DNA of 64,000 nucleotides from contig OZ244905.1 of NCBI GenBank assembly GCA_965221695.1, forward strand, positions 512,001-576,000, in the 5' to 3' direction. Below are positions 1 to 64,000 of the stretch, piece after piece; position 1 is the first letter of the stretch; each line of letters opens with the position of its first letter. The notes below the pieces were generated by a model, which had not been told where the DNA came from, did not search any database, and saw only the letters and a program-made list of their open reading frames with translations. The translations under genes and the position numbers were made by a program. Source of the DNA: Gammaproteobacteria bacterium (GTDB lineage Bacteria; Pseudomonadota; Gammaproteobacteria; Eutrophobiales; Eutrophobiaceae).

Positions 1-92
1 ATCAAATCAGAGGCTTCTTCGACGCCCTACCCTAATCTGTGTCATCTGAGGATACTTTTACCTGCCGATTATACCCTGATATAGTTCCTTAT

Positions 93-840
<748 letters not shown>

Positions 841-860
<20 letters not shown>

Positions 861-1512
861 TGTTTCGCTGTTGTTGGCCGGACTGACCGCGCTTATCCTG
901 GCGCCGGTCGGCATTCTTGTCGCGCGCAAGCTGGCATGGTCGCGCTTTGTCGGACGCAACTTGATCCAGGCCTTGATAGCTCTACCGCTGATACTGCCGC
1001 CGACAGTGCTGGGATTCTATCTGATGATCAGCCTGGGAGAGCTGTCGCCGTTAGGACGGTTCTACCAGGGAGTAACAGGCGAAACACTGGTCTTCTCATT
1101 TGAGGGTATCTTGCTTGCTTCAATCCTGTTCAACCTCCCGTTCGCGATACAGCCGGCGCAACGCAGTTTTGAAGCCATTCCGCATAATGTGCGTGAGGCA
1201 GCCTGGTGCAGCGGCCTTTCCAACTGGCAGACTTTCTGGCGTATTGAGCTACCCCTGGCATGGCCGGGGATCATCTCAGCCGGCATTCTGACCATCGCCC
1301 ATACCCTGGGCGAGTTTGGTGTGATCCTCATGGTAGGCGGCAACCTGGCCGGCGAGACGCGCACCGTGGCTATTGCCATCTACGACCGAGTCCAAGCATT
1401 TGACAACGCCAGCGCAGCGGCGATGTCTGCGACCTTGTTGATGATCTCGCTACTTTCCATTACCTTGATCTACTTCCTCACCGATCGGGCTGGAAACCAT
1501 GAACGACGCTGA
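841..1512 (+). CDS. modB: Molybdate ABC transporter permease
   Basis: LPLILPPTVLGFYL, EAA loop and AHTLGEFG motifs; overlaps modA stop. Confidence 0.95.
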
Positions 1513-2608
1513 ATCCATTCAGGTCCGGTTACGGCAGGACGGTCCCATACCCTTGGATGTGTCTTTATCCTGTAATACGGGTGAAATCCTGGTAATCCTG
1601 GGTCCTTCAGGAAGCGGTAAAACAACCATATTGAGGGCCATCAGCGGCTTGTACTCACCCGCATCAGGCAATATTCGCTGCCACGGAGAACAGTGGTTGG
1701 ATACAGCAGCGGGTATTAACCTGCCTGTTCAACAACGGCGCATTGGCATGGTATTTCAGCACTATGCGCTGTTTCCACACAAGACGGCGTTGCAGAACAT
1801 CATGATTGCCTTGCGCCGGCGTCCTGGCGCGCGCATGCGCGATCGCGCTCAAGAATTGCTTGGCGCCATGAATATGGAGGGATTGGAAGAACGTTATCCG
1901 CACCAGTTATCGGGCGGGCAACAACAACGGGTTGCCTTGGCTCGGGCGCTGGCGCGCGACCCGAGCGTATTATTGTTGGATGAGCCTTTTTCCGCCGTGG
2001 ATCAACAAACGCGCAGAAAGCTGGTGCGTGAACTGGTCACATTGAAGAAGCAATTCAGGCTGCCGATCATTCACGTTACCCACGACCTGAATGAGGCGCG
2101 CCGGATCGCCGACCGACTTTGCATCATACACCACGGGAAAATCCTGCAGAGCGATGCCCCGGAACAGGTTTTGAATCGTCCCGCAAGCGCTGATGTTGCC
2201 TCTCTGGTGGGCCACTACAATGTATTCAGCGCCAGAGTCGTCGGGCATGATCGCAAGGCCGGGTCGACCAGCATTGAGTGGAACGGCTACACCCTGACCA
2301 CGCGCCATTGTCCTGAGTTCGAACCCGGTGAGGAAGCCGACTGGGTTATACCTTCAGACAGTATCATCCTGCATCGCCGCGACCGACCCTCCCAGGGAGA
2401 ACGGGAAAACCCTGTCAAAGGGCAAATCGAAGAACTGACGCCACTGGGAGAGAATGCATCCATTACCATGGTAACCGAACAGGAGCAGTTTCTTTACTTG
2501 ACAACGCCAACACATGTTGCGCGCCGCAACCAACTCGCCCAGGGCGGCGGACTTTCCGTCTCCCTGCTGTCGGAGAGCATACATCTCATGAAAAAAATTC
2601 GCAGATGA
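1499..2608 (+). CDS. modC: Molybdate ABC transporter ATP-binding protein
   Basis: Walker A GPSGSGKT, LSGGQQQR signature, Walker B LLLDEP, C-terminal TOBE-like region; operon context. Confidence 0.9.
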   Translation: MNDAESIQVRLRQDGPIPLDVSLSCNTGEILVILGPSGSGKTTILRAISGLYSPASGNIRCHGEQWLDTAAGINLPVQQRRIGMVFQHYALFPHKTALQNIMIALRRRPGARMRDRAQELLGAMNMEGLEERYPHQLSGGQQQRVALARALARDPSVLLLDEPFSAVDQQTRRKLVRELVTLKKQFRLPIIHVTHDLNEARRIADRLCIIHHGKILQSDAPEQVLNRPASADVASLVGHYNVFSARVVGHDRKAGSTSIEWNGYTLTTRHCPEFEPGEEADWVIPSDSIILHRRDRPSQGERENPVKGQIEELTPLGENASITMVTEQEQFLYLTTPTHVARRNQLAQGGGLSVSLLSESIHLMKKIRR

Positions 2609-2609
2609 T

Positions 2610-4217
2610 TTATCTGCGGATGGCTGGAACTGCCGACAACAATGCTTTTGTATATTCATGTTGCGGATCAGTCAGGACTTTCTCCGTTGTGCCCTGTTCA
2701 ACTATCCTGCCCTCATGCATGACAGCTACTTCATGGGCGATACTGGCGGCCACACTGATATTATGGGTAATAAACAGGTAGGCCAGTTTCAGTTCCTGCT
2801 GCAGACGCGCCAGCAATTCCAGCACGCGCGCCTGTACCGTGACATCCAAAGCGCTGGTAGGTTCATCACAAACCAATAGTTTTGGCTTGACGGCCAACGC
2901 CCTGGCGATACAGATGCGCTGCCTTTGTCCACCCGAGAATTCATGCGGATAGCGATATTTATGCGCCGGATCGAGGCCGACCTGAGTAAGTAACCGATCG
3001 ACAGTTTCCTGCCGGATCGCTGCCTGCTTCGCTATTCCCAGCGATATCATACCCTGTTCGATAATATCCTTGATCATCATATGCGAGTCCATTGATGAGA
3101 AAGGATCCTGAAAAACCACCTGCATATGCGCTCGGCGACGGCGCAATTGCTCAGGAGTCAAATCAGCCAGATTGTCACCCTCCAGACTTACCGAACCCCC
3201 GGCTGGCTTGAGCAGTCGCAGGATGCTCTTGCCCAGGGTGGTTTTGCCGGACCCGGATTCTCCCACCACAGCCAGAGTGCGCCCTTGCTCGAGTTCCAGG
3301 GATACGCCGTCCACTGCCTGCAGGTAACCGGCAACACGACCAAATAATCCCCTCTGCAGAGGGAAACGGATCCGGAGATCATTCACCTTGAGCAAGGGTC
3401 TACCGGTTGTAGTAGGCGAGCGTAAGCGCAACGCTGATGAATCTGGCAGAGAGGCAAGCAACTTGTTTGAATACGGGTGTTGGGGTTGTCTGAAAAATTG
3501 CCCGGTGACCCCTGTTTCCACTATCCTGCCCTCATTCATGACCGCGCACCGGTCAGCCACCTGCGATGCAACAGCCAGATCATGGGTAATGAGCAACAAC
3601 GCCATTCCCGTGGCGCGTTGTATCTTCTTCAGTAACTCCAGTATGCGCGCTTGGGTGGTTACGTCCAGCGCGGTAGTTGGCTCATCGGCGATCAACAGCT
3701 CCGGCTCCCCCGCGAGGGCGATTGCCAGCATCACCCGCTGCTTCATGCCGCCGGAAAACTGGTGAGGATATTCATCCTTACGCCGCGCGGCATCAGGGAT
3801 CCCCACAGCTTCCAGCAACTCCAGAACTTTTTCCTTCTGCATCCTGGAACGTAGTCCCTTGTGCCAGCGCAATGTCTCTCCCACCTGCAGTCCCACTGTC
3901 AAAGCGGGGTTAAGAGAGGTTTGCGGTTCCTGAAAAATCATGGAAATATGCGCTCCCCGGATATCCCGCATTCGCCGGTTTGACAGCGCAAGCAAGGAGT
4001 CGCCCCTGAACCGGATGTCGCCGCTGATCACGGCCGACTTCGGCAACAAACGGGTTAAACTCAATGCAGTCACGGACTTCCCGCTACCGGATTCACCCAA
4101 CAAGGCAAGGGTCTCCCCTGTCTCAATACGAAAATCTACGCCGTCTACAGCCTGAACCTGATGGCCCTCGGTAACAAACCTAACCTTCAGGGCTCTAACG
4201 TCCAGTAGGGCTGTCAT
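2610..4217 (-). CDS. Peptide/nickel ABC transporter ATP-binding protein with two fused ATPase domains (YejF/GsiA-like)
   Basis: Two Walker A motifs (GESGSGKS, GESGSGKT), two FSGG signatures and two DEPT motifs. Confidence 0.9.
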   Translation of the reverse strand: MTALLDVRALKVRFVTEGHQVQAVDGVDFRIETGETLALLGESGSGKSVTALSLTRLLPKSAVISGDIRFRGDSLLALSNRRMRDIRGAHISMIFQEPQTSLNPALTVGLQVGETLRWHKGLRSRMQKEKVLELLEAVGIPDAARRKDEYPHQFSGGMKQRVMLAIALAGEPELLIADEPTTALDVTTQARILELLKKIQRATGMALLLITHDLAVASQVADRCAVMNEGRIVETGVTGQFFRQPQHPYSNKLLASLPDSSALRLRSPTTTGRPLLKVNDLRIRFPLQRGLFGRVAGYLQAVDGVSLELEQGRTLAVVGESGSGKTTLGKSILRLLKPAGGSVSLEGDNLADLTPEQLRRRRAHMQVVFQDPFSSMDSHMMIKDIIEQGMISLGIAKQAAIRQETVDRLLTQVGLDPAHKYRYPHEFSGGQRQRICIARALAVKPKLLVCDEPTSALDVTVQARVLELLARLQQELKLAYLFITHNISVAASIAHEVAVMHEGRIVEQGTTEKVLTDPQHEYTKALLSAVPAIRR

Positions 4218-4225
4218 ATGATTTT

Positions 4226-5125
4226 TCAGAAATGGACATCACGGGGTTGCAGAGTTTGCCGGCATTGATTACAGACTATGTCTGCTTTGAGTGTCTGTTT
4301 GCATGGTTTGTGTTTCAAAATCAACGGCGCTTTGCCGGCGTCGGCCAACCATTTATCTCCCCACTGCATTATCGTGACGATATTCGGATACAAGTCCATG
4401 CCTATTTCTGTCAGGATGTATTCATAACGCGGTGGCCTGTCCTGATACTTGCGTCTTGCCAACAAACCGGCATTAACTAGTCGCTCCAGCCGTTCGGATA
4501 AAATATTACTCGCTATCTTCTGCTCTTTCAGCATGTCATCGAACCTGCGCACACGGAAAAAAGCCATAGCCAATATCAGAGCAGCCCAACGATCGCCGAT
4601 GATATCGCAGACTTCAAATAGCCCGGCGTTGGTATTTTTGGAACGTCGTGTGTGCCTCGGCGCCAGACGGTTATCATAGCCGGCTCCTGGCCCGTCCTGG
4701 TAATCCACATCGTGGCTATTAACGTTTTCCTTACAGTGACTGCAGATCATCACAGGCATCATAGACTGGCTACAGGACTCATGATAAAGATTACGAGGAT
4801 GCGCCATACGATGCCGGCGCCAGTGTTCCTCCCAACGCCAGCTAACCAGAGCCGACGGGTATAAGTCCAGGCCCATTTCGGTCAGACGATATTCATGGAG
4901 AACAGGTTTTCGCTGATATGCCACTTTTTTCATCAACCCATGCTTAACAAGATTGTTCAAACGACTGGTCAATGTGCTTTTTGCGATTTTCGTCCTTTTT
5001 TCCCAGTCGCTGAAGCGGCGCACACCGAGAAAAGCATATTCCAGAATAATCAAGGCTGTTCTATCGCCAATAATTCCTAATGCACGCGTAAATGAACTGG
5101 CCTTAATCTTATTATTGCCATCCAT
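4226..5125 (-). CDS. Tandem HxlR-family winged-helix transcriptional regulator
   Basis: Duplicated IIGDR[T/W]A...RRF...YxLTExGxDLYP units, each followed by HxxC...CxxC. Confidence 0.85.
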   Translation of the reverse strand: MDGNNKIKASSFTRALGIIGDRTALIILEYAFLGVRRFSDWEKRTKIAKSTLTSRLNNLVKHGLMKKVAYQRKPVLHEYRLTEMGLDLYPSALVSWRWEEHWRRHRMAHPRNLYHESCSQSMMPVMICSHCKENVNSHDVDYQDGPGAGYDNRLAPRHTRRSKNTNAGLFEVCDIIGDRWAALILAMAFFRVRRFDDMLKEQKIASNILSERLERLVNAGLLARRKYQDRPPRYEYILTEIGMDLYPNIVTIMQWGDKWLADAGKAPLILKHKPCKQTLKADIVCNQCRQTLQPRDVHF

Positions 5126-5140
5126 TGCTCTATCGTACCG

Positions 5141-5275
5141 GTTTTAGCAGGAACTGCAATTTGTAGGGATGATATTATCGTTATCCAACTTCCCAACATC
5201 GTAGAAATTGTCATCTCTCTGCTGGCCTGCGCCAGGATCGGCGCGATAGCCAGTCCTGTGCCAGTGAGTTATCAA
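5141..5275 (+). pseudogene. Remnant of an AMP-binding (acyl-CoA synthetase) gene
   Basis: Frame from 5141 reads VLAGTAICRDDIIVIQLPNIVEIVISLLACARIGAIASPVPVSYQ, matching the GDxVxxxLPN...LACARIGA segment of adenylate-forming enzymes; no start codon, and it runs into the gspN 3' end. Confidence 0.6.
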
Positions 5276-5820
5276 TTATTTTCAGGCGCTATTGCAGCGT
5301 TTGCTTCTCTGTTATCGTCTTGTGCCGGTTTGACTGTGAGTTTTACTTGTTTGTAACGCGCGTCTTTTTTCAGCGTAATGCTGTCGGCCTCCAATCTCTC
5401 CAGAGTCCAGCCTTCAAATGTCTGACCCGGTCTGAGTTTTTTCAGTTTTTCGTTTGCGTCAGTATAGACCAGCACAAAACGTTGATCTTCACTGATAACA
5501 ACCGCCGATAACAAAATCTTTCTGGGATTTTCCTGTCTGTCGACAGATATTGGAGGTGGGGGAATGTAGGGCCTGCGGTCTTGTCTGAATAACGGTCGTT
5601 CAATGATCTCCGAGTATGCGCTGATTGGCGAAACGGCATTGTCCGTCATATCGTTCTCCCTGATCGTCATTGCTTGCGCCTGGCCATGCGGCGCTGTGAC
5701 GGCAAGCAACTGAAAAGGGGAAACTAACTCATACACCATCAACCCTGAAAATAACATGCAAAAAACTGACATGATTGCCTGTGCGAATAGCATAATGCGC
5801 GGATTTATTACATAACTCAT
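5272..5820 (-). CDS. gspN: Type II secretion protein, XpsN/GspC-like
   Basis: N-terminal TM, ERPLFRQDRRP motif, L-x-x-G-Q-T-F-E-G-W-T-L HR-like domain; follows gspL-gspM. Confidence 0.7.
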   Translation of the reverse strand: MSYVINPRIMLFAQAIMSVFCMLFSGLMVYELVSPFQLLAVTAPHGQAQAMTIRENDMTDNAVSPISAYSEIIERPLFRQDRRPYIPPPPISVDRQENPRKILLSAVVISEDQRFVLVYTDANEKLKKLRPGQTFEGWTLERLEADSITLKKDARYKQVKLTVKPAQDDNREANAAIAPENN

Positions 5821-5852
5821 ATCGTGTATATAACGTTAAGCAGTCTGGAAAA

Positions 5853-6434
5853 TTATGGCGGCTCAGTCCGATAGATATACGCGGCCACATCAAGGTGAAC
5901 CTCCAATTCATCTGCGCCATCATCCTCATCATAATCGCTTGCGCCATCATAATATTGCACAAGCAGATTATCCACGAACAACAAAGGACTGCTCAATGTC
6001 ATGCTGTACAACAATTGCTGCAAGACTTCGAGACTGCCGCGCAAATGCACATTGACAACGATTTCAGGAAAAACGTTTTCGTTTTCTCTTTCCGGTAGGA
6101 CTTGCGCGCTGATGATATAACCACCTGCTTCCCTGACCAGAGTTTGTATTAGTTGTTGTAAATCCGCTGCAGCCAGTGACCTGGTTTTATCTTGAAAAAA
6201 TCCGTCTTCGTTGATTTTCAGGTCGGCTAGCTGCTCCAGCTCTGTCTGCAGAATTTCATTGCTCGCGGCGGCCCTGGTAAATGTCAGATATTGTGATTGC
6301 AGGGTTTCCATGCGCTGGCTAACAGCTTGACGATTCATCAGCGCCGGCAAGATCAAAACGAAGAAAATAAGTCCTCCCAGCACAATGGTCAGACCAACGG
6401 AAAAAACAATATGCTGCCAGGGTTTTACGTTCAT
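5853..6434 (-). CDS. gspM: Type II secretion protein M (XpsM type)
   Basis: Single N-terminal TM, coiled coil, LAAADLQQLI and PLLFVDNL motifs; coupled to gspL. Confidence 0.8.
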   Translation of the reverse strand: MNVKPWQHIVFSVGLTIVLGGLIFFVLILPALMNRQAVSQRMETLQSQYLTFTRAAASNEILQTELEQLADLKINEDGFFQDKTRSLAAADLQQLIQTLVREAGGYIISAQVLPERENENVFPEIVVNVHLRGSLEVLQQLLYSMTLSSPLLFVDNLLVQYYDGASDYDEDDGADELEVHLDVAAYIYRTEPP

Positions 6435-7531
6435 TTGGGCGTTAATCTGGCGGAAATATGAAAATGCTCTTTATCATCGATATTATTTTTCGTCACTGAA
6501 GAAATGAATTGCGCATGTTCAAAATAAGGGGATGCTTCAATCATCCGGATCAAGGATGATGCCGCAGTCGCTTCCCCATGAATCTGAAGTTCTCTGTTTC
6601 GGATAAGCAAGTGATAAATCCAGGTGTCATCTGGAAGGCGATGAGTCAGTTCCTGCAACAGAATGATCATCGGAGCGCTCTCATTGCGTCGAGCAGACAA
6701 AAAGTCAATGCGCTGAAGCAGGGCTGTTTTTTTGTCTTCAAGCGTCTGCGCGCGCGCAGCCTGAATTCTGCTGACCTCCACCTGTTCTGCAGCCCGTTTA
6801 AGCGCCAGGTCATAGCGCGCTAATGGTATGTATAATGATGAAAAAAATAATATCGTCAGTAGCAGGAAAAGGAACTTTAAGCGCCGTTCATATGAATTAT
6901 TCTTGTTATTGTTGTTGTTCGGCAGAAAATTGACAGATACCGGCGTGGAGTCATCGCTGACCGTGACAATCGACGGTGTCAAATCCAGGAAACACAGACT
7001 GTCCAGGTGTTTCCGCACAACTTTACGCAAAACCACATACAGATCGACGCGCAACTTCTCGGTTATTGTATCTTTGCCGGTGATAATATAGTCAAAATAG
7101 ACCATTTCCTTTCTGAAAGGGGTTTGTTTATCCATCTCGAAATTCATTATGCCCCGCAAATCTCCCTCACAAGACAGGGGATAACTGAGATGTTTTTGCA
7201 AGCATTGCTGCTGCGGCAACAACAGGACCAGTTCCAGGTCCTTTGCATTCTGATTTAGCCAATGATTAATAGCCGACTGCCCCTGCTTATCATTCAGGCT
7301 GAGCGCCTGTTCCCGAACTAACTGCCGGTCGGAGCCATCATATTGTTTGAACAGCAGTGTATTATTCTGCGCTTCAATCGTTACCTTGACAGAAGTATGG
7401 CGCAGTCGGGTCAGCCAGCGCGCGGGCAACAGCAGCAACCACCCTTTGAGCCACCAGTTGAGGAAATCATGGAATCTTTTCTTTGCAACAATTTTATGCA
7501 GGTATGCTGACAAATTTAATCCTGAAGCCAT
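6431..7531 (-). CDS. gspL: Type II secretion protein L (PilN-domain, XpsL type)
   Basis: FLNWW, FEMDKQTPF, TM, ELTHRLPDDTW and LIRMIEASPYF motifs. Confidence 0.82.
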   Translation of the reverse strand: MASGLNLSAYLHKIVAKKRFHDFLNWWLKGWLLLLPARWLTRLRHTSVKVTIEAQNNTLLFKQYDGSDRQLVREQALSLNDKQGQSAINHWLNQNAKDLELVLLLPQQQCLQKHLSYPLSCEGDLRGIMNFEMDKQTPFRKEMVYFDYIITGKDTITEKLRVDLYVVLRKVVRKHLDSLCFLDLTPSIVTVSDDSTPVSVNFLPNNNNNKNNSYERRLKFLFLLLTILFFSSLYIPLARYDLALKRAAEQVEVSRIQAARAQTLEDKKTALLQRIDFLSARRNESAPMIILLQELTHRLPDDTWIYHLLIRNRELQIHGEATAASSLIRMIEASPYFEHAQFISSVTKNNIDDKEHFHISARLTPK

Positions 7532-7558
7532 TCACTCGAAACTGTAGTCTGAGCGCCA

Positions 7559-8269
7559 TTACAACATTTGCTCTTTATGGGTGCGTATCAGCTCCAGCGC
7601 ATCCCTGATAATAATCATTGCCGCTCTGGACGCCGCTGTTGGTCTGCCGGCGACAATAGCGTCCGCTACAGCTTCATGCTCATCCACATTGGCAAGACTC
7701 ACGCCCTTGTATCGGTTCGTGAGGCGAATGCTGAAATGCAGGGCCGTGCCAATCAAATCGCGTAGCTGGCTGATAAATCGATTGCCACTTGCATCAAGCA
7801 CAGCAACATGAAAAGCAAGGTCAGATTCCAACGGGTCATCGTCGCCCAGTTCAGCGGCGCGCATACGCGCCACGCTTTTTTTAATCTGCAACAAATGTTT
7901 GTCATCCGCCCGTTTTGCCGCCAGCGCCGCTGCTTGAGGCTCCACCGCCATTCTGATTTCGGTAAATTCTTCCAACAAGTTTATATCCAGTTTACGTTTG
8001 AGCAGCCATTCCAGCACATCCGGATCGAGGCTGTTCCAGTTTTCTTCGCGTTCAACCCAGGTGCCGTGACGCGGACGCGCGGCCAGCAGACCCTTGGCCG
8101 TCAACATTTTCACTGCCTCCCGTAACACGCTGCGGCTGGCGCCGAACTTTTCACACAGTTCCGATTCGATAGGAAATTTCTTGTCGAACGTGTAAACGCC
8201 GGCGACTATATCTGCTCCTAAATTTTGCACGATGGAATTTGTCAGATTACTTCGATATCTGTTACGCAT
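7559..8269 (-). CDS. FadR/GntR-family transcriptional regulator, probable galactose/galactonate regulator
   Basis: GntR wHTH (ESELCEKFGASRSVLREAVKML..KGL), NSLDPDVLEW and FCD domain (DLAFHVAVLDASGN). Confidence 0.9.
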   Translation of the reverse strand: MRNRYRSNLTNSIVQNLGADIVAGVYTFDKKFPIESELCEKFGASRSVLREAVKMLTAKGLLAARPRHGTWVEREENWNSLDPDVLEWLLKRKLDINLLEEFTEIRMAVEPQAAALAAKRADDKHLLQIKKSVARMRAAELGDDDPLESDLAFHVAVLDASGNRFISQLRDLIGTALHFSIRLTNRYKGVSLANVDEHEAVADAIVAGRPTAASRAAMIIIRDALELIRTHKEQML

Positions 8270-8355
8270 GTTGTACCCCTCATTAGACCAACAACCTGCT
8301 TAAAGTAAATTAATAATTGAAATTATCAGTCATTCTATTCTCTTAGTTAGAACCG

Positions 8356-8515
8356 TTAAGAAACCTCTGATTAAATCAGAGTTTCCTGCGATACAGGGAT
8401 GTATCGTCAAATCCAATGACAGCAAGTCATTGAATTTGTGAACACAACAAAAAATCTCAATTTTGTTTTAGGCGCTCTGACAACTCCAGAATGGACTTGT
8501 TCAGAACTTACTTTA
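8356..8515 (+). mobile_element. MITE copy 1 (IS5-like ends, degenerate right end)
   Basis: TTAA-GAAACCTCTGATTAA...GGACTTGTTCAGAACTTAC; alignable over its length with 63724-63882. Confidence 0.8.
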
Positions 8516-8686
8516 TGCATATCTGGTTCGACCAGAATATTATTTATCATATTATATACACTCTGCTATCCAAGTAACAATTTAACTTTTCAACAACCTT
8601 CCGACGCTGGCGACAGGCAGCAGTCATGATAAAAATCAACTGCTGATACGGACTTTTCAAAAATATGACTTGCAAAAATCAATATC

Positions 8687-8714
8687 TTTATATAATATTA
8701 TTTATATTATTATA
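8687..8714 (+). promoter_or_regulatory. AT-only putative operator/promoter upstream of the 1276-aa gene
   Basis: 8699-8714 TATTTATATTATTATA is the exact reverse complement of 13637-13652. Confidence 0.5.
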
Positions 8715-11700
8715 TGCCAACCAAAGCGAAATGTACCATGAAATATAAACCGCGTAGTTTCCCGATAATATTAGTTTGTATATGGGTCTTCTCTCTATTG
8801 GCTATACCGACAGCATCCTTAGCTGAGAGGCAACGCTATATGTACGCCGATGGACATGGCATCATTTCCAGTTACGATATCAGGAAGTTGGATGTTTCGT
8901 ATAGAGATGTTGTAAAAATTAACATTAGCGAACTTTTCAATGCAAAATTAGATTCCAAACATGCCTCTTACGGTATCAAGGGCAGGGTCAAAAATCCGGG
9001 CAAACCGGATGCAGGTTGGATGGATTTAAAGATATATGCATTTGATCAAAATCTGGGCAAGCATATTATTTATCATGTCAGGTTGGATCACGACAGTCCG
9101 GATCATTTCTCGACCGGCACGCCGCAAACAGAACATATCGAATTATTTGACAAAAAAAAATCCTTCAAGGGAACTGAAATTAAAGAACTCCTGCAGTCGA
9201 TTGAACATTCTTTCACCCTCAATAAAGAAGGCTTCTTACGGCATGTGAGAGAAAGCGCGACACTCAGACAAAATGAGAAGGTGATATCCAAATCTACCGT
9301 TGCAGGGGCAATTATAGGGGGAGCGCTCGGCATAGGTATTGGCACGCTGACTGCGCCAGCAACCGCCGGCGCTTCTTTTGTAGCGATGCCACTTATTGGC
9401 GCCAGTATCGGAGCAAGCATCGGAAAAGGGATTGATCTTACTAATAATACACCTACACTTTTAGATGACTATGTAATTTATACGGGTTTGGATAAGGCAA
9501 ATATTGATGATCTGAACAAGAATTCGAGAATAGTTCCTGTTGGTATGTACCCTGTGCTGGTCGTTCTGGAGATGAAAGATGCCTGGTTTTACGGCGCAAG
9601 AGTACCCGGCATACCGGATGATGCCCTTGATGTTGATGCATTCCTCACGTTGAGCAAAAACCCCGATGCTTCACAAACAGAACATGACCTAACATCAACG
9701 TTTTGGCATAAGGACCCGGGCGTGTTGGATGAACTTGATAAAGAAATAATTTCTGTATCTGAAATCCAATCAGCGCTTACCTCTTCTGACTATAAACACC
9801 CCCCTCGCGTAAAACTGACTGTAAATCCGGGAACTCCAGTGCAAGCTTCCTATACTTATGAACCCGGAGGCCATATTGCCTCGCCACCAACCTTCATAAT
9901 GGGGGATCATATCCTTTTGGAAGTTATTGTTCCAACCTCGGGCAAACCCTTTCAACCCTCAAACCCCCAACATTACCCAAAGCTGAGCGGGTTCCCGTTT
10001 GCGTGGTTGGCATACTTTGGCGGAGAAGCATTGTACCAATGCGAACCTTCCATACAACCTGGTGAATGGCGTCCCTGGTTGGGCTATGATTCTCAGGTGC
10101 ACGGCGCTGCTATTCGCAGTTACCCTAAAGACTTCGATCCGAAATTTAACCCTTGGGTAGTGGATCTGACAAGTCACCCAAAAAAACATGTGGTGTTCAG
10201 GTGGTCAGCCAAGTTGACTCGTCGAATGGACAGTTCCAAGCCTGCATACCATAGCGTATACACTTGGCCAAAACAGAAAACTACGCCTGTTACCCAGCGT
10301 AACAATCAGAAGGAGGGGCTAAACATGGAACTGTTGCGAGCCTGGAAAGATCATACCAAGGCAACTGACTCGGAACCGGACTTTACCGATTATAACGGCA
10401 ACAGGATTTTACCTGGTCTGGATCCGGATGAATTCCTGTTTCTTCGTGATTCTCACCGAAAAATTACGGATAGCATCACGCTCAGTGGCGAACCATGGAA
10501 AACCGTGCCAGACGATGAGGCGGCCAATCCGCTCAATGATATTGTCACCGCTTATAAGAAAAACCGTACCTGGCATGTGGACAGGTTGGATTATCGCGCA
10601 GCGTATGGCGCAAACTATGCTGCCGCAAACTACGAGATTCAGGATCTCGGTACCAGCCCCAAAGCTCCCGATGGCAACGCAACCGGAAATAATACTGCTC
10701 CTGGCGCTTTCACAGTCATACTGCCTTCATTCGTACATGGAGAAAAGAAGATACCGATCAAATTGAATGTCAAAGCTCCCTTGGAACATGACAAAGGATA
10801 TTATGGAAATATCGAAGCCAAAATACACCCAGCTTCCTGGGAGAGGGGGCTGTCTTATACTGTAACTGGCCTACACGGCGCTGAGATAGACAGGTACGCA
10901 GTATCTTTCATCTACGAAGACTCTTTAGGTATACGCCGGTATTCGTCATATTTCCTTAGCAACGAACCCAAAAAGGTCAAACAAGACGCAATAAGAAAGG
11001 GCAAATGGTTGATCACGATACCCGGCCTGCTTGGTTACGGTTACTACACGATTAATTTATGGCATAAGAATCCACGCTATAAAGATTCATGGACTCGGAT
11101 TGGCGGCAAAGAACTGCTGGATATCAATTTACGCTTTCTCAGTGTGCCTGGCCGCACAATCGGCGGCGAACGCTATCCAGGCGGCGCTGATTTAAAGGAG
11201 TCGCCAGGGGATGGCGCCTATATCTACGTCGATGATTACCGGGATAAGAAAAGTGACGGCTTTATGAAATCCAAACTGCATCGCTACTGGCGCAACTATG
11301 TGCGCACGTATGTCTTCGAAACATATGAAACCAGCACTTTTGAGATTCTGGACGCCGACCCGCATACGTTTACCCATCGGGGGACCGAGTGGTATCTATC
11401 CGCCCGAACGCAAGCCAAGCGGATTACTGATGCGGAACTGGAAGACAGAATACGTTTTTACGTCGACCCTGTTGATGAGCACGGCAATGTGGAAGAAGAC
11501 TACATCATTGAAGGAACCGGAAAAAAGTTCACCAAATCATGGCATTACGCCGGAACCTATCAACTTAAGGCGGTATACAATGGCACATCTTCCATCTCAC
11601 ATCGGATCGTAGTGGTGGATCCCGGGAAGCGCAATTCCACTAGCGATAAAGGGGATATCAGTTACCGTAAACTACATTATCAGGAAATAGATTGGCTGAA

Positions 11701-12544
11701 GTACAACAAGGTGGACCTTGGCAGCGGCTCAAAAAATGAGATCAGAAACCGTTGGCTGCTGTTCTCAATTGATAACATCAACAGTTTGTATCGCTACAGA
11801 ACCGGGCCCCGAGTAAACACAGGCAACCAGGTTAACCGTTTTCATCCGGGCAATGATTATGCCGACAGCTATCGATGGAACTTTTACTATCTTAAGAATA
11901 GTGGTGACGAAACAAACGCCAGTCATAGAGATGTTGCGCCTCACGGTCTGAAAGAATTACTGGCTGATAAGAGGAGCGCTCTTGATGGAGTAGCCTGGTT
12001 TCCCCGTAACCTGGTTCGGCATACTTCTGAGAAAAATGCGCAGGGCATACCTATGCCTAATGACCTCTCCAAAAAGAAAATAAGTCATTTCTCCAGCCTG
12101 TCACAAGATCAGAAGAAGCGTATTATTAATCTCTTTACCAAGGATCTTCCCGAGCCTTGGCAAGTGCGTCTGCCGTGGATATCATTTGTCAAAGATCCTA
12201 GCCCCTGGAAGGATCATGCGGACACCTGGCATTATCGCACTCGCACCAACATCAAAGTGATCTATGATATGAACGCCTTCTTTGATAATAACCACGGCGC
12301 TTTCAGTGGCAATCCGCCGGATATAACCGGTGGCGATGATAGTTATGAAAACCTGCTGAAACGAGGAATTTATCTGAATCTTATGAGTGATGAGATAAAA
12401 AATCGCCGTTCATTCTTCCAGAAATTGTTGAAAGCGCGGTATATTATCGCGCCTTCCAACAGTATAAATGGCGGTTATCAGGGCGTGCAGGTATATAATC
12501 TGAAAGATTCCGATACTATCATCGCCGAGAGGTTATTTCATTAA
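8714..12544 (+). CDS. Large secreted hypothetical protein (signal peptide, glycine-zipper hydrophobic hairpin, PKD-like motif)
   Basis: 1276-aa uninterrupted ORF; likely start 8738 (MKYKPRS...TASLA signal peptide); VAGAIIGGALGIGIG...LIGASIGASIGKG segment; no family recognised. Confidence 0.8.
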   Translation: MPTKAKCTMKYKPRSFPIILVCIWVFSLLAIPTASLAERQRYMYADGHGIISSYDIRKLDVSYRDVVKINISELFNAKLDSKHASYGIKGRVKNPGKPDAGWMDLKIYAFDQNLGKHIIYHVRLDHDSPDHFSTGTPQTEHIELFDKKKSFKGTEIKELLQSIEHSFTLNKEGFLRHVRESATLRQNEKVISKSTVAGAIIGGALGIGIGTLTAPATAGASFVAMPLIGASIGASIGKGIDLTNNTPTLLDDYVIYTGLDKANIDDLNKNSRIVPVGMYPVLVVLEMKDAWFYGARVPGIPDDALDVDAFLTLSKNPDASQTEHDLTSTFWHKDPGVLDELDKEIISVSEIQSALTSSDYKHPPRVKLTVNPGTPVQASYTYEPGGHIASPPTFIMGDHILLEVIVPTSGKPFQPSNPQHYPKLSGFPFAWLAYFGGEALYQCEPSIQPGEWRPWLGYDSQVHGAAIRSYPKDFDPKFNPWVVDLTSHPKKHVVFRWSAKLTRRMDSSKPAYHSVYTWPKQKTTPVTQRNNQKEGLNMELLRAWKDHTKATDSEPDFTDYNGNRILPGLDPDEFLFLRDSHRKITDSITLSGEPWKTVPDDEAANPLNDIVTAYKKNRTWHVDRLDYRAAYGANYAAANYEIQDLGTSPKAPDGNATGNNTAPGAFTVILPSFVHGEKKIPIKLNVKAPLEHDKGYYGNIEAKIHPASWERGLSYTVTGLHGAEIDRYAVSFIYEDSLGIRRYSSYFLSNEPKKVKQDAIRKGKWLITIPGLLGYGYYTINLWHKNPRYKDSWTRIGGKELLDINLRFLSVPGRTIGGERYPGGADLKESPGDGAYIYVDDYRDKKSDGFMKSKLHRYWRNYVRTYVFETYETSTFEILDADPHTFTHRGTEWYLSARTQAKRITDAELEDRIRFYVDPVDEHGNVEEDYIIEGTGKKFTKSWHYAGTYQLKAVYNGTSSISHRIVVVDPGKRNSTSDKGDISYRKLHYQEIDWLKYNKVDLGSGSKNEIRNRWLLFSIDNINSLYRYRTGPRVNTGNQVNRFHPGNDYADSYRWNFYYLKNSGDETNASHRDVAPHGLKELLADKRSALDGVAWFPRNLVRHTSEKNAQGIPMPNDLSKKKISHFSSLSQDQKKRIINLFTKDLPEPWQVRLPWISFVKDPSPWKDHADTWHYRTRTNIKVIYDMNAFFDNNHGAFSGNPPDITGGDDSYENLLKRGIYLNLMSDEIKNRRSFFQKLLKARYIIAPSNSINGGYQGVQVYNLKDSDTIIAERLFH

Positions 12545-12703
12545 AGAAACTCTGAACAAGTCCATCCTGGACTTGTCAGAGTACGGAAAACAAAAATGCG
12601 ATTTTTGTTTTCCTCACAATATCAATGCCTTACAGTCATTGATATTGACGATACATCCTTGTATCGCAGGAACCTTTGAGAGGCTTAATCAGAGGTTCCT
12701 TAA
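12541..12703 (-). mobile_element. MITE copy 2, flanked by TTAA on both sides
   Basis: Near-identical reverse complement of 63724-63882; TTAA at 12541-12544 and 12700-12703. Confidence 0.88.
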
Positions 12704-13608
12704 AGGAGCTTCATAGGCGGCCTGAAGCGCCGAAAATAATGAGCAGGCAAACCGGCAACGCCAAGCCGGTAAACGAACACATCGCCGGCATAAGGTTCAT
12801 CCGCTAATTGAGATTCGTTCAGCCCTTGTTTTGCCGTGGTGATGAACAGCCAATCATAATCCTTACCGCCGAACGTAACACAGGTAGGCTGGCTGACCGG
12901 CAGATCCAAGATGTAATCAACGGCGCCGTTCGGTGTATAACGCACAACACGCCCGGCGCCCCAATGCGCGCTCCAGAGACATCCTGTGTTATCCACCTCG
13001 GCGCCGTCCGGTTCTGCGCCGTTTTCCGTTTCGGCAAACACGGATCGCTTGCCCGGACTACCGGCAACCGGATCGAACTCATAGCGGTAAATTACCCGGC
13101 GCGCGGAATCGGCAAAATACATGAGCGATGCATCCGGACTCCAGCAAAGTCCGTTGGCAATACCCACGCCACTTACATGCTTACGAGTTTGCAGCTCTTG
13201 GTCGAGACTATATAGACTCCCACCCCGTCCCACAGCAGGGTCGCCCGCCTCCACCATAGTCCCTGCCCAGAAACGGCCCTGGCGATCGACTTTACCATCA
13301 TTAAAACGTGTCCCTGCTGGCATTATGTCCGTACGGCGGATCCGCGCGACCGCCTGCGAAGGATAGTGAAACCAGGCAAAACCACTTTCAAAAGCTACAA
13401 TCAGTGTCGTCTTATCTCCAGTAAAACCGAATGAACACAGACGTTCAGGCGTGGGATAGGAAGACAACCGCGCAGTCGGCAGGTGCATGGAATAAAACAG
13501 GCAGGACTGTATATCGGTCCAACACAAGGTTTCTGTTTCAGTTTGCCACTGCACGCCCTCGCCAAGAATATTTCCCGTTTTGATGATAGTGATGAGTTCT
13601 GATTTCAT
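12700..13608 (-). CDS. SMP-30/gluconolactonase family sugar lactonase
   Basis: LGEG, RFNDGKVDRQGRFWAGTM, NGLCWSPD and PDGAEVD motifs. Confidence 0.92.
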   Translation of the reverse strand: MKSELITIIKTGNILGEGVQWQTETETLCWTDIQSCLFYSMHLPTARLSSYPTPERLCSFGFTGDKTTLIVAFESGFAWFHYPSQAVARIRRTDIMPAGTRFNDGKVDRQGRFWAGTMVEAGDPAVGRGGSLYSLDQELQTRKHVSGVGIANGLCWSPDASLMYFADSARRVIYRYEFDPVAGSPGKRSVFAETENGAEPDGAEVDNTGCLWSAHWGAGRVVRYTPNGAVDYILDLPVSQPTCVTFGGKDYDWLFITTAKQGLNESQLADEPYAGDVFVYRLGVAGLPAHYFRRFRPPMKLL

Positions 13609-13627
13609 CGATATAGCATTTTTTTTA

Positions 13628-13658
13628 TTGACTACTTATAATAATATAAATATTATAA
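13628..13658 (+). promoter_or_regulatory. Sigma70-like promoter overlapped by an inverted-repeat operator
   Basis: TTGACT (13628-13633) N17 TATTAT (13651-13656); TATAATA-N7-TATTATA inverted repeat at 13637-13657, between divergent lactonase and SDR genes. Confidence 0.6.
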
Positions 13659-13698
13659 ATATATCAAAACAATCATCTCATTTTTATAGGCATTTAGC

Positions 13699-14496
13699 AT
13701 GACAATCAACGGTTCAGATATTCCATTTGACAACGGCTCGCCGCTGTATCCAGACCTGTTAGACGTATCGGTATTCATTACTGGTGGTGGTTCCGGGATT
13801 GGCGCAGCGTTTACCCGCGCCTTCGCGTTGCAAGGCGCTAAAGTAGGATTTGTATCGATGCGCACAGGTCCTGCCGGCAAACTTTGTGACGAGATTGAGC
13901 GGGAGACAGATCGGCGTCCGATATTTATCCAATGTGATATTCGCGAGATCGATGCGTTACGCAAGGCAATCTGCAATGTGCGTTCAAAACATGGCCCTAT
14001 ACAGGTGTTGATTAACAATGCTGCCCGCGATACCCGCCACGCAGTTGATAAATTCACCGTAGAAGAATGGGACGATACATTAAACACCAACCTCAGACCG
14101 TATTTTTTTTCAGCACAAGCCATACTCGATGATATGAAAGCGCGCGGCCAGGGAAGTATCATCAATCTTGGATCAAATTGCGCAGAACTGGGCCTTACCG
14201 GTTACCCCGCATATGTTACCGCAAAAGCCGCAATTAAAGGAATGACTAAAGCGTTAGCTCGTGAGTTGGGCGCAGATAACATCCGCATCAACGCGTTGGC
14301 GCCTGGTTGGGTGATAACGGAACGCCAGAAAAAGATGTGGGTTACCGAACAAGCGCTTGAGGAATGCCTTAAGGAACAGTGTCTTAAATCGGTAATCAGC
14401 GAAGAGGATATTGCCAATGTTGCTTTGTTTCTCGCTTCCAATGCCTCGGCGATGATCACCGGACAGACTATTATCGTTGACGGCGGTCGGGTATGA
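13699..14496 (+). CDS. SDR aldose dehydrogenase (D-galactose/D-xylose/L-arabinose 1-dehydrogenase-like)
   Basis: TGGGSGIG, NNAARD, YVTAK and PGWVITERQ motifs; sugar cluster context. Confidence 0.85.
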   Translation: MTINGSDIPFDNGSPLYPDLLDVSVFITGGGSGIGAAFTRAFALQGAKVGFVSMRTGPAGKLCDEIERETDRRPIFIQCDIREIDALRKAICNVRSKHGPIQVLINNAARDTRHAVDKFTVEEWDDTLNTNLRPYFFSAQAILDDMKARGQGSIINLGSNCAELGLTGYPAYVTAKAAIKGMTKALARELGADNIRINALAPGWVITERQKKMWVTEQALEECLKEQCLKSVISEEDIANVALFLASNASAMITGQTIIVDGGRV

Positions 14497-16271
14497 AGAA
14501 AGCCAGACCGCAGCGACTGAGAAGCGCAGATTGGTTCAATAACCCGGCAGACCCGGGCATGACCGCGTTGTATCTGGAACGCTATTTAAACTTCGGGTTA
14601 ACCTTGGAAGAACTACAGTCCGACCGTCCGGTTATAGGTATCGCCCAAACTGGTTCTGATCTCGCGCCATGCAATCGCCATCACCTGGAACTCGCCGTTC
14701 GTATCAAGGAGGGTATTCGAGATGCCGGTGGGATCCCGATGGAATTTCCACTGCACCCCATACAGGAAACCGGCCGCCGGCCGACCGCATCGCTTGATCG
14801 CAACCTGCAGTGTCTGGGCTTGATAGAGGTATTGCATGGCTATCCCCTGGACGGCGTTGTGTTGACCACGGGTTGCGATAAAACGGCCGCCGCCTTGTTG
14901 ATGGGCGCAGCTAGTGTGAATATCCCCGCTATCGGTTTCTCGGTAGGTCCCATGTTGAATGGAAGATACCTTGGAAAATGCGTCGGTTCCGGCGCCGCCA
15001 TTTGGGATGCGCGCCAGAAATTGTCCGATGGGAAAATAGATCATAAGACTTTCCTGGATATAGCGGTCAGTTCTGCACCTTCTGTTGGTCACTGTAATAC
15101 CATGGGCACCGCGTTGACTATGAACTGCTTGATCGAAGCATTGGGTATGGCATTGCCTGGCTCTGCGACAATCCCAGCGCCTTATCGCGAACGTCAGCAA
15201 GCCGCCTACCATACCGGTAAGCGCATTGTGGATATGGTATGGGAGGATTTGACGCCCGGTAAAATTTTAACCAACAGAGCTTTCTACAACGCTATCGTGG
15301 TTTGCGCGGCGATTGGCGGTTCCACCAATGCGCCCATCCATATCAATGCAATAGCCGCTCATGCCGGCATCCGGCTGACGCTGGAGGACTGGCAGGAACA
15401 GGGGCAATCCATCCCACAATTGGTCAACTGCCAACCGGTCGGTGAATATTTATCTGAAGAGTTTCACCAGGCGGGTGGCGTAGCGGCGGTCATTAGCGAT
15501 TTGCTTCAGGCGGGTCTGCTCAATAAAGATGAATTGACGGTCACCGGCAAGACTATTGATGAGAATTACCGCTTAACCGGAATTATCGATCCCGAAGTGA
15601 TCAAAACCGTGTCCAGTCCGGTCAGAGAGGCGGCAGGCTTTACAGTCATGAGCGGAAACCTGTTCGATACGGCAATCATGAAAACAGCGGCCATCAATGA
15701 AGAATTTGCTCATAAATATATATCCACCGATGACCATCCCAATGTTTTTACCGGTGTCGCCGTGGTGTTCGACGGGCCTGAAGATTACCGTCATCGCATC
15801 AACGACCCGACATTAAATATCAATGAAGAAAGCATCCTGGTAATGCGCGGCGCCGGTCCTATCGCTTATCCGGGTTCTGCTGAAGTCGTAAATATGCAAC
15901 CCCCCGATGCATTGATAAAAAAAGGTGTGCTCGCCTTGCCAACCCTGGGTGACGGGCGACAAAGCGGCACCTCTTCGGCGCCATCGATTTTGAATGCATG
16001 TCCGGAGGCCGCTGCCGGCGGCAACATGGCAATTTTGAAAACGGGCGACCGGATTCGTATTGACTGGCTTGGCAGACGGGTCGATGTATTGCTCACAGAG
16101 CAGGAAATCGCTCAACGCAAAGAACATCTGAGATTCGAAATGCCTGAAAATCAAACCTGGTGGCAACAGATTTACCGGGAACGCGTCACTCAGCTCAGTG
16201 AAGGCGCGACTTTCAAAGGCCTGACTTCTTTCCATAATATTCGTGAACACAAGCCACGACACTCACATTGA
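14493..16271 (+). CDS. IlvD/Edd-family sugar-acid dehydratase (probably galactonate/arabinonate)
   Basis: PCNRHH, GCDKT, GHCNTMGTA, GGSTNA and GDGRQSGTS motifs. Confidence 0.9.
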   Translation: MKKARPQRLRSADWFNNPADPGMTALYLERYLNFGLTLEELQSDRPVIGIAQTGSDLAPCNRHHLELAVRIKEGIRDAGGIPMEFPLHPIQETGRRPTASLDRNLQCLGLIEVLHGYPLDGVVLTTGCDKTAAALLMGAASVNIPAIGFSVGPMLNGRYLGKCVGSGAAIWDARQKLSDGKIDHKTFLDIAVSSAPSVGHCNTMGTALTMNCLIEALGMALPGSATIPAPYRERQQAAYHTGKRIVDMVWEDLTPGKILTNRAFYNAIVVCAAIGGSTNAPIHINAIAAHAGIRLTLEDWQEQGQSIPQLVNCQPVGEYLSEEFHQAGGVAAVISDLLQAGLLNKDELTVTGKTIDENYRLTGIIDPEVIKTVSSPVREAAGFTVMSGNLFDTAIMKTAAINEEFAHKYISTDDHPNVFTGVAVVFDGPEDYRHRINDPTLNINEESILVMRGAGPIAYPGSAEVVNMQPPDALIKKGVLALPTLGDGRQSGTSSAPSILNACPEAAAGGNMAILKTGDRIRIDWLGRRVDVLLTEQEIAQRKEHLRFEMPENQTWWQQIYRERVTQLSEGATFKGLTSFHNIREHKPRHSH

Positions 16272-16287
16272 AACAGGGGTGTAACCA

Positions 16288-17478
16288 ATGGTTAAAACAA
16301 TCACAATGAGACCCTGCAAGCAAAAAATACCGGTTCTGATCTCTTTGCCCATTGCGCTGTTATTATCCGGAGTGGACGATACTTCTCTGGCGACGGAAGT
16401 GTCCGCTGAAAAGATATGGCGAGGCGTTGATGTGTCCTATATCAATGAGTTGGAGGACTGTGGCGCCGTATACCGTGTGAACGGACAACGCCGTGATCCG
16501 TATACAATACTTGCAGAGAAAGGCGCCAACGTTGCTCGTTTGCGCCTTTTGCACACCCCGGACTGGACAAGCTACAACACACTGGCGGATGTAACCCGGA
16601 GCGCCCGTCGAGCCAGAGAAAACAACATGAAGATTGTACTGGCTTTTCATTACTCGGATGATTGGGCTGATCCGAACAAGCAACAAATACCCGCGGCCTG
16701 GGAGAAAGCCGAATCGGTCGAGGAAACAGCAACGCTATTATACGATTATACGTATGCCGCCCTGGTAGCATTGGATAAGGAAGATTTACTTCCGGACTAT
16801 GTGCAGGTGGGCAATGAAATCAATTCCGGCATCGCGCATAAAAACCCGCAACTGGATTCATGGGATAAGAATCCGCAACGCAATATCAGATTGTTGAATG
16901 CCGGCATCGCCGCGGTTAAAGCTGTTGTAGTTGCAGTAGACCGCCCGCTGAAAACCATACTTCACATCGCTCAACCGGAAAACATCGAACAGTGGCTGGA
17001 TAATGCGATAAAACTGGGATTGTCGGACTTTGATCTCATCGGCAGCAGCTATTACTCAAAATGGTCAGATGTCCCCTTGCAGAACGTGGAAACCCTGGTG
17101 CGCAAACTGCGGAACAAGTATAACAAGGACATTGTCATTGTAGAGACCGCTTATATCTGGACGCTGGGCTATAACGACAATGCCCACAATATTCTGGGCG
17201 CGGACACACTGGTCAAAGGCTATGATGCCACCCAGGATGGACAACGCCGCTACCTGATCGATTTGCAACGCGCAGCGCTGAATGGCGGCGGCCTGGGAAT
17301 CACCTACTGGGAACCGGCCTGGATTTCCTCGAGTTGCCAGACCCGTTGGGGGTGGGGTCCCGGATCGCATTGGGAAAATGCCGCGTTGTTTGATTTTAAG
17401 AATTCGGAATTGCACAAAGGCGCTGATTTTCTCAGTCACGACTTCTCAACCACATCCAGGAATAAATCCGAACAATAG
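16288..17478 (+). CDS. GH53 endo-1,4-beta-galactanase, exported
   Basis: GVDVSY, FHYSDDWADP, VQVGNE (acid/base), IVETAY (nucleophile), YWEPAW and WENAALFDF motifs; signal peptide. Confidence 0.92.
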   Translation: MVKTITMRPCKQKIPVLISLPIALLLSGVDDTSLATEVSAEKIWRGVDVSYINELEDCGAVYRVNGQRRDPYTILAEKGANVARLRLLHTPDWTSYNTLADVTRSARRARENNMKIVLAFHYSDDWADPNKQQIPAAWEKAESVEETATLLYDYTYAALVALDKEDLLPDYVQVGNEINSGIAHKNPQLDSWDKNPQRNIRLLNAGIAAVKAVVVAVDRPLKTILHIAQPENIEQWLDNAIKLGLSDFDLIGSSYYSKWSDVPLQNVETLVRKLRNKYNKDIVIVETAYIWTLGYNDNAHNILGADTLVKGYDATQDGQRRYLIDLQRAALNGGGLGITYWEPAWISSSCQTRWGWGPGSHWENAALFDFKNSELHKGADFLSHDFSTTSRNKSEQ

Positions 17479-17507
17479 GGCAACCCGAAGATTTGGGAGA
17501 ATGTCTT

Positions 17508-19076
17508 GTGGAACTGACCTCTATTGATCTGTTTATCATTATCGCTTACGCCATTGGTATCATCAGCCTGGCTACCTGGGTTTCACGCGAAGAGCGAGGA
17601 CATCAGAAAAACAGCACAGATTATTTTCTCGCCGGTAAAGCGCTGCCCTGGTGGGCGATCGGCGCTTCGCTGATCGCCGCCAATATCTCTGCTGAGCAAA
17701 TCATCGGCATGTCCGGTTCCGGTTACGCGTTGGGCCTGGCCATCGCCTCCTATGAATGGATGTCGGCCATTACCATCATCATCGTCGGCAAATACTTTGT
17801 GCCTATTTTTCTCAAACACAACATCTATACGATGCCGCAATTTCTGGAACAACGCTATGACCACCGTGTGCGAATGGTGCTTGCGGTTTTTTGGCTGGGA
17901 GTTTATGTTTTTGTCAACCTGACTTCTATACTCTGGCTGGGCACACTGGCCATCAATGCCATTACCGGGCTGAATTATTTTTATGGCTTGCTGCTGCTGG
18001 GTGCGCTGGCGCTGGCCTATTCCCTGTACGGTGGTCTGAAGGCGGTTGCATTTACCGATATCATCCAGGTTATCCTGCTGGTATTCGGCGGGTTGATGAT
18101 CTCTTGGCTGTCGCTCACCGCGATTGGCCAGGGAGAAGGTATTGTCGCCGGCTTTCGGCAACTCGTTGCCGCGGCGCCTGAAAAGTTCGACCTGATATTG
18201 AGTCCGGATAATCCGCACTACATCAGCTTGCCCGGCATCTCGGCGCTGGTCGGCGGGATGTGGATCATGAACCTGTCTTATTGGGGATTTAACCAGTACA
18301 TTATTCAACGGGCGCTGGCGGCGCGCAGTCTGCGCGAAGCGCAACGGGGTATTGTGTTCGCGGCCTTCCTGAAACTGCTCATGCCTATCCTGGTGGTCTT
18401 GCCCGGTATTGCCGCGGTGATACTGGCGCCCGATTTGACGGCGCCGGACCAGGCTTATCCGGAAATGATGAAACTGGCGCCGAACGGTTTGCGCGGGTTG
18501 GTTTTTGCCGCGCTGATCGCAGCCATTCTGTCCTCCATCGGCTCCATGATGAACAGCATTTCCACCATATCAACGCTGGACATCTATCGCCACTTGCAAC
18601 CTAATACTGACGAACGGCGCCTGGTCATCATCGGACGTATCATCGGGGTAACAGCGCTGGCATTGGCCATCGTCTGCGCCGAACCACTATTGGGCAATTT
18701 CGAACAGGCATTTCAGTATATCCAGGAATTCACCGGTTTTTTTACGCCTGGAATCGTGGTGATCTTTTTGCTGGGAATGTTCTGGCGCAGAATGACAGCG
18801 GCGGGCGCCCTCGCCGCAGCCATCAGTTCCGCAGTCTTCTCTTTCCTGTTGAAAATGATCTGGCCCGGCTTGCCGTTTCTTGACCGGGTGGGGCTGGTAT
18901 TTCTTCTGTGCGCTGGCGTTGCGGCATTACTGTCGCTTTATTATTGCGCTGAAGAACGTGAACAGGGCGTTGCTATCGATCATGGCGCGATCAATTACCG
19001 CACCACAACAGGGTTCAATATCGCCTCTATTGGCGTCATTCTGATCCTCGCTGCGCTGTATGCCACCTGGTGGTAG
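17508..19076 (+). CDS. Sodium:galactose/glucose symporter (SSS family, SGLT-like)
   Basis: YFLAGKALPWWAIGASLIAANISAEQ and WGFNQYIIQRAL motifs; GTG start at 17508 after a GGAGA RBS. Confidence 0.93.
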   Translation: MELTSIDLFIIIAYAIGIISLATWVSREERGHQKNSTDYFLAGKALPWWAIGASLIAANISAEQIIGMSGSGYALGLAIASYEWMSAITIIIVGKYFVPIFLKHNIYTMPQFLEQRYDHRVRMVLAVFWLGVYVFVNLTSILWLGTLAINAITGLNYFYGLLLLGALALAYSLYGGLKAVAFTDIIQVILLVFGGLMISWLSLTAIGQGEGIVAGFRQLVAAAPEKFDLILSPDNPHYISLPGISALVGGMWIMNLSYWGFNQYIIQRALAARSLREAQRGIVFAAFLKLLMPILVVLPGIAAVILAPDLTAPDQAYPEMMKLAPNGLRGLVFAALIAAILSSIGSMMNSISTISTLDIYRHLQPNTDERRLVIIGRIIGVTALALAIVCAEPLLGNFEQAFQYIQEFTGFFTPGIVVIFLLGMFWRRMTAAGALAAAISSAVFSFLLKMIWPGLPFLDRVGLVFLLCAGVAALLSLYYCAEEREQGVAIDHGAINYRTTTGFNIASIGVILILAALYATWW

Positions 19077-21451
19077 TCGCCAGTTCGTCCGCTGGCTTCT
19101 AAAGTTTCAGCACTGACGGATAATTGACCCGTCTCGTCGGTTACGCGCGCCAGGACGGCGGCTCTGCCGTTTTCACTGGTAACGCTATCAGGACCGATGA
19201 TTTTCAAGCCCTCCCCCACTCTGAATTTGATGCGCAGTCCGGTGACCGGAACAGTCGTTGCGTTGGCGTCGATGATCCGAGCATGAACAAACAGCAGATC
19301 ATTGAGCGTCGGAGTTATTCCCCAGGTTGCAAGCCGGGCCTCAACAGACACTGCCGCGCCGGGTGTGCGCACCCTGTGGCGCGCGATTTCTCTGCCTTGC
19401 AGGTAAGCGACTGCTTCCAGTACGCCTGGAATAAAACGTTCAATATGAAAAGTAAATGGCGGGTGTCGCAGGTTCCAGGACATCCGATCCTGGTCGGGGC
19501 TTCGTCGCTCAAGACTCCTGCCATTCAGAAACAGCTCCACCTCATCGCCATTGGAAAAAACCCGTACCCTACGCGGCGAATCTTCCCGCCATTCGTTTGC
19601 AATATGGATGACCGGTCCGCCGGAAAAACGTGTCGAAAATTCATCAGCATCGCGTTGACTGCGAAAAAAATAATAGGCGGGTTTAGGCAACCGTTCCAGG
19701 CTCATCAGCCCCGAAGCTTCGAGATCATCCGCATAGCCGCGATTATAGTCGAACATCGCCCAGTAACCGTCGGCAAAAGCCGGTGTGGAAAGATTATCAT
19801 TATGCGCTTCCTGCACATTGGTCGCTTGTTGCAATAACCTGATTTCACCGTCGGCCAGCAGTTGGCGACTGTTGCGCGCCGCTTCTTCCAGGTTTTGCCA
19901 TTCGTGCTGTTGCAACCCGGCATTCTGGGCATAATATTCCCAATCGCCATACTCCGATACGAGATAGGGCTTAGCCGGAATGGGACGATCCGGATGCAAC
20001 AGACGGTGTTGCCGGGCTTGCAGGTAGATGTCATACCCTTCCGGCAACCAGCCGGCGGAATAGCCCTGGTTGCCCGGATATTCCTCGCGTACAATATCAG
20101 CAAATGCTTCCACCAGCGTCTGCGGCATTGGACTCTCGTTCAGTGAACACTCCCACGCAAAGACACTGGGATGATTGCGGTCGCGCCGCACCAGGTCGCG
20201 ACAAGTCTGTAACACATGTTTGTTGAAGACCGGATCAGGATTGTAGTATTGCCAACCCGGAATTGCGTTCAGAAGAACCAGACCCAACTCATCCGCGGCG
20301 CGCATGAAATGGCGCGAATGCGGGTAATGAGACAAGCGCACATAGTCAAAACCGGCTTCTTTTATCAGTTTGGCATCGCGGAAATCAGCGTTTGGCGGCA
20401 ACGCATAGCCTACATAAGGGTATTCCTGATGCCTGTTCACGCCGCGTAAAAACAGTTTCTCGCCATTGATTCGAATGCCCTCCGTAGAAACATCGATATG
20501 CCGGATGCCAATTTGCGTTTCACGCTCATCGATCACCCTGTCCTTGCTCACTACCTGTGTTCTAAGTTGATAAAGCGCAGGCGCGCGCGGTGTCCACAGT
20601 CTTGGGGACACAACGATGATATTCGTTGTATGTTCAAGGTCAGAACCGGCATTGATCTGTATTTCCTCCGAACTCCTGGTTGCGACTGCTTGGTCGCCAT
20701 CCAGCAAAGTATGGACGATATTGAAATGCCGCGGGGTTTCCCCCTGGTTGGCAATATGAGTTTTTATCCTTACATCAGCGCGGACCTGGGTCACTTGGGG
20801 ATAGGTGATGAACACACCGCCGCCAGCCACGCGCTTTGCCAGCATTTCATCGGTAATATGCAGGCTATCGCGCAACAACAGTCTGACCTCGCGATACAGC
20901 CCGCCATAAAAATTGAAATCGAGCTCAGCTAGCGGCTTAGGGCCGGTCAGTGGATTATCCCGATTATCCAGGTGGATCAGCAAACGGTTTTGTTCGCCAA
21001 ACCGGAGTTTGTCAGAGAGGTCTACCGTGAACGGCAGATAGCCGCCCATATGCGCAAAGATATGCTCGCCGTTCGAATAGACCTGGGCAACACCCATAGC
21101 GCCCTCAAACCGCAACCACACAGTTTTGCCTCGCCACGCCCGGTGGGCAAAAAGAGAACGCTTGTACAGCGCATCGCCCTGCCATTGGTCATTGACGATG
21201 CGCGGTTCGATCTTTGCGCTATGTGGCAACAGAACCGGTTGCCAACCAGACACCGGGGGAGCGCTCGGCTTATACGTATCGCCGGGTTCAAAACGATAAA
21301 ACAACCAGTCATCCGTGAGTAATTGTTCGCTTGGTAACTGCTGCGCCAAAGCCGTTGTTTCAGTAGTCACCGCGGCCATCACCAAACCGGCTTGGCTATA
21401 CACAAATAAGGAAATCGCCGAAACGAAAATAGCCGATAACATGTTCACCAC
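18995..21451 (-). CDS. GH2 beta-galactosidase, exported
   Basis: GGYLPF, YGGLYR, RGVNRHQEYP, RLSHYP, RDRNHPS..W...NE and SEYG motifs; signal peptide. Confidence 0.92.
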   Translation of the reverse strand: MVNMLSAIFVSAISLFVYSQAGLVMAAVTTETTALAQQLPSEQLLTDDWLFYRFEPGDTYKPSAPPVSGWQPVLLPHSAKIEPRIVNDQWQGDALYKRSLFAHRAWRGKTVWLRFEGAMGVAQVYSNGEHIFAHMGGYLPFTVDLSDKLRFGEQNRLLIHLDNRDNPLTGPKPLAELDFNFYGGLYREVRLLLRDSLHITDEMLAKRVAGGGVFITYPQVTQVRADVRIKTHIANQGETPRHFNIVHTLLDGDQAVATRSSEEIQINAGSDLEHTTNIIVVSPRLWTPRAPALYQLRTQVVSKDRVIDERETQIGIRHIDVSTEGIRINGEKLFLRGVNRHQEYPYVGYALPPNADFRDAKLIKEAGFDYVRLSHYPHSRHFMRAADELGLVLLNAIPGWQYYNPDPVFNKHVLQTCRDLVRRDRNHPSVFAWECSLNESPMPQTLVEAFADIVREEYPGNQGYSAGWLPEGYDIYLQARQHRLLHPDRPIPAKPYLVSEYGDWEYYAQNAGLQQHEWQNLEEAARNSRQLLADGEIRLLQQATNVQEAHNDNLSTPAFADGYWAMFDYNRGYADDLEASGLMSLERLPKPAYYFFRSQRDADEFSTRFSGGPVIHIANEWREDSPRRVRVFSNGDEVELFLNGRSLERRSPDQDRMSWNLRHPPFTFHIERFIPGVLEAVAYLQGREIARHRVRTPGAAVSVEARLATWGITPTLNDLLFVHARIIDANATTVPVTGLRIKFRVGEGLKIIGPDSVTSENGRAAVLARVTDETGQLSVSAETLEASGRTGDYHQVAYSAARIRMTPIEAILNPVVVR

Positions 21452-24400
21452 ATCTTCCAGTTCATGCCCAGGAAAAAGGTTCGACCATAAACGCTGTAGG
21501 AGCGCAAATTCTGGTCATCGTTATTTTGCGTGGTGCGGGATGTGTCGTTGGTCAGGTTCTGGCCTTGCAAACGCAGCGAGAGATTAGTATTTAGCTGATA
21601 AGCCAGGCTGGCGTCGATACTGATGGCAGAGTCCAAACCGCGCAATGTTGAACCGTCCCAACCGAAGCCAATGGTAAAGTCCGAGTGGTATTTCATTCCC
21701 AGGCGCAAATCAAACTTGTTCCAGTAAAACCACAAGTCAGCGGTTGCCGTGTGTTTGGCTAAACCCGCGATAGTATAAGGGTTGTGTGCGGGATGAAATT
21801 CCTCAATATCCGAATCGGCAAATGCGTAATTTGTATAGATGCCGGCGGACAAACCCTTCAGGCCGCTCGGCAATAATCCAGTAAATGGCGCCTGGAACGT
21901 AAGCTCCACTCCGCGGGTATCCCCTTCCAGTCCGTTTACCGGGGCGAATAACTCCAATATGCGGCCATCTCTTTCTTCGATGCTGCGGGTAATATAACCG
22001 ATATAATTATCTATCCACTTGTAATATAGGTTGACTGCCGCCAGGGATTCCGGGGCAAAATACCACTCGTAGGAGAGGTCAACCTGTGTTGCGGTGAAAG
22101 GATCCAGCCTGGGGTTGCCCGAATTGCCCTCTATCCGGCCAGAGGTGGCATTGATAATTTTACCCACACGCAATTCATCCAAAGGCGGGCGCGATATGGC
22201 TTTGGCTATACCCATGCGCACTATATTTTCTTCATCGAGAAAAAAGTTGATGCCCGCGCTGGGCAGAATTTCGGTGTAATCGTTACTGATGGACGCGCCG
22301 AACAGGTTATAACTCTTTGTGCCCACATCGACGATGCGCACGCCAATATTGGCCGTATAATAGCGGGCGTCGCCAAACACGCCTTTAAAGTTCGCCTTGA
22401 TATAGCCGGCCAGGTTGTCCTCGCTGACCTTCCAGTATCTTTCCCTGTCCACCCTGGACAGCTTGGTATCGACGCCACCGAATGCATCCGCCGCAACCTG
22501 GAAAGACGGCGCTGTCAGCAGCGGCGGCGCGGCAAACGCAGAAATACGATAGCAGCGGAAAACATCCGCTAATGCCTGCGCAGTTCCGCCGCCGTAAGAC
22601 ATAGTGAAGTCTTCCCAGATGACTTCTTTTTCACGGTCGGCGTAACGAACACCGAAATCAAGCCCGCTGAACTGGCCCTTGTCAAAAGACATCCTGAAAT
22701 CCAGTTGATAAGACCAGAGATCATCCTCCAACCCGGAACCTTCGTTGTAACTGTCGCGGACAATCAATTGCGCGCGCGCTGGCATCTCAGCAAGCGAGCC
22801 GGCAGGAGCGCTGATTGAAGGACGGCTACGAAAATCGTATCGGAAAGTCACATCCTGCTGATCGAGATACAGGCTGTGCCAGTAGTTGTCGCGTTCCGCT
22901 GTTGAATAGGCGATGTCAGCGCTGACCTGCAACCTCCTGCCTGACAATACGATATTCAGTCCCTGTGTGAATATCGAATTTGTCTGGTTATATCTCGCCA
23001 GCACATGGCGGATCTCAAAATCGTGCGCAGTGGCCGCCACGGCAAGATCATCAACAATCACCACATCTGAATAACGGCCAGTCTGTTGATTATCCCAATT
23101 GCCCAGGCCCTGATACCAGGTGTGGTCCTGTTCCACGTCAAATTCAAATTCAGCGTAGACAGCGTCGTATTTAATATCGATCGCAGCATTGGGGCGAAAT
23201 TGCAACGCACCGAACAAGCCGATCCGGTCGGTATTCATTTTATCCGTTTCCAGTTGCGCGCCCCAAGGCGCATAGGCCTTGGCGCCCTTGCCATCCAGGT
23301 CGCCACCGCCGGCAGGAAGATTGGGCTGGCCTTTCGAGCCGGTATTAAATCCCCAGGCCTGGTACAGAGGAGAGCCGTTCTTTTGCTTCTGGGTGGTAAA
23401 ACCCAATGCTATGCCGACTTTTTCATCGGCGAATGCTTTCACCAACGAACCGCTGAAGCGGTTGCCCCATTGATTGTAATCGGGAATATCCTTGCCTGCA
23501 TCGTAATAGACGCCGGCGCCGCTTAGCGTGTATCTGGGTCCGTTATGCTCCAGTGGCGAGATGGTTTCCAGGTTGATTGTCCCGGCGATGCCACCGGCAA
23601 TCAGGTCGGCAGACTGAGTTTTGTATACCTGGACCCGAGAAATCAATTCCGCCGGGTATTGTTCCCAGCGGATGTTGCGGCTCGGTTCGGAGCTGGCTAC
23701 CTCGCGCCCGTTGACCGTGCCCAGCGCCATACGCGGTCCCAGTCCCCTGAGTGTCGCCTGGCTTTGGTTGCCCCGATCGCGTGTGCCGTTTACTCCCGGG
23801 AGACGTATCAGCGCTTCGGCAATCGTTATATTCGGCAACGCATCTATATCATCCAGCGACAACGTCTCGACGATGTGCTCTGACGCAGACTTGATATCCA
23901 GCGCATCTTTGAGCGCGCGACGGATAGCTATTACTTTCACTTCCTCTATGACATGTTCACTTGCTGCTACTGTGTCTGTTTCGGCGTCGGTTTCATCGTC
24001 GGCTGGCGCTGTTTCAACATTGGCTTGCGCGTGTTCTTCAGATGCGTCTGCGATCATGATATCGGATGCCCAGTCATGCGTTGAACGGTGGCCAAACGCG
24101 CTTGCCTGTCTGATTGCATTCAGGTCGTAAGACGCCGTCAATCCGATACGATAGTCATTGTCCGTGTTTTGTCCGGTAAGTTGTTCACCGAAGAAGTCCC
24201 AACGCCATCCGTTCGCTGAATCCAACCGTGTGCCCATACGCAAGCGGGATACGCCATTGGCCGCCAGACTCACTTCGGTGAAAGGAGTCAACAAGCCCCG
24301 TGGCGTGCCTATACCATAACGGAGTTCCAGATCCATTCGCTGGGGTTCCCAAGAAGGTTTGGCGCTTGCTGTGGTGGAAGCAATCTGTTCCAGGCTACCA

Positions 24401-27400
24401 CTCCTAAGACGCTGATCCGAGCGCCATAGAGCAGTATTATCGTCAACCTGACCCCACGCGGGTTGCAGGGACATAGCCAGACCTTCAGCGCCCAAATCAG
24501 TTTCGACGTTAACCGTCAATTGCGCCCCCCATTCCTTAATTGCTTTTACGTCATGGACCAGCAGATAGCGACCACTGGCTTGTACATTGAGCCCCAAACG
24601 AGTGTCTGTATACGATAATCCACCACCCAATTCCGCACCCAAACCTGTTTCCGCATCGCCACCATCCCAGCGCGCGCCCAGCTCAAGGCGCGGGGCTAAC
24701 TGCGAATGTTGCGACAGCGCCCAGTTCGCGCGCCCTTCCAGCGCTACCCGCGCCCGGCTCGAATGGGCATGTGCTGACGGTAGCGCGCCAGCGCTGCTTA
24801 ACTCCTTTGACACATCGAAGGCATTGGCCTGATCTGATTCCATCCAAACGCCGAAAACATCGGCCTTCACGGCCAGCATAATCTGATCCAGACTTGTCAG
24901 TTCGTTGCGTCCACCCAGCGCCGCAAGCCACATTTCAAGTCCAGTATCGAGATTCTCAATCGTGTTATCAGACAATGATACTTCACCGAATCCATAACCC
25001 AACACACCCCACAAACCCAGGCCAGGCCGCGGCGACCAATGCGCATAAGGGTAAATATTTCTCAATGTCGTCTCCAACTCGCCGCTACCGCTGGCGTCAC
25101 TGGTATAGTCCAGTTCGCCCATACTTTGAGAGATAGCCACCCCCAGCAACATATCCGTATTCCAGCGATAATCCAAACCCAGGTAGCCTGAGATTACCTC
25201 ACCGTCCAGTGACAGATTATTTGTCGGTCGGCTGTCAAAACCACTCATACTGCCCCGACCCCAGAGTGTCCAGGCCGCGACGCTGCCTTGATCATCCTGT
25301 TCACCTAACGCCAGTTGGAACGCGCTTTGCGACAGCAATTCGCGAACTGAAAAGATACCGGGGCGCGGACTGTCCGCCAGCTTGACTTGCATCCCTTGTG
25401 ATGATGATGACGAAGCAGCAAAACGTCCACTTAACATATCCACGGCGTCCGCCGCCATGGTTCGTCCCACAACAGCCAAACCCGCTTCCATTGTCTGCTC
25501 CAGTTGCGCAGAATCAGTGATGATGGCAGTTGCGACCTGATTCGACCAGGCGCTGTTCCAGCCCAGACGACTGGCGCTCACCGCATACCGGTAGATTATC
25601 CCCGCTTTCACTGCATTGTCCGTATATACAGTGTCCGCAACGACCCACGCCAGCCATTCCGGCGCACACACCGTATCTCCGTCCTCACACCGGTACATAT
25701 TGTAACCATCCAGTTCGCCGCCACTATCGTTCGACGGCGCCCCCCAACTCAGACGTACCCCGTTAATGCTGGACGAGGTGACTGTCAATCCTGTCGGCGC
25801 ATCCGGTCCTTTGACAATGACTACTAGCGCATCGGATTGGCTACTCTCCCCTGCGCCGCTGTTGGCGCTGACTGTGTAACAATAGGTGGCGCCCTTGCTG
25901 ACGGTTGTGTCCTCGGCCAATACAGTGTCTACCGCCAGGTTGGTCTGTAGCGCAATCAATTCGGCGCAACTGCTGCCGTCGCCCCGGTAGACGGTATAAT
26001 TGGTTAACGGATGGGTGCCTGTATCAGCGGGCGCCGTCCAACTCAAGGTTACTTTTTCTTCATTTGCTTGCGCGCGTAAACCTGTCGGTGTTCCAGGCGC
26101 TACCGGAACCCTCGGGGTAGCCGTCACCTGGTTCGACCACTCGCTGCCCCACCCCAAACGACTGGCTCCCACTGCGTACCGATAGGTTTTGCCGGCAGTC
26201 ACACCCGTGTCCTCATAGGCCGTGTCGCTCGTCACCCACGCCAGCCACTCCGGCGTACACACCGTCTCACCCTCTACACACCGGTACACGTTGTAGCCAT
26301 CCAATGACCCGCCGCCATCGTCCGCCGGGGCCGTCCAACTCAAAATCACTTTTTGTTCATTCGCTTGCGCGCTTAATCCTGTCGGCGTTCCCGGCGGCTT
26401 TGGCTCCTTTGCCGTGACTGTCACCTGGTTTGACCACTTGCTGCCCCACCCCAAGCGATTGGCTCCTACTGCGTAACGATACGTTTTGTCGACAGTCACT
26501 CCCATATCTTTATAGGTTGTGCCGCCCGGCGCCCAGTCCAGCCACTCCGGCGTACACGCCGCTTCGTTCTCCTCACACCGGTACACGTTATAGCCATCCA
26601 ACGCGCCACCCCCATCGTCCGCAGGCGCCGTCCAACTCAAGCCGATATCGTTGGCGCTTATCGAATTCACAGTCAAACCGATTGGCGCACTTGGCCCCAC
26701 AACCTTCACCTGTACAGTTTGAGATCGGGAACTCTCTCCCGCCCGGCTGCTGGCGGTGATCTGGTAACAATAAGTACTACCTTTTGACACCGTTATGTCT
26801 TCTGCAGATCTGTTATCGAGTGATATATGTCTTCGAAACGTGACAAAGCGGGAACAACCTTCTCCCTCACTCCGATACAGGATATACGCCGTCAACCTGT
26901 GGCTCCCTCTATTGGCCGGCGCTTTCCAACGCAAGACCACTTTTTCTTCATTTGCTTGCGCGCGCAATCCTGTCGGCGTACCTGGCGCCTTGGGCGCTAC
27001 CGGGGCTTGTGCCGTGGCCGTCACCTGGTTCGACCAACTGCTGCCCCAATTCAAGCGACTGGCGCCCACTGCGTAACGATAGGTTTTACCAGCAGTCACT
27101 CCCGTATCTTCGTAGGTCGTACCGCTCGTTACCCAGGCCAACCACTCCGGCGTACACGCCGTCTCGCCTTCCATACACCGGTAGACGTTGTAACCATCCA
27201 ACGCGCCGCCACCATCGTCCACCGGCGCCGCCCATCCCAACCTGATAGCTTTGGCTTTCGCCGAACTTACTGTCAAACCAGTCGGCGCATCAGGACCTTT
27301 GACGGTCACCACCACAGTGTTGGATTGGCTACCCTCGCCAGCGATGCTGCTGGCGCTGACTGTGTAACAATAGACGCTGTTCTTGCTCACCGTCGTGTCC

Positions 27401-27954
27401 TCTACGGCATTGTTAATTACCGCGAGATGGCTATGTAGCGCAGTCAACCCTACGCAACTGCTGTCGTCGCCCCGATAGACGGTATAAGCAGTTAACGGAT
27501 GAGAACCTGGATCAGCCGGAACTTTCCAACGCAAGGTCACTTTTTCTTCATTCGCTTGTGCGCTTAATCCTGCCGGCGCGCTGGGCGCCTGTGGCGTAAC
27601 TGCCTTCGCTATCACCTGGTTCGACCAGTTGCTTACGGCAGAATTTCGTGATGCGGCCACAGCGTAACGATATGTTTTTTCTTCAGTCACTCCAGTGTCT
27701 TCATAACTCGTCCCGCTCGTCACCCAAGCCAACCACTCTGGTGTGCACGCCGTCGTCCCTTCCTCGCATCGGTACACGTTGTATCCATCCAACACTCCAC
27801 TGCCATCATCCGCTGGCGCAGTCCAGGTCAAACCAATCGTTGTGCTACTGGTTGAGCTCACTTGCAGTCCCATCGGAGCAGGCGTTGTCTGTGCAATAGC
27901 GTGTGACAACAAGCAGATCAGAAACACGCTTATGCCAAAGCGAAACAACAACAT
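21445..27954 (-). CDS. Fusion protein: signal peptide + 8 FN3 domains + autotransporter-type beta-barrel + TonB-dependent receptor
   Basis: FN3 repeats ~27890-25525; helix plus barrel (WTLWGRG...GYLGLDY...RWDGGDAETGLGAELGGG...YRIGLTASY) ~25500-24120; TonB-box-like IEEVKV, plug (LPNITIAEALIRLPGV), GNPRLDPF and terminal GRTFFLGMNWKMW ~23960-21445. Confidence 0.85.
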   Translation of the reverse strand: MLLFRFGISVFLICLLSHAIAQTTPAPMGLQVSSTSSTTIGLTWTAPADDGSGVLDGYNVYRCEEGTTACTPEWLAWVTSGTSYEDTGVTEEKTYRYAVAASRNSAVSNWSNQVIAKAVTPQAPSAPAGLSAQANEEKVTLRWKVPADPGSHPLTAYTVYRGDDSSCVGLTALHSHLAVINNAVEDTTVSKNSVYCYTVSASSIAGEGSQSNTVVVTVKGPDAPTGLTVSSAKAKAIRLGWAAPVDDGGGALDGYNVYRCMEGETACTPEWLAWVTSGTTYEDTGVTAGKTYRYAVGASRLNWGSSWSNQVTATAQAPVAPKAPGTPTGLRAQANEEKVVLRWKAPANRGSHRLTAYILYRSEGEGCSRFVTFRRHISLDNRSAEDITVSKGSTYCYQITASSRAGESSRSQTVQVKVVGPSAPIGLTVNSISANDIGLSWTAPADDGGGALDGYNVYRCEENEAACTPEWLDWAPGGTTYKDMGVTVDKTYRYAVGANRLGWGSKWSNQVTVTAKEPKPPGTPTGLSAQANEQKVILSWTAPADDGGGSLDGYNVYRCVEGETVCTPEWLAWVTSDTAYEDTGVTAGKTYRYAVGASRLGWGSEWSNQVTATPRVPVAPGTPTGLRAQANEEKVTLSWTAPADTGTHPLTNYTVYRGDGSSCAELIALQTNLAVDTVLAEDTTVSKGATYCYTVSANSGAGESSQSDALVVIVKGPDAPTGLTVTSSSINGVRLSWGAPSNDSGGELDGYNMYRCEDGDTVCAPEWLAWVVADTVYTDNAVKAGIIYRYAVSASRLGWNSAWSNQVATAIITDSAQLEQTMEAGLAVVGRTMAADAVDMLSGRFAASSSSSQGMQVKLADSPRPGIFSVRELLSQSAFQLALGEQDDQGSVAAWTLWGRGSMSGFDSRPTNNLSLDGEVISGYLGLDYRWNTDMLLGVAISQSMGELDYTSDASGSGELETTLRNIYPYAHWSPRPGLGLWGVLGYGFGEVSLSDNTIENLDTGLEMWLAALGGRNELTSLDQIMLAVKADVFGVWMESDQANAFDVSKELSSAGALPSAHAHSSRARVALEGRANWALSQHSQLAPRLELGARWDGGDAETGLGAELGGGLSYTDTRLGLNVQASGRYLLVHDVKAIKEWGAQLTVNVETDLGAEGLAMSLQPAWGQVDDNTALWRSDQRLRSGSLEQIASTTASAKPSWEPQRMDLELRYGIGTPRGLLTPFTEVSLAANGVSRLRMGTRLDSANGWRWDFFGEQLTGQNTDNDYRIGLTASYDLNAIRQASAFGHRSTHDWASDIMIADASEEHAQANVETAPADDETDAETDTVAASEHVIEEVKVIAIRRALKDALDIKSASEHIVETLSLDDIDALPNITIAEALIRLPGVNGTRDRGNQSQATLRGLGPRMALGTVNGREVASSEPSRNIRWEQYPAELISRVQVYKTQSADLIAGGIAGTINLETISPLEHNGPRYTLSGAGVYYDAGKDIPDYNQWGNRFSGSLVKAFADEKVGIALGFTTQKQKNGSPLYQAWGFNTGSKGQPNLPAGGGDLDGKGAKAYAPWGAQLETDKMNTDRIGLFGALQFRPNAAIDIKYDAVYAEFEFDVEQDHTWYQGLGNWDNQQTGRYSDVVIVDDLAVAATAHDFEIRHVLARYNQTNSIFTQGLNIVLSGRRLQVSADIAYSTAERDNYWHSLYLDQQDVTFRYDFRSRPSISAPAGSLAEMPARAQLIVRDSYNEGSGLEDDLWSYQLDFRMSFDKGQFSGLDFGVRYADREKEVIWEDFTMSYGGGTAQALADVFRCYRISAFAAPPLLTAPSFQVAADAFGGVDTKLSRVDRERYWKVSEDNLAGYIKANFKGVFGDARYYTANIGVRIVDVGTKSYNLFGASISNDYTEILPSAGINFFLDEENIVRMGIAKAISRPPLDELRVGKIINATSGRIEGNSGNPRLDPFTATQVDLSYEWYFAPESLAAVNLYYKWIDNYIGYITRSIEERDGRILELFAPVNGLEGDTRGVELTFQAPFTGLLPSGLKGLSAGIYTNYAFADSDIEEFHPAHNPYTIAGLAKHTATADLWFYWNKFDLRLGMKYHSDFTIGFGWDGSTLRGLDSAISIDASLAYQLNTNLSLRLQGQNLTNDTSRTTQNNDDQNLRSYSVYGRTFFLGMNWKMW
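25525..27890 (-). repeat. Intragenic tandem FN3 repeats of two alternating types
   Basis: Type A (LDGYNVYRCxEGxTxCTPEWLAWV) in 5 units and type B (HPLTAYTVYRG...YCY) in 3 units, with high DNA similarity. Confidence 0.88.
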
Positions 27955-27985
27955 CTCATACCCTCCTAAACAATTGAAAGTATTG

Positions 27986-28020
27986 TTAGTGAAGCTCTGA
28001 CTTAATCAGAGTTTCCTTAG
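27986..28020. mobile_element. 27-bp mini-MITE (two TIR-like halves only) flanked by TTAG direct repeats
   Basis: TTAG-TGAAGCTCTGACTTAATCAGAGTTTCC-TTAG; equivalent to the first hairpin of the full MITE. Confidence 0.6.
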
Positions 28021-28045
28021 ATCAAAAAATATCTTTAATACAGCA

Positions 28046-28086
28046 TTGCAATTATATATTATTTATAATATAATATAAACATGCAA
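28046..28086. promoter_or_regulatory. Overlapping divergent sigma70-like promoters carrying the shared AT motif
   Basis: Plus strand: TTGCAA (28046-28051) N17 TATAAT (28069-28074). Minus strand: TTGCAT (28086-28081) N17 AATAAT. ATAATATAAA at 28070-28079. Confidence 0.55.
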
Positions 28087-28196
28087 ATTTTTTTTTTTAG
28101 CGCTCTTCTGGCTTTTATGAGTCGGATCGTAGCCATGGTGTTGGTTTGACAAGGACAGGTAATTAAATTTTTTATGTTTTTCAGGAGGTTATATCC

Positions 28197-29963
28197 GTGA
28201 ATAAGTTTCAGATAAACAGCATATGGCGCTGGCAAGGCAGAACAATATTTCTATCCTGGTTTTTTATATGTGTTTTACTTTTATTTTGTGATGACGTTTA
28301 TTCCAAGGATTGTAAGCAAAAAGCGCTTCCGTCGGATGGTTGTCAGCTAAATAGGCATGGACTTCTTGTTAATCATGCGCTTCATCTTATTGCTGATAAA
28401 GATAACTCCTCGGATGATGAGGATATCATCTTCGGTTTCGATAATGGGGACTACAAAAAAGCAAAAGAGAAAATGCGTCTGACAGACGAAGGTCTATTGG
28501 GAATAAACACCTCTACTCCTTCAGCCGTATTGGATGTGCGGGACAGACCGCTGAATTTCAAAGGAACAATAAACAAGAATAATGCTGACATTGCTACCTT
28601 AACGCCTGACTTGAGAGTCATTGCGCGTTTTGGCACGGACACATATGGTGACTCTTTATTATTGCGTGACGAAAGTAACGCAGGCCATCTGCCTAAGTTG
28701 AAGTCATATAGTGGAATGGCAATATCTGGAGGTAATATACTCAAGGTTCATCTGAGTCCGTCAAATGAACTATATGCTATTCATGATTTTGTATCAATGG
28801 TCGGACTGGATGTCGTCATGTTAGCAACGGACGCTGAGAATATTAATGCTGCCACGGATCTTCATGGCATTCACAGGTTGAATGGCCTCCCCCGAAAACA
28901 CAATCATTGGGATATTCGCGGTCGAGCTATTACCATGCATATGAACAGGCATAAATTCATTACTGTAGGTATTGGTTACGATGAAGACTATACGCCCAGA
29001 GAAAGGCTGGATGTTCACGGCGCTATTTTAATCGGCAACAATTTTCAGACTCAAAATCCCGTGCCCGGGACCATCCGCTATGCAAACGGGAGGTTTGAGG
29101 GGTATACCAATGACCAGTGGGAAGATCTGGGCGCGAAAAACGATGCCGATATCCTGGATCTACGCGAAATTTTCCTTCTTCCAGGACACGATGAGAGAGG
29201 CAAAATTGCCTTTGGCGTGGAATCAGCAAATGACGAGTACGGTAACAACTATATCGTCAACAGCCTTAATGCTCCACCTGACGATTCCTCTCATTTCTTA
29301 GTCGCAGCGGAGAAAGATGAATACAACTACAGTACTGATGATAGGCACACTTCCGGTGGAATCTCCGTAGTTACCAGCGATGCGCCACGATTTACCGTGA
29401 AGGGTAACGGTAATGCCTATATCCACAAACGTCTTTCTATCGGAGTAGGCGCGCCGGTACAGGATAGCGCGCTGACCGTGGCCGGCGCTGTTCATATAGG
29501 CCCCCGGAACTTGAAGCCAGCCACCTTTGATTATGATGACCATCTGGCAGATTACCTGTTATGGGTAGAGCGCGGCATCGTGAGTGAGGATTTTGCCATT
29601 GCAAATGTCAGACAGTGGAGCGACCATGTTTTCGATGAAAACTACCCGTTAAAACCCTTGTCTGAGGTCGAAGCTTTCATCCATGAAAATGGGCATCTGC
29701 CTGGTGTGCCTTCGGCAGAAGAAGTAGCTGATGATGGCTATAGCATGCATGATATGACGCGTATTCTGCTGGAGAAAGTAGAGGAATTGACGCTGCATAC
29801 GTTGGCCCAGCAAAAAGCCATCGAAAAACAGCAAGAAGAAATCTTGAGCTTGCGAACACAACTGACCCGGGTTGCCGAAGTTGTAGATGCGGAAATTGGG
29901 GAAACCGTACCGGTGAAGGGGCAACAAACACCGGCTCAGAAGGTTGGCAGTATCAGTTTCTGA
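28197..29963 (+). CDS. Exported fibre-like protein with Bacteroidota-type C-terminal chaperone-like/coiled-coil domain
   Basis: GLLGINTSTPSAVLDV-type repeats, GTIRYANGRFEGY, WSDHVFDENYPLKPLSEVEAFIHENGHLPGVPSAEEV...LLEKVEELTLH; AGGAGG RBS and hydrophobic N-terminus. Confidence 0.75.
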   Translation: MNKFQINSIWRWQGRTIFLSWFFICVLLLFCDDVYSKDCKQKALPSDGCQLNRHGLLVNHALHLIADKDNSSDDEDIIFGFDNGDYKKAKEKMRLTDEGLLGINTSTPSAVLDVRDRPLNFKGTINKNNADIATLTPDLRVIARFGTDTYGDSLLLRDESNAGHLPKLKSYSGMAISGGNILKVHLSPSNELYAIHDFVSMVGLDVVMLATDAENINAATDLHGIHRLNGLPRKHNHWDIRGRAITMHMNRHKFITVGIGYDEDYTPRERLDVHGAILIGNNFQTQNPVPGTIRYANGRFEGYTNDQWEDLGAKNDADILDLREIFLLPGHDERGKIAFGVESANDEYGNNYIVNSLNAPPDDSSHFLVAAEKDEYNYSTDDRHTSGGISVVTSDAPRFTVKGNGNAYIHKRLSIGVGAPVQDSALTVAGAVHIGPRNLKPATFDYDDHLADYLLWVERGIVSEDFAIANVRQWSDHVFDENYPLKPLSEVEAFIHENGHLPGVPSAEEVADDGYSMHDMTRILLEKVEELTLHTLAQQKAIEKQQEEILSLRTQLTRVAEVVDAEIGETVPVKGQQTPAQKVGSISF

Positions 29964-30004
29964 TTCTTGCAGTTGTTGAATTTCTCGATGCGCCATTGCT
30001 TGTC

Positions 30005-30086
30005 TTTTTTGCGCCTATGGGCACGTGCTCCCTCAACCAGAGCTACGGCTATGCTATCGGTCGCAGGCGCCCATAGGCACAAAAAA
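30005..30086. terminator. Long inverted repeat between convergent genes, probable bidirectional terminator
   Basis: TTTTTTGCGCCTATGGGCAC (30005-30024) vs GCGCCCATAGGCACAAAAAA (30067-30086): 18/20 complementary, 42-bp spacer. Confidence 0.45.
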
Positions 30087-30096
30087 TCCGGCGCAA

Positions 30097-30990
30097 TCAT
30101 CGCATCGCCTGGTGAGATATCCGGGCTGATCTGTTTTCTTCCCATGACAGCGCCAGGTAAGGACGGCTTGTATTTCCACTCAACAATATCACCATATCCA
30201 GTTTTACCCTGCTTTGGCCAACAATGCCTTCGCTGGTGACGGTGAAAGTTCTGTCTCTGTGTGAGATAAAATACTCGCTGCCTGCATCCGGTATCACAGC
30301 ATTCGCGCCAGTTTTCTTGCGAGAAGCCAGAAATTTGTTTATTTGCGCTGCATCGCTGCCTGGCAACGCCAACAAAAGTTCTCTTGGCGCCACCATAGGA
30401 TTAATCCCCGGCAGTAATGAATGAACAGTCAGCAGCGGATGGATTTTCACATAGATTTTATTGTTCACCCCCGCTACCAGGCGCAGTTCATCAATGCTGT
30501 TAAAAGGTCCGTCTTTGGCGTCATAATCTACGTTGTTATAGTCACTGTCTTCAGCGCCTGATCGGCGCCGGTTACTGTCGCGGTCGCGCCAGTCAAGTAT
30601 GGCATCAAGCAGAAACGGCGTTTGCTTATCATCTCCTGCCACAGTCTTAATGACAGCATGAAGTAATTCAGGATTGGCTGTATTCAGGTCAATTTTTCCG
30701 GCTTCATCCTGAATCCGCAAATTAATTTTCTGTGTGGCAAAATTGATTGCAACTGTGCTTCCGTCCGTCGGCCACCGCCGTTTTGGCGGCGGCTTTAATA
30801 AATCCGACACCGCCAGCCACAGCCCCGCCTCAGCGATAGCCTTGGTCCTCGCTATCTCGACAATATGAACGGTAAGCTGTGTTTCTATACGCGTCGCATA
30901 ACTGTAGCCGGTAGCCATTATGGTAAGCAAGACCAGGAGCCAAAGCGTCAATACCAATACGACCCCTGCTTGTTTTGGCCTATCCCGCAT
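30097..30990 (-). CDS. gspK: Type II secretion minor pseudopilin K
   Basis: QAGVVLVLTLWLL, IQDEAGKIDLN, AILDWRD, GAEDSDY and PFNSIDEL motifs. Confidence 0.92.
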   Translation of the reverse strand: MRDRPKQAGVVLVLTLWLLVLLTIMATGYSYATRIETQLTVHIVEIARTKAIAEAGLWLAVSDLLKPPPKRRWPTDGSTVAINFATQKINLRIQDEAGKIDLNTANPELLHAVIKTVAGDDKQTPFLLDAILDWRDRDSNRRRSGAEDSDYNNVDYDAKDGPFNSIDELRLVAGVNNKIYVKIHPLLTVHSLLPGINPMVAPRELLLALPGSDAAQINKFLASRKKTGANAVIPDAGSEYFISHRDRTFTVTSEGIVGQSRVKLDMVILLSGNTSRPYLALSWEENRSARISHQAMR

Positions 30991-31037
30991 TTGTCAGCAG
31001 TCCGCTTGTTGCTATCGCAAACATCTGAGAAATGCGG

Positions 31038-31742
31038 CTATGCGCCAAAATTATCTTCTTCCGAGTTCAGGGTCAACTGCGGTTGCCCGTGACTGACCTG
31101 GGCCCTGAGAGCAATCACCAACTCGGGCCATTGTGCCGCTTGATCAGTGATAATCCGCAGCCGCAGCAAGTCAGGCAAACGCTCGCTGTTATTCCAATGG
31201 TTGCGCCAGGTCATCGGGCTTTCCTCATTGTCTCGCCCAAAATAATCCAGGTTAATCGTCCTGATATGCTTAATCAGGCTGATTTCATTTACTGAGCCCG
31301 GAAAACTGTTCTCATGTAACCGGGTTTTGTAACGTATCAGTGGCAGGTAGATGAGCGCCAACTCATCCCCTCTCATTTTCAGTTGCAGGAAATGCAGGCC
31401 GCTGCCGGCATGATGAGCCGGGAGTCTCGATACAAAATGTAAAGAAGAATTATTGCCGTTAAACAGCACGCGTTGTTCTCCTGCTCCCGTCAGGAGAACC
31501 GGCGCTGTTTGCTCGAGCAAGCGGCGCATGAATGATACGACTAAACGTTTATCATCGTTTTTCATGGTATGAATTTCACTTGCGCGCCAACTGTGACCCG
31601 CAGAATAAAGGCTGCCATAGAGCATAACCAGTATGAGGCTGAATAATACCAACGCTATCAACGTCTCCATCAAGGTAAAGCCGGTTACAGCGCCAGGACG
31701 AGAATCAACCCCGGTCTGATTTTCATTGTATTTGCCAGGCAC
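31038..31742 (-). CDS. gspJ: Type II secretion minor pseudopilin J
   Basis: Prepilin motif GFTLMETLIAL; W...W....RLP...WPELVI C-terminus; position in operon. Confidence 0.85.
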   Translation of the reverse strand: MPGKYNENQTGVDSRPGAVTGFTLMETLIALVLFSLILVMLYGSLYSAGHSWRASEIHTMKNDDKRLVVSFMRRLLEQTAPVLLTGAGEQRVLFNGNNSSLHFVSRLPAHHAGSGLHFLQLKMRGDELALIYLPLIRYKTRLHENSFPGSVNEISLIKHIRTINLDYFGRDNEESPMTWRNHWNNSERLPDLLRLRIITDQAAQWPELVIALRAQVSHGQPQLTLNSEEDNFGA

Positions 31743-31748
31743 GGTATC

Positions 31749-32144
31749 TCAGCGTGTTTTGATTAGTTTGAGCGTTTGTATATCCACCCGCTTTATCTTG
31801 CCTCGACTTACCCAGCTCACCCTGGAACTGAACATCATCAAGGTATACGGAGGTGATGTGAAACCTATTTGGTAGTTTTCATTCATATAGTCATCTATGC
31901 GGATCTCCCAATCATATTTATTGTCTACTCTACCGCGCTTTTGAAAACCAAGTATTTTGTGATCGGCTGAAACGCCAGCCAGTTTGGCTTCGGCAATTGC
32001 TGATGCTTGCGCATATTCGTTTGCAAGTGTCATTGCAGTCGCCCCTTTAGCATAGATTTGGAAAATAATACCTAAAGACGCGGCAGTGATGGTGAAAGCG
32101 ACCAGGACTTCAATCAGGGTAAATCCGTAGAGGCGTCGGGACAT
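31749..32144 (-). CDS. gspI: Type II secretion minor pseudopilin I
   Basis: GFTLIEVLVAF prepilin motif; size and position. Confidence 0.85.
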   Translation of the reverse strand: MSRRLYGFTLIEVLVAFTITAASLGIIFQIYAKGATAMTLANEYAQASAIAEAKLAGVSADHKILGFQKRGRVDNKYDWEIRIDDYMNENYQIGFTSPPYTLMMFSSRVSWVSRGKIKRVDIQTLKLIKTR

Positions 32145-32145
32145 A

Positions 32146-32589
32146 TTATTGGTTATTGGCAGTCACCCGGCCGGTTATCCAGTCTACCTGGATATAAGCA
32201 ACAAACTCTCCTTGTTGCATACGAATTTGTCCTCCCGTTGAACTGCCGTCGGGGTAGAAGCGGATGGCGCCTTCATGCGACGATAGCTGCTCCTGTTGCG
32301 CGGTGACCAAGGCGAGGGTTACATCATCCGGAAGATGCAAATCACGGCGCTTGCCTGTAACAGACATCGAACCCTCCTCCACATTGAGGTCAAGCGTTAC
32401 CGATTGTCCCGATCTCATGGCAGAACTCCTGGCCAGGCGTAAGCCGGAAACCAGTTCCCGTTGCGCGCTTTTGATTTGCATATTCTCAATACTTCCGGGC
32501 AGCAATGGCAACGTAATGGCTGACAGCAATGCCAAAATACTCAACACAATGAGTAGCTCGAACAAGGTAAAACCGCTTTGTGAAAACAT
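32146..32589 (-). CDS. gspH: Type II secretion minor pseudopilin H
   Basis: GFTLFELLIVL; IRFYPDGSSTGG and VDWITGRV motifs. Confidence 0.9.
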   Translation of the reverse strand: MFSQSGFTLFELLIVLSILALLSAITLPLLPGSIENMQIKSAQRELVSGLRLARSSAMRSGQSVTLDLNVEEGSMSVTGKRRDLHLPDDVTLALVTAQQEQLSSHEGAIRFYPDGSSTGGQIRMQQGEFVAYIQVDWITGRVTANNQ

Positions 32590-32603
32590 TTTCTGCAGAC
32601 TGG

Positions 32604-33830
32604 CTAAATCACGAGTTCATTCATGCTGAGAACAGCCTGTAATACCGCGATAATGATGAGCGCGATCAAGCCACCTAAAATCAGGATCAGTATCGGTTCA
32701 AGGATGGTTAATAAACGTTTCGTAACAGTACGCGTCTCATTGTCACAGATATCGGCAATCTTTATCAGCATGGTTTCCAATTGGCCACTCTCTTCACCAA
32801 TCTCGATCAGTTGCACCGCCAAATCAGGACATACGCCTGAGTCTTTCAAAGGTTTCGTCATAGACTGACCTTGTTCAAGATTAGTCGCCATGGCGCTGAC
32901 TATCCGGGCGATGAAACGATTGTTTATCAACTCTTTGACCAGTCCGATACCAGTCAGCAAGGGCACACCATTAGTCACAGCCGTGCCTAGAGTGCGCGCG
33001 AATCTTGCCATCTCCATTTGTTTGATAATAACGCCGATGTAAGGCAGGTTTAGACGCCATCTGTCGAAGCGCAAACGGAAGGCGGCATTTGATAAACATT
33101 TATCTATGCTCCAGAACAAGATTACAAACAAGCACAACAACGCCCACCAATATTGTTGGAACAGCGCAGAGAACGAAAAGACAACCCGTGTTAGCCAGGG
33201 CAAACTGTAGTTCGCATCATCAAACAACAGCACAAATTCCGGCACGACAAATAACATCAGGACAATCAGCGACAAAATCGAAAACCCTACCAGCACAGCC
33301 GGATAGATCAGCGCAGTAATTACAGAAGCGCGCAGTTCTGACATGCGTTCCAGAAAATCAGCCAGGCGTTTGGTCACCACATCCAAGGCGCCACTGGCCT
33401 CCCCGGCTTTGATCATATTGATATATAAATTATCGAATACACCGGACTGCGCCGCCAGCGCTGCCGATAAGCTTGCGCCGCTTTGTATTTCCTGTAACAG
33501 ATTTTGCAATAACCGCTGTGCCGGCGGGGCAAGGTCAAGCTGACTTAAAATACGCAGCGCATTATCCAACGGCAAGCCTGCTTCCAATAATGTTGCCAGT
33601 TCCCGGGTAATCAGATTCAACTCTTTCTGTGTGATTTTGTTTTGTTGCCGCCAAAATGAAGAGCGTATTAAATCAAACCAATTCCCGGACCTGATTTCTT
33701 CGGCGCTTACAGGTAAATAGCCTGCGCTCTGCAATTTGATAATGGCTGACTCTTTGGAAATGGCGTCTATTACGCCCTGAAAAGTCTCACCCTTTTGGAG
33801 AGAGACTGCTTTGTATTTGAACTGAGGCAT
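32604..33830 (-). CDS. gspF: Type II secretion inner-membrane platform protein F
   Basis: ELATLLEAGLPL, AGEASG, ALIYP, IGEESGQL and LEP motifs. Confidence 0.93.
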   Translation of the reverse strand: MPQFKYKAVSLQKGETFQGVIDAISKESAIIKLQSAGYLPVSAEEIRSGNWFDLIRSSFWRQQNKITQKELNLITRELATLLEAGLPLDNALRILSQLDLAPPAQRLLQNLLQEIQSGASLSAALAAQSGVFDNLYINMIKAGEASGALDVVTKRLADFLERMSELRASVITALIYPAVLVGFSILSLIVLMLFVVPEFVLLFDDANYSLPWLTRVVFSFSALFQQYWWALLCLFVILFWSIDKCLSNAAFRLRFDRWRLNLPYIGVIIKQMEMARFARTLGTAVTNGVPLLTGIGLVKELINNRFIARIVSAMATNLEQGQSMTKPLKDSGVCPDLAVQLIEIGEESGQLETMLIKIADICDNETRTVTKRLLTILEPILILILGGLIALIIIAVLQAVLSMNELVI

Positions 33831-33848
33831 TGCGCGCGCTGATTTGCG

Positions 33849-36020
33849 TCAAGAAGCGCTTTTTTGCGGATATTGTTTGGGAGGGGTTAGCCCGCGCAGC
33901 TTGCGCTTGAATTCTTCAGTTACTTCCCTTGCCTCATTACGGTTGCGTATCACTTGCGGCGTAATCATCACCAACAGTTCGGTGCGCCGCAGTTCATCTC
34001 GGCTATTCCCAAACAGCCTGCCCAGAAGAGGAAGCCTGTAAAGGATGGGTATGCCGGACTTGGCATCGGCTGCCGTATCCTGTATCAGCCCTCCCAGTAT
34101 AATTGTTTCCCCTGAATTGATCGCGACGGCGCTTTGAATCTGGCGCTGCTGGATGGTCGGCGCGTTAAGACTGGATGAAGCGGTAGCGACAGCATTGCTG
34201 ACTTCCTGTTCGATTTCCAACGTCACCAGACCGCTGCTGTTGACCCGCGGCGTCACCGTCAATGATACGCCTGTTTGCCTGAATTGGATCTCGTTGACCG
34301 TCGGCGCATCCGGGTTGATATTGCTGATAGATTGACGAGTAGGGACAGGAATTTCATTGCCGACTTTTATAACCGCCGTCTGATTATCCAATACCATCAA
34401 AGATGGTGAAGATAATACGTTGACTTCTGTCTCCTCCTGCAAAGCGTTTAATGCAAATCGAACCCGGTCAGCATTGTCTATCACAGTATAGGAGAACGAG
34501 GGACTCAGCGCAGAGATGCCGGAATTACCCAAATCCAGAATGCCGCGACCTTCGTTTATATTTCCACCTTCAATATTGTTCTTAAAATACCACTCAACAC
34601 CGAAATCGAGTTCATCTTTCAAACTGACTTCAACAATACTCGCTTCAATCAACACCTGTAAAGGCGCTACATCCAGCTTGACGAGGGCCGCCTTAACCAT
34701 CTTGTAATCCTGGGGCGTGGCAAGGATTACCAGAGCATTACGCACATCATCGGCGATGATTTCGACCGATTGCTCAGACGGCAAAGCCATTCCCGCGCCT
34801 GCATGGCCAGGGGCCTGAATTGTATCCAACCGGCTATCAGCCAAACCGCTGCTCACGGATTGGCTGTCATCTGCACTGATCTCCACCGGCCGCAGACCGG
34901 GCGCCAATCCGGCCTGCGGTATAGTTTGCGCGCCTGCAGATGCGGCCGAAAAAATCTGTCCAAGAATCCTGCCCAGGTCTATCGCCTTGGCATTTTGCAC
35001 ATTATAGACATACAAATGTTTACCGATTGCCTCGCCCGGCCGGTCCAGACGGTGTATCCAAATCTCAACCTCTCTCAGCGCGGACTGTGTGGAACTTATC
35101 AACAGTATTGATTGAAGTCGTTTAATCGGCACGGTTCGCACCAACCCGCCAAGCAGCTCATTGCCGGGTTCAATATCGATCGCGCCGATGATACTTTCCA
35201 GTTCATTTCTCATTATCTCAGCATCGACATATTCCAATGGGTACAGACCAACCGACATTCCGCGTAACCAATCGACATCAAAAACTTCCACCGCATCTTG
35301 TAACGCGGTTATTTTTTGCCGTGTGCCGGAAATAATGAGCAGGTTTCTTTTGCGGTCTATACGGAGTTCACCGCCTTCTGTCATAAACGGCTCCAGGATC
35401 TTTTGCATCTCCTGGGCCGCAATAAATTTAAGCGGGATGATTCTGACCGAGTGGCCTGCAACAATCTCTCGTGACAAGAGCGGTGACAGGTTGTTATTCA
35501 GAGAGTGACTCTTTGGCAGCGCCTGGTATAGGTTATCTTTGCGTAGCAGCGTTGCGCCATTCATAGCCAGGATATTTTCCAGCAACTCCGGCAAACCTGA
35601 TTTATCGAACGGCTGCGCGGTGGCTATCGTAACTTTTCCTGTCACACCCTCGTCTATAATATAATTCACTCCCAACAAGTCGCCTAACACTACCTTGATA
35701 AATTCCCTGATATCCGTATCCTCAAAGTTCAGGATAATATTGCCTTCAACATCGACTTCTTTATCTTTTGGCGGCGCGGTGGCAACATATTCACCTGTGC
35801 CAAGTTCCAGAATTTGCTGCCTGCCTTTTCTAAGAGGTCGTTGCAGGTTTGGTGAAATGACAGCTTTTCTATCGTCCTCGAGAGGCAAGGCCTCAACATC
35901 GCCGGTTTCCGTCCTGATCTGTGCTGGCACGGACTTTTCCTGAACAGGCGCCTGACTGCAAGCCGCGACGGCTAACAGCAAGATGAACGAAATTGACAAA
36001 AAATGTGCTCGCATACACAT
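33849..36020 (-). CDS. gspD: Type II secretion secretin D (lipoprotein, XpsD type)
   Basis: Lipobox LLAVAAC; LNFEDTDI, FDVDWL, QVLIEASIVEV, LSSPSLMVLDN and GIPILYRLPLLGRLF motifs. Confidence 0.95.
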   Translation of the reverse strand: MCMRAHFLSISFILLLAVAACSQAPVQEKSVPAQIRTETGDVEALPLEDDRKAVISPNLQRPLRKGRQQILELGTGEYVATAPPKDKEVDVEGNIILNFEDTDIREFIKVVLGDLLGVNYIIDEGVTGKVTIATAQPFDKSGLPELLENILAMNGATLLRKDNLYQALPKSHSLNNNLSPLLSREIVAGHSVRIIPLKFIAAQEMQKILEPFMTEGGELRIDRKRNLLIISGTRQKITALQDAVEVFDVDWLRGMSVGLYPLEYVDAEIMRNELESIIGAIDIEPGNELLGGLVRTVPIKRLQSILLISSTQSALREVEIWIHRLDRPGEAIGKHLYVYNVQNAKAIDLGRILGQIFSAASAGAQTIPQAGLAPGLRPVEISADDSQSVSSGLADSRLDTIQAPGHAGAGMALPSEQSVEIIADDVRNALVILATPQDYKMVKAALVKLDVAPLQVLIEASIVEVSLKDELDFGVEWYFKNNIEGGNINEGRGILDLGNSGISALSPSFSYTVIDNADRVRFALNALQEETEVNVLSSPSLMVLDNQTAVIKVGNEIPVPTRQSISNINPDAPTVNEIQFRQTGVSLTVTPRVNSSGLVTLEIEQEVSNAVATASSSLNAPTIQQRQIQSAVAINSGETIILGGLIQDTAADAKSGIPILYRLPLLGRLFGNSRDELRRTELLVMITPQVIRNRNEAREVTEEFKRKLRGLTPPKQYPQKSAS

Positions 36021-36053
36021 AACAGAACTCAGTACAGTACTGGTAAAGATATT

Positions 36054-36074
36054 TTATAATATTTATATTATATA
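36054..36074. promoter_or_regulatory. Putative operator between divergent gspD and dgoA
   Basis: TTATAATATTTATATTAT (36054-36071) is the exact reverse complement of 13641-13658. Confidence 0.55.
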
Positions 36075-36188
36075 CTCTAAAAAAGTTAAGAATGATATTT
36101 TTGCCAGAGTCGCCTTTCAGACGCCACAGTTTGATGGTATATCAGATACAATCGTTCCCTGCGCCTACAATGGAAAAACACCTGATGA

Positions 36189-36851
36189 ATGAGTCGAATG
36201 ATGCAAAATGAAACTACAAAAAACGACAGCGAGTTGCGTAAATTGCCAATCATTGCGGTACTGCGCGGGATCAATCCAGAGCAAGTCGTAAGTGTGGGAG
36301 AGGCGCTGACCCAGTCCGGTATTATGATCATGGAGGTCACGCTGAATTCGCCGTCGCCTTATACGTCTATTCAAAGACTTTCGCAACGGTTTGCAACGGA
36401 GATACTGGTGGGCGCCGGCACAGTCACCCGTGTGGAACAAGTGCATAAAGTCAAGCAAGCAGGCGGCCGCCTTATCGTAGCGCCGAACATGGATACGGAT
36501 GTGATTCAGAGCGCAAAATCGCAAGGGTTACTCGCCATCCCCGGCTGTTTCACACCAACGGAAGTGTTTACCGCAATCAAGGCGGGCGCCGATGCGATTA
36601 AGCTGTTTCCGGCAGAAATGCTATCCCCCGCAGCCGTCAAGGCAATGCGCGCGGCGCTGCCAGCGGATCTGATGCTGTTTGTGGTGGGAGGGATCAATGC
36701 CGGCAACATGCTGGACTACCTGCGGCAAGGAGCGGATGGCGTCGGAACAGGATCGTCTTTATATAAACCGGGAAAAACCCTGTCAGACATAGCTGCCGAC
36801 GCTACAGCGCTTGTGCAGACTTTCAACGCTGGGAATCCAGTCAAACTATGA
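36189..36851 (+). CDS. dgoA: 2-dehydro-3-deoxy-6-phosphogalactonate aldolase
   Basis: LPIIAVLRGI, EVTLNSP, VGAGTV, KLFPAE, VGGI and GSSLYKPG motifs. Confidence 0.88.
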   Translation: MSRMMQNETTKNDSELRKLPIIAVLRGINPEQVVSVGEALTQSGIMIMEVTLNSPSPYTSIQRLSQRFATEILVGAGTVTRVEQVHKVKQAGGRLIVAPNMDTDVIQSAKSQGLLAIPGCFTPTEVFTAIKAGADAIKLFPAEMLSPAAVKAMRAALPADLMLFVVGGINAGNMLDYLRQGADGVGTGSSLYKPGKTLSDIAADATALVQTFNAGNPVKL

Positions 36852-36879
36852 CGCTACACCGCCTCTCTTTCTGAATGTT

Positions 36880-36975
36880 GTCTGCGTTAGTCTGCGCATC
36901 TCCTGAAAATATGCGTTAATCTGCCCAATCTCCTGATAATATATTTGCGATAATCTGCGTCATCTGCGGATAAGA
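36880..36975. repeat. Short degenerate TCTGCG repeat cluster
   Basis: TCTGCGTTAGTCTGCGCATCTCCTGA, TATGCGTTAATCTGCCCAATCTCCTGA and TTTGCGATAATCTGCGTCATCTGCGGA in tandem. Confidence 0.5.
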
Positions 36976-36982
36976 TCGTATT

Positions 36983-38752
36983 ATGTATAAAATTTGCCTT
37001 TTGTTATCTATATCCATCAATATGCTTGCCGCGGCGGTAGCGCAAGAATTTCCGGGGCCAGACTGGCAGGATCAGAGGTCGCCGCTGGCCAGCCCCGACG
37101 CTTACCCTGGCGGCGAGCTCAGTTTCTGGTCAGGCCCCTTCCCCAAGAGTTTCAACTACTACCTGGACACCACCGTTACTTCCAGCTATCTTTTCAACCT
37201 GATGTATGAAAACCTGTTGAGTGTCAACGGGTTGAGCCTTGAATTTGAACCAGCCCTGGCTGCGTCATGGTCTGTTTCCCCGGATCGGCTGACGTTTGAG
37301 TTCAGGTTGGATAAACGGGCCCGTTGGAGCGATGGCGTCCCCATCAGCGCCCAAGACGTAGCATGGACTTATACGGCCGTAATGGACCCAAAAAACCTGA
37401 CGGGTCCACACAAAATAGCCTTCGAGCGATTTCATCCGCCGGAAGTCATCGATGCGCGCACAATTCGTTTCACGGCCCGAGAAGTTCATTGGAAGAACCT
37501 GCTTTCGTTGGGATCGTTCCATGTGCTGCCGGCCCATGCCTTCAAGGATCTGGATTTCAACAAGATTAACTTCGAGTTTCCGGTAGTGGCGGGACCCTAC
37601 GCCGTTGATTCGGTGCGGGAAGGCATTGCCCTGACACTGAAACGCCGCCAGGATTGGTGGCAGCGGAACAGGCCAAGCGCGCGCGGCACAGCCAATTTCG
37701 ATCGATTAAAATTCCGTTTTTTTGCTGAGCGTGAGAACGCGTTTGCTGAATTCAAGACCGGCAAGCTGGACTTCTATCCTGTTTCCACCGCCTCGCGTTG
37801 GGCCACGGAAACCCGCGGCAAGGCCTACGATAACAACTGGATCATCAAGCAGCAAGTATATAACTATCAGCCGATCGGCTTCCAGGGATTCGCCATGAAC
37901 ATGCGTCGGGAAAAGTTTGCCGACCGTCGGGTGCGCCTCGCTCTTGCTCACCTGCTGGACCGGGCCAGAATGAACCGGACAATCATGTATGAATCCTATT
38001 TTCTGCATCAATGCTATTTTGAAGACTTGTACGATGAACAAACGCCTTGTAGGGGGCCGGCAATCGGCTTCGACAAGGATGAGGCCCGGCGTCTGCTGCA
38101 AGTAGCCGGCTGGGAGGTCAACAAACAAACCGGATTGCTGGAAAAAAACGGCCAATCTTTTATCATTCATTTTCTGACACGCAGTCAGAGCTCGGATAAA
38201 TTTTTGGCAATCTACCAGGAAGACCTTAACGATGTCGGCATACAACTGGAAATCGTCAGAAAGGACTGGGCAGCCTGGATAAAGGACATGGATGAATTCA
38301 ACTTTGACATGACCTGGGCGGCCTGGAGCGCGGCCCTGTTCAAGGATCCGGAATCCCTGTGGCATTCAAGAGAAGCAGACCGGTCAGGCGGGCAAAACAT
38401 CACCGGTTATAAAAATTCCGACATCGATGCCATGATCGAGACTCTTAGAACAGAGTTCGATATCAATAAGCGGCATGTGATAATCAGGGAGATGGACGCG
38501 CGCCTTGCCAACGATATCCCTTATATCCTGCTCTGGAACCTGAACTACCGGCGCCTGTTGTACTGGAACAAGTTCGGCGCGCCTGTGACTGTGCTCCCCA
38601 AGTATGCCGGCGCGGCAGGCGCTTATTCATTCTGGTGGCTCGACGAGGATTCCGCAGCCGACCTCGAATATGCCCGAGAGATGGAGCTACCCCTCCCCGG
38701 CCGGAATGAAATCATTCATTTTGACGAGGTCTTTGCGCAGCCATTACAATGA
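36983..38752 (+). CDS. Peptide ABC transporter substrate-binding protein (family 5, YejA-like)
   Basis: Signal peptide; ASPDAYPGG, ARWSDGVPISAQDV and WNKFG motifs. Confidence 0.85.
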   Translation: MYKICLLLSISINMLAAAVAQEFPGPDWQDQRSPLASPDAYPGGELSFWSGPFPKSFNYYLDTTVTSSYLFNLMYENLLSVNGLSLEFEPALAASWSVSPDRLTFEFRLDKRARWSDGVPISAQDVAWTYTAVMDPKNLTGPHKIAFERFHPPEVIDARTIRFTAREVHWKNLLSLGSFHVLPAHAFKDLDFNKINFEFPVVAGPYAVDSVREGIALTLKRRQDWWQRNRPSARGTANFDRLKFRFFAERENAFAEFKTGKLDFYPVSTASRWATETRGKAYDNNWIIKQQVYNYQPIGFQGFAMNMRREKFADRRVRLALAHLLDRARMNRTIMYESYFLHQCYFEDLYDEQTPCRGPAIGFDKDEARRLLQVAGWEVNKQTGLLEKNGQSFIIHFLTRSQSSDKFLAIYQEDLNDVGIQLEIVRKDWAAWIKDMDEFNFDMTWAAWSAALFKDPESLWHSREADRSGGQNITGYKNSDIDAMIETLRTEFDINKRHVIIREMDARLANDIPYILLWNLNYRRLLYWNKFGAPVTVLPKYAGAAGAYSFWWLDEDSAADLEYAREMELPLPGRNEIIHFDEVFAQPLQ

Positions 38753-38814
38753 CAGTCCGGGCCAACCTGCCCAGCAGGTGGCCAGACAGCAACAACCCCT
38801 TTTACAATTCAGCA

Positions 38815-39858
38815 ATGGAACGTACCCACTACATAATCAGGCGCCTGCTGCTGGTGATTCCGACTTTCATCGGTATAACCCTGGCGTGTTTCGCCCTGTG
38901 CCAGTTTGTTCCCGGAGGGCCGGTGGAGCAGGCAATTATGGCGATGCGCGGCATCGGCGATGGCTCCGTCGATGCGGCAGCAAGCGCTGGGCCCAGCGGG
39001 ATTTCCCCTGAACAGCGCATGGCGCTGGAGCAGCATTTCGGATTTGACAAACCTCTACTGGAACGCTACTGGAAATGGCTGGTTGAAGACCGTATCGGCA
39101 TGTCGGTCGATTCCTACAAGTACCCGAACAAAACAGTGCTGCAACTTATTATCGAACGTTTCCCGGTATCGTTGATATTCGGCTTGACCGGTTTCTTCCT
39201 GACCTACCTGATCTGTGTCCCCCTGGGGATAGCCAAAGCCATTCGCCACGGATCCTGGTTTGACGTTTCCAGCAGTGTGCTGGTGTTTATCGGTTATGCC
39301 ATCCCCGCGTTCGCGTTTGGCATGTTATTAAAGATGTTCTTCTCAGGCACGACGGAAGGTCTGTGGGATATCTTCCCCGTTAGCGGTTTTACCTCAGAAA
39401 ACTTTGCTGAACTGTCCGCGCCGGACAAGGCCAAAGACCTGTTTATGCATATGTTCCTGCCGGTCACCTGCTATATGATTGGCAACTTTGCGGTACTCAC
39501 GCTACTCATGAAGAACAGCTTGCTGGAGCAGATCAGCCAGGACTATGTGCGCACCGTGCTGGCTAAGGGCGCTACCTTCAGGCGCGCCGTCTGGGGGCAT
39601 GCTTTTCGCAATTCATTAATTCCAATTGCCACCGGCTTCGGCAGTATTTTTACCTTGATCTTTGCCGGTTCGGTGCTGATTGAAAAGGTATTTGAAATCC
39701 CCGGCATGGGCCTGCTGAGCCTTGATGCCATCGTCAGCCGTGATTACATGGTGTTCATGGGCATTCTGGCGCTGACCTCCATGCTCGCTCTAATCGGCAG
39801 AATCTTCTCGGACATCTGTTACATGCTGATCGATCCACGCATACATTTTGACGCATGA
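38815..39858 (+). CDS. Peptide ABC transporter permease (YejB-like)
   Basis: YIIRRLLLVIPT, QFVPGGPVEQ, GFDKPLLERY and IDPRI motifs; ATG at 38815. Confidence 0.9.
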   Translation: MERTHYIIRRLLLVIPTFIGITLACFALCQFVPGGPVEQAIMAMRGIGDGSVDAAASAGPSGISPEQRMALEQHFGFDKPLLERYWKWLVEDRIGMSVDSYKYPNKTVLQLIIERFPVSLIFGLTGFFLTYLICVPLGIAKAIRHGSWFDVSSSVLVFIGYAIPAFAFGMLLKMFFSGTTEGLWDIFPVSGFTSENFAELSAPDKAKDLFMHMFLPVTCYMIGNFAVLTLLMKNSLLEQISQDYVRTVLAKGATFRRAVWGHAFRNSLIPIATGFGSIFTLIFAGSVLIEKVFEIPGMGLLSLDAIVSRDYMVFMGILALTSMLALIGRIFSDICYMLIDPRIHFDA

Positions 39859-41447
39859 GCGGCTGGTTTGATCCCATTACACGCAAGCGCTTGCAGCGGT
39901 TTCGCGAGTACAAACGGGCTTATTATTCCCTGCTGATCCTCGCGATTTTGTATGCCGCAAGTCTGATGGCGGAACTGTTCTGTAATGATCGTCCGTTGTA
40001 TGTGCATTATGAAGGCAAGTCCTATTTTCCCGTCCTGTTCTTCTACCCGGAGGATACTTTCACCGGCAACGGGCGCATGACTCGTCCGGACTACAAAACG
40101 ATCAACATGTCCTCCGCATTCAATAAAAACGAGGACAACCACATGGTGTTCCCGCTGGCGCCATTCGGTCCCAACGAGATCATCAAGGCTTCCTCCATCC
40201 CAGTTGGAGATGAGGTGGAAATCCGGGTGCGGCAGGCTCCCAGAGTGGCGTCCGTTAACATCGACAGAGATTTCATCATTCATCGGGAGCAGCGCGCAGC
40301 GTGGTTTTTTTCTCCGGATAAGGACAGACGCTCCATAGTCGGTCTTGATTTCAATGCCATCTACCCGCTCCCAGCGCCTTTTGTCGACGCGCTGGAACTG
40401 CGCTTCGCAAACCAGCCCGCTGCCCCCTATTCCATAAGGCGTCGATCCGGATCGGACGCAGCAGAAGTGGAACTAAGCTTGTCGCCCTATAAACCACGCG
40501 CCAGGCCGCCTGACACAGCGCGGGTATTGTTGCGGGAAGCAACGGGAGAAAGTTTGCGGGAAAACTGGCTTTATACGCCTGACGACCAACGAATCAACGC
40601 CGGCAGCGCGTTATGGGAGTCCCTGCCGGCAGAAAGTAAAGAACAACTGCGCGCGCGCGCCGCTGCGCGTATGGATGCCCCCGTCAGCGACCTGCTGCTG
40701 GAACATAATGGAGCGCAATACCGTATAACCTTTTTCAAGGAGGACGTGCGTTTCCCGTTGCGACCGATCGGCCCGCACCTGTTCGGACTGGACGACTCCG
40801 GTCGGGACGTATTTGCGCGTATCTTTTACGGTCTGCGCACATCGCTTAATTTCGGTCTGTTGCTGGTGGTCACATCAATGCTGATAGGTGCCATTATCGG
40901 CGCGCTTCAGGGCTACTACGGCGGCAAGATTGACCTTACAGGCCAGCGCCTGACTGAAATCTGGGAGGCATTGCCGTTCCTGTACGTGCTGATACTACTG
41001 GGATCTGTCTACGGTCGCAGTTTTATCCTGTTACTGCTGGTTTATGGCCTGTTCAATTGGATTGGCATTTCCTATTACATGCGCGCCGAATTCCTACGCT
41101 TGCGCAACCAACAGTTTGTCGAAGCCGCCCAGTGTCTGGGATTGCCGGATCGGAAGATTCTGTTTCGGCACATACTACCCAATGCGCTGACACCGTTGAC
41201 GACGTTTTTCCCGTTCTCGCTGGTCGGCGCCATCGGCACGCTTGCCGCGCTGGACTACCTGGGGTTCGGCTTGCCGCCTCCCACCGCTAGCTGGGGGCAA
41301 CTGCTGGCACAGGCCCAAGGACAAGCGTACTGGTGGCTGATCCTGTACCCGAGCCTGGCGTTGTTCCTGGTCATTCTACTTTGTGTCTTCATCGGCGAGG
41401 GAGTGCGCAATGCCTTCGACCCCAGGAAGTTTACGCGCCTGGAGTAA
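39855..41447 (+). CDS. Peptide ABC transporter permease (YejE-like) with a large periplasmic insertion
   Basis: HLFGLDDSGRDVFAR, QGYYGG, LDYLGFGLPP and GEGVRNAFDPR motifs; ~190-aa extra soluble segment. Confidence 0.88.
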   Translation: MSGWFDPITRKRLQRFREYKRAYYSLLILAILYAASLMAELFCNDRPLYVHYEGKSYFPVLFFYPEDTFTGNGRMTRPDYKTINMSSAFNKNEDNHMVFPLAPFGPNEIIKASSIPVGDEVEIRVRQAPRVASVNIDRDFIIHREQRAAWFFSPDKDRRSIVGLDFNAIYPLPAPFVDALELRFANQPAAPYSIRRRSGSDAAEVELSLSPYKPRARPPDTARVLLREATGESLRENWLYTPDDQRINAGSALWESLPAESKEQLRARAAARMDAPVSDLLLEHNGAQYRITFFKEDVRFPLRPIGPHLFGLDDSGRDVFARIFYGLRTSLNFGLLLVVTSMLIGAIIGALQGYYGGKIDLTGQRLTEIWEALPFLYVLILLGSVYGRSFILLLLVYGLFNWIGISYYMRAEFLRLRNQQFVEAAQCLGLPDRKILFRHILPNALTPLTTFFPFSLVGAIGTLAALDYLGFGLPPPTASWGQLLAQAQGQAYWWLILYPSLALFLVILLCVFIGEGVRNAFDPRKFTRLE

Positions 41448-41459
41448 ACGAACCAAATC

Positions 41460-43133
41460 ATGGGAACATCTGACAAACTGCTTTCCGTTAACGACCTCAC
41501 CGTGCATTTCGACACCGACGAAGGCATTGTCGAGGCGGTAAACGGGCTCAACTTGGAGCTTCGACCTGGAGAAATAGTCGGATTGGTGGGCGAGTCCGGT
41601 TCCGGTAAGACGGTGACCGCACAGAGTATATTGCGCCTCGTCCCGCGCCCGCCCGCCCGCTTCGTCAGCGGCACGGCCATTTATCGGGACGAAGACCTGC
41701 TGACGCTCCCTATTGAGCGCTTAAGGCGCTTGCGCGGCGCAGAGATCAGCATGATCTTCCAGGAACCGATGACTGCGCTCTCACCCTTGCACCGGATCGG
41801 CCGGCAACTAGGCGAGATGCTGCGTTTCCACACCAACCTTGAAGGTAAACAAGCCTGGAACTTTTGCGTGGAATGGCTGGACAAGGTGGGCATACCTGAC
41901 CCTGAGGAACGGATGACCTTCTTTCCCCATCACCTGTCCGGCGGCATGCGCCAGCGCGTCATGATCGCCATGGCGCTGATGCTGAAACCTCGACTGATCA
42001 TCGCCGACGAACCTTCAACTGCTCTGGACGTGACAGTGCAAGCGCAGATCTTCAGATTGTTAATGCGAATGAAGGAGGAAGACACGTCGATGTTGCTGAT
42101 CACCCACGACTTGGCGGTGGTCTGGGAGATGTGCGATCGCATTTATGTCATGAAGAACTCGCGACTCGTCGAACAGGGCGATATCGAACCTGTTTTCAGG
42201 AAACCTGCTCATGCATACACCCGTTCATTGCTGCAGGCCGTGCCGCGACTCTACGGGCCTGAGGACAAGAGACAGGGACCAGGAGACAGAACAGAGAAAT
42301 GGGCGCGCGGTGAGCAGGATTTAATCCGAGCGAAAAATCTGCGAGTCTGGTTTCCGATAAAAAAAGGCCTGTTGGCGCGCGCGGCCGGCTATGTCAAGGC
42401 CGTTGATGATATCAACCTGACCATCACCAAAAGCTCGACAGTGGGACTGGTGGGCGAATCGGGGTCCGGAAAAACCACCCTGGGACGGGCAATCATCGGC
42501 CTGCAAGCTATCAATAACGGCAGTATTATGTTTGAAAAGACGGAAATAAGCAGGCTGAAGAAAGCGCGCATGAAGCCCTGGCGACGCAACCTGCAGATGA
42601 TCTTCCAAGACCCTTATTCATCGTTGAACCCGCGTATGACGGTTATGGATATTTTAACCGAGGGACTCAAGGAACACGGTCTGCTGGACATGCCAAAGCC
42701 GGATAAGGCCGCGCAACTGCTGGAAGAAGTCGAGCTCCAGGCGGATATGGCAAACCGCTACCCATTCGAATTCTCCGGTGGCGAGCGCCAGCGTATCAGC
42801 ATCGCCCGGGCGCTGTCACTGGAGCCAAAGTTCATCGTCTGCGACGAGGCCGTCAGCGCATTGGACGTCACCATACAAGCGCAGATCATCGATATGCTGC
42901 GCCGCTTACAGGCTCGCCACGGCATCGCCTACCTGTTCATCTCCCATGATCTGAGTGTTGTCAGGCAGCTTGCAGAGCAGATACTGGTAATGCGCCAGGG
43001 GAAGATTGTGGAACGCGGCAGGACAGAAGATGTCATCTTCAACCCGAAACAGAAATACACCCGCGCGCTACTGGATGCGGTACCCGTTCCGGGCGATCAT
43101 GAACGCCGGCGACGGCTACGTGAACGCGCATGA
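41460..43133 (+). CDS. Peptide ABC transporter fused double ATPase (YejF-like)
   Basis: Two GESGSGKT Walker A motifs; LSGG/FSGG signatures. Confidence 0.9.
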   Translation: MGTSDKLLSVNDLTVHFDTDEGIVEAVNGLNLELRPGEIVGLVGESGSGKTVTAQSILRLVPRPPARFVSGTAIYRDEDLLTLPIERLRRLRGAEISMIFQEPMTALSPLHRIGRQLGEMLRFHTNLEGKQAWNFCVEWLDKVGIPDPEERMTFFPHHLSGGMRQRVMIAMALMLKPRLIIADEPSTALDVTVQAQIFRLLMRMKEEDTSMLLITHDLAVVWEMCDRIYVMKNSRLVEQGDIEPVFRKPAHAYTRSLLQAVPRLYGPEDKRQGPGDRTEKWARGEQDLIRAKNLRVWFPIKKGLLARAAGYVKAVDDINLTITKSSTVGLVGESGSGKTTLGRAIIGLQAINNGSIMFEKTEISRLKKARMKPWRRNLQMIFQDPYSSLNPRMTVMDILTEGLKEHGLLDMPKPDKAAQLLEEVELQADMANRYPFEFSGGERQRISIARALSLEPKFIVCDEAVSALDVTIQAQIIDMLRRLQARHGIAYLFISHDLSVVRQLAEQILVMRQGKIVERGRTEDVIFNPKQKYTRALLDAVPVPGDHERRRRLRERA

Positions 43134-44767
43134 ACAGGCCGGCGACCAGATTCATTCTCAGAGCGGGCCTTATCGCCTTTTTTCCGCTGATTGCATGCTG
43201 CGGATTCAACCACGAAAACAACGTTGAAAGCGGTACTCGCCAAGGCATACTGCATGTCGGCAACGGCGACGAACCCAGGGAACTCGACCCACATGTCGTC
43301 ACCGGCGCCATTGAACACAACCTTTGTCTGGCGCTGCTGGAAGGACTGTTGGGACGCGACCCGGAAAACCTGAGCATCGTCCCCGGCGTCGCCAACGCCT
43401 GGCAGGTGAGCGAGGACGGCAAGATATACCGTTTTGACCTGCGCGCTGACGCAAAGTGGTCCAATGGCGACCCGGTTACAGCCGCGGATTTCGTTTATTC
43501 ATGGCGCCGGGCGCTGCTCCCCGCCCTGGGCAACAACTACGCCTACATGCTGTTTTATATCAGCAACGCGGAGCGCTTCCACCAGGGAGAAATAACGGAT
43601 TTCTCCAAGGTAGGCGTGCGCGCGCCCGATGACCATACCCTGGTGGTCGAACTCGACAACCCGACGCCATTTTTCCTGCAATTACTCACCCATATGAGCT
43701 ATTTCCCCGTCCATAAGACGACCATCGAGGCATTCGGCGCGGCGGACGAGCGCGGGACTCGCTGGACCCGTCCTGGCAACCACGTTGGCAACGGCCCATT
43801 CAAACTGAAGGAATGGACGCTGAACCGTAACATCGTAGTGGACAAGAACGAATATTACTGGGATGCCGATCAGGTGAAATTGCAGGGTATTGTTTTTTAT
43901 CCGATCCAAAATGTCACCACAGAAGAGCGCATGTTCCGCGCCGGCCAACTGCACCTGACCATTAGCGCGCCGCTCGACAAGGTGGCGTATTACCGCAGCG
44001 AACGACCGGAACTCATCAGGATTTTTCCTTTTTTCTCCACCTACTACTACCAGTTCAATACGCTTGTCCCGCCGCTTAATCAGTTGAAAGTCAGACAAGC
44101 GCTGGCCATGTCCATCGACCGGCGGCTGATAGTGGAAAAAATCACCAAATCGGGAGAAATCCCGGCATTCAGTTATACGCCACCTGACGCCAACGGTTAT
44201 ACGGCGCGCGCGCGCGTGGTCCATGATGTGGAACGAGCCAGGGAATTACTGGCCGAAGCCGGTTATCCCGATGGTCAGGGCTTCCCGGCTCTGGAGTTGG
44301 TGTATAACACTTCCGAGGGACACCGCCGCATAGCTATAGCCATCCAGCAGATGTGGAAGTCCGCTCTGAATATCGACCTTACACTGTCGAACCAGGATTG
44401 GAAGGTTTACTTGGACAAACGCGATAGCGGCGACTACCAGGTCGCTCGCGCCGGCTGGATCGGCGATTATCTGGATCCCAACACTTTTCTCGATATGTAT
44501 ACGACGCACAGCGGCAACAACGATACCGGCTGGTCGAACCCGCGCTATGACGCGCTGATCGCTCAGGCCGGTAAAACCACGGACCGGGAACGCCGCTTTG
44601 CCCTGTTCCAGGAAGCCGAGGCCATCCTCATGGCCGAACTGCCTATCGCTCCCATCTACACGTACATGAGCAAATCGCTGGTCTCACCGGATGTGCGTGG
44701 CTGGTATCCGAATATCCTGGACATTCATCCATACAAGTATATTTCCTTGGCCGCCCACCCGAAATAG
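43130..44767 (+). CDS. oppA: Oligopeptide ABC transporter substrate-binding protein
   Basis: Lipoprotein-like signal; EPRELDPH, AKWSNGDPVTAADF, GNGPF and RAGWIGDYLDP motifs. Confidence 0.88.
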   Translation: MNRPATRFILRAGLIAFFPLIACCGFNHENNVESGTRQGILHVGNGDEPRELDPHVVTGAIEHNLCLALLEGLLGRDPENLSIVPGVANAWQVSEDGKIYRFDLRADAKWSNGDPVTAADFVYSWRRALLPALGNNYAYMLFYISNAERFHQGEITDFSKVGVRAPDDHTLVVELDNPTPFFLQLLTHMSYFPVHKTTIEAFGAADERGTRWTRPGNHVGNGPFKLKEWTLNRNIVVDKNEYYWDADQVKLQGIVFYPIQNVTTEERMFRAGQLHLTISAPLDKVAYYRSERPELIRIFPFFSTYYYQFNTLVPPLNQLKVRQALAMSIDRRLIVEKITKSGEIPAFSYTPPDANGYTARARVVHDVERARELLAEAGYPDGQGFPALELVYNTSEGHRRIAIAIQQMWKSALNIDLTLSNQDWKVYLDKRDSGDYQVARAGWIGDYLDPNTFLDMYTTHSGNNDTGWSNPRYDALIAQAGKTTDRERRFALFQEAEAILMAELPIAPIYTYMSKSLVSPDVRGWYPNILDIHPYKYISLAAHPK

Positions 44768-44776
44768 CGTCTGCTC

Positions 44777-45709
44777 ATGTTTAGCTTTATCATCCGACGT
44801 CTATTGCAGGCTATCCCCACGCTGTTTGTGGTGTGTCTGATCACCTTCCTGTTGATCCACGCGGCGCCTGGCGGACCGTTCTCGGAGGAGAAAGCGGCGC
44901 CGCCGGAAGTCATCGAACGGCTGAATGAACGTTACAAGCTGGACCAACCGATTCATATCCAGTTCTATGACTACATCAGCCGCGCCGCGCTAGGAGACTT
45001 GGGCCCCTCGTTCAAATATCCCGGAAGATCGGTAAATGAAATCATCGCCGCCGGTTTCCCCGTGACGCTGGAACTAGGCTGTTACGCCCTGCTGTTCGCA
45101 TTGCTGCTAGGTATAGGCAGCGGTGTCTGCGCATCTCTGCGCCCGAACTCCTGGCAGGACTACTTCCCCATGACGTTTGCAACCCTGGGCATCTGCTTGC
45201 CCGCGTATGTGCTGGGACCGTTTCTTGCGCTGGCTTTCGGCATCTGGTTGGAATGGCTGCCTGTGGCCGGTTGGGGTCTGATACCTGGCGATAAAATCCT
45301 GCCTTCCGTTACCCTGGGCTCCGTTTATGCCGCCTACATCGCACGATTGACCCGAGGCAGTATGCTGGAAACCCTGTCCCGGGATTTTATCCGCGCCGCC
45401 CGCGCCAAGGGCCTGCCTGAGGCGATCATCATCTTCCGCCATGCCCTGCGCGTTGGCTTATTGCCGATTGTATCTTTCCTTGGTCCGGCTCTGGCGGGCC
45501 TGCTCAGCGGTTCCTTTGTGGTTGAAACCATCTTCCAGGCTCCTGGTCTGGGCCGTTACTTTGTACAGGGAGCCTTCAACCGAGATTACACATTGATACT
45601 GGGCACAACCCTGCTGTTTGCATCGCTGATTATTGTGTTCAATCTCATAGCCGACGTAATACTTGCCTGGCTTGACCCCAAGCTGCGCGATGAGATCGTT
45701 CATGGCTGA
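44777..45709 (+). CDS. oppB: Oligopeptide ABC transporter permease
   Basis: APGGPF, GDLGPSFKY and GSFVVETIF..PGLGRYFV motifs. Confidence 0.9.
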   Translation: MFSFIIRRLLQAIPTLFVVCLITFLLIHAAPGGPFSEEKAAPPEVIERLNERYKLDQPIHIQFYDYISRAALGDLGPSFKYPGRSVNEIIAAGFPVTLELGCYALLFALLLGIGSGVCASLRPNSWQDYFPMTFATLGICLPAYVLGPFLALAFGIWLEWLPVAGWGLIPGDKILPSVTLGSVYAAYIARLTRGSMLETLSRDFIRAARAKGLPEAIIIFRHALRVGLLPIVSFLGPALAGLLSGSFVVETIFQAPGLGRYFVQGAFNRDYTLILGTTLLFASLIIVFNLIADVILAWLDPKLRDEIVHG

Positions 45710-46559
45710 ACGACCGAACCTCATTGGCGTCTCGCCTCGCCAGGATGCCTGGCGCAGGTTGAAAAAGAACAAGCCAGCCATGTTCGGACTGGTGACACTG
45801 GCTGTCCTGATCATTCTGGCTGTTTTTGCCCCTTGGCTCACGCCCTACTCCTATTCGGCCCAAGACCTGGAACTCGGACCCAGCCCTCCTTCGGCACAGC
45901 ACTGGCTGGGCACTGACCTGTTTGGACGCGACCTCTTGACCAGGATGCTCTATGGCAGCCGCGTATCGTTGATGGTAGGCTTCATCGCTACCGCGGTTGC
46001 GCTGCTAATTGGTGTGACCTGGGGCGCCCTCGCCGGTTACTTTGGAGGTCGCATCGACGCCTCAATGATGCGCATCGTAGATGTACTGTATGCGCTGCCC
46101 TTCACCATTTTCATCATCCTGCTGATGGTCGTGTTCGGCAATAACATCATCCTGCTGTTTCTGGCCATCGGCGCCGTGGAATGGTTGACCATGGCGCGTA
46201 TCGTGCGCGGCCAGACGCTGCACGTTAAACAGCAGGATTTTATCGAGGCAGCCGTCAGCCTCGGGTTGACCCGCGTGCAGATCATCAGCAAACATGTGAT
46301 ACCCAACATTATGGGGCCGGTGATCGTATATGCGACGCTGACCGTTCCCAACGTCATCCTGCTGGAATCATTCCTCAGCTTCCTGGGCCTTGGCATTCAA
46401 CCGCCGCAAAGCTCATGGGGCTTGCTTATTGCATACGGTGTGGAAACCATGGAGGAATATCCCTGGCTACTACTGTTCCCGGCGGCGCTGCTGTCGCTGA
46501 CGCTGTTCTCGCTTAACTTTCTCGGCGACGGTCTACGCGATGCGATTGGCAGCAGGTAA
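45702..46559 (+). CDS. oppC: Oligopeptide ABC transporter permease
   Basis: HWLGTDLFGRDLL, MARIVRGQ, ESFLSFLGLG and NFLGDGLRDA motifs; ATG at 45702. Confidence 0.9.
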   Translation: MAERPNLIGVSPRQDAWRRLKKNKPAMFGLVTLAVLIILAVFAPWLTPYSYSAQDLELGPSPPSAQHWLGTDLFGRDLLTRMLYGSRVSLMVGFIATAVALLIGVTWGALAGYFGGRIDASMMRIVDVLYALPFTIFIILLMVVFGNNIILLFLAIGAVEWLTMARIVRGQTLHVKQQDFIEAAVSLGLTRVQIISKHVIPNIMGPVIVYATLTVPNVILLESFLSFLGLGIQPPQSSWGLLIAYGVETMEEYPWLLLFPAALLSLTLFSLNFLGDGLRDAIGSR

Positions 46560-46564
46560 ATAAA

Positions 46565-46683
46565 GCCACAGACAGCACAGAGTTAAGGAATCTCAATTTT
46601 AGAGAGCGCTTCCCTAAGAATATCCGCCATAATCCGAACTGCCCCACCCCGATCAACTCTATGATCTCTGTGTACTCTGTGGC
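46565..46683. repeat. Intergenic element bounded by imperfect inverted repeats
   Basis: GCCACAGACAGCACAGAG ... CTCTGTGTACTCTGTGGC. Confidence 0.55.
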
Positions 46684-46763
46684 AATACTTAACTACGAAT
46701 GTACAAATAATTTTTTGCATGGCAAAATGTGTGTATGTGTACCAGGACATTGAGGGGAAAACC

Positions 46764-47549
46764 ATGGGTCTGTTAGCAGGTAAACGCGCGCTCATCGTTG
46801 GGGTTGCAAGCAATCGATCCATCGCGTGGGGGATTGCCGGGGCGATGCACCGGGAAGGGGCAGAACTGGCCTACACCTACCAGAATGAAAAACTGCAGGG
46901 GCGGGTTGAAAAGTTCGCCGAGGAAACGGGTTCAGATATCACACTGCCCTGTGATGTGGCCAGCGATGCGGCAATCAATGAGATGTTCACCAGCCTCGGT
47001 GAGCGCTGGCCGCAACTGGATATCCTGGTCCATTCCGTCGCGTTTGCCGACCGGGAGTTGTTGGAGGGCGATTACCTGGGCAGCATCACCCGGGAAGGTT
47101 TCCTTAATGCCCAGGATATCAGCGCTTACAGTTTTGCCGCGCTGGGCAGGGGCGCCCGCCCGCTGATGCAGGGCCGTAACGGCGCGATGCTGACTCTCAC
47201 CTATATCGGCTCGGTCAGGGCCATGCCCAACTACAACGTGATGGGGATCGCGAAGGCCAGCCTTGAGGCCAACGTGCGTTACATGGCGGCTGATCTGGGC
47301 CCGGAAGGCATACGCGTCAATGCGATCTCGGCGGGTCCGATACGAACGCTGGCCGCATCGGGCATCAAGGGGTTAAGAGGCTTTCTCAACCATGTGGAGA
47401 AGGTCTCTCCACTGCGCAGGAACGTTACCATCGAAGAAGTCGGTAACGTGGCCGCGTTCCTCTGTTCCGATCACGCCTCAGCGGTCACCGGAGAGATCAC
47501 CTATGTCGATTGCGGTTATAACGTGGTCGGCAGCGAGGGGCAGGAATAA
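46764..47549 (+). CDS. fabI: Enoyl-ACP reductase
   Basis: [21 protein letters not shown] and AGPIRTLAA motifs; ATG at 46764 after GAGG. Confidence 0.96.
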
Positions 47550-47601
47550 CACTGCGCCACCACCCAAACAACCATATCTCAACTAACAGGATTCCCTGAC
47601 C

Positions 47602-48807
47602 ATGCATAACAATAACTGGTTATTATGGGCATTGCTCATCGCTGCCATAGCCGGCATTTTCTGCGGCTGGTTCTTCGGCCACACCATGATCGCTATCGAA
47701 TGGGTTGGTGAACTGTTCCTGGACGCGCTGAAAATGACCATCATTCCCCTCATCGTTGCCGCTGTCATCAGCGGTATTGCCTCCCTGGGTTCAAGTACCG
47801 GCGGTCTTAAACGCCTGGGCGGGATGACTGTGCTCTATTATTTCTGCACCACTGCTATCGCGGTTCTGGTGGGCCTGGTGATCGTCAACATCGTCCAGCC
47901 GGGCGCCGGGGTAACGGAAGTGAGCCAGGCGGTGCCGGAACGGGTCAGCGGCAAGGAAGGCACCGGCTTTGTGGAGATCGTCCGCTCATTGATTGGTTCC
48001 AATATCATCGCCTCCGCCGCTGAAACCAAGCTGCTGGAAGTGATTGTATTCTCGATACTTTTTGCCGTCGCCCTGACAACTATCGGCGACCGAGCCAAAC
48101 CTTTGGTGGCGTTTTTTGACGGATTGAACGAGGTGATGATAAAAATCGTCATCTGGATCATGTATTTTGCGCCAATCGGCATCTTCGCGCTGATTGCGTC
48201 CAAGTTGGGCGACACCGGCGGCGGCGAACAATTCTGGCGCGAAATCTCCGCCGTGGGCAAATACATGATGACCGTCATTCTTGGACTGACCCTGCACTTT
48301 TTCGTGCTGTTGACCATCCTGCTGGTCGTCAGCCGGCGCGGCCGCCAGTTCGTCGTGACCATGTCCAAGGCATTGATAACGGCATTCGGCACCGCGAGTT
48401 CATCGGCGACCCTGCCGTTGACGATGGAGTGCGCGCTGGAAGCCAACGTAGACAAGCGCGCGGTGAAATTCGTCCTGCCCCTTGGTTCCACGGTCAACAT
48501 GGACGGTACCGCACTGTACGAGGCGGTGGCAGTGATGTTTATCGCCCAGGCTTACGGGATTTACATGGCCCCATCGGATCAGGTCGTCATATTCATCACC
48601 GCAACCCTGGCGGCCATCGGCGCCGCGGGCATACCGGAGGCCGGTCTGGTGACCATGGTCATCGTGCTCACGGCCGTGGGACTGCCGATGGAAGGCATTG
48701 GCCTGTTACTCGCCGTAGACTGGTTCCTGGATCGGCTCAGAACCACCGTCAATGTCTGGGGCGACAGCGTGGGTTCCACAGTGATAGAGAGAATCTGCTT
48801 CCGGTAG
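47602..48807 (+). CDS. Dicarboxylate/amino acid:cation symporter (DAACS family)
   Basis: TASSSATLP, NMDGTALYE, GAAGIP and DRLRTTVNVWGD motifs. Confidence 0.93.
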   Translation: MHNNNWLLWALLIAAIAGIFCGWFFGHTMIAIEWVGELFLDALKMTIIPLIVAAVISGIASLGSSTGGLKRLGGMTVLYYFCTTAIAVLVGLVIVNIVQPGAGVTEVSQAVPERVSGKEGTGFVEIVRSLIGSNIIASAAETKLLEVIVFSILFAVALTTIGDRAKPLVAFFDGLNEVMIKIVIWIMYFAPIGIFALIASKLGDTGGGEQFWREISAVGKYMMTVILGLTLHFFVLLTILLVVSRRGRQFVVTMSKALITAFGTASSSATLPLTMECALEANVDKRAVKFVLPLGSTVNMDGTALYEAVAVMFIAQAYGIYMAPSDQVVIFITATLAAIGAAGIPEAGLVTMVIVLTAVGLPMEGIGLLLAVDWFLDRLRTTVNVWGDSVGSTVIERICFR

Positions 48808-48835
48808 CAGGCGCAAAACCCTGGGAAACCCTGAA

Positions 48836-48952
48836 AGCGCAGGCGTCTCGCCTGCTTAAGGGCGGCGCGTCCACTCTACCAGGGTGAGTTTTGTCGCCAT
48901 TCTGAGCTCGATCACAGGCATCCTGCCTGCGGGCGGCACGCCCGCACTCCCA
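48836..48952. repeat. REP-like GC-rich palindromes between convergent genes
   Basis: GCAGGCGTCTCGCCTGC, CAGGCATCCTGCCTG and GCGGGCGGCACGCCCGC hairpins. Confidence 0.55.
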
Positions 48953-48964
48953 GTGAATACGGGT

Positions 48965-50869
48965 TTACAGGGATTCCTCGTAAATCGTGATATCTGCTTC
49001 CGCTTGCAGGCTTTCGTTGAAGCCCGCCCATGCCGAAGCAGCACGAGCCTGCAGCAGTTGCCCGCGCACGATATCAAGTTCCTCAGTTTCTATCTCGTCC
49101 GAGTCTGTCTTGCTCACGGAATGGACGATTATGACAGCATAATCTCCGGTTCCAAGAGAAGTCCCGTCAAAGATCGCCTGGTCATTCTCCGGAACCCCTG
49201 CCCTGAACGCCGACCGCAACACAGCCCGGTTAACACTTTCATCATCCTGGTTGACACCTTGGGCAGTAATCCACTCCAGGGAAAACTCCTGTGCCAGGTC
49301 TTCCTTCGACTTCCCCTGGCGTAACTGCTCCAGGATTGTCTCTCCCTTTTCCCGGGTCCGGTCCCTGGCCTGCTCGAACTTCAGGCGCGTGACGATTTCA
49401 TCGCGCACCTCACCCATGGACGTTTTGAAGGCGGGCAGGTGGTCGAGTACCCGTAACACCATGTAACGGTCATTCTCCAGTTCCAGGAGTTCGCTGTTGT
49501 TCTCTTCCAGCAGTACTTCATCACTGAAGGCCGCAGCCATCACACCCGGTTCGGAGACTATACCGGCGCCGGGGTCTTCCCGGCTCAGGTAATCACTGGA
49601 CTGTAATTTCAGTCCCAGTTCTTCCGCCGCTACTTCCAGCGTATCCGGGTTTTCATAGGTGAGGCCTGCCAACCGGTCCGTAAGCTCATACAACTGTTGC
49701 TCGGCTTTTTCCCTGCGCAGGTCCTGCTCCACCTCTTCGCGCCGGGTATCGAGGGTGGCATCCGTTCCCTCCTGGATTTCATCCACGGACATGATGTGGA
49801 AGCCAAGCCGGGATTGCACCGGTTCGCTGATCTCTCCCTCCTGCATGGAAAAAACGACCTCGTCTACTTCTTCTTCCATTGCGCCTTTTGTGAGAAAGCC
49901 AAATTCGCTGAACTCGATGACGTCTTCATACTGTCCAGAATGATTGACCACCACATCTTCCCAATTCTCGCCTTGCAGGACCAGTTCATACAACTCGGTG
50001 GCCTTCGCCTTCATCTCTTCTACGGTTTCCTCCGCAGGTTCCTCCGGCAGGTTGACCAAAATCTGTTTGACCTTGCGGGTTCCCTCCACCTGATAATTCT
50101 GCCGGTTATCATCGAAATAGGCCTCAAGCTCCCCGTCTTCCAGGTATACCTCTTCCGCAATCTTGGCAAGGGATAACACCAGGTAGCCAATCCTGACCCG
50201 TTCCGGTTCCATGAAACGGCCTTCTTGCTCGTAGTAGGCCTGAATTTCCTCGTCCGTCGGCTCAATGGTTTCCTTCAATTCATCGGAGGACAGCATGGCA
50301 TAGGACAGGTCTCGATCCTGGAACAGAATGCCTGAATAGCCTGAAACCTCCGGTTGCGTGACAAATTCCGTTGTGACCACTGCGCTACGAAGCTGATCGA
50401 TCGCCATATCCTCTTTGATCATGGCCAGGAAGCCGGGAGGCGTTAAGCCGTTTTGACTTGCCGTCACTTCAAACATGGCCATATTGAACCCGTTGTCGTC
50501 ATTAAACGCAGGGATCTGCCGGATAAGCTGCCATGCCTCCTCGTCGCTGACGTACAGACCGGCTTTTTTCCCTGCCTGCCCCAGCAGTTCGTCCTGAATC
50601 AAGTCCTCGGTCACTCGTTGTTTTATCAGGGGTTCGGTTTCCTCCCGGACCGGTGAGCCCGACATGGACTGCCATTGCGCGCGCATGTCCTGGTAGGCGC
50701 GCTGGAAGTCTGCCAGGGTTATTTCCTCACCATTGACCTCAATGGCAATGATTCCGCCGGACTGTTCAAAATAATAGTTGATGCCCCAGAACGCGAAAGG
50801 AATGATCATAATTGTGAAGATGACAACGGCCAGCCAGCCTTTCACCTGATCCCTGATCATCTGTAACAT
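48965..50869 (-). CDS. ppiD: Periplasmic chaperone PpiD (SurA-N plus parvulin domain)
   Basis: N-terminal TM ending FAFWGINYY, VNGEEI, GEISEPVQSRLGFHI and YENPDTL motifs; downstream of lon. Confidence 0.9.
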   Translation of the reverse strand: MLQMIRDQVKGWLAVVIFTIMIIPFAFWGINYYFEQSGGIIAIEVNGEEITLADFQRAYQDMRAQWQSMSGSPVREETEPLIKQRVTEDLIQDELLGQAGKKAGLYVSDEEAWQLIRQIPAFNDDNGFNMAMFEVTASQNGLTPPGFLAMIKEDMAIDQLRSAVVTTEFVTQPEVSGYSGILFQDRDLSYAMLSSDELKETIEPTDEEIQAYYEQEGRFMEPERVRIGYLVLSLAKIAEEVYLEDGELEAYFDDNRQNYQVEGTRKVKQILVNLPEEPAEETVEEMKAKATELYELVLQGENWEDVVVNHSGQYEDVIEFSEFGFLTKGAMEEEVDEVVFSMQEGEISEPVQSRLGFHIMSVDEIQEGTDATLDTRREEVEQDLRREKAEQQLYELTDRLAGLTYENPDTLEVAAEELGLKLQSSDYLSREDPGAGIVSEPGVMAAAFSDEVLLEENNSELLELENDRYMVLRVLDHLPAFKTSMGEVRDEIVTRLKFEQARDRTREKGETILEQLRQGKSKEDLAQEFSLEWITAQGVNQDDESVNRAVLRSAFRAGVPENDQAIFDGTSLGTGDYAVIIVHSVSKTDSDEIETEELDIVRGQLLQARAASAWAGFNESLQAEADITIYEESL

Positions 50870-51195
50870 AATGCTAAACCTGCCTTATTTATAATGTATT
50901 GCGGGTGCAAAGATTACGGCGAAACCCCGAACCTGTCAATCACTTTTAGCTAGGGTCAGACCATTACAGTCTGACAGAAACCATTGATAATCAAGAGTAT
51001 TTTAACAACACACGTACTGTCACAGGCTTAGACTGCAGTTTCCATATACCAAAACAAACAGGCATGAGGATGTTACAACCACGATTCTGATAGCAATACA
51101 GGGTTTTTAAGAGGAAATAACTGGCGTATATGACGAATTTACTTAACTGAAACAGATAGTTACGGAGGTCCGACCCCCATAAAAGGCCTAAAATA

Positions 51196-51273
51196 TGGCG
51201 GAGTGGACGGGACTCGAACCCGCGACCCCCGGCGTGACAGGCCGGTATTCTAACCAAACTGAACTACCACTCC
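51196..51273 (-). tRNA. tRNA-Asp(GTC)
   Basis: GGAGTGGTAGTTCAG...CCTGTCACG...GTTCGAGTCCCGTCCACTCCGCCA. Confidence 0.97.
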
Positions 51274-51283
51274 ATCTGCCAAA

Positions 51284-51359
51284 TGGTGGGCGCTGAGGGG
51301 CTTGAACCCACGACCTCCGCCTTGTAAGGGCGGCGCTCTCCCAACTGAGCTAAGCGCCC
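51284..51359 (-). tRNA. tRNA-Val(TAC)
   Basis: GGGCGCTTAGCTCAG...CTTACAA...GTTCAAGCCCCTCAGCGCCCACCA; one T-stem mismatch. Confidence 0.95.
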
Positions 51360-51399
51360 AACGGCGGAAGTATAGCACAACTTGCCTGTGCGCCAATAC

Positions 51400-53814
51400 T
51401 TAATGTGGCCGTATCGTTTCCGAGCCCTCCTCCAAGGCAGCCGTTTCCTTTTTCACGATAGCGGCTTCCTCTTCCCCGGCTTCCGGAGCGGGCATGCGTT
51501 GCAACGCTATTTCCAGCACCTGATCAATCCAGCGCACAGGCTTGATATCAAGGTTCTGCTTGATATTTCTGGGTATCTCAATCAGCTCCCGTTCATTTTC
51601 AGAAGGTATCAGCACCGTCTCGATACCGCCACGCAGCGCTGCCAGTAGTTTTTCCTTCAGGCCGCCGATAGGCAATACCTCGCCGCGCAGAGTGATCTCA
51701 CCGGTCATCGCAACATTCGCTCGCACCGGAATATTGGTCAGCGCTGATACCAGAGCGGTGCACATTGCCACACCGGCGCTGGGCCCGTCCTTAGGTGTAG
51801 CGCCTTCGGGCACGTGAATATGAAAATCCCGCTCTTTGTAAAAATTCAAGTCGATCCCAAGGAATTCACTACGGCTGCGCACCACGGTGCGAGCCGCCTC
51901 GATGGATTCCTTCATGACATCGCCCAGGTGACCGGTGCGAATGGCCTCGCCCTTGCCGGGCACTACCGTGGCTTCGATAGTCAGCAGGTCGCCGCCAATT
52001 TCGGTCCATGCCAACCCGGTTACCTGCCCAACCCGGTCCTGTTCCTCAGCTCGACCATAGCGGTATCGCTTGACGCCAATCAACTTCTCCAGTTTTGCCG
52101 GTGTTATGGACAGCCGTTTCAAATCCGTTTTCTGTAATAACCTGGTGACGACTTTGCGGCAGATATTAGCGATTTCGCGCTCTAAGTTGCGCACTCCGGC
52201 CTCGCGGGTATAGTAGCGGATAATCTCGCGGATGGATGCTTCGCCCAGGTTGATCTCCTTCTGGTCGAGGCCATTGCGTTCCAGTTGCTTGGGGATCAGG
52301 TAATTCCTGGCAATATTAATCTTTTCATCTTCAGTATAACCGGAGATGCGGATAACCTCCATACGATCCAACAGCGGCGCCGGGATATTCAGGCTGTTGG
52401 CCGTGGTTACAAACATGACTTCGGACAGGTCGTAATCAACTTCCAGGTAATGGTCGACAAAACTGTGGTTTTGTTCCGGATCCAGGACTTCCAGCAAAGC
52501 CGAGGCCGGATCGCCGCGAAAATCCATGGCCATCTTATCTACTTCATCCAGCAACATCAAAGGATTCCTGGTCCCGACCTTTGCCATACTTTGCAGTATT
52601 TTGCCTGGCAGGGAACCTATATAAGTGCGCCGGTGGCCTCTTATCTCGGCCTCGTCACGCACCCCGCCCAAGGACATGCGAATGAATTTCCGGTTTGTAG
52701 CCCGGGCAATGGAGCGGCCCAAGGAAGTCTTTCCCACTCCCGGCGGCCCCACCAGGCACAGAATTGGCCCTTTCGGCTTTTTTACCCGCTGTTGGACAGC
52801 CAGATATTCCAGGATCCGTTGTTTAACCTTGTCCAGCCCATAGTGATCCTCTTCCAGTATCTGTTCCGCCTTGTTGATATCCTGTGAGATCCGGCTGCGC
52901 TTCTTCCAGGGAACATTAACCAGCCAGTCGATATAATTCCTTACCACGGTTGCTTCGGCAGACATGGGCGGCATCATTTTCAACTTGTTCAACTCCGCCT
53001 CAGCTTTTTTCCGAGTCTCCCGGGGCATACCCGACTTGGCGATTTTCCTGCTCAACTCCTCCATTTCATTAGGCGCTTCATCTATCTCGCCAAGTTCCTT
53101 TTGGATCGCCTTCATCTGCTCATTCAGATAATACTCGCGCTGGCTCTTTTCCATCTGCGACTTGACCCGCCCGCGGATGCGCTTTTCCACATTCAGGAGG
53201 TCGATTTCCTTCTCCATCAAGTCGATCAGGTATTCCAGGCGCTCCCGCACATTCACCTTTTCCAAGGCCACCTGCTTTTCTTCAATTTTGATTGACATGT
53301 GCGCGGCGATGGTATCTGCCAGACGGGAAGGATCATCAAGGCTGGACAAGGATGACAGAATCTCAGGGGGAACCTTCTTGTTCAGCTTCACATATTGTTC
53401 GAACTGGTTCAATGCCGGACGTAGCAATACCTCGATGGCCCGATCTTCATATTGCTCTTCCAGTAGTTCAGTATTGGCAAAAAACATCGAATCCGTCTCG
53501 ATAAAGTTAGCCACACGCGCTCTCTGGGCTCCTTCCACCAACACCTTGATGGTGCCGTCGGGCAATTTCAGCAATTGCAGGATATTGGACATTGAACCCA
53601 GCTCATAAATCTGATCGATAGCGGGATCATCTTCGCCGGCGCTCTTCTGAGCAACCAGGAGTATCTGTTTGTTGCCATTCATGGCGTTATCCAGCGCCTT
53701 GATGGACTTCTCTCTCCCTACAAACAGAGGTATGACCATATAGGGATAAACCACCACATCGCGTAGTGGCAGAACAGGGAGAACCTGAAGCGGTAGTTGT
53801 GAGGTGGCTGACAT
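51400..53814 (-). CDS. lon: ATP-dependent protease La
   Basis: [24 protein letters not shown] (catalytic Ser) and GGLKEK motifs. Confidence 0.98.
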
Positions 53815-53880
53815 AACTGAAGGCTATATTGGATTACCCCTGTTAATTGGGGCAACTACCATAGATTTCAAGGGTTAGTA

Positions 53881-55167
53881 CTAGTCCGCATCGGACGCCG
53901 CCTTCGGCAATTCGCCGCCCTCATAGATCATCAGTGGTTTCGACTCGCCGCCAATTACACCGGCATCGATTACCACCTTGGTCACTCCGTCGGTCGAAGG
54001 CAGATCATACATGGTATCAAGCAATACGTTTTCCATAATCGAACGCAGACCTCTGGCGCCGGTTTTCCTTTCCATGGACTTTCTCGCGACCTTGCGCAAT
54101 GCGTCATCACGAAACTCAATTTCACAGTTTTCCATCTCGAACATGCGTTCGTATTGCCTGGTGAGCGCATTCTTCGGCTCAACCAGTATTTTCACAAGCT
54201 GCTCCTCATCCAGTTCATCCAGTGTCGCTACTACGGGCAGACGACCAACGAATTCGGGAATGAGACCGTACTTGATCAAATCTTCCGGTTCAACAGTCTG
54301 CAGCAAAGCGCTGGCGCTCTTCCTGTCCGACAGACTCTTCACTTCGGCGGAAAACCCAATGCCGGCCTTTTCCGAACGCTCCCGGATGATCTTATCCAAA
54401 CCCGCAAACGCGCCACCACAGATGAACAGGATATCAGCCGTATTGACCTGCAGGAATTCCTGTTGCGGGTGTTTGCGTCCTCCCTGAGGCGGGACAGACG
54501 CCACAGTGCCTTCGACCAGCTTCAGTAAAGCCTGTTGCACCCCTTCACCAGAGACATCGCGGGTGATGGATGGATTGTCGGACTTGCGGGAAATCTTGTC
54601 TATTTCATCAATGTACACAATACCCGTCTGGGCTTTTTCCACATCATAATCGCATTTCTGCAGCAATTTCTGGATGATGTTTTCGACATCCTCGCCCACA
54701 TAACCGGCCTCAGTCAGGGTTGTGGCATCGGCAATAGTAAAGGGCACGTTGAGCAGGCGGGCAAGGGTTTCGGCCAGCAGGGTCTTGCCGCTGCCGGTGG
54801 GGCCGATCAACAATACGTTGCTCTTGGCCAGTTCCACATCGGATTTTTTTACCCCCTGTTCGAGGCGTTTGTAATGGTTGTACACCGCAACCGAAAGGAT
54901 CTTTTTTGCAAGATCCTGACCGATGACATACTCGTTCAGAATTTCATTGATCTCTCGGGGGGTGGGCAGCGCATTAGCGGCTCCGGAAATCGACCGCTCC
55001 TGGATTTCCTCCCAGATGATATCGTTGCACAACTCCACACATTCATCACAGATGAATACTGAAGGGCCGGCAATCAGCTTGCGCACCTCATGTTGGCTCT
55101 TGCCACAGAAAGAGCAATATAACAGCCGGTCGCCCTCGCCTGATTTACCTTGTTTGTTGCCGCTCAT
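53881..55167 (-). CDS. clpX: ATP-dependent Clp protease ATPase subunit
   Basis: CSFCGK zinc finger, [16 protein letters not shown] and GGRKHP motifs. Confidence 0.98.
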
Positions 55168-55253
55168 AACTTAACCTAATAACATACTATTTTAAATCTG
55201 TCCCAATCTGTTCCGCAACTATAACCCGGCCTTATGTTCAAAGCCCGCGCAGT

Positions 55254-55859
55254 CTAACGCGCGGCCAGCACTGCGTCTACTAATCCATATTCCTTCGCTT
55301 CCTCCGAACTCATGAATTTATCCCGCTCTGTGTCTCGCTGTATTTTATTAACAGACTGCCCTGTATGGGAAACAAAAATCCGGTTCAGCCTTTCACGCGC
55401 CTTCAAAATCTCTTTGGCATGAATATCTATATCTGTTGCCTGCCCCTGAAAACCTCCCAGTGGCTGATGGATCATAACCCGTGAATGCGGCAGGCAGAAG
55501 CGTTTACCGGCGGCGCCGCCAGCCAGCAGCAAAGCGCCCATACTGGCTGCCTGTCCGACACACATCGTGCTGACATCCGGTTTTATAAATTGCATGGTAT
55601 CATAAACAGCCAAGCCGGCTGAAACCGAGCCCCCCGGAGAATTGATATAGAAATGAATATCCTTATCAGGGTTCTCCGACTCCAGAAACAACAACTGGGC
55701 AACGATCAGGTTGGCTACATGGTCCTCCACTGCCCCAACCAGGAAAACCACCCGTTCCTTCAGCAGGCGCGAATAAATGTCATAGGCTCGCTCGCCGCGG
55801 GAAGTCTGCTCTACAACCATAGGCACCAGGTTGAGACCTTTTATATCTACTTTATCCAT
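55254..55859 (-). CDS. clpP: Clp protease proteolytic subunit
   Basis: [20 protein letters not shown] and MIHQP motifs. Confidence 0.98.
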
Positions 55860-57178
55860 TAATTATTAGTCTGCCTTTTATTCATCAATTCGTCAAACGC
55901 CAATGATAATTCCTTTACCTTGCCCAGCGATGAAATACATTCGATCACCTCATCTTCGAGCGCAATGGATTCAACCCGAGCCATACTCTCCTTATCTCTG
56001 TAATGCCAGTTGATAAACTCTTCAGAATCGTCATAAGATTGTGCCCATGTCTCTATGATTTCCCTGACTTTTTCTGGTTTAGCCTGTAATTCGCGCGTGC
56101 GGATGAGCTCTGCCGTAAGCAACTGCAACGCGACCTGGCGTCTGGCCGTGTTTTTGAAATCTTCAAGCGCGGCCAGTTGGGAGATATTTTCCTTGGCGAT
56201 GCCGCGCTTTTCCAGATCCAAGGCCAGTAATTGCTGCATGCGTTCTGCCTCGATGTTTACCATAACATCAGGCACATCAATTTCGTTGGCATCATGCAAC
56301 GCGTTCATGATGGAGTCCCGGTAACGTTTCCGCAACTCGACCTGGAGCTCCCGGTTCATATGGTTCCGGATTTCCTGTCTGAATGCCTGTTCTCCTCCAT
56401 CCGATACCCCGAAGTTTTCAAAGAACGCTTCATCCAAATCGGGCCATACGGCTTCCATGACCTTATTGACTTCTATTTGGAACAACGCCGGTTTGCCGGC
56501 TAGTTCTGCGCTGTAAAAATCCTCCGGCAATGTCAGTTTCAACTCCAATGACTGGCCCGAGCTGGCGCCATCCAAGCCCTGGTCCAACCCCGGAAAAAGT
56601 CTGTCCTCGCCGATTTCGATATCCACCTCTTCCGCTTTAAGCGATTCCAGTTCTTCTCCGTCAACCAATCCCTGAAAATTGATATTCACCAAATCACCGT
56701 TGCCTGCCGCTCGTTCCACCACCTGAAATGTCCGATTTTGCCGGCGTAACTTTTCGATCATCCGATCAACATCGACCTCCTCGATCTCACACACCGGTTT
56801 TTCTAACCGCAGTTCCTCGATCGGGTTGAGTTTGATCTCAGGCATGACCTCGAAGGTGGCGGTATAAGAGAGACCGTTGCCGACTTCTTCCTGCAATGGG
56901 TCGATCAAAGGCCTGCCGACGGGTTTTAGGTCTTCCTGTTGTGCCGCCTCATGAAAAGATGAGTTGACCAGCTTATCGACTACTTCCTGGCGCACCTGAG
57001 AACCAAAACGCTGTTTGATCACGCGCAAGGGCGCCTTGCCCGGACGAAAGCCCTGAATCCGGCTCGTTCTGGTCATGGATTTGAGCCGCTCCTCCACCGC
57101 GCTGGCGATGCGCTCCTCCGGCAGCTCGACCGTCATACTTCTGCCGAGAGAGCCTTTCGTTTCAACCGAAACCTGCAT
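55859..57178 (-). CDS. tig: Trigger factor
   Basis: GFRPGKAP ribosome-binding motif, FKBP domain; upstream of clpP. Confidence 0.96.
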
Positions 57179-57212
57179 ATGCCGTTATCTCTATCTGTTT
57201 GAATATTTGGTA

Positions 57213-57297
<85 letters not shown>

Positions 57298-57356
57298 TCA
57301 CTATGCCTGGCGCAGAGCAAAGAGCGATTATACACCAACGGGAAAGCAGTTGTAAT

Positions 57357-57689
57357 TCAGAGACATTCCTCAGCGAAGGACTTGCATGTCCTGACGCACT
57401 TTGTGGCAACAGCCCCACTGCCAGCGCTACGCCTTAGACAGTCTTCGCCCCACCTGGAACACACGGTCATGCAGCGTCTGTCCTCCCGGTATTCCAGGTT
57501 GCCGGCAGGAACCTGTATTCGGAGAGTGGCGGTTTCATGCTCAGGCTGGATATCGCTGTTTTCATATTCAAGGGAAAGAACAAGAGGGTTGGCATCCGCG
57601 GATTCGGCAGGAGCGAAGGATGATTGTTGCGCAGCCGGCGCGGCGCCAAGGACGAAAACGAAAATTAGTACAGCATGTAACAAATGCAT
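57357..57689 (-). CDS. Small secreted cysteine-rich hypothetical protein
   Basis: Signal peptide MHLLHAVLIFVFVLGAAPAA; C-terminal 2 x CxxxC-x6-C. Confidence 0.6.
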   Translation of the reverse strand: MHLLHAVLIFVFVLGAAPAAQQSSFAPAESADANPLVLSLEYENSDIQPEHETATLRIQVPAGNLEYREDRRCMTVCSRWGEDCLRRSAGSGAVATKCVRTCKSFAEECL

Positions 57690-57836
57690 GCATTCTATCT
57701 TTCTGAGTGTATGACAATTAGACATTATTACGTTTGGACTGGCAACAGGAAATTTAGTTCAGCCTTGATTATGACGTTCAGACGATTATGTTACCAAAAA
57801 AGCAGTTCTATTCTGAAATATAATGAGGATACACAA

Positions 57837-57989
57837 ATAAGGAAGGTCTGAACAAGCCCATCCATGACTTGCAAAGCGCGTAAATCAAAAAAGTGATTTG
57901 TACTCACAAAATCAATGGCATAATGCCATTGATTTTAACGGTGCGTGCTTGTACCGTAGGAACCTCTGGCTTAATCAGGAGTTCCATGC
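57837..57989 (-). mobile_element. MITE copy 3 (diverged)
   Basis: TAA-GGAAGGTCTGAACAAG...GGAACCTCTGGCTTAATCAGGAGTTCC; same hairpin series as the other copies. Confidence 0.75.
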
Positions 57990-58025
57990 TCAAATTTATG
58001 CAATCTTCAAGTTTATACATTCATC

Positions 58026-58409
58026 ATGGATAACAGACTTTATTTCATTTTCGGCGATCTTGTTTCAAATATTATCGCCGGCATCTTGATCGCGCTCTGT
58101 GCCGCTCTGCTGGTTGGCGTTGGTTGGAACATGTTCATTGCCATGGCGGTAATGATGGCGCTGGGCATGGCGCTAGGCTTTATTCTCTCCCTGGCCCTGG
58201 GCATACTGTTCGGAGCTATGGAAATCATGGTGCCGGTAATGTTGACCGGCATGTTCAGTGGCATGTTCAGTGGCATGTGGCTGGCCATGGCAGAGACGAC
58301 GCTCACGCGCCTGGTATGGCTGGGGTTAATCACTGGAACGGTCATAACCTGTGTTATCTGGCTGGTCAATACACATCTGCGCGGCATCAGTTCAACGGAG
58401 ATCAACTGA
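58026..58409 (+). CDS. Small Met/Gly-rich integral membrane protein
   Basis: About four hydrophobic segments; 2 bp from the next gene. Confidence 0.7.
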   Translation: MDNRLYFIFGDLVSNIIAGILIALCAALLVGVGWNMFIAMAVMMALGMALGFILSLALGILFGAMEIMVPVMLTGMFSGMFSGMWLAMAETTLTRLVWLGLITGTVITCVIWLVNTHLRGISSTEIN

Positions 58410-58411
58410 CT

Positions 58412-59029
58412 ATGGTCGATTTGGTTACACAAGACAAATGGAATAAGGCGGCCCCCAACTTTGACCTGATGTCCGGCAACGGCGAGTTGAAACGCTGGCT
58501 TCCCTTCAAGACCCGGTTGTTCAACCACATGGAACCGGGTAAAATCCTGTTCGCCTCCCTGGGTACGGGACTTGACATACCGGCGTTTCCACCCAATATG
58601 ACGATCACTGCCATTGATATAAGCCCGGAAATGCTCAAGCGCGCGCAGCCTCGGATCGACGAATACCCCGGGACAATCAATGTCGAGCTCATCGATATCC
58701 ATGAAATGCCATACCCAGACAACCACTTCGACCAGATATTCACATCATGCACGTTTTGCTCTGTGCCGAGGCCGGTGGCGGCGCTGAGCGTGTTGAACCG
58801 CGTGCTGAAACCAGGTGGCCGGCTCTACATGTTCGAACACACGGGGAGCCGTTATTTCCCCTTCAACCGCATGATGGACCTGATGACGATTATTACCCGG
58901 AAAATTGGCCCTGATCTGAACAGAACTACCGTGGCGAACGTCAAGGCGGCCGGATTTGAAATCATGGAAGTGAACAACCTATTCCTGGATATTGTCAAAA
59001 CGATTAAGGCGACAAAGCCACTTCACTGA
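58412..59029 (+). CDS. Class I SAM-dependent methyltransferase
   Basis: GTG motif I variant, AIDISPEML, FDQI...TFCSV and RVLKPGG motifs; ATG at 58412. Confidence 0.88.
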   Translation: MVDLVTQDKWNKAAPNFDLMSGNGELKRWLPFKTRLFNHMEPGKILFASLGTGLDIPAFPPNMTITAIDISPEMLKRAQPRIDEYPGTINVELIDIHEMPYPDNHFDQIFTSCTFCSVPRPVAALSVLNRVLKPGGRLYMFEHTGSRYFPFNRMMDLMTIITRKIGPDLNRTTVANVKAAGFEIMEVNNLFLDIVKTIKATKPLH

Positions 59030-59044
59030 GTTTAAATCGAAAAC

Positions 59045-60475
59045 ATGCGCCAGTTGCTTACAATTTTTGTCTTAATGTCGGCAGTTGGGCTGCTTTACGG
59101 TCAGGCGCGCGACAAGGCTATCCTGCTCAGCGTTGATGACGCCATCGGCCCGGCGATCACCGATTACATAGAGCGGGGCCTTGACAAGGCAAACGACGCC
59201 GGAGCGGAAATCGTCATCATCCGGCTCGATACTCCCGGCGGCCTGGACCTGGCGATGCGCAGCATAATCCAGGCCATCATCGCGTCCCCGGTCCCGGTCG
59301 CGATCCATGTTGCGCCTTCCGGCGCACGCGCAGCCAGCGCCGGCACCTACATGCTGTATGCCGCGCATGTCGCGGCGATGGCGCCGGGAACCAACCTCGG
59401 CGCGGCAACGCCGGTACAGATGGGCGGTATGCCCGGCATGGAACCGCCGAAAAAACCCACCCCTCCCGGCGCCCCGGACGCGGCGCCGGAGACCGCACCG
59501 GACACTGATGACAACGCCGGTGAAACGGCTGCGCAAGAGGAACCCGGAACATCCGTACCGGGCAATGCGGACGCGATGAGAAAAAAAATAGTGAACGATG
59601 CCGCCGCCTATATTCGCGGTCTCGCCGAGTTGCGCGGGCGCAATGCGGAATGGGCTGAACAAGCCGTGCGCGAAGGCGCCAGCCTGTCCGCCGAAGAGGC
59701 GCTGGAAGCCGGCGTGATCGACCTGGTTGCCAGGGATATTGCGGAACTGCTGCAACAGGTTGACGGGAAAACGGTAACCGTACAGAACGCGGAACGGACG
59801 CTGAACACCAGCGGCTTGATCGTCGAAGCCATCGAACCGGATTGGCGCAACGAACTGCTGGCGATCATCACCAATCCGAACATCGCCTATATCCTGATGC
59901 TGCTGGGCATCTACGGTCTCTTTTTCGAACTGGCCAACCCCGGTTCGGTGCTGCCCGGCGTGATTGGCGGCATCTCCATATTGCTGGCCCTGTACGCACT
60001 GCAAGTGCTGCCGGTGAACTATGCCGGCCTGGGGCTGATGCTCCTGGGGGTGGCGCTGATGGTCGGCGAACTGTTCATACCCAGCTTCGGCATCCTGGGA
60101 ATCGGTGGTGTTATCTCATTCGTGCTGGGTTCCATCCTGCTGTTCGACCGTGACAGCGGCAATCTTGCCGTATCGATGCCGTTGATTACTGCGGTAGCCG
60201 TGTTGTCTGCGGGGTTTTTCCTTATCGTGATCCGTTCCCTGTATGCCTCCAGACGGCGACCCGTGGTAGCCGGCGCTGAAGAGCTTCTCGGCGCAACAGG
60301 CACGGTTGCAGCCGATTTCAGCGGCGCCGGCATCATCCATATTCATGGCGAACAATGGAATGCGCGTTCGGAGACGCCGATGCGCAGCGGGGACGAAGCC
60401 CGCGTCGTCGGCCGGGACGGCCTCACCCTGCTCATCGAAGCAGTACCAGCACCAAAATCGGAGGAATCTTCATAA
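59045..60475 (+). CDS. nfeD: Membrane-bound ClpP-class serine protease NfeD
   Basis: [28 protein letters not shown] and C-terminal GEQWNA OB-fold. Confidence 0.92.
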
Positions 60476-61227
60476 TGCTGACTTATCTCTATATTATCAT
60501 CGGCCTCGCGATCCTGATCCCGATGTTCATCAAGATTTTGCGCGAATATGAACGCGCAGTGGTCTTCACTTTCGGCCGTTTCACCGCGGTAAAAGGCCCG
60601 GGGCTGATCATTATCATCCCGTTCGTGCAACAGATTGAGAGAGTGGAACTGCGCACCATCGCGATGGATGTCCCGAGCCAGGACGTGATCTCCAGGGACA
60701 ACGTATCGGTCAAGGTCAACGCAGTGCTCTATTACCGGGTGATCGACCCCGAACGGGCAATTATCCAGGTGGAGGATTTCCATGAAGCCACGAGCCAACT
60801 GGCACAGACCACCTTGCGCGCGGTGCTTGGCAAGCATGAGCTGGACGACATGCTGTCGCAGCGGGAAAAGCTCAACAATGACATACAGTCCGACCTGGAC
60901 AAGCAGACCGACGCCTGGGGCATCAAGGTGGCCAACGTTGAGATCAAACATGTGGACCTGGATGAAAGCATGATCCGCGCCATCGCCAAGCAGGCGGAAG
61001 CTGAACGTGAACGGCGCGCCAAGATCATCCATGCAGAGGGCGAGTTGCAGGCATCCCAGAAACTCCTGGAGGCCGCCACGGTGCTGGGCCAGAACAACAA
61101 CAGCATGCAGTTGCGTTACCTGCAGACCCTGACCGAGATCGCAGGCGAGAAAAGCTCCACCATCGCCTTTCCGATACCCATCGATTTCCTCAAATCGTTC
61201 CAGTTGATGGGCCAGGTGAACACATAG
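60475..61227 (+). CDS. SPFH/slipin (stomatin-like) protein
   Basis: [24 protein letters not shown] and [11 protein letters not shown] motifs; TAATG coupling to nfeD. Confidence 0.93.
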
Positions 61228-61391
61228 TACTCAAGCATTGTACCAAAAAAGAGTATGCTGACGAGTTCACCCTGGGAGCGTAGGGGCTTGTCCTGACGTG
61301 AATCGCAACGCTGTACCGGAAAGAGAATGTTGACAATTTCACCCTGGGAACGCCGTGGCTCGCTTGCAGGTCAGAACATAAAACCCAAGAT

Positions 61392-62909
61392 TTATTTGAG
61401 CATGTGGCTTGCGACATGGGATGCCCAGGCCGCAATACTGAGAGAGGGCGGCACCCCCACCGGCTGCGGGAACACTGACGCATCTGCGATGTACAAACCG
61501 GGATGCCCGTGTGCCTGCCCTGCCCCGTCCACCACACCTGCCGCCGTTTCATCACTAATACGGCAGCCGCCCATCGGGTGGGCGGTCATTACACTGCCGG
61601 CGTCAAACTTGAGCGGGCGTCCGGACAGTTCGCCCAGTGTCTCGAAGGCGCGCAGGGTTGCCGCATAGCTGGGCGACCCGTCCATCGAAAATGAAAAGTG
61701 CATGCGTCCCTTGTCCATGCCGATGAAACCATCGGCCGCATCTTGCGACATGGCCACCACATCGTAGGCGCGTCCGGCCTTTGCCCGCGCGCCGGCATAC
61801 AGGAAACCGGGAAGCGGTGGGGTGTTGCCGCCGGCAAGAATGACATAATTGCCTTCCTCATGCCCTTTGATTTTGACGCGTCCATGCGAAGGTGTTCCCA
61901 GCACGGAATCGCGGGAACCATCCTCCGGTACCGGCCAGGAGCCGATCAGGTCGCCATTGGCGCCGAACCCTTTGCCCAGCCCCGGCAATTCGCCCAGGCC
62001 GCCGTTCCGGCATGAATGCAGCAGCAGGTTGTTGGTATTCATCGTACCTGCCGCCAGCACGACCGCATGCGCCCTGAGCGCCTGGTCTTGCCCGTTTTCC
62101 AGGTCACGCACGCTAAGACGGTAACCCTGTTCACCATCACGGGAGACAGCCCGTACCTCGTGCATCGGCTTGATCGTCAGGCCCTTCTGCATAGCCGGCA
62201 ACAGGTAGAGCGCATCCACGGTGGACTTGGAACCGTCCGGGCTGCCGAACATGCTGTGCTCCTGGTGGTAATCTATTGGCCTGCGCACAATACCGTGTTC
62301 GTCCGTAAGCGGCTGCAATGCGTTTTCCTGCTCCGGGTACAGTATGGCCATGGGCGGCTGCTCGCCGGGTTGTAACGGGGTGAAATAATCCTCGCCCACC
62401 CAGGCGTGGTCGGTATGGTTGGGAACGCGGGATGAATCAGGCGGCTGTACGCCCTGCAACTCCTGCAGCGCGCGGTCATAATGACCGGCCATGATCGCGT
62501 CATCCAGCCCGGCGGCGCGCCCGTCCCAGAACCCCGCGGCGGGCCGTTCCAGGATCGCGGCCCAGATATGGCTGCCCCCGCCCACGCCCGAGGTACATAC
62601 GGTCTTGACGCCCCGGCCTATCCATAGTTCCAGAAATCCGGACTTGTTCAGCCTGAGGCCCCGCTTCGGCCCGAACGGCGGATGCAATGAGCGAATTATA
62701 CCCATCATGCCGCCGTTGCAGGGCAACGGCCGGGTGTTCGTGATACCGGCTTCGCGCACCGGCAATGTATCGCGCCAGGGGCCACGTTCCAACAGCAATA
62801 CCGACCTCCCGGCATCAACCAACCGAGAGGCGGCAACAGAACCGCCAAACCCGCTGCCGACTACGATGACATCGGCAGCCTGTTGCTGTTCACTACCATT
62901 GCTCATCAT
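61392..62909 (-). CDS. GMC-family oxidoreductase (cholesterol oxidase-like)
   Basis: VVGSGFGGSV, LERG, GVGGGS, AAGTMNT, NGD and TAHPMGGC motifs. Confidence 0.85.
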   Translation of the reverse strand: MMSNGSEQQQAADVIVVGSGFGGSVAASRLVDAGRSVLLLERGPWRDTLPVREAGITNTRPLPCNGGMMGIIRSLHPPFGPKRGLRLNKSGFLELWIGRGVKTVCTSGVGGGSHIWAAILERPAAGFWDGRAAGLDDAIMAGHYDRALQELQGVQPPDSSRVPNHTDHAWVGEDYFTPLQPGEQPPMAILYPEQENALQPLTDEHGIVRRPIDYHQEHSMFGSPDGSKSTVDALYLLPAMQKGLTIKPMHEVRAVSRDGEQGYRLSVRDLENGQDQALRAHAVVLAAGTMNTNNLLLHSCRNGGLGELPGLGKGFGANGDLIGSWPVPEDGSRDSVLGTPSHGRVKIKGHEEGNYVILAGGNTPPLPGFLYAGARAKAGRAYDVVAMSQDAADGFIGMDKGRMHFSFSMDGSPSYAATLRAFETLGELSGRPLKFDAGSVMTAHPMGGCRISDETAAGVVDGAGQAHGHPGLYIADASVFPQPVGVPPSLSIAAWASHVASHMLK

Positions 62910-62938
62910 TGCTGTGCCTCAGCCAGCTAAGAAGACTA

Positions 62939-63011
62939 TGGGCCGTCAGGGATTCGAACCCTGGACCTTGGGATTAAGAGTCCCCTGCTCTACCAACTAA
63001 GCTAACGGCCC
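62939..63011 (-). tRNA. tRNA-Lys(CTT), CCA not encoded
   Basis: GGGCCGTTAGCTTAG...CTCTTAA...GTTCGAATCCCTGACGGCCCA followed by TAG. Confidence 0.93.
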
Positions 63012-63063
63012 GCGGGAAAGTATATCATGGCAGCCTGCCAATCCGCGCGGGGATCTCTTTGCA

Positions 63064-63290
63064 CCGTCCCATTCTCGCGAAAGCGGGAATCCAGTAAAAC
63101 AAAGGGTCGCCCGTCGGGCGACACAGCATTCGACTGGACTCCCGCTTCCGCGGGAGTGGTACGATGGCAGCGTTCAAGCAAATGCTCCGTCCCATTCCCG
63201 TGAAAACGGGAATCCAGTGAAACAAAGGGTCGCCCATCGGGCGACACAGTATTCGACTGGACTCCTGCTTTCGCAGGAGTGGTATGGTGG
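63064..63290. repeat. Two tandem ~105-bp REP-doublet (REPIN-like) units
   Basis: CATTC[T/C]CG[C/T]GAAA[G/A]CGGGAATCCAG...GTCGCCC..CGGGCGAC...CTGGACTCC..GGAGTG, repeated at ~63064 and ~63187. Confidence 0.85.
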
Positions 63291-63306
63291 CGGGGTTCGC
63301 AGAAGC

Positions 63307-63384
63307 TGGGGTGAGTGATGGGGTTCGAACCCACGACCACCGGAACCACAATCCGGCGCTCTACCTGACTGAGCTACACTCACC
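63307..63384 (-). tRNA. tRNA-His(GTG)
   Basis: G-1 GTGAGTGTAGCTCAG...ATTGTGG...CACTCACCCCA. Confidence 0.96.
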
Positions 63385-63453
63385 ATAGATGCCTGTGCCG
63401 GGCCTGACCCGGCATCCGGTCAATTTACCTGGCGCCGGAGACGACACATTATT

Positions 63454-63530
63454 TGGCACGCCCGAGAGGACTCGAACCTCTAACCCTCGGCTTAGAAGGC
63501 CGATGCTCTATCCGGTTGAGCTACGGGCGC
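63454..63530 (-). tRNA. tRNA-Arg(TCT)
   Basis: GCGCCCGTAGCTCAACCGGATAGAGC...CTTCTAA...GGGCGTGCCA. Confidence 0.97.
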
Positions 63531-63587
63531 AAGTCCTGGGCTTAGCGGGAGCGAACCGGAAATCCGTCCCCGCTTAATACCTTAAAT

Positions 63588-63664
63588 TGGTCGGGGCAGA
63601 GGGATTTGAACCCCCGACCCTCTGCTCCCAAAGCAGATGCGCTACCAGGCTGCGCCATGCCCCG
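63588..63664 (-). tRNA. tRNA-Pro(TGG)
   Basis: CGGGGCATGGCGCAGCCTGG...TTTGGGA...GCCCCGACCA. Confidence 0.97.
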
Positions 63665-63723
63665 AGTCATGTCTGACGAGTGCGCAATAATACGCCGTGT
63701 GTATATGCGCGTCAATTGATTTG

Positions 63724-63882
63724 TTAAGGAACCTCTGATTAAGACAGAGGTTCCTACGATACAAGGATGTATCGTCAATATCAATGACTGTAAGGCATTG
63801 ATATTGTGAGGAAAACAAAAATCGCATTTTTGTTTTCCGTACTCTGACAAGTCCAGGATGGACTTGTTCAGAGTTTCCTTAA
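63724..63882 (+). mobile_element. MITE copy 4 (most intact), TTAA target duplication
   Basis: TTAA-GGAACCTCTGA...TCAGAGTTTCC-TTAA; no coding capacity; five internal hairpins. Confidence 0.9.
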
Positions 63883-64000
63883 GCACAAACCGTACGCATC
63901 TGTAACAAACCTGCCCGCTTTTGCGGTTGACTCTGACACAACGTGGAAGACCCCTGCTTCAACAGAAATACGAGATAGGAACTTCGCTGCGGACACTAAC

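Follow-up and report, generated by a model that had tools for sequence, protein, structure and literature searches.

The window analysed here, a stretch of 64,000 nucleotides (contig OZ244905.1, positions 512,001 to 576,000) of a gammaproteobacterium known from its genome alone, carries genes for the degradation and import of galactan, a plant-type polymer, that are interleaved with a second, incomplete T2SS copy and a two-barrel outer-membrane importer. Pfam and NCBIfam profile matches confirmed the gene identities and coordinates of the locus, and with them the assignment of these gene families to galactan/galactose utilization that had been made in an earlier, sequence-only reading of this DNA. 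The features are the following.

5272-5820, minus: gspN (XpsN/GspC-like), with weak XpsN and GspC matches (E 5e-5 to 6e-4); 33% identity to the N of the main cluster
5853-6434, minus: gspM (XpsM type), PF10741 E 2e-25, NF040576 126 bits (cut-off 60); 42% identity to main M
6431-7531, minus: gspL, PilN domain E 7e-14; 45% identity to main L
7559-8269, minus: GntR/FCD-family regulator (PF00392 and PF07729)
8695-8710: AT palindrome site 1, ATATTATTTATATTAT, shortly before the 1276-aa gene
8714-12544, plus: 1276-aa exported protein with signal-peptide-like N-terminus
12700-13608, minus: SMP30/gluconolactonase-family lactonase, PF08450 E 2.5e-71
13641-13656: AT palindrome site 2, ATAATATAAATATTAT, in the divergent promoter region between lactonase and SDR
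13699-14496, plus: SDR sugar dehydrogenase, XylB-like at 271 bits, below the cut-off of 400
14493-16271, plus: IlvD/EDD-type sugar-acid dehydratase (Pfam, NCBIfam)
16288-17478, plus: GH53 endo-beta-1,4-galactanase (Pfam, NCBIfam) with signal-peptide-like N-terminus
17493-19076, plus: SSF sodium:solute symporter (Pfam, NCBIfam)
18995-21451, minus: GH2 beta-galactosidase-like protein with GH2 domains, GalA/GalB-like at 266 bits (below cut-off), signal-peptide-like N-terminus
21445-27954, minus: 2169-aa fusion of signal peptide, FN3 array, autotransporter-type barrel, linker and TBDR
28056-28071: AT palindrome site 3, ATATTATTTATAATAT, in the divergent promoter region between the TBDR and 588-aa genes
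28197-29963, plus: 588-aa fibre-like protein with a common C-terminal domain of ~150 aa and a coiled coil
30097-36020, minus: gspD-F-H-I-J-K operon of the accessory T2SS set, comprising the next six genes
30097-30990, minus: gspK, T2SSK domain
31038-31742, minus: gspJ
31749-32144, minus: gspI
32146-32589, minus: gspH, GspH domain
32604-33830, minus: gspF, PF00482 E 7e-53, TIGR02120 384 bits, below the cut-off of 424
33849-36020, minus: gspD, TIGR02517 470 bits (cut-off 351), with Secretin, Secretin_N and N0 domains
36056-36071: AT palindrome site 4, ATAATATTTATATTAT, in the spacer between gspD and dgoA
36189-36851, plus: DgoA-like 2-dehydro-3-deoxy-6-phosphogalactonate aldolase, NF006600 257 bits (cut-off 207)

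The 22.5 kb between gspK and gspL are taken up by the sugar genes, the FN3-barrel-TBDR gene and the 588-aa and 1276-aa ORFs. The genes from SDR to SSF (13699-19076, plus) probably constitute one operon, and the start of the GH2 gene overlaps the end of the TBDR gene. The entanglement of sugar and T2SS genes at both ends, already described in the sequence-only reading, was confirmed and is seen also in relatives: the regulator gene lies upstream of gspL on the same strand at a distance of 27 nt, with gspL-M-N tightly packed downstream of it, and dgoA is divergent from gspD across a spacer of 168 nt. Orthologs of the GntR regulator in the loci of two relatives, G005 and G010, are 67% identical.

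For the catabolism of galactose, the KDPGal aldolase DgoA of the De Ley-Doudoroff pathway is present. Candidates for its dehydrogenase, lactonase and dehydratase are the SDR (below cut-off), SMP30 and IlvD/EDD proteins; the classical DgoD belongs to another family than IlvD/EDD. DgoK gave no match (PF05035) in the whole one-contig genome, so that the route is incomplete as annotated; in the relatives G001, G005 and G010, dgoK adjoins dgoA. Five PfkB kinases are encoded in the genome and might substitute for DgoK.

The accessory T2SS set comprises the secretin GspD, the platform proteins GspF, GspL, GspM and GspC/N (the latter by weak matches) and the minor pseudopilins H, I, J and K, with GspH, N_methyl and T2SSK domains. 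The prepilin motif G|FTLxE is kept in H, I and J, a lipobox is present in GspD, and the gaps between D and F and between F and H are 18 and 14 nt, respectively. Neither GspE nor GspG had a match within the window, where a weak match to GspG corresponds to the N-terminus of gspH only. The sole GspE and the sole GspG above cut-off in the genome (C1:1923050-1924573 and C1:1925846-1926241) belong to a complete E-F-G-H-I-J-K-L-M-N-D cluster at C1:1922786-1933026, 1.4 Mb from the window, and the single prepilin peptidase of the genome is encoded at 1.54 Mb. The gsp genes of the window are Xps-type paralogs of this cluster (33-57% identity). Being a paralog of a full system elsewhere and devoid of the ATPase GspE and the major pseudopilin GspG, the set cannot act alone, and the whole T2SS assumed in the sequence-only reading must be given up; of the layout described there, D, F, H, I, J, K and L, M, N on one strand and ~22.5 kb apart were recovered, while the order is not canonical and gspE and gspG are missing.

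None of the nine gsp ORFs is disrupted, and their lengths match those of the paralogs. The window copies keep 68-94% of the columns that are otherwise invariant, namely 210/224 for D and 112/125 for F, and, window versus main copy, 85/105 versus 85/90 for L, 46/60 versus 46/49 for M and 21/31 versus 21/22 for N. They evolve faster than the main copies, the D of the window having a long branch (0.56). Their GC3 is lower, at 0.53 versus 0.64 in the case of D. A model of the GspE-GspL complex (residues 1-175 of main E with 1-215 of window L) passed with a score of 0.66 (best of three controls, 0.01), at a mark that 58/80 solved complexes and 2/110 mismatched pairs reach; the runs share at least 82% of contacts, with a partner pLDDT of at least 75. 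Since E-L complexes of other T2SSs have solved structures, this result indicates likeness and is not proof of binding by the window copy. Judged by their sequences, the T2SS genes of the window look constrained, and the accessory T2SS is probably functional and would borrow E and G.

The 2169-aa fusion consists of eight FN3 domains (~25-815), a first barrel (~895-1276), an acidic linker with a TonB-box-like IEEVKV, and a plug and TBDR barrel (1337-2168). The autotransporter part proposed in the sequence-only reading was borne out by a match to PF03797 (31 bits, cut-off 26, E 2.7e-7, residues ~897-1109, with residues 790-1339 scanned alone), and the homolog in G001 reaches 43.6 bits. The first barrel was modelled with ~18 strands, a provisional number, and it aligned best with barrels of 16-19 strands (FhaC, Z 15.5, rmsd 5.6, 277 aligned; VDAC1, Z 15.0, rmsd 4.2, 254 aligned); autotransporter barrels gave Z 11.8-12.8 over its first ~250 residues only, and the BrkA beta-domain a Foldseek E of 1.5e-5 (TMt 0.51-0.55). 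About 890 residues of TBDR follow this barrel, so that it is not the C-terminal 12-strand barrel of type Va autotransporters. Positions 2-868 of the 868 of TIGR01782 (TonB-Xanth-Caul) are matched by residues 1337-2168 from end to end (535 bits), and both the plug and the barrel Pfam domains are present. This receptor part starts at ~1330, behind 1,300 residues, instead of having its own signal peptide directly before the TonB box, and residues 1271-1375 contain no hydrophobic signal segment. The junction is in one frame in G001, G005, G006, G010 and eight database clusters; no example of the fusion was found outside the genus and metagenome relatives.

The 1276-aa protein is a member of an uncharacterized family linked to GH53. 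Among its 30 homologs, two are fused to GH53 and bear a T9SS tail and two more bear the tail alone (4/30); its model (pLDDT 79) consists mostly of beta-sandwiches, and its gene is flanked by inverted copies (8359-8515, 12542-12706) of a dispersed ~160-bp repeat. The 588-aa protein matches 33,694 representative clusters, mostly through residues ~400-560, and was placed in the Atlas with Bacteroidota 'tail fiber domain-containing' clusters. A gene with the C-terminal domain of the 588-aa protein adjoins the homolog of the 1276-aa gene in 12 of 16 loci. This gene pair is conserved across phyla and frequently lies next to GH53 or is fused to it; a T9SS tail is present in some homologs of Bacteroidota type. 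Sequence comparison thus supports a tie of the 1276-aa protein to GH53, through the fusions, and to export, through the T9SS tails of homologs. None of the three proteins that had been regarded as orphans (2169, 1276 and 588 aa) is one, the first being a fusion conserved in the genus and its metagenome relatives and the others this pair.

The AT-only palindrome of 16 nt, ATAWTATNNATAWTAT, has four exact copies in the 3.54-Mb genome, all of them at promoters of the locus, and had no match in 100 shuffles of the window. Of all runs of A and T in the genome, these four are the longest, and 3/4 overlap the best promoter-like sites. Site 1 overlaps such sites and is accompanied by a copy with one mismatch at 8537-8552, site 2 falls within the spacer and -10 of a promoter-like TTGACT-17-TATTAT (13628-13656), site 3 overlaps promoter-like sites with 10 of 12 positions at 28046-28074 (plus) and 28079-28051 (minus), and site 4 precedes the gspD start codon by 36-51 nt. 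The SDR promoters of G005 and G010 have a different AT-rich palindrome. The common promoter motif suggests that the whole set may be switched on together, which lends support at the sequence level to the co-regulation of sugar and secretion genes proposed in the sequence-only reading.

In four genomes of the genus, the secretin lineage of the locus has galactose/galactan or FN3-barrel-TBDR genes as neighbours. The D of the window groups with those of G001, G005 (galactan locus) and G019 (galactose genes) with a support of 86/86, apart from the main-cluster clade (100/99). G005 has the same gene set in shuffled order (pair, fusion, GH53, GH2, GntR, D, L, M, E, F, H, J, K, N), no G being found in this locus. 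In G001 the orthologous T2SS is complete and the only one of the genome, and is therefore a general system there; it adjoins dgoKA and an FN3-barrel-TBDR gene, in a genome in which no GH53 was found. G019 keeps the secretin alone, and GspE, GspG and XpsM have no match in its genome; in G010 only K, N and a fragment of J are left, with IS genes and the remnant of a TBDR next to them. Loss of the linked T2SS genes is therefore tolerated, and these remnants fit decay as well as function. Split or scrambled clusters are common in the genus (E is 16 kb from F in G018; D is 30-60 kb from the other T2SS genes in G005 and G020), so that the split itself is not special.

The Klebsiella pul genes are laid out divergently and controlled by MalT. 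Their promoters are described as induced with maltose (PMC10790770), and in this sugar-induced system (pulA, pulC-O), as is proposed for the window, T2SS genes adjoin the gene of a polysaccharide-degrading substrate. Pul, however, is a contiguous and complete system that includes a PulE and a PulG, whereas the set studied here is devoid of E and G, split by 22.5 kb and accompanied by a second, full T2SS. A common sugar-responsive control as in Pul may be exerted here through the palindrome at four promoters including that of gspD. In Pseudomonas aeruginosa, XphA and XqhA are paralogs of GspC and GspD that form a hybrid with the Xcp engine; the same principle, extra substrate-facing outer parts on the engine of another system, is proposed from the genes for the window set, in which nine genes (D, F, H-N) including the inner-membrane platform are duplicated instead of two. 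CUT loci of the Xanthomonas/Caulobacter type combine a TBDR and CAZymes with an inner-membrane transporter and a regulator. The locus studied here has each of these (TBDR of the TonB-Xanth-Caul subfamily, GH53 and GH2, SSF, GntR/FCD), with the difference that an FN3 array and a second barrel precede the TBDR in one fused protein and that the locus also contains T2SS genes and the 1276/588 pair. In SusC/SusD PULs of Bacteroidota, surface glycan capture is combined with a TonB-dependent importer, endo-enzymes acting outside and exo-enzymes in the periplasm. The fusion would work alike, but has no SusD lipoprotein; capture would fall to its eight FN3 domains, which are part of the same chain and would be exported through a barrel of their own. 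Type Va autotransporters (BrkA, EspP, Hbp) share the order of signal peptide, repetitive passenger and PF03797 barrel, but the barrel of the fusion is not C-terminal and has ~18 strands in the model. Multi-barrel outer-membrane proteins, with two beta-barrels on one chain and including fusions of different barrels acting in one process, have been described (Solan et al., 2021, PMC8346858), and the 2169-aa protein likewise has two barrels on one chain; 'TonB' does not occur in the main text of that article, and an autotransporter-type barrel with a downstream TBDR was not found in the literature searched.

Taken together, we favor, with a probability of roughly 0.55, one co-regulated TBDR-type feeding locus for beta-1,4-galactan/galactose that has grown inside an old Xps-type T2SS cluster. 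It is possible, with clearly lower probability, that the T2SS of the window is instead a decaying remnant of a complete ancestral Xps-type cluster like that of G001, made redundant by the second complete cluster, and that the galactan enzymes use the main T2SS; the closeness to the sugar genes would then reflect ancestral adjacency to dgoKA and the FN3-barrel-TBDR gene, followed by IS-driven scrambling. The loss of E and G, the lone D of G019 and the fragments of G010, the transposase/IS genes inside the G005 and G010 loci, the faster evolution and lower GC of the window copies, and the G001 cluster already placed beside dgoKA and the FN3-barrel-TBDR gene in a genome without GH53 would all be expected. 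Nine full-length ORFs at 33-57% identity are, however, unlikely for long-dead genes, and the preserved prepilin motifs, lipobox and otherwise-invariant columns, the locus-specific palindrome before gspD and the tight packing of gspL-M-N behind the regulator gene argue likewise against decay. That the sugar genes landed by chance in an unrelated general T2SS cluster, with no functional tie, is in our opinion quite improbable: the frequent interruption of T2SS clusters in the genus would allow it, but the recurrent association of this secretin lineage, the palindrome common to gspD and sugar promoters, and the absence of E and G, by which the set is not a general stand-alone system, contradict it.

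With regard to the palindromes, it is rather doubtful that they represent, instead of the operator of a dedicated regulator, sites of a general nucleoid/silencing protein or AT-rich core promoters in horizontally acquired DNA; if they did, the common motif would be no proof of a common sugar signal. TATAAT-like hexamers on both strands and the overlap with promoter-like sites speak for this, as do the GC content of the pair and the T2SS genes (0.45-0.51 versus 0.55 in the genome), the absence of the motif from the 35 fetched loci of relatives, and the lack of the GT...AC core that GntR operators usually have. Against it, the 7-2-7 architecture is the same in all four sites, the 3.54-Mb genome contains no fifth exact copy, and matches with at most one mismatch outside the locus represent a different palindrome with a CG centre. 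An assembly error joining unrelated pieces, a concern raised in the sequence-only reading, is the least credible explanation and can practically be dismissed. Short-read contigs from two runs of two studies end at 8394/8402 and 12575, but these breaks coincide with a dispersed repeat (132 and 153 BLAST matches in the genome) and are the only ones over the covered 5001-12575; within the extent of these contigs (5001-8394 and 8402-12575) the sequences are identical, all sampled words of 27001-36900 are present in two runs of two studies, the genome is a single 3.54-Mb contig, and G005 independently has the same genes together.

If the locus is indeed one co-regulated feeding locus, GH53 and probably also the 1276-aa/588-aa pair would be exported by Sec and then cross the outer membrane via a T2SS built with the secretin D, pseudopilus tip H-I-J-K and platform F-L-M-N of the window, while the ATPase GspE and the major pseudopilin GspG would be shared with the complete cluster (1.92 Mb) and the prepilin peptidase would be the single one at 1.54 Mb. 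This choice of T2SS substrates is a proposal, as is the attachment role suggested in the sequence-only reading. Galacto-oligosaccharides might be taken up by the FN3-barrel-TBDR protein, whose first barrel would display the FN3 array on the cell surface and whose second would import; they would be trimmed by GH2 in the periplasm, the galactose imported by the SSF symporter and oxidized through the successive action of dehydrogenase, lactonase, dehydratase and aldolase. The four promoters with the AT palindrome may be bound by one regulator, the local GntR protein being the first candidate, which would control gspD-K jointly with the pair, the importer and the sugar genes; gspL-M-N would ride behind the GntR gene. 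In this gammaproteobacterium, part of an old Xps-type T2SS may thus have become the secretion arm of a galactan feeding locus.

The gene order that the sequence-only reading had proposed for this locus was borne out by an ORF listing together with Pfam and NCBIfam scans, and is as follows (window coordinates):

5272-5820, minus strand, gspN-like gene
5853-6434, minus strand, gspM
6431-7531, minus strand, gspL
7559-8269, minus strand, GntR/FCD regulator
beyond the GntR/FCD regulator in map order, plus strand, 1276-aa ORF
next after the 1276-aa ORF, minus strand, SMP30 lactonase
next after the lactonase, plus strand, SDR dehydrogenase, IlvD/EDD dehydratase, GH53, SSF symporter
next after the symporter, minus strand, GH2, then the 2169-aa FN3/TBDR protein
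between the 2169-aa gene and gspK, plus strand, 588-aa ORF
30097-36020, minus strand, gspK, J, I, H, F and D
36189-36851, divergent from gspD, DgoA-type aldolase

The GntR-gspL gap measures 27 nt and the gspD/dgoA spacer 168 nt. The SSF and GH2 frames are convergent and share 82 nt at their 3' ends (18995-19076), and at 21445-21451 the beginning of the GH2 gene overlaps the end of the TBDR gene, which suggests translational coupling. The proposal that these genes form a galactan/galactose utilisation unit also stood, and the unit has a promoter element common to several of its genes. As judged from sequence, the predicted dehydrogenase, lactonase, IlvD-type dehydratase and DgoA-type aldolase are consistent with oxidative breakdown of galactose. 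No DgoK (PF05035) is encoded anywhere in the one-contig source genome, although dgoA is there; in three relatives of the same genus (G001, G005 and G010) dgoK lies directly beside dgoA. DgoK may have been lost as gspD became the neighbour of dgoA (spacer 36021-36188), and the five PfkB kinases of the source genome could be its substitutes.

The promoter element is the palindrome ATAWTATNNATAWTAT, which the genome contains four times without mismatch:

8695, immediately before the 1276-aa gene
13641, in the lactonase/SDR spacer
28056, in the TBDR/588-aa spacer
36056, 36-51 nt before gspD

No match occurred in 100 shuffles of the window and none is expected by chance; every other all-AT run in the source genome is shorter than these four sites, and the best promoter-like sites overlap with three of them. 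A copy with one mismatch lies at 8537, on the GntR-gspLMN side, and the remaining genome matches with at most one mismatch have a CG centre and form a separate motif class. The palindrome was found in 0 of 35 loci of relatives, where looser scans returned only different AT-rich palindromes, one of them at the equivalent place in the SDR promoters of G005 and G010. Of all the sequence evidence, the four exact sites argue most strongly for a common switch of the locus, which would be operated by a putative binding protein. A second palindrome class, AATATCGATATT, occurs in the source genome at G000:C1:191764/191783 and 800514/800551 (paired) and at 32574, 766815 and 790168, and may be the operator for some other regulator.

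A dispersed repeat of about 160 bp with a CTCTGATTnAATCAGAG-type hairpin is present at window positions 8359-8515, 12542-12706 and 63723-63882 as well as genome-wide (132 and 153 BLAST matches, about 80-86% identity), and the 1276-aa gene lies between two copies in inverted orientation. Since these 150-bp inverted repeats are copies of the dispersed element, their interpretation as the borders of a cassette or an invertible element was rejected. The short-read contigs (5001-12700 only, out of 20 kb compared) end at this repeat, where the depth is very high, and a short-read joint from 8385 to 12685 was set aside because it rests on a 20-letter side within the repeat.

The T2SS genes are placed as first described, but the set is only partial, as gspE and gspG are missing from the window. 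The source genome (one contig, 3.54 Mb) encodes a single GspE and a single GspG above the cut-offs, both in a complete main cluster (E-F-G-H-I-J-K-L-M-N-D, C1:1922786-1933026), and one prepilin peptidase for the entire genome. Compared with the main set, the window proteins have equal lengths and 33-57% identity; the genes are an old paralogous set without ATPase and major pseudopilin. Their GC content is 0.45-0.51, lower than that of the main genes (0.49-0.56) and of the genome (0.55). Directly after the main cluster comes a giant open frame that exceeds 2,900 aa (G000:C1:1933224-1942001 and beyond); giant frames of up to about 21,000 aa with the same barrel type at the end occur in relatives too, some of them adjoining T2SS genes.

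Such an incomplete set could be a decaying remnant, a reading that we consider rather unlikely. The window genes are intact, with gaps of 18 nt between D and F and 14 nt between F and H; the motif G|FTLxE is kept in H, I and J, and a lipobox is present in both the window D and the main D. The numbers of conserved columns kept by each copy are listed below; the window copies are therefore constrained, yet faster-evolving than the main ones. Synonymous sites are expected to be saturated at the protein identities concerned, 45-69%.

Table. Otherwise-invariant columns kept, per copy.
D: window 210/224, main 210/216
F: window 112/125, main 112/122
L: window 85/105, main 85/90
M: window 46/60, main 46/49
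K: window 85/104, main 85/94
J: window 52/63, main 52/58
N: window 21/31, main 21/22

A complex model of the main GspE (residues 1-175) with the window GspL (residues 1-215) scored 0.66, with 0.01 for the best of three controls, and passed a mark that 58 of 80 solved complexes, but only 2 of 110 mismatched pairs, attained; contact agreement between runs was at least 82% and partner pLDDT at least 75. E-L complexes from other T2SSs have already been solved, so the pass points to a retained E-binding type of surface, not to binding of this particular pair. Over a remnant we favour, with a probability of roughly 55%, a functional accessory module whose ATPase and major pseudopilin would be borrowed from the main cluster.

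The history of the locus in relatives bears on both readings. The linkage of sugar and T2SS genes claimed from the sequence recurs in several genomes, but so do its scrambling and loss. GH53 was found in four of the 23 genomes of the genus (the source genome, G005, G006 and G010). G005 holds an equivalent gene set inside 47 kb in a different order: IlvD, SDR, SSF, lactonase, GntR, GH2, homologues of the 1276-aa (51%) and 588-aa (54%) proteins, N, a 3601-aa FN3-barrel-TBDR protein, a transposase, a LacZ-type GH2, an FN3-GH16-GH53 protein, D, L, M, E, F, H, J, dgoK, dgoA and K; here E is present and G again missing. G001, whose genome has no GH53, carries a complete contiguous E-to-D cluster with the sole T2SS secretin of that genome, adjoining dgoKA, further sugar genes and a 1861-aa FN3-barrel-TBDR protein. 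In G010, K, N, a J fragment and a TBDR remnant remain among IS genes, GH53, GH2 and catabolic genes. G019 retains a lone, intact-looking secretin (L030, C1:388015-389946, 643 aa), 69% identical to the window D and neighboured by GH2, IlvD, dgoA, SDR and SSF genes, and its genome gave no match for GspE, GspG or XpsM; this secretin could be a leftover, or could serve a function outside any T2SS. Other T2SS clusters in the genus are likewise split, across 16-60 kb. A maximum-likelihood tree of 11 secretins placed the window D with the G001, G005-locus and G019 copies (support 86/86) and the main D with the remaining copies (support 100/99), the branches of the window D (0.56) and the G005-locus D (0.53) being long. 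From these loci and the tree, the linkage goes back a long way and has recurred, but scrambling and loss have as well.

The 1276-aa and 588-aa proteins, previously taken for orphans, turned out to have homologues. The 1276-aa protein has 30 homologues, and its residues 307-1228 align with the N-terminal 1,020 residues of the homologue P0147 at 33% identity (E 8e-117); in P0147 and P0150 this part is followed by a GH53 domain and then a T9SS sorting tail, while P0145 and P0151 have the tail without GH53. In genome contigs the 1276-aa family is present at 16 loci, which belong to Gammaproteobacteria and Opitutales MAGs, Parabacteroides, Alistipes, Sphingobacterium, Flavobacteriaceae and other Bacteroidota. 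A gene with the 588-aa-type C-terminal domain is present in 12 of them, mostly within about 1.5 kb, and GH53 in six, several loci being short contigs. This C-terminal domain is very common (33,694 representative clusters match); despite this, the adjacency of the pair is, by estimate only, far above chance. Neither protein had a usable match in Pfam, NCBIfam or PHROGs, and the 1276-aa protein had no match in Atlas. A model of its residues 295-1239 (pLDDT 79.4) is rich in beta-sandwiches, and no catalytic fold was recognised in this undivided model by Foldseek against the PDB, which returned only long multi-sandwich proteins (TMq about 0.1), or by VIA-align, which returned Ig-like sandwiches at noise level (Z at most 7.9). 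We read the two proteins as a putative exported accessory pair of GH53 galactanases.

In L037, an Opitutales MAG locus from a different phylum, the pair is 43-50% identical to that of the window; the window pair has a low GC content of 0.46 (genome 0.55), a hint that the pair was transferred horizontally. The true start of the 1276-aa protein is uncertain because there are several candidates: the first ATG of the frame (region 8714-8738), which palindrome site 1 abuts, an ATG at codon 9, which yields a clean signal peptide, and the database call, 42 codons later and without signal peptide.

The 2169-aa protein consists of a signal peptide, eight FN3 units at about 99-residue spacing, a first barrel that passes PF03797 if scanned alone, an acidic linker with a TonB-box-like IEEVKV, and a full TonB-Xanth-Caul receptor (TIGR01782, 535 bits). 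A model of residues 850-1500 (pLDDT 62 overall, 80-95 in the barrel) suggests about 18 strands. Foldseek ranked the BrkA beta-domain first (E 1.5e-5, TMt 0.51-0.55); VIA-align ranked 16-19-strand barrels first (FhaC, Z 15.5; VDAC1, Z 15.0), with autotransporter barrels at Z 11.8-12.8 over the first part only. The barrel-TBDR junction lies in one open frame in four of 22 other genomes of the genus (G001, G005, G006 and G010) and in eight database clusters (P0004-P0011). It was found in 0 of 18 sampled genomes outside the genus; 300 further genomes of the class matched only with ordinary TBDRs, via the plug, and the metagenome contigs scanned with the junction contained no relative. Further such fusions lie in other sugar loci (G010:C3:110529-117227 and G001:C12:1823330-1835159) with GH123, GH20, an RpiR regulator, an amidohydrolase and a D-serine-dehydratase-like gene, and the architecture seems to be reused for further glycans. 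Multi-barrel chains have been described as a class (PMC8346858), in a paper whose main text nowhere contains the word TonB; no description of such an FN3-barrel-TBDR fusion was found in the literature covered, which included that main text.

Taken jointly, the locus might combine two linked lineage inventions, a one-chain two-barrel system for FN3 display and TonB-dependent import and an engine-less T2SS cassette, a picture that we offer tentatively and hold to be doubtful as a whole. The autotransporter-type barrel would present the FN3 array at the surface, and the periplasmic linker would tether it covalently to the TonB-dependent importer; so built, the fusion would do in one chain what SusC and SusD do as a pair. 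The secretin, pseudopilus tip and platform would act as a specificity cassette with no engine of its own, which would plug into the housekeeping ATPase and major pseudopilin and export a locus-specific cargo set, including the cross-phylum, GH53-linked pair. Pul is already known as a sugar-induced, substrate-linked T2SS and XphA/XqhA as a hybrid one, so the T2SS part is not a new kind of system; the most novel pieces of the locus are the fusion and the GH53-linked pair.

If the accessory set does run on the ATPase and major pseudopilin of another system, T2SSs could be of modular design, and cells could exchange the substrate-facing parts per nutrient locus while keeping the engine in common, which would bear on how T2SSs select cargo. 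The fusion would represent a natural two-barrel outer-membrane protein joining surface-array export to ligand import, and would then be useful for understanding BAM-dependent assembly and glycan capture beyond Bacteroidota. Moreover, the 1276-aa/588-aa pair, as a widespread uncharacterised GH53 galactanase accessory of Bacteroidota, Opitutales and Gammaproteobacteria, is a candidate for a new galactan-active or galactan-binding module.

Follow-up and report, generated by a model that had tools for sequence, protein, structure and literature searches.

Classical autotransporters have a barrel of 12 strands, preceded by an alpha-helical linker that passes through the pore. In the Bacteroidota, SusC/SusD pairs and surface glycan-binding proteins place a surface-exposed element beside a TonB-dependent glycan importer. 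A 2021 paper established multi-barrel outer-membrane proteins as a class (Solan, Pereira, Lupas, Kolodny and Ben-Tal, PNAS; PMC8346858), and its main text includes the 22-8 families, in which a barrel of 22 strands is linked to one of eight, and the PagP-LptD (8-26) and FhaC-Porin (16-16) families, which are lineage-specific, come from independent fusions and have linkers with a median length of 22 +/- 13.

The protein considered here appears to be a rare natural two-barrel outer-membrane protein that recurs in related bacteria and lies within a galactan-degrading gene cluster. It is like the members of that class, as presented in the main text, in having two full barrel-family matches in one chain with a linker between them, in being lineage-specific, and in the signs of independent fusion. 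The two matches, PF03797 (residues 897–1109) and the receptor (residues 1337–2168), do not overlap, and the gap between the two profile envelopes is 52 aa; it differs from the class in linker length, since these 52 aa, and the roughly 150 aa of relatives, exceed the published median. No published description of an autotransporter-barrel and TonB-dependent receptor fusion was found, and the main text of PMC8346858 does not mention the combination; we have found no other case of a secretion barrel with a large surface passenger joined to an energised importer. The statement in the initial annotation that no described protein of this architecture was known can be kept for the combination, at least as far as that main text goes, but not for the multi-barrel class. 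Overall, we are moderately confident that the fusion is genuine and vertically maintained, with two outer-membrane beta-barrels per chain, following the route and serving the galacto-oligosaccharide role proposed below.

The window, a 64,000-nt stretch of a genome of Gammaproteobacteria bacterium (GCA_965221695.1 OZ244905.1:512001-576000), supplies all coordinates given here. Translation of the minus strand from 21445 to 27954 gave, as annotated initially, a single stop-free ORF of 2169 aa, beginning with ATG and ending with TGA (21445-21447), and with an AT-rich stretch upstream of its start. The features of the locus are as follows.

12700..16271: SMP-30/gluconolactonase-like gene (-), short-chain dehydrogenase gene (+) and IlvD/EDD-family dehydratase gene (+), from Pfam
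16288..17478 (+): gene resembling GH53 endo-beta-1,4-galactanases, its product beginning like a signal peptide (PF07745, 322.9 bits)
17493..19076 (+): sodium:solute symporter that may import the sugar across the inner membrane (PF00474, 238 bits)
18995..21442 (-): GH2 beta-galactosidase-like gene directly downstream of the fusion gene (Pfam GH2 domains)
21445..23577 (-): barrel of the TonB-dependent receptor, ending with the C-terminal W (PF00593, 97.6 bits, residues 1637-2134)
23578..23877 (-): Plug domain, residues 1360-1459 (PF07715, 52.9 bits)
23920..23949 (-): TonB-box region IEEVKVIAIR, residues 1336-1345, from alignment with relatives
23950..24120 (-): inter-barrel linker, residues 1279-1335, from the translation
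24121..25278 (-): autotransporter-type beta-barrel domain, residues 893-1278 (PF03797 match)
25279..25539 (-): pre-barrel segment, residues 806-892, from the family consensus (alignment A1)
25540..27891 (-): passenger of eight FN3 domains, residues ~22-805 (PF00041, 8 stretches, 186.5 bits)
27892..27954 (-): signal peptide at the N-terminus (residues 1-21, MLLFRFGISVFLICLLSHAIA followed by QT), identified by eye from the translation
27962..27967 (-): Shine-Dalgarno sequence (AGGAGG), 7 nt ahead of the start codon at 27954, read from the sequence

The fusion ORF is not an assembly artefact. The genome that carries it is a single contig of 3.54 Mb, and Logan contigs from two runs, each belonging to a different study, cross the linker, that of X2 (12,699 nt) covering 21300-25335 and that of X3 (2,592 nt) covering 23720-26288. 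The contiguity that had been put forward for mapping is borne out by these assembled contigs, used in place of raw reads, which show 0 differences and 0 gaps to the window over 23947-24084, although X2 or X3 may be the source sample. The identical bridging contigs and the single-contig genome contradict misassembly; had two genes been wrongly joined, moreover, the receptor half would still begin with its own signal peptide, and it has none. A search for homologues spanning both barrels recovered the same architecture in other genomes, with the barrel-family profile followed by a receptor in 21 of 427 collected proteins, namely the window protein and 20 others (33–66% identity; among the 21, P0009 represents a portion of the G005 protein), and with both halves conserved. 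Several database entries are interrupted or incomplete, through either sequencing error or real fission: the sequence of P0012 stops in the linker and that of P0016 within the barrel, and those of P0008, P0010 and P0011 start inside the barrel region or a short way ahead of it. While P0012, P0016, P0010 and P0011 could be taken as signs of an artefact or a recent pseudogene, in which neighbouring genes had been joined by misassembly, sequencing error or a lost stop, the bridging contigs and the 20 diverged homologues make this exceedingly improbable.

The signal peptide and eight FN3 domains that had been proposed are both present. Read by eye, the signal peptide is the Sec-type N-terminal signal of a type Va autotransporter and the sole export signal of the whole polypeptide; the N-termini of homologues resemble it, and one that is signal-peptide-like by eye was seen in 15 of the 21 double-profile proteins. 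The FN3 domains are of two subtypes in alternation, several of them with a pair of cysteines, and the DNA of the passenger includes a tandem repeat of a 297-nt unit (2.1 copies, 26028-26640). In the passenger, the Pfam scan of the full-length protein found nothing but FN3-type domains, and no recognised carbohydrate-binding module.

Downstream of the passenger, the pre-barrel segment holds a conserved L..GR..A..AVD....R motif, with L826, G830, R831 and R844 conserved in the family, and is a candidate for the pore-spanning helix of an autotransporter, its helicity being predicted. For the domain that follows it, PF03797 was not among the hits of the full-length Pfam scan; with residues 805-1300 scanned alone, it gave a modest 31.2 bits, above the curated cut-off of 26 (E 2.4e-7), the match spanning residues ~897-1109 and profile positions 1-213 of 255, and when the genome was searched in six frames with this profile the same site scored 33.1 bits. 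Across the barrel family, PF03797 was matched in 20 of 35 scanned members. A crude scan of the barrel region (~385 aa) suggested about 15 amphipathic beta segments, and this number and length raise doubt about the classical 12-stranded form; the middle barrel may differ from that type. Covariation, with an effective 163 sequences, was noisy and did not resolve closure of the barrel, and a sequence search of solved structures returned no match. The middle region is best read as a divergent autotransporter beta-domain, its strand number and membrane insertion being predictions. Of the helix and autotransporter-like barrel first claimed, the barrel is borne out as a PF03797-type domain, and the segment with the conserved pre-barrel motif is a candidate for the helix.

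Like type Va autotransporters (PF03797), the protein thus combines an N-terminal signal peptide, a repetitive passenger, a conserved pre-barrel segment and a beta-domain above cut-off. It is unlike them in that the barrel region is ~385 aa against ~255 profile positions, with only positions 1-213 matched, and in that the barrel is not C-terminal but ends near residue 1278 of 2169. Of the 150 best representatives of the family, 140 have a barrel that ends at most 80 aa from the C-terminus, and the fused state is rare, occurring in 2 of these 150. Here 834 residues, linker included, follow the end of the query match and about 890 follow the last predicted strand, so that the beta-signal of the middle barrel would be internal.

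It could be argued that the protein is instead a receptor with a big periplasmic N-terminal extension, in which the autotransporter-like part does not insert and the FN3 array sits in the periplasm before the TonB box. Periplasmic N-terminal additions are usual in the clade: the nearest unfused receptors (P0252-P0254 and P0256-P0259, 57-61% identity) have a ~130-aa N-terminal domain before the TonB box, and two further hits carry the STN domain PF07660. Moreover, in P0380, the protein of genome G010, 287 aa, most of the barrel, are deleted and the receptor is kept, which implies that in that lineage display of the stalk is dispensable or the gene is decaying. Across 267 unfused members, however, 49 positions show conservation of at least 85%, and the middle barrel of the window protein retains 48 of them, which is the median of the unfused members themselves (5th percentile 42) and would be unexpected for a relic; the 16 fused proteins whose barrel is complete all retain 43-48. 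FN3 copy number also varies as in surface stalks, full-length fused proteins with an intact barrel being 1698-3601 aa long. A periplasmic extension is accordingly considered improbable, and barrel insertion with a surface stalk is preferred. Receptors with N-terminal extensions, whether of the STN/FecA type or with the unnamed ~130-aa domain of P0252-P0259, do show that sequence before the TonB box is tolerated, but those extensions are small, periplasmic and preceded by their own signal peptide, whereas here there is a 1335-aa secretion module with a barrel of its own.

The linker consists of a tail past the last strand and then a ~50-aa acidic low-complexity stretch, and its DNA includes a 21-nt tandem repeat (23990-24035). 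No hydrophobic, signal-peptide-like core was seen in the translation of residues 1279-1335. The acidic string, the IEEVKV motif and the aromatic C-terminus (...NWKMW) all occur in the translation as first described. IEEVKVIAIRR aligns with the motifs IEEITVTG, MEEVTVKG and EELVVTG, with which the mature module opens in relatives both unfused and fused; the unfused ones have their own signal peptide before the TonB box, which the receptor half of the window protein lacks. The receptor half matched NCBIfam TIGR01782 (TonB-Xanth-Caul) with 534.6 bits (cut-off 310) over residues 1337-2168. With the plug and 22-strand-type barrel profiles (PF07715 and PF00593), the subfamily model, the TonB box and the aromatic end all in the same frame, the complete receptor originally reported is upheld, and by these sequence features it is a full TonB-dependent receptor of the TIGR01782 proteobacterial type. 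It is like the receptors of that type found in proteobacterial carbohydrate-utilisation loci in its full-length match, TonB-box-like motif, plug, barrel and aromatic C-terminus, in adjoining glycoside hydrolases, and in its 48-49% identity to Cellvibrio receptors, and is unlike them in missing its own signal peptide and in having its N-terminus held covalently by another barrel.

Among fused homologues the linker ranges from 28 to 155 aa, and such a poorly conserved, low-complexity segment is what would be expected of an exposed, protease-accessible site. The precursor might then resemble a polyprotein, exported whole and cut in the linker into a separate FN3 autotransporter and a TonB-dependent receptor in equal amounts; P0012, which stops inside the linker, indicates that the halves are separable there at the gene level. 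There is, though, no evident cleavage motif or protease, and a cut would leave the barrels untethered, yet the fusion arose at least twice, as if the tether itself were selected. Selection could instead have favoured the use of one signal peptide for both halves and their constant stoichiometry. Cleavage is nonetheless rather unlikely, and the intact, tethered form remains the preferred reading.

With regard to origin, the fused proteins form three groups that are separated by unfused proteins in the barrel tree. In the receptor tree, group 1 clusters with unfused receptors, at a wide distance from groups 2 and 3. These placements in the two trees indicate at least two independent fusions, and in one lineage the autotransporter part has probably been lost secondarily. 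An order-wide survey of 126 genomes found a receptor of the window protein's type in five, each inside a fused frame, and all five belong to the genus of the window (5 of 23 genomes there). In the unfused relatives P0013-P0015, 8-10 residues extend beyond the last strand; this tail, and the N-terminal domains of the nearest unfused receptors, can be regarded as pre-adaptations to fusion.

The galactan context first proposed is confirmed by the GH53, sodium:solute symporter and GH2 genes that adjoin the fusion gene. The GH2 gene and the fusion gene probably share an operon. The GTG listed as the start of the GH2 ORF overlaps the fusion stop, as had been noted, but an in-frame ATG (21442), 2 nt past the stop, is the likelier start because a signal-peptide-like sequence follows it, and with this start the genes are tightly packed and overlap is not necessary. 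The fusion gene adjoins beta-galactosidase genes in three genomes, and in two of these a gene for a GH53 galactanase is present too. The G010 locus has GH123-like, GH53 and LacZ-type GH2 genes, that of G005 has a LacZ-type gene fragment, and the scanned neighbours in G001 are type II secretion genes, not glycosidases.

The likeliest role is uptake of galacto-oligosaccharides with a tethered surface stalk, the substrate being suggested by the GH53, GH2 and symporter neighbours. We infer that the entire 2169-aa precursor is exported through Sec by its single N-terminal signal peptide, and that the autotransporter-type barrel (residues ~893-1278) inserts in the outer membrane, exposing the 8-FN3 stalk at the cell surface. 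Its last strand would end in the periplasm, where the acidic linker would lead to the TonB box, plug and barrel of the receptor half, which would insert as a second, separate barrel. The secreted GH53 galactanase would release galacto-oligosaccharides for import by the receptor half, the co-transcribed GH2 enzyme would trim them in the periplasm, and the sugar would enter via the symporter. The FN3 stalk would be held beside the importer at a 1:1 ratio, and may act as a length-variable surface spacer or as a binding element for polymer, enzyme or surface.

SusC/SusD offers a possible functional analogy only, in that a surface element would be kept beside a glycan importer. The suggestion of a protein functionally like SusC/SusD in one chain, with glycan capture by the stalk, is not supported: the passenger shows no recognised carbohydrate-binding module, the receptor is of the TIGR01782 type, there was no SusC-type model among the NCBIfam hits of the window protein, and none of the 15 scanned window ORFs gave a SusD-family match; the proposed tether is also covalent and periplasmic.

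Alternatively, the two-barrel architecture may be real and the stalk unrelated to glycan uptake, serving as an adhesin for host, particle or biofilm that merely shares export and regulation with the importer. Elsewhere the barrel family forms the end of giant adhesin-like proteins whose repeats are of the Calx-beta, cadherin, He_PIG and FN3 kinds, the genome of the window has five such open frames (1314-13912 aa), and the passenger has no recognised glycan-binding module. This is nevertheless unlikely, since FN3-type passengers and beta-galactoside loci occur in both of the groups that fused independently, which is hard to explain if the halves are functionally unrelated. The three genes at 12700..16271 are candidates for an oxidative galactose pathway, an assignment suggested by their Pfam families.

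The protein encoded at window 21445-27954 (minus strand) is a real and conserved two-barrel fusion that has originated more than once, and its gene belongs to a beta-galactoside utilisation locus. The gene is a single ORF of 2169 codons that begins with ATG, has an AGGAGG ribosome-binding site 7 nt 5' of the start codon, and lies downstream of an AT-rich region. The initial annotation had described one polypeptide carrying FN3 domains, an autotransporter barrel and a TonB-dependent receptor, and this was confirmed by Pfam and NCBIfam. The Pfam scan of the full-length protein found fn3 in eight stretches, Plug at residues 1360-1459 and the barrel of a TonB-dependent receptor at 1637-2134. The NCBIfam model TIGR01782 (TonB-Xanth-Caul) covered residues 1337-2168 and scored 534.6 bits, where the cut-off is 310. 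The autotransporter domain was not listed by the full-length Pfam scan, and was matched when the middle part of the protein (residues 805-1300) was excised, with PF03797 scoring 31.2 bits (cut-off 26, E = 2.4e-7) over residues of about 897-1109, or profile positions 1-213 of 255. In a six-frame search of the same genome this region (barrel 1) was the highest of five PF03797 matches (33.1 bits); each of the remaining four lies at the end of an open frame, and these frames are 3431-13912 aa long. The translation also contains the acidic linker, IEEVKV and the ...NWKMW C-terminus that were reported previously.

A false join of two genes would be an alternative explanation for such an ORF. The genome is a single contig of 3.54 Mb, and contiguity at the linker, on which the initial annotation depended, held in assembled contigs (Logan contigs rather than raw reads) from two sequencing runs of different studies, one of which may be the source sample. 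A contig of 12,699 nt from run X2 covers window 21300-25335, another of 2,592 nt from run X3 covers 23720-26288, and both run through the linker (23947-24084) without gaps or differences. Contigs of run X4 cover the gene in small pieces only, and those of run X1 are limited to a short repeated element near window 27986-28026. There is no break in GC content at the junction of barrel 1 and receptor. The 57 residues preceding the receptor's TonB box are acidic and have no hydrophobic core, so the receptor half lacks a signal peptide; the nearest stand-alone receptors carry one at the N-terminus, and a false join would have retained it, which counts against this explanation. The element at 27986-28026, just upstream of the fusion gene, is represented by many small, high-depth contigs in X1 and X2, with depths up to about 1016 (27883-28100 bin) and loose ends on both sides, suggesting a dispersed short repeat.

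A word-indexed homologue search with residues 805-1500 recovered proteins of the same architecture. P0002-P0007 and P0009 (2066-3348 aa) have FN3 repeats, a barrel of the same type, a linker and a receptor ending in WKMW, and P0008, P0010 and P0011 are partial entries that span the barrel/receptor junction. Four further genomes from the genus of the window also contain fused frames: G005 (3601 aa; P0009 is part of this protein, the barrels being identical), G001 (1861 aa), G010 (1411 aa) and G006 (limited by its contig). The related-locus search in genome contigs gave one locus, on a 3.9-kb contig of a Gammaproteobacteria MAG, which is the same place as contig C30 of G006. PF03797 matches the full-length G001 protein with 43.6 bits, and a search seeded with that protein added P0373-P0377 (73-81% identity) and P0381-P0382 (45% identity), all covering 100% of the junction query. 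Altogether, profile scans found barrel-family and receptor matches together in 21 of the 427 collected proteins, including the window protein, and 15 of these 21 have a signal-peptide-like N-terminus as read by eye. They were divided into three groups: F1 (the window protein and its closest relatives), F2 (the G001 type) and F3 (P0381 and P0382). Measured between profile envelopes, the window protein has a linker of 52 aa, compared with 145-155 aa for the rest of F1 and 28-40 aa for F2 and F3. By eye only, linker strings such as '...VMVVAQQTDEA' (group 1) and 'RRRAGRILAQA' (group 2) resemble relics of a receptor signal peptide.

Two of these loci depart from this pattern. The fused ORF of G001 starts within an FN3 repeat and lacks a signal peptide; upstream of it by 215 nt, and on the same strand, is a 1929-aa ORF consisting only of FN3 repeats (the pair is L010:8331-13916 and 14131-19920); together they may be one gene that is broken, or misassembled within the repeats. 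P0380 of G010 (L011:7993-12228) corresponds to P0377 minus 287 residues in frame. Most of barrel 1 is gone, and the signal peptide, two FN3 domains, pre-barrel segment, last strands, linker and receptor are retained, making it a natural barrel-deletion variant that keeps its receptor.

Phylogenetic trees of the two halves bear on how often the fusion arose. A quick tree search on 99 barrel rows recovered F1 as a clade, with P0012, whose entry breaks off in the linker, nested in it. The deepest starred branch separates F1 from both F2 and F3, and each of the three groups has unfused proteins as its closest neighbours. The receptor tree places F2 and F3 together as sisters, on a long branch remote from F1, and joins F1 with eight stand-alone receptors at 100% support. 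The simplest reading of these trees is that the fusion probably arose independently at least twice, once for F1 and once for F2 and F3 jointly. A more careful receptor tree (34 rows, rooted on 15 more distant receptors) placed the window receptor as sister to the whole remainder of the clade of F1 and stand-alone receptors, and an AU test rejected F1 as a single clade with p = 0.00013, a value weakened because this group was defined only once the first tree was known. The closest stand-alone relatives of the receptor half (P0252-P0254 and P0256-P0259) are nested among fused proteins in the receptor tree, and have a conserved domain of ~130 aa, without a Pfam match, between their own signal peptide and the TonB box. 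Most simply, the autotransporter part would later have been replaced once, within the F1 clade, by a signal peptide and this domain.

Barrel 1 retains the conserved residues of its family. In 267 unfused members, 49 alignment columns have a conservation of 85% or more. Of these columns the window protein retains 48, and the fused proteins whose barrel is complete (16 in all) retain 43-48, similar to the unfused members themselves (median 48, 5th percentile 42), so the internal barrel is unlikely to be a decaying relic. P0013-P0015, unfused close relatives, carry 8-10 residues beyond the last strand, so the last strand was already not strictly terminal in this family, and this may have eased C-terminal extension. 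The region is ~385 aa long with about 15 amphipathic segments, the Pfam profile covering only its first 213 positions. Mean-field covariation, although noisy, gave several hairpin-like ladders, three of them after residue 1205; it was too noisy (effective 163 sequences, 434 columns) to find a barrel-closure signal. Sequence and profile searches of solved structures with the barrel region gave nothing usable, the single hit (E = 1.4) being to an unrelated hypothetical protein, and neither the window segment nor P0132 has an entry in the ESM Atlas.

Outer-membrane barrels have even strand numbers and both ends in the periplasm, as is well established (see also Solan et al. 2021, PMC8346858), so an autotransporter barrel ends where a TonB-dependent receptor begins. 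Among the hits there are also receptors with domains preceding the TonB box, such as PF07660 in P0355 and P0363 and the ~130-aa domain in P0252-P0259. For these two reasons the fusion is topologically feasible, as first proposed. Merger of the two barrels into one giant barrel has a precedent in the engineered OmpX tandems cited by Solan et al. (PMC8346858), but is unlikely here because a low-complexity linker of 28-155 aa and a complete plug intervene.

Fusion is a rare, derived condition in a large family whose barrels are otherwise terminal. When residues 805-1335 were compared exhaustively with 1.84 billion representatives by HMMER, 6615 proteins matched at E <= 0.001; among the best 150 of these, the barrel match ends <=80 aa from the C-terminus in 140, and is followed by >300 aa in only two, the window protein and P0008. 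PF03797 matches 20 of 35 short members of the family, whose proteins are long and repetitive, with Calx-beta, cadherin, He_PIG and FN3 repeats. When the first 364 receptor residues were searched (E <= 1e-40) against 126 genomes of the order, matches occurred in five, all within the genus (5 of 23 genomes) and all in fused frames. In the survey of Solan et al. (2021, PMC8346858), chains with several outer-membrane barrels numbered 12,643 and fell into 34 architectures that mostly involve 8-stranded barrels and sometimes a 22-stranded one (22-8), and the families were described as lineage-specific and born of independent fusions. The fusion protein belongs to this class. An autotransporter-TonB receptor pair is not named in the main text of that paper, although its full list of 34 architectures may include one, and no description was found in the full-text literature searched, including 2026 reviews. 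Accordingly, we rate the combination as newly seen, within a class already known and not as a new category.

Gene content around the fusion points to galactan. Directly downstream is a GH2 gene with a probable ATG 2 nt past the fusion gene's stop and a signal-peptide-like N-terminus, and this is adjoined by genes for a sodium:solute symporter and a GH53 galactanase, the latter also with a signal-peptide-like N-terminus. A GntR/FCD regulator gene lies farther along. Other features of the locus are:

Window 12700-16271: SMP-30/gluconolactonase-like gene, short-chain dehydrogenase and IlvD/EDD dehydratase (Pfam), adjoining the GH53 gene
Window 30097-36020, minus strand: type II secretion genes (GspK-like, pseudopilin, GspF), on the other side of the locus
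Window 28197-29963, plus strand: 588-aa ORF in a low-GC stretch (34-43% vs about 53%), no Pfam family
Window 8714-12544, plus strand: 1276-aa ORF with a signal-peptide-like N-terminus, no Pfam family

The lactonase, dehydrogenase and IlvD/EDD genes may represent an oxidative (De Ley-Doudoroff-like) galactose route, and the GH53 enzyme may be exported by the type II secretion system. Type II secretion genes were also what the scan of neighbours found around the fused gene of G001, with a GspD secretin adjacent (L010:5951-8107). The fused gene of G010 has a GH123-like gene on one side and GH53 and LacZ-type genes on the other. In G005 an inserted DDE transposase (L009:16683-18122) separates the fused gene from a gene for a LacZ-type beta-galactosidase, whose listed ORF is the C-terminal part only. 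The window neighbourhood of GH53, GH2 and symporter fits a scheme in which beta-1,4-galactan would be cut by secreted GH53, the oligosaccharides imported through the receptor half, galactose released by periplasmic GH2, and the sugar taken up via the symporter. Both barrels probably insert, and the protein is likely to have a role in galacto-oligosaccharide uptake. It could be speculated that the putative FN3 stalk captures glycan; the Pfam scan found FN3-type domains in it and no recognised binding module, and repeat number varies widely among homologues, which would suit a dock for glycan or enzyme and, equally, a spacer or an adhesin.

To our knowledge, Proteobacteria lack SusD. A broader and rather doubtful reading is that this lineage, twice or more and independently, answered the SusD problem by welding a type V barrel and FN3 stalk onto the periplasmic N-terminus of a glycan receptor, giving an obligate covalent exporter-importer pair in which the stalk would capture polymer, or dock secreted galactanase, above the import pore. 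BAM would then have to assemble the internal barrel from a non-terminal beta-signal, and, since only about 50 residues separate the TonB box from the anchor point, TonB pulling on the plug might couple mechanically or conformationally to the neighbouring barrel. If both barrels insert, the protein would be a natural substrate for studying how BAM handles a two-barrel chain and an internal beta-signal, and the first case found of a covalently paired secretion barrel and energised importer. For marine and host-associated Gammaproteobacteria it would suggest a SusD-independent means of holding a surface element by a glycan importer. Natural variants for comparison exist because the fusion arose repeatedly, was probably reversed once and lost most of its first barrel in one case, and a passenger-displaying barrel that tolerates a C-terminal addition of ~890 aa could serve as an engineering scaffold.

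Outside the window, the same genome has five further open frames (1314-13912 aa) that end in the same barrel family, with the barrel-family matches at:

C1:2336024-2337121
C1:1083536-1084633
C1:1037246-1038343
C1:851773-852861
C1:2224722-2225780

Frames of this family reach 21,139 aa in the related genome G009, and G036 has 28 matches; the lineage is rich in giant proteins with a divergent autotransporter-like barrel.
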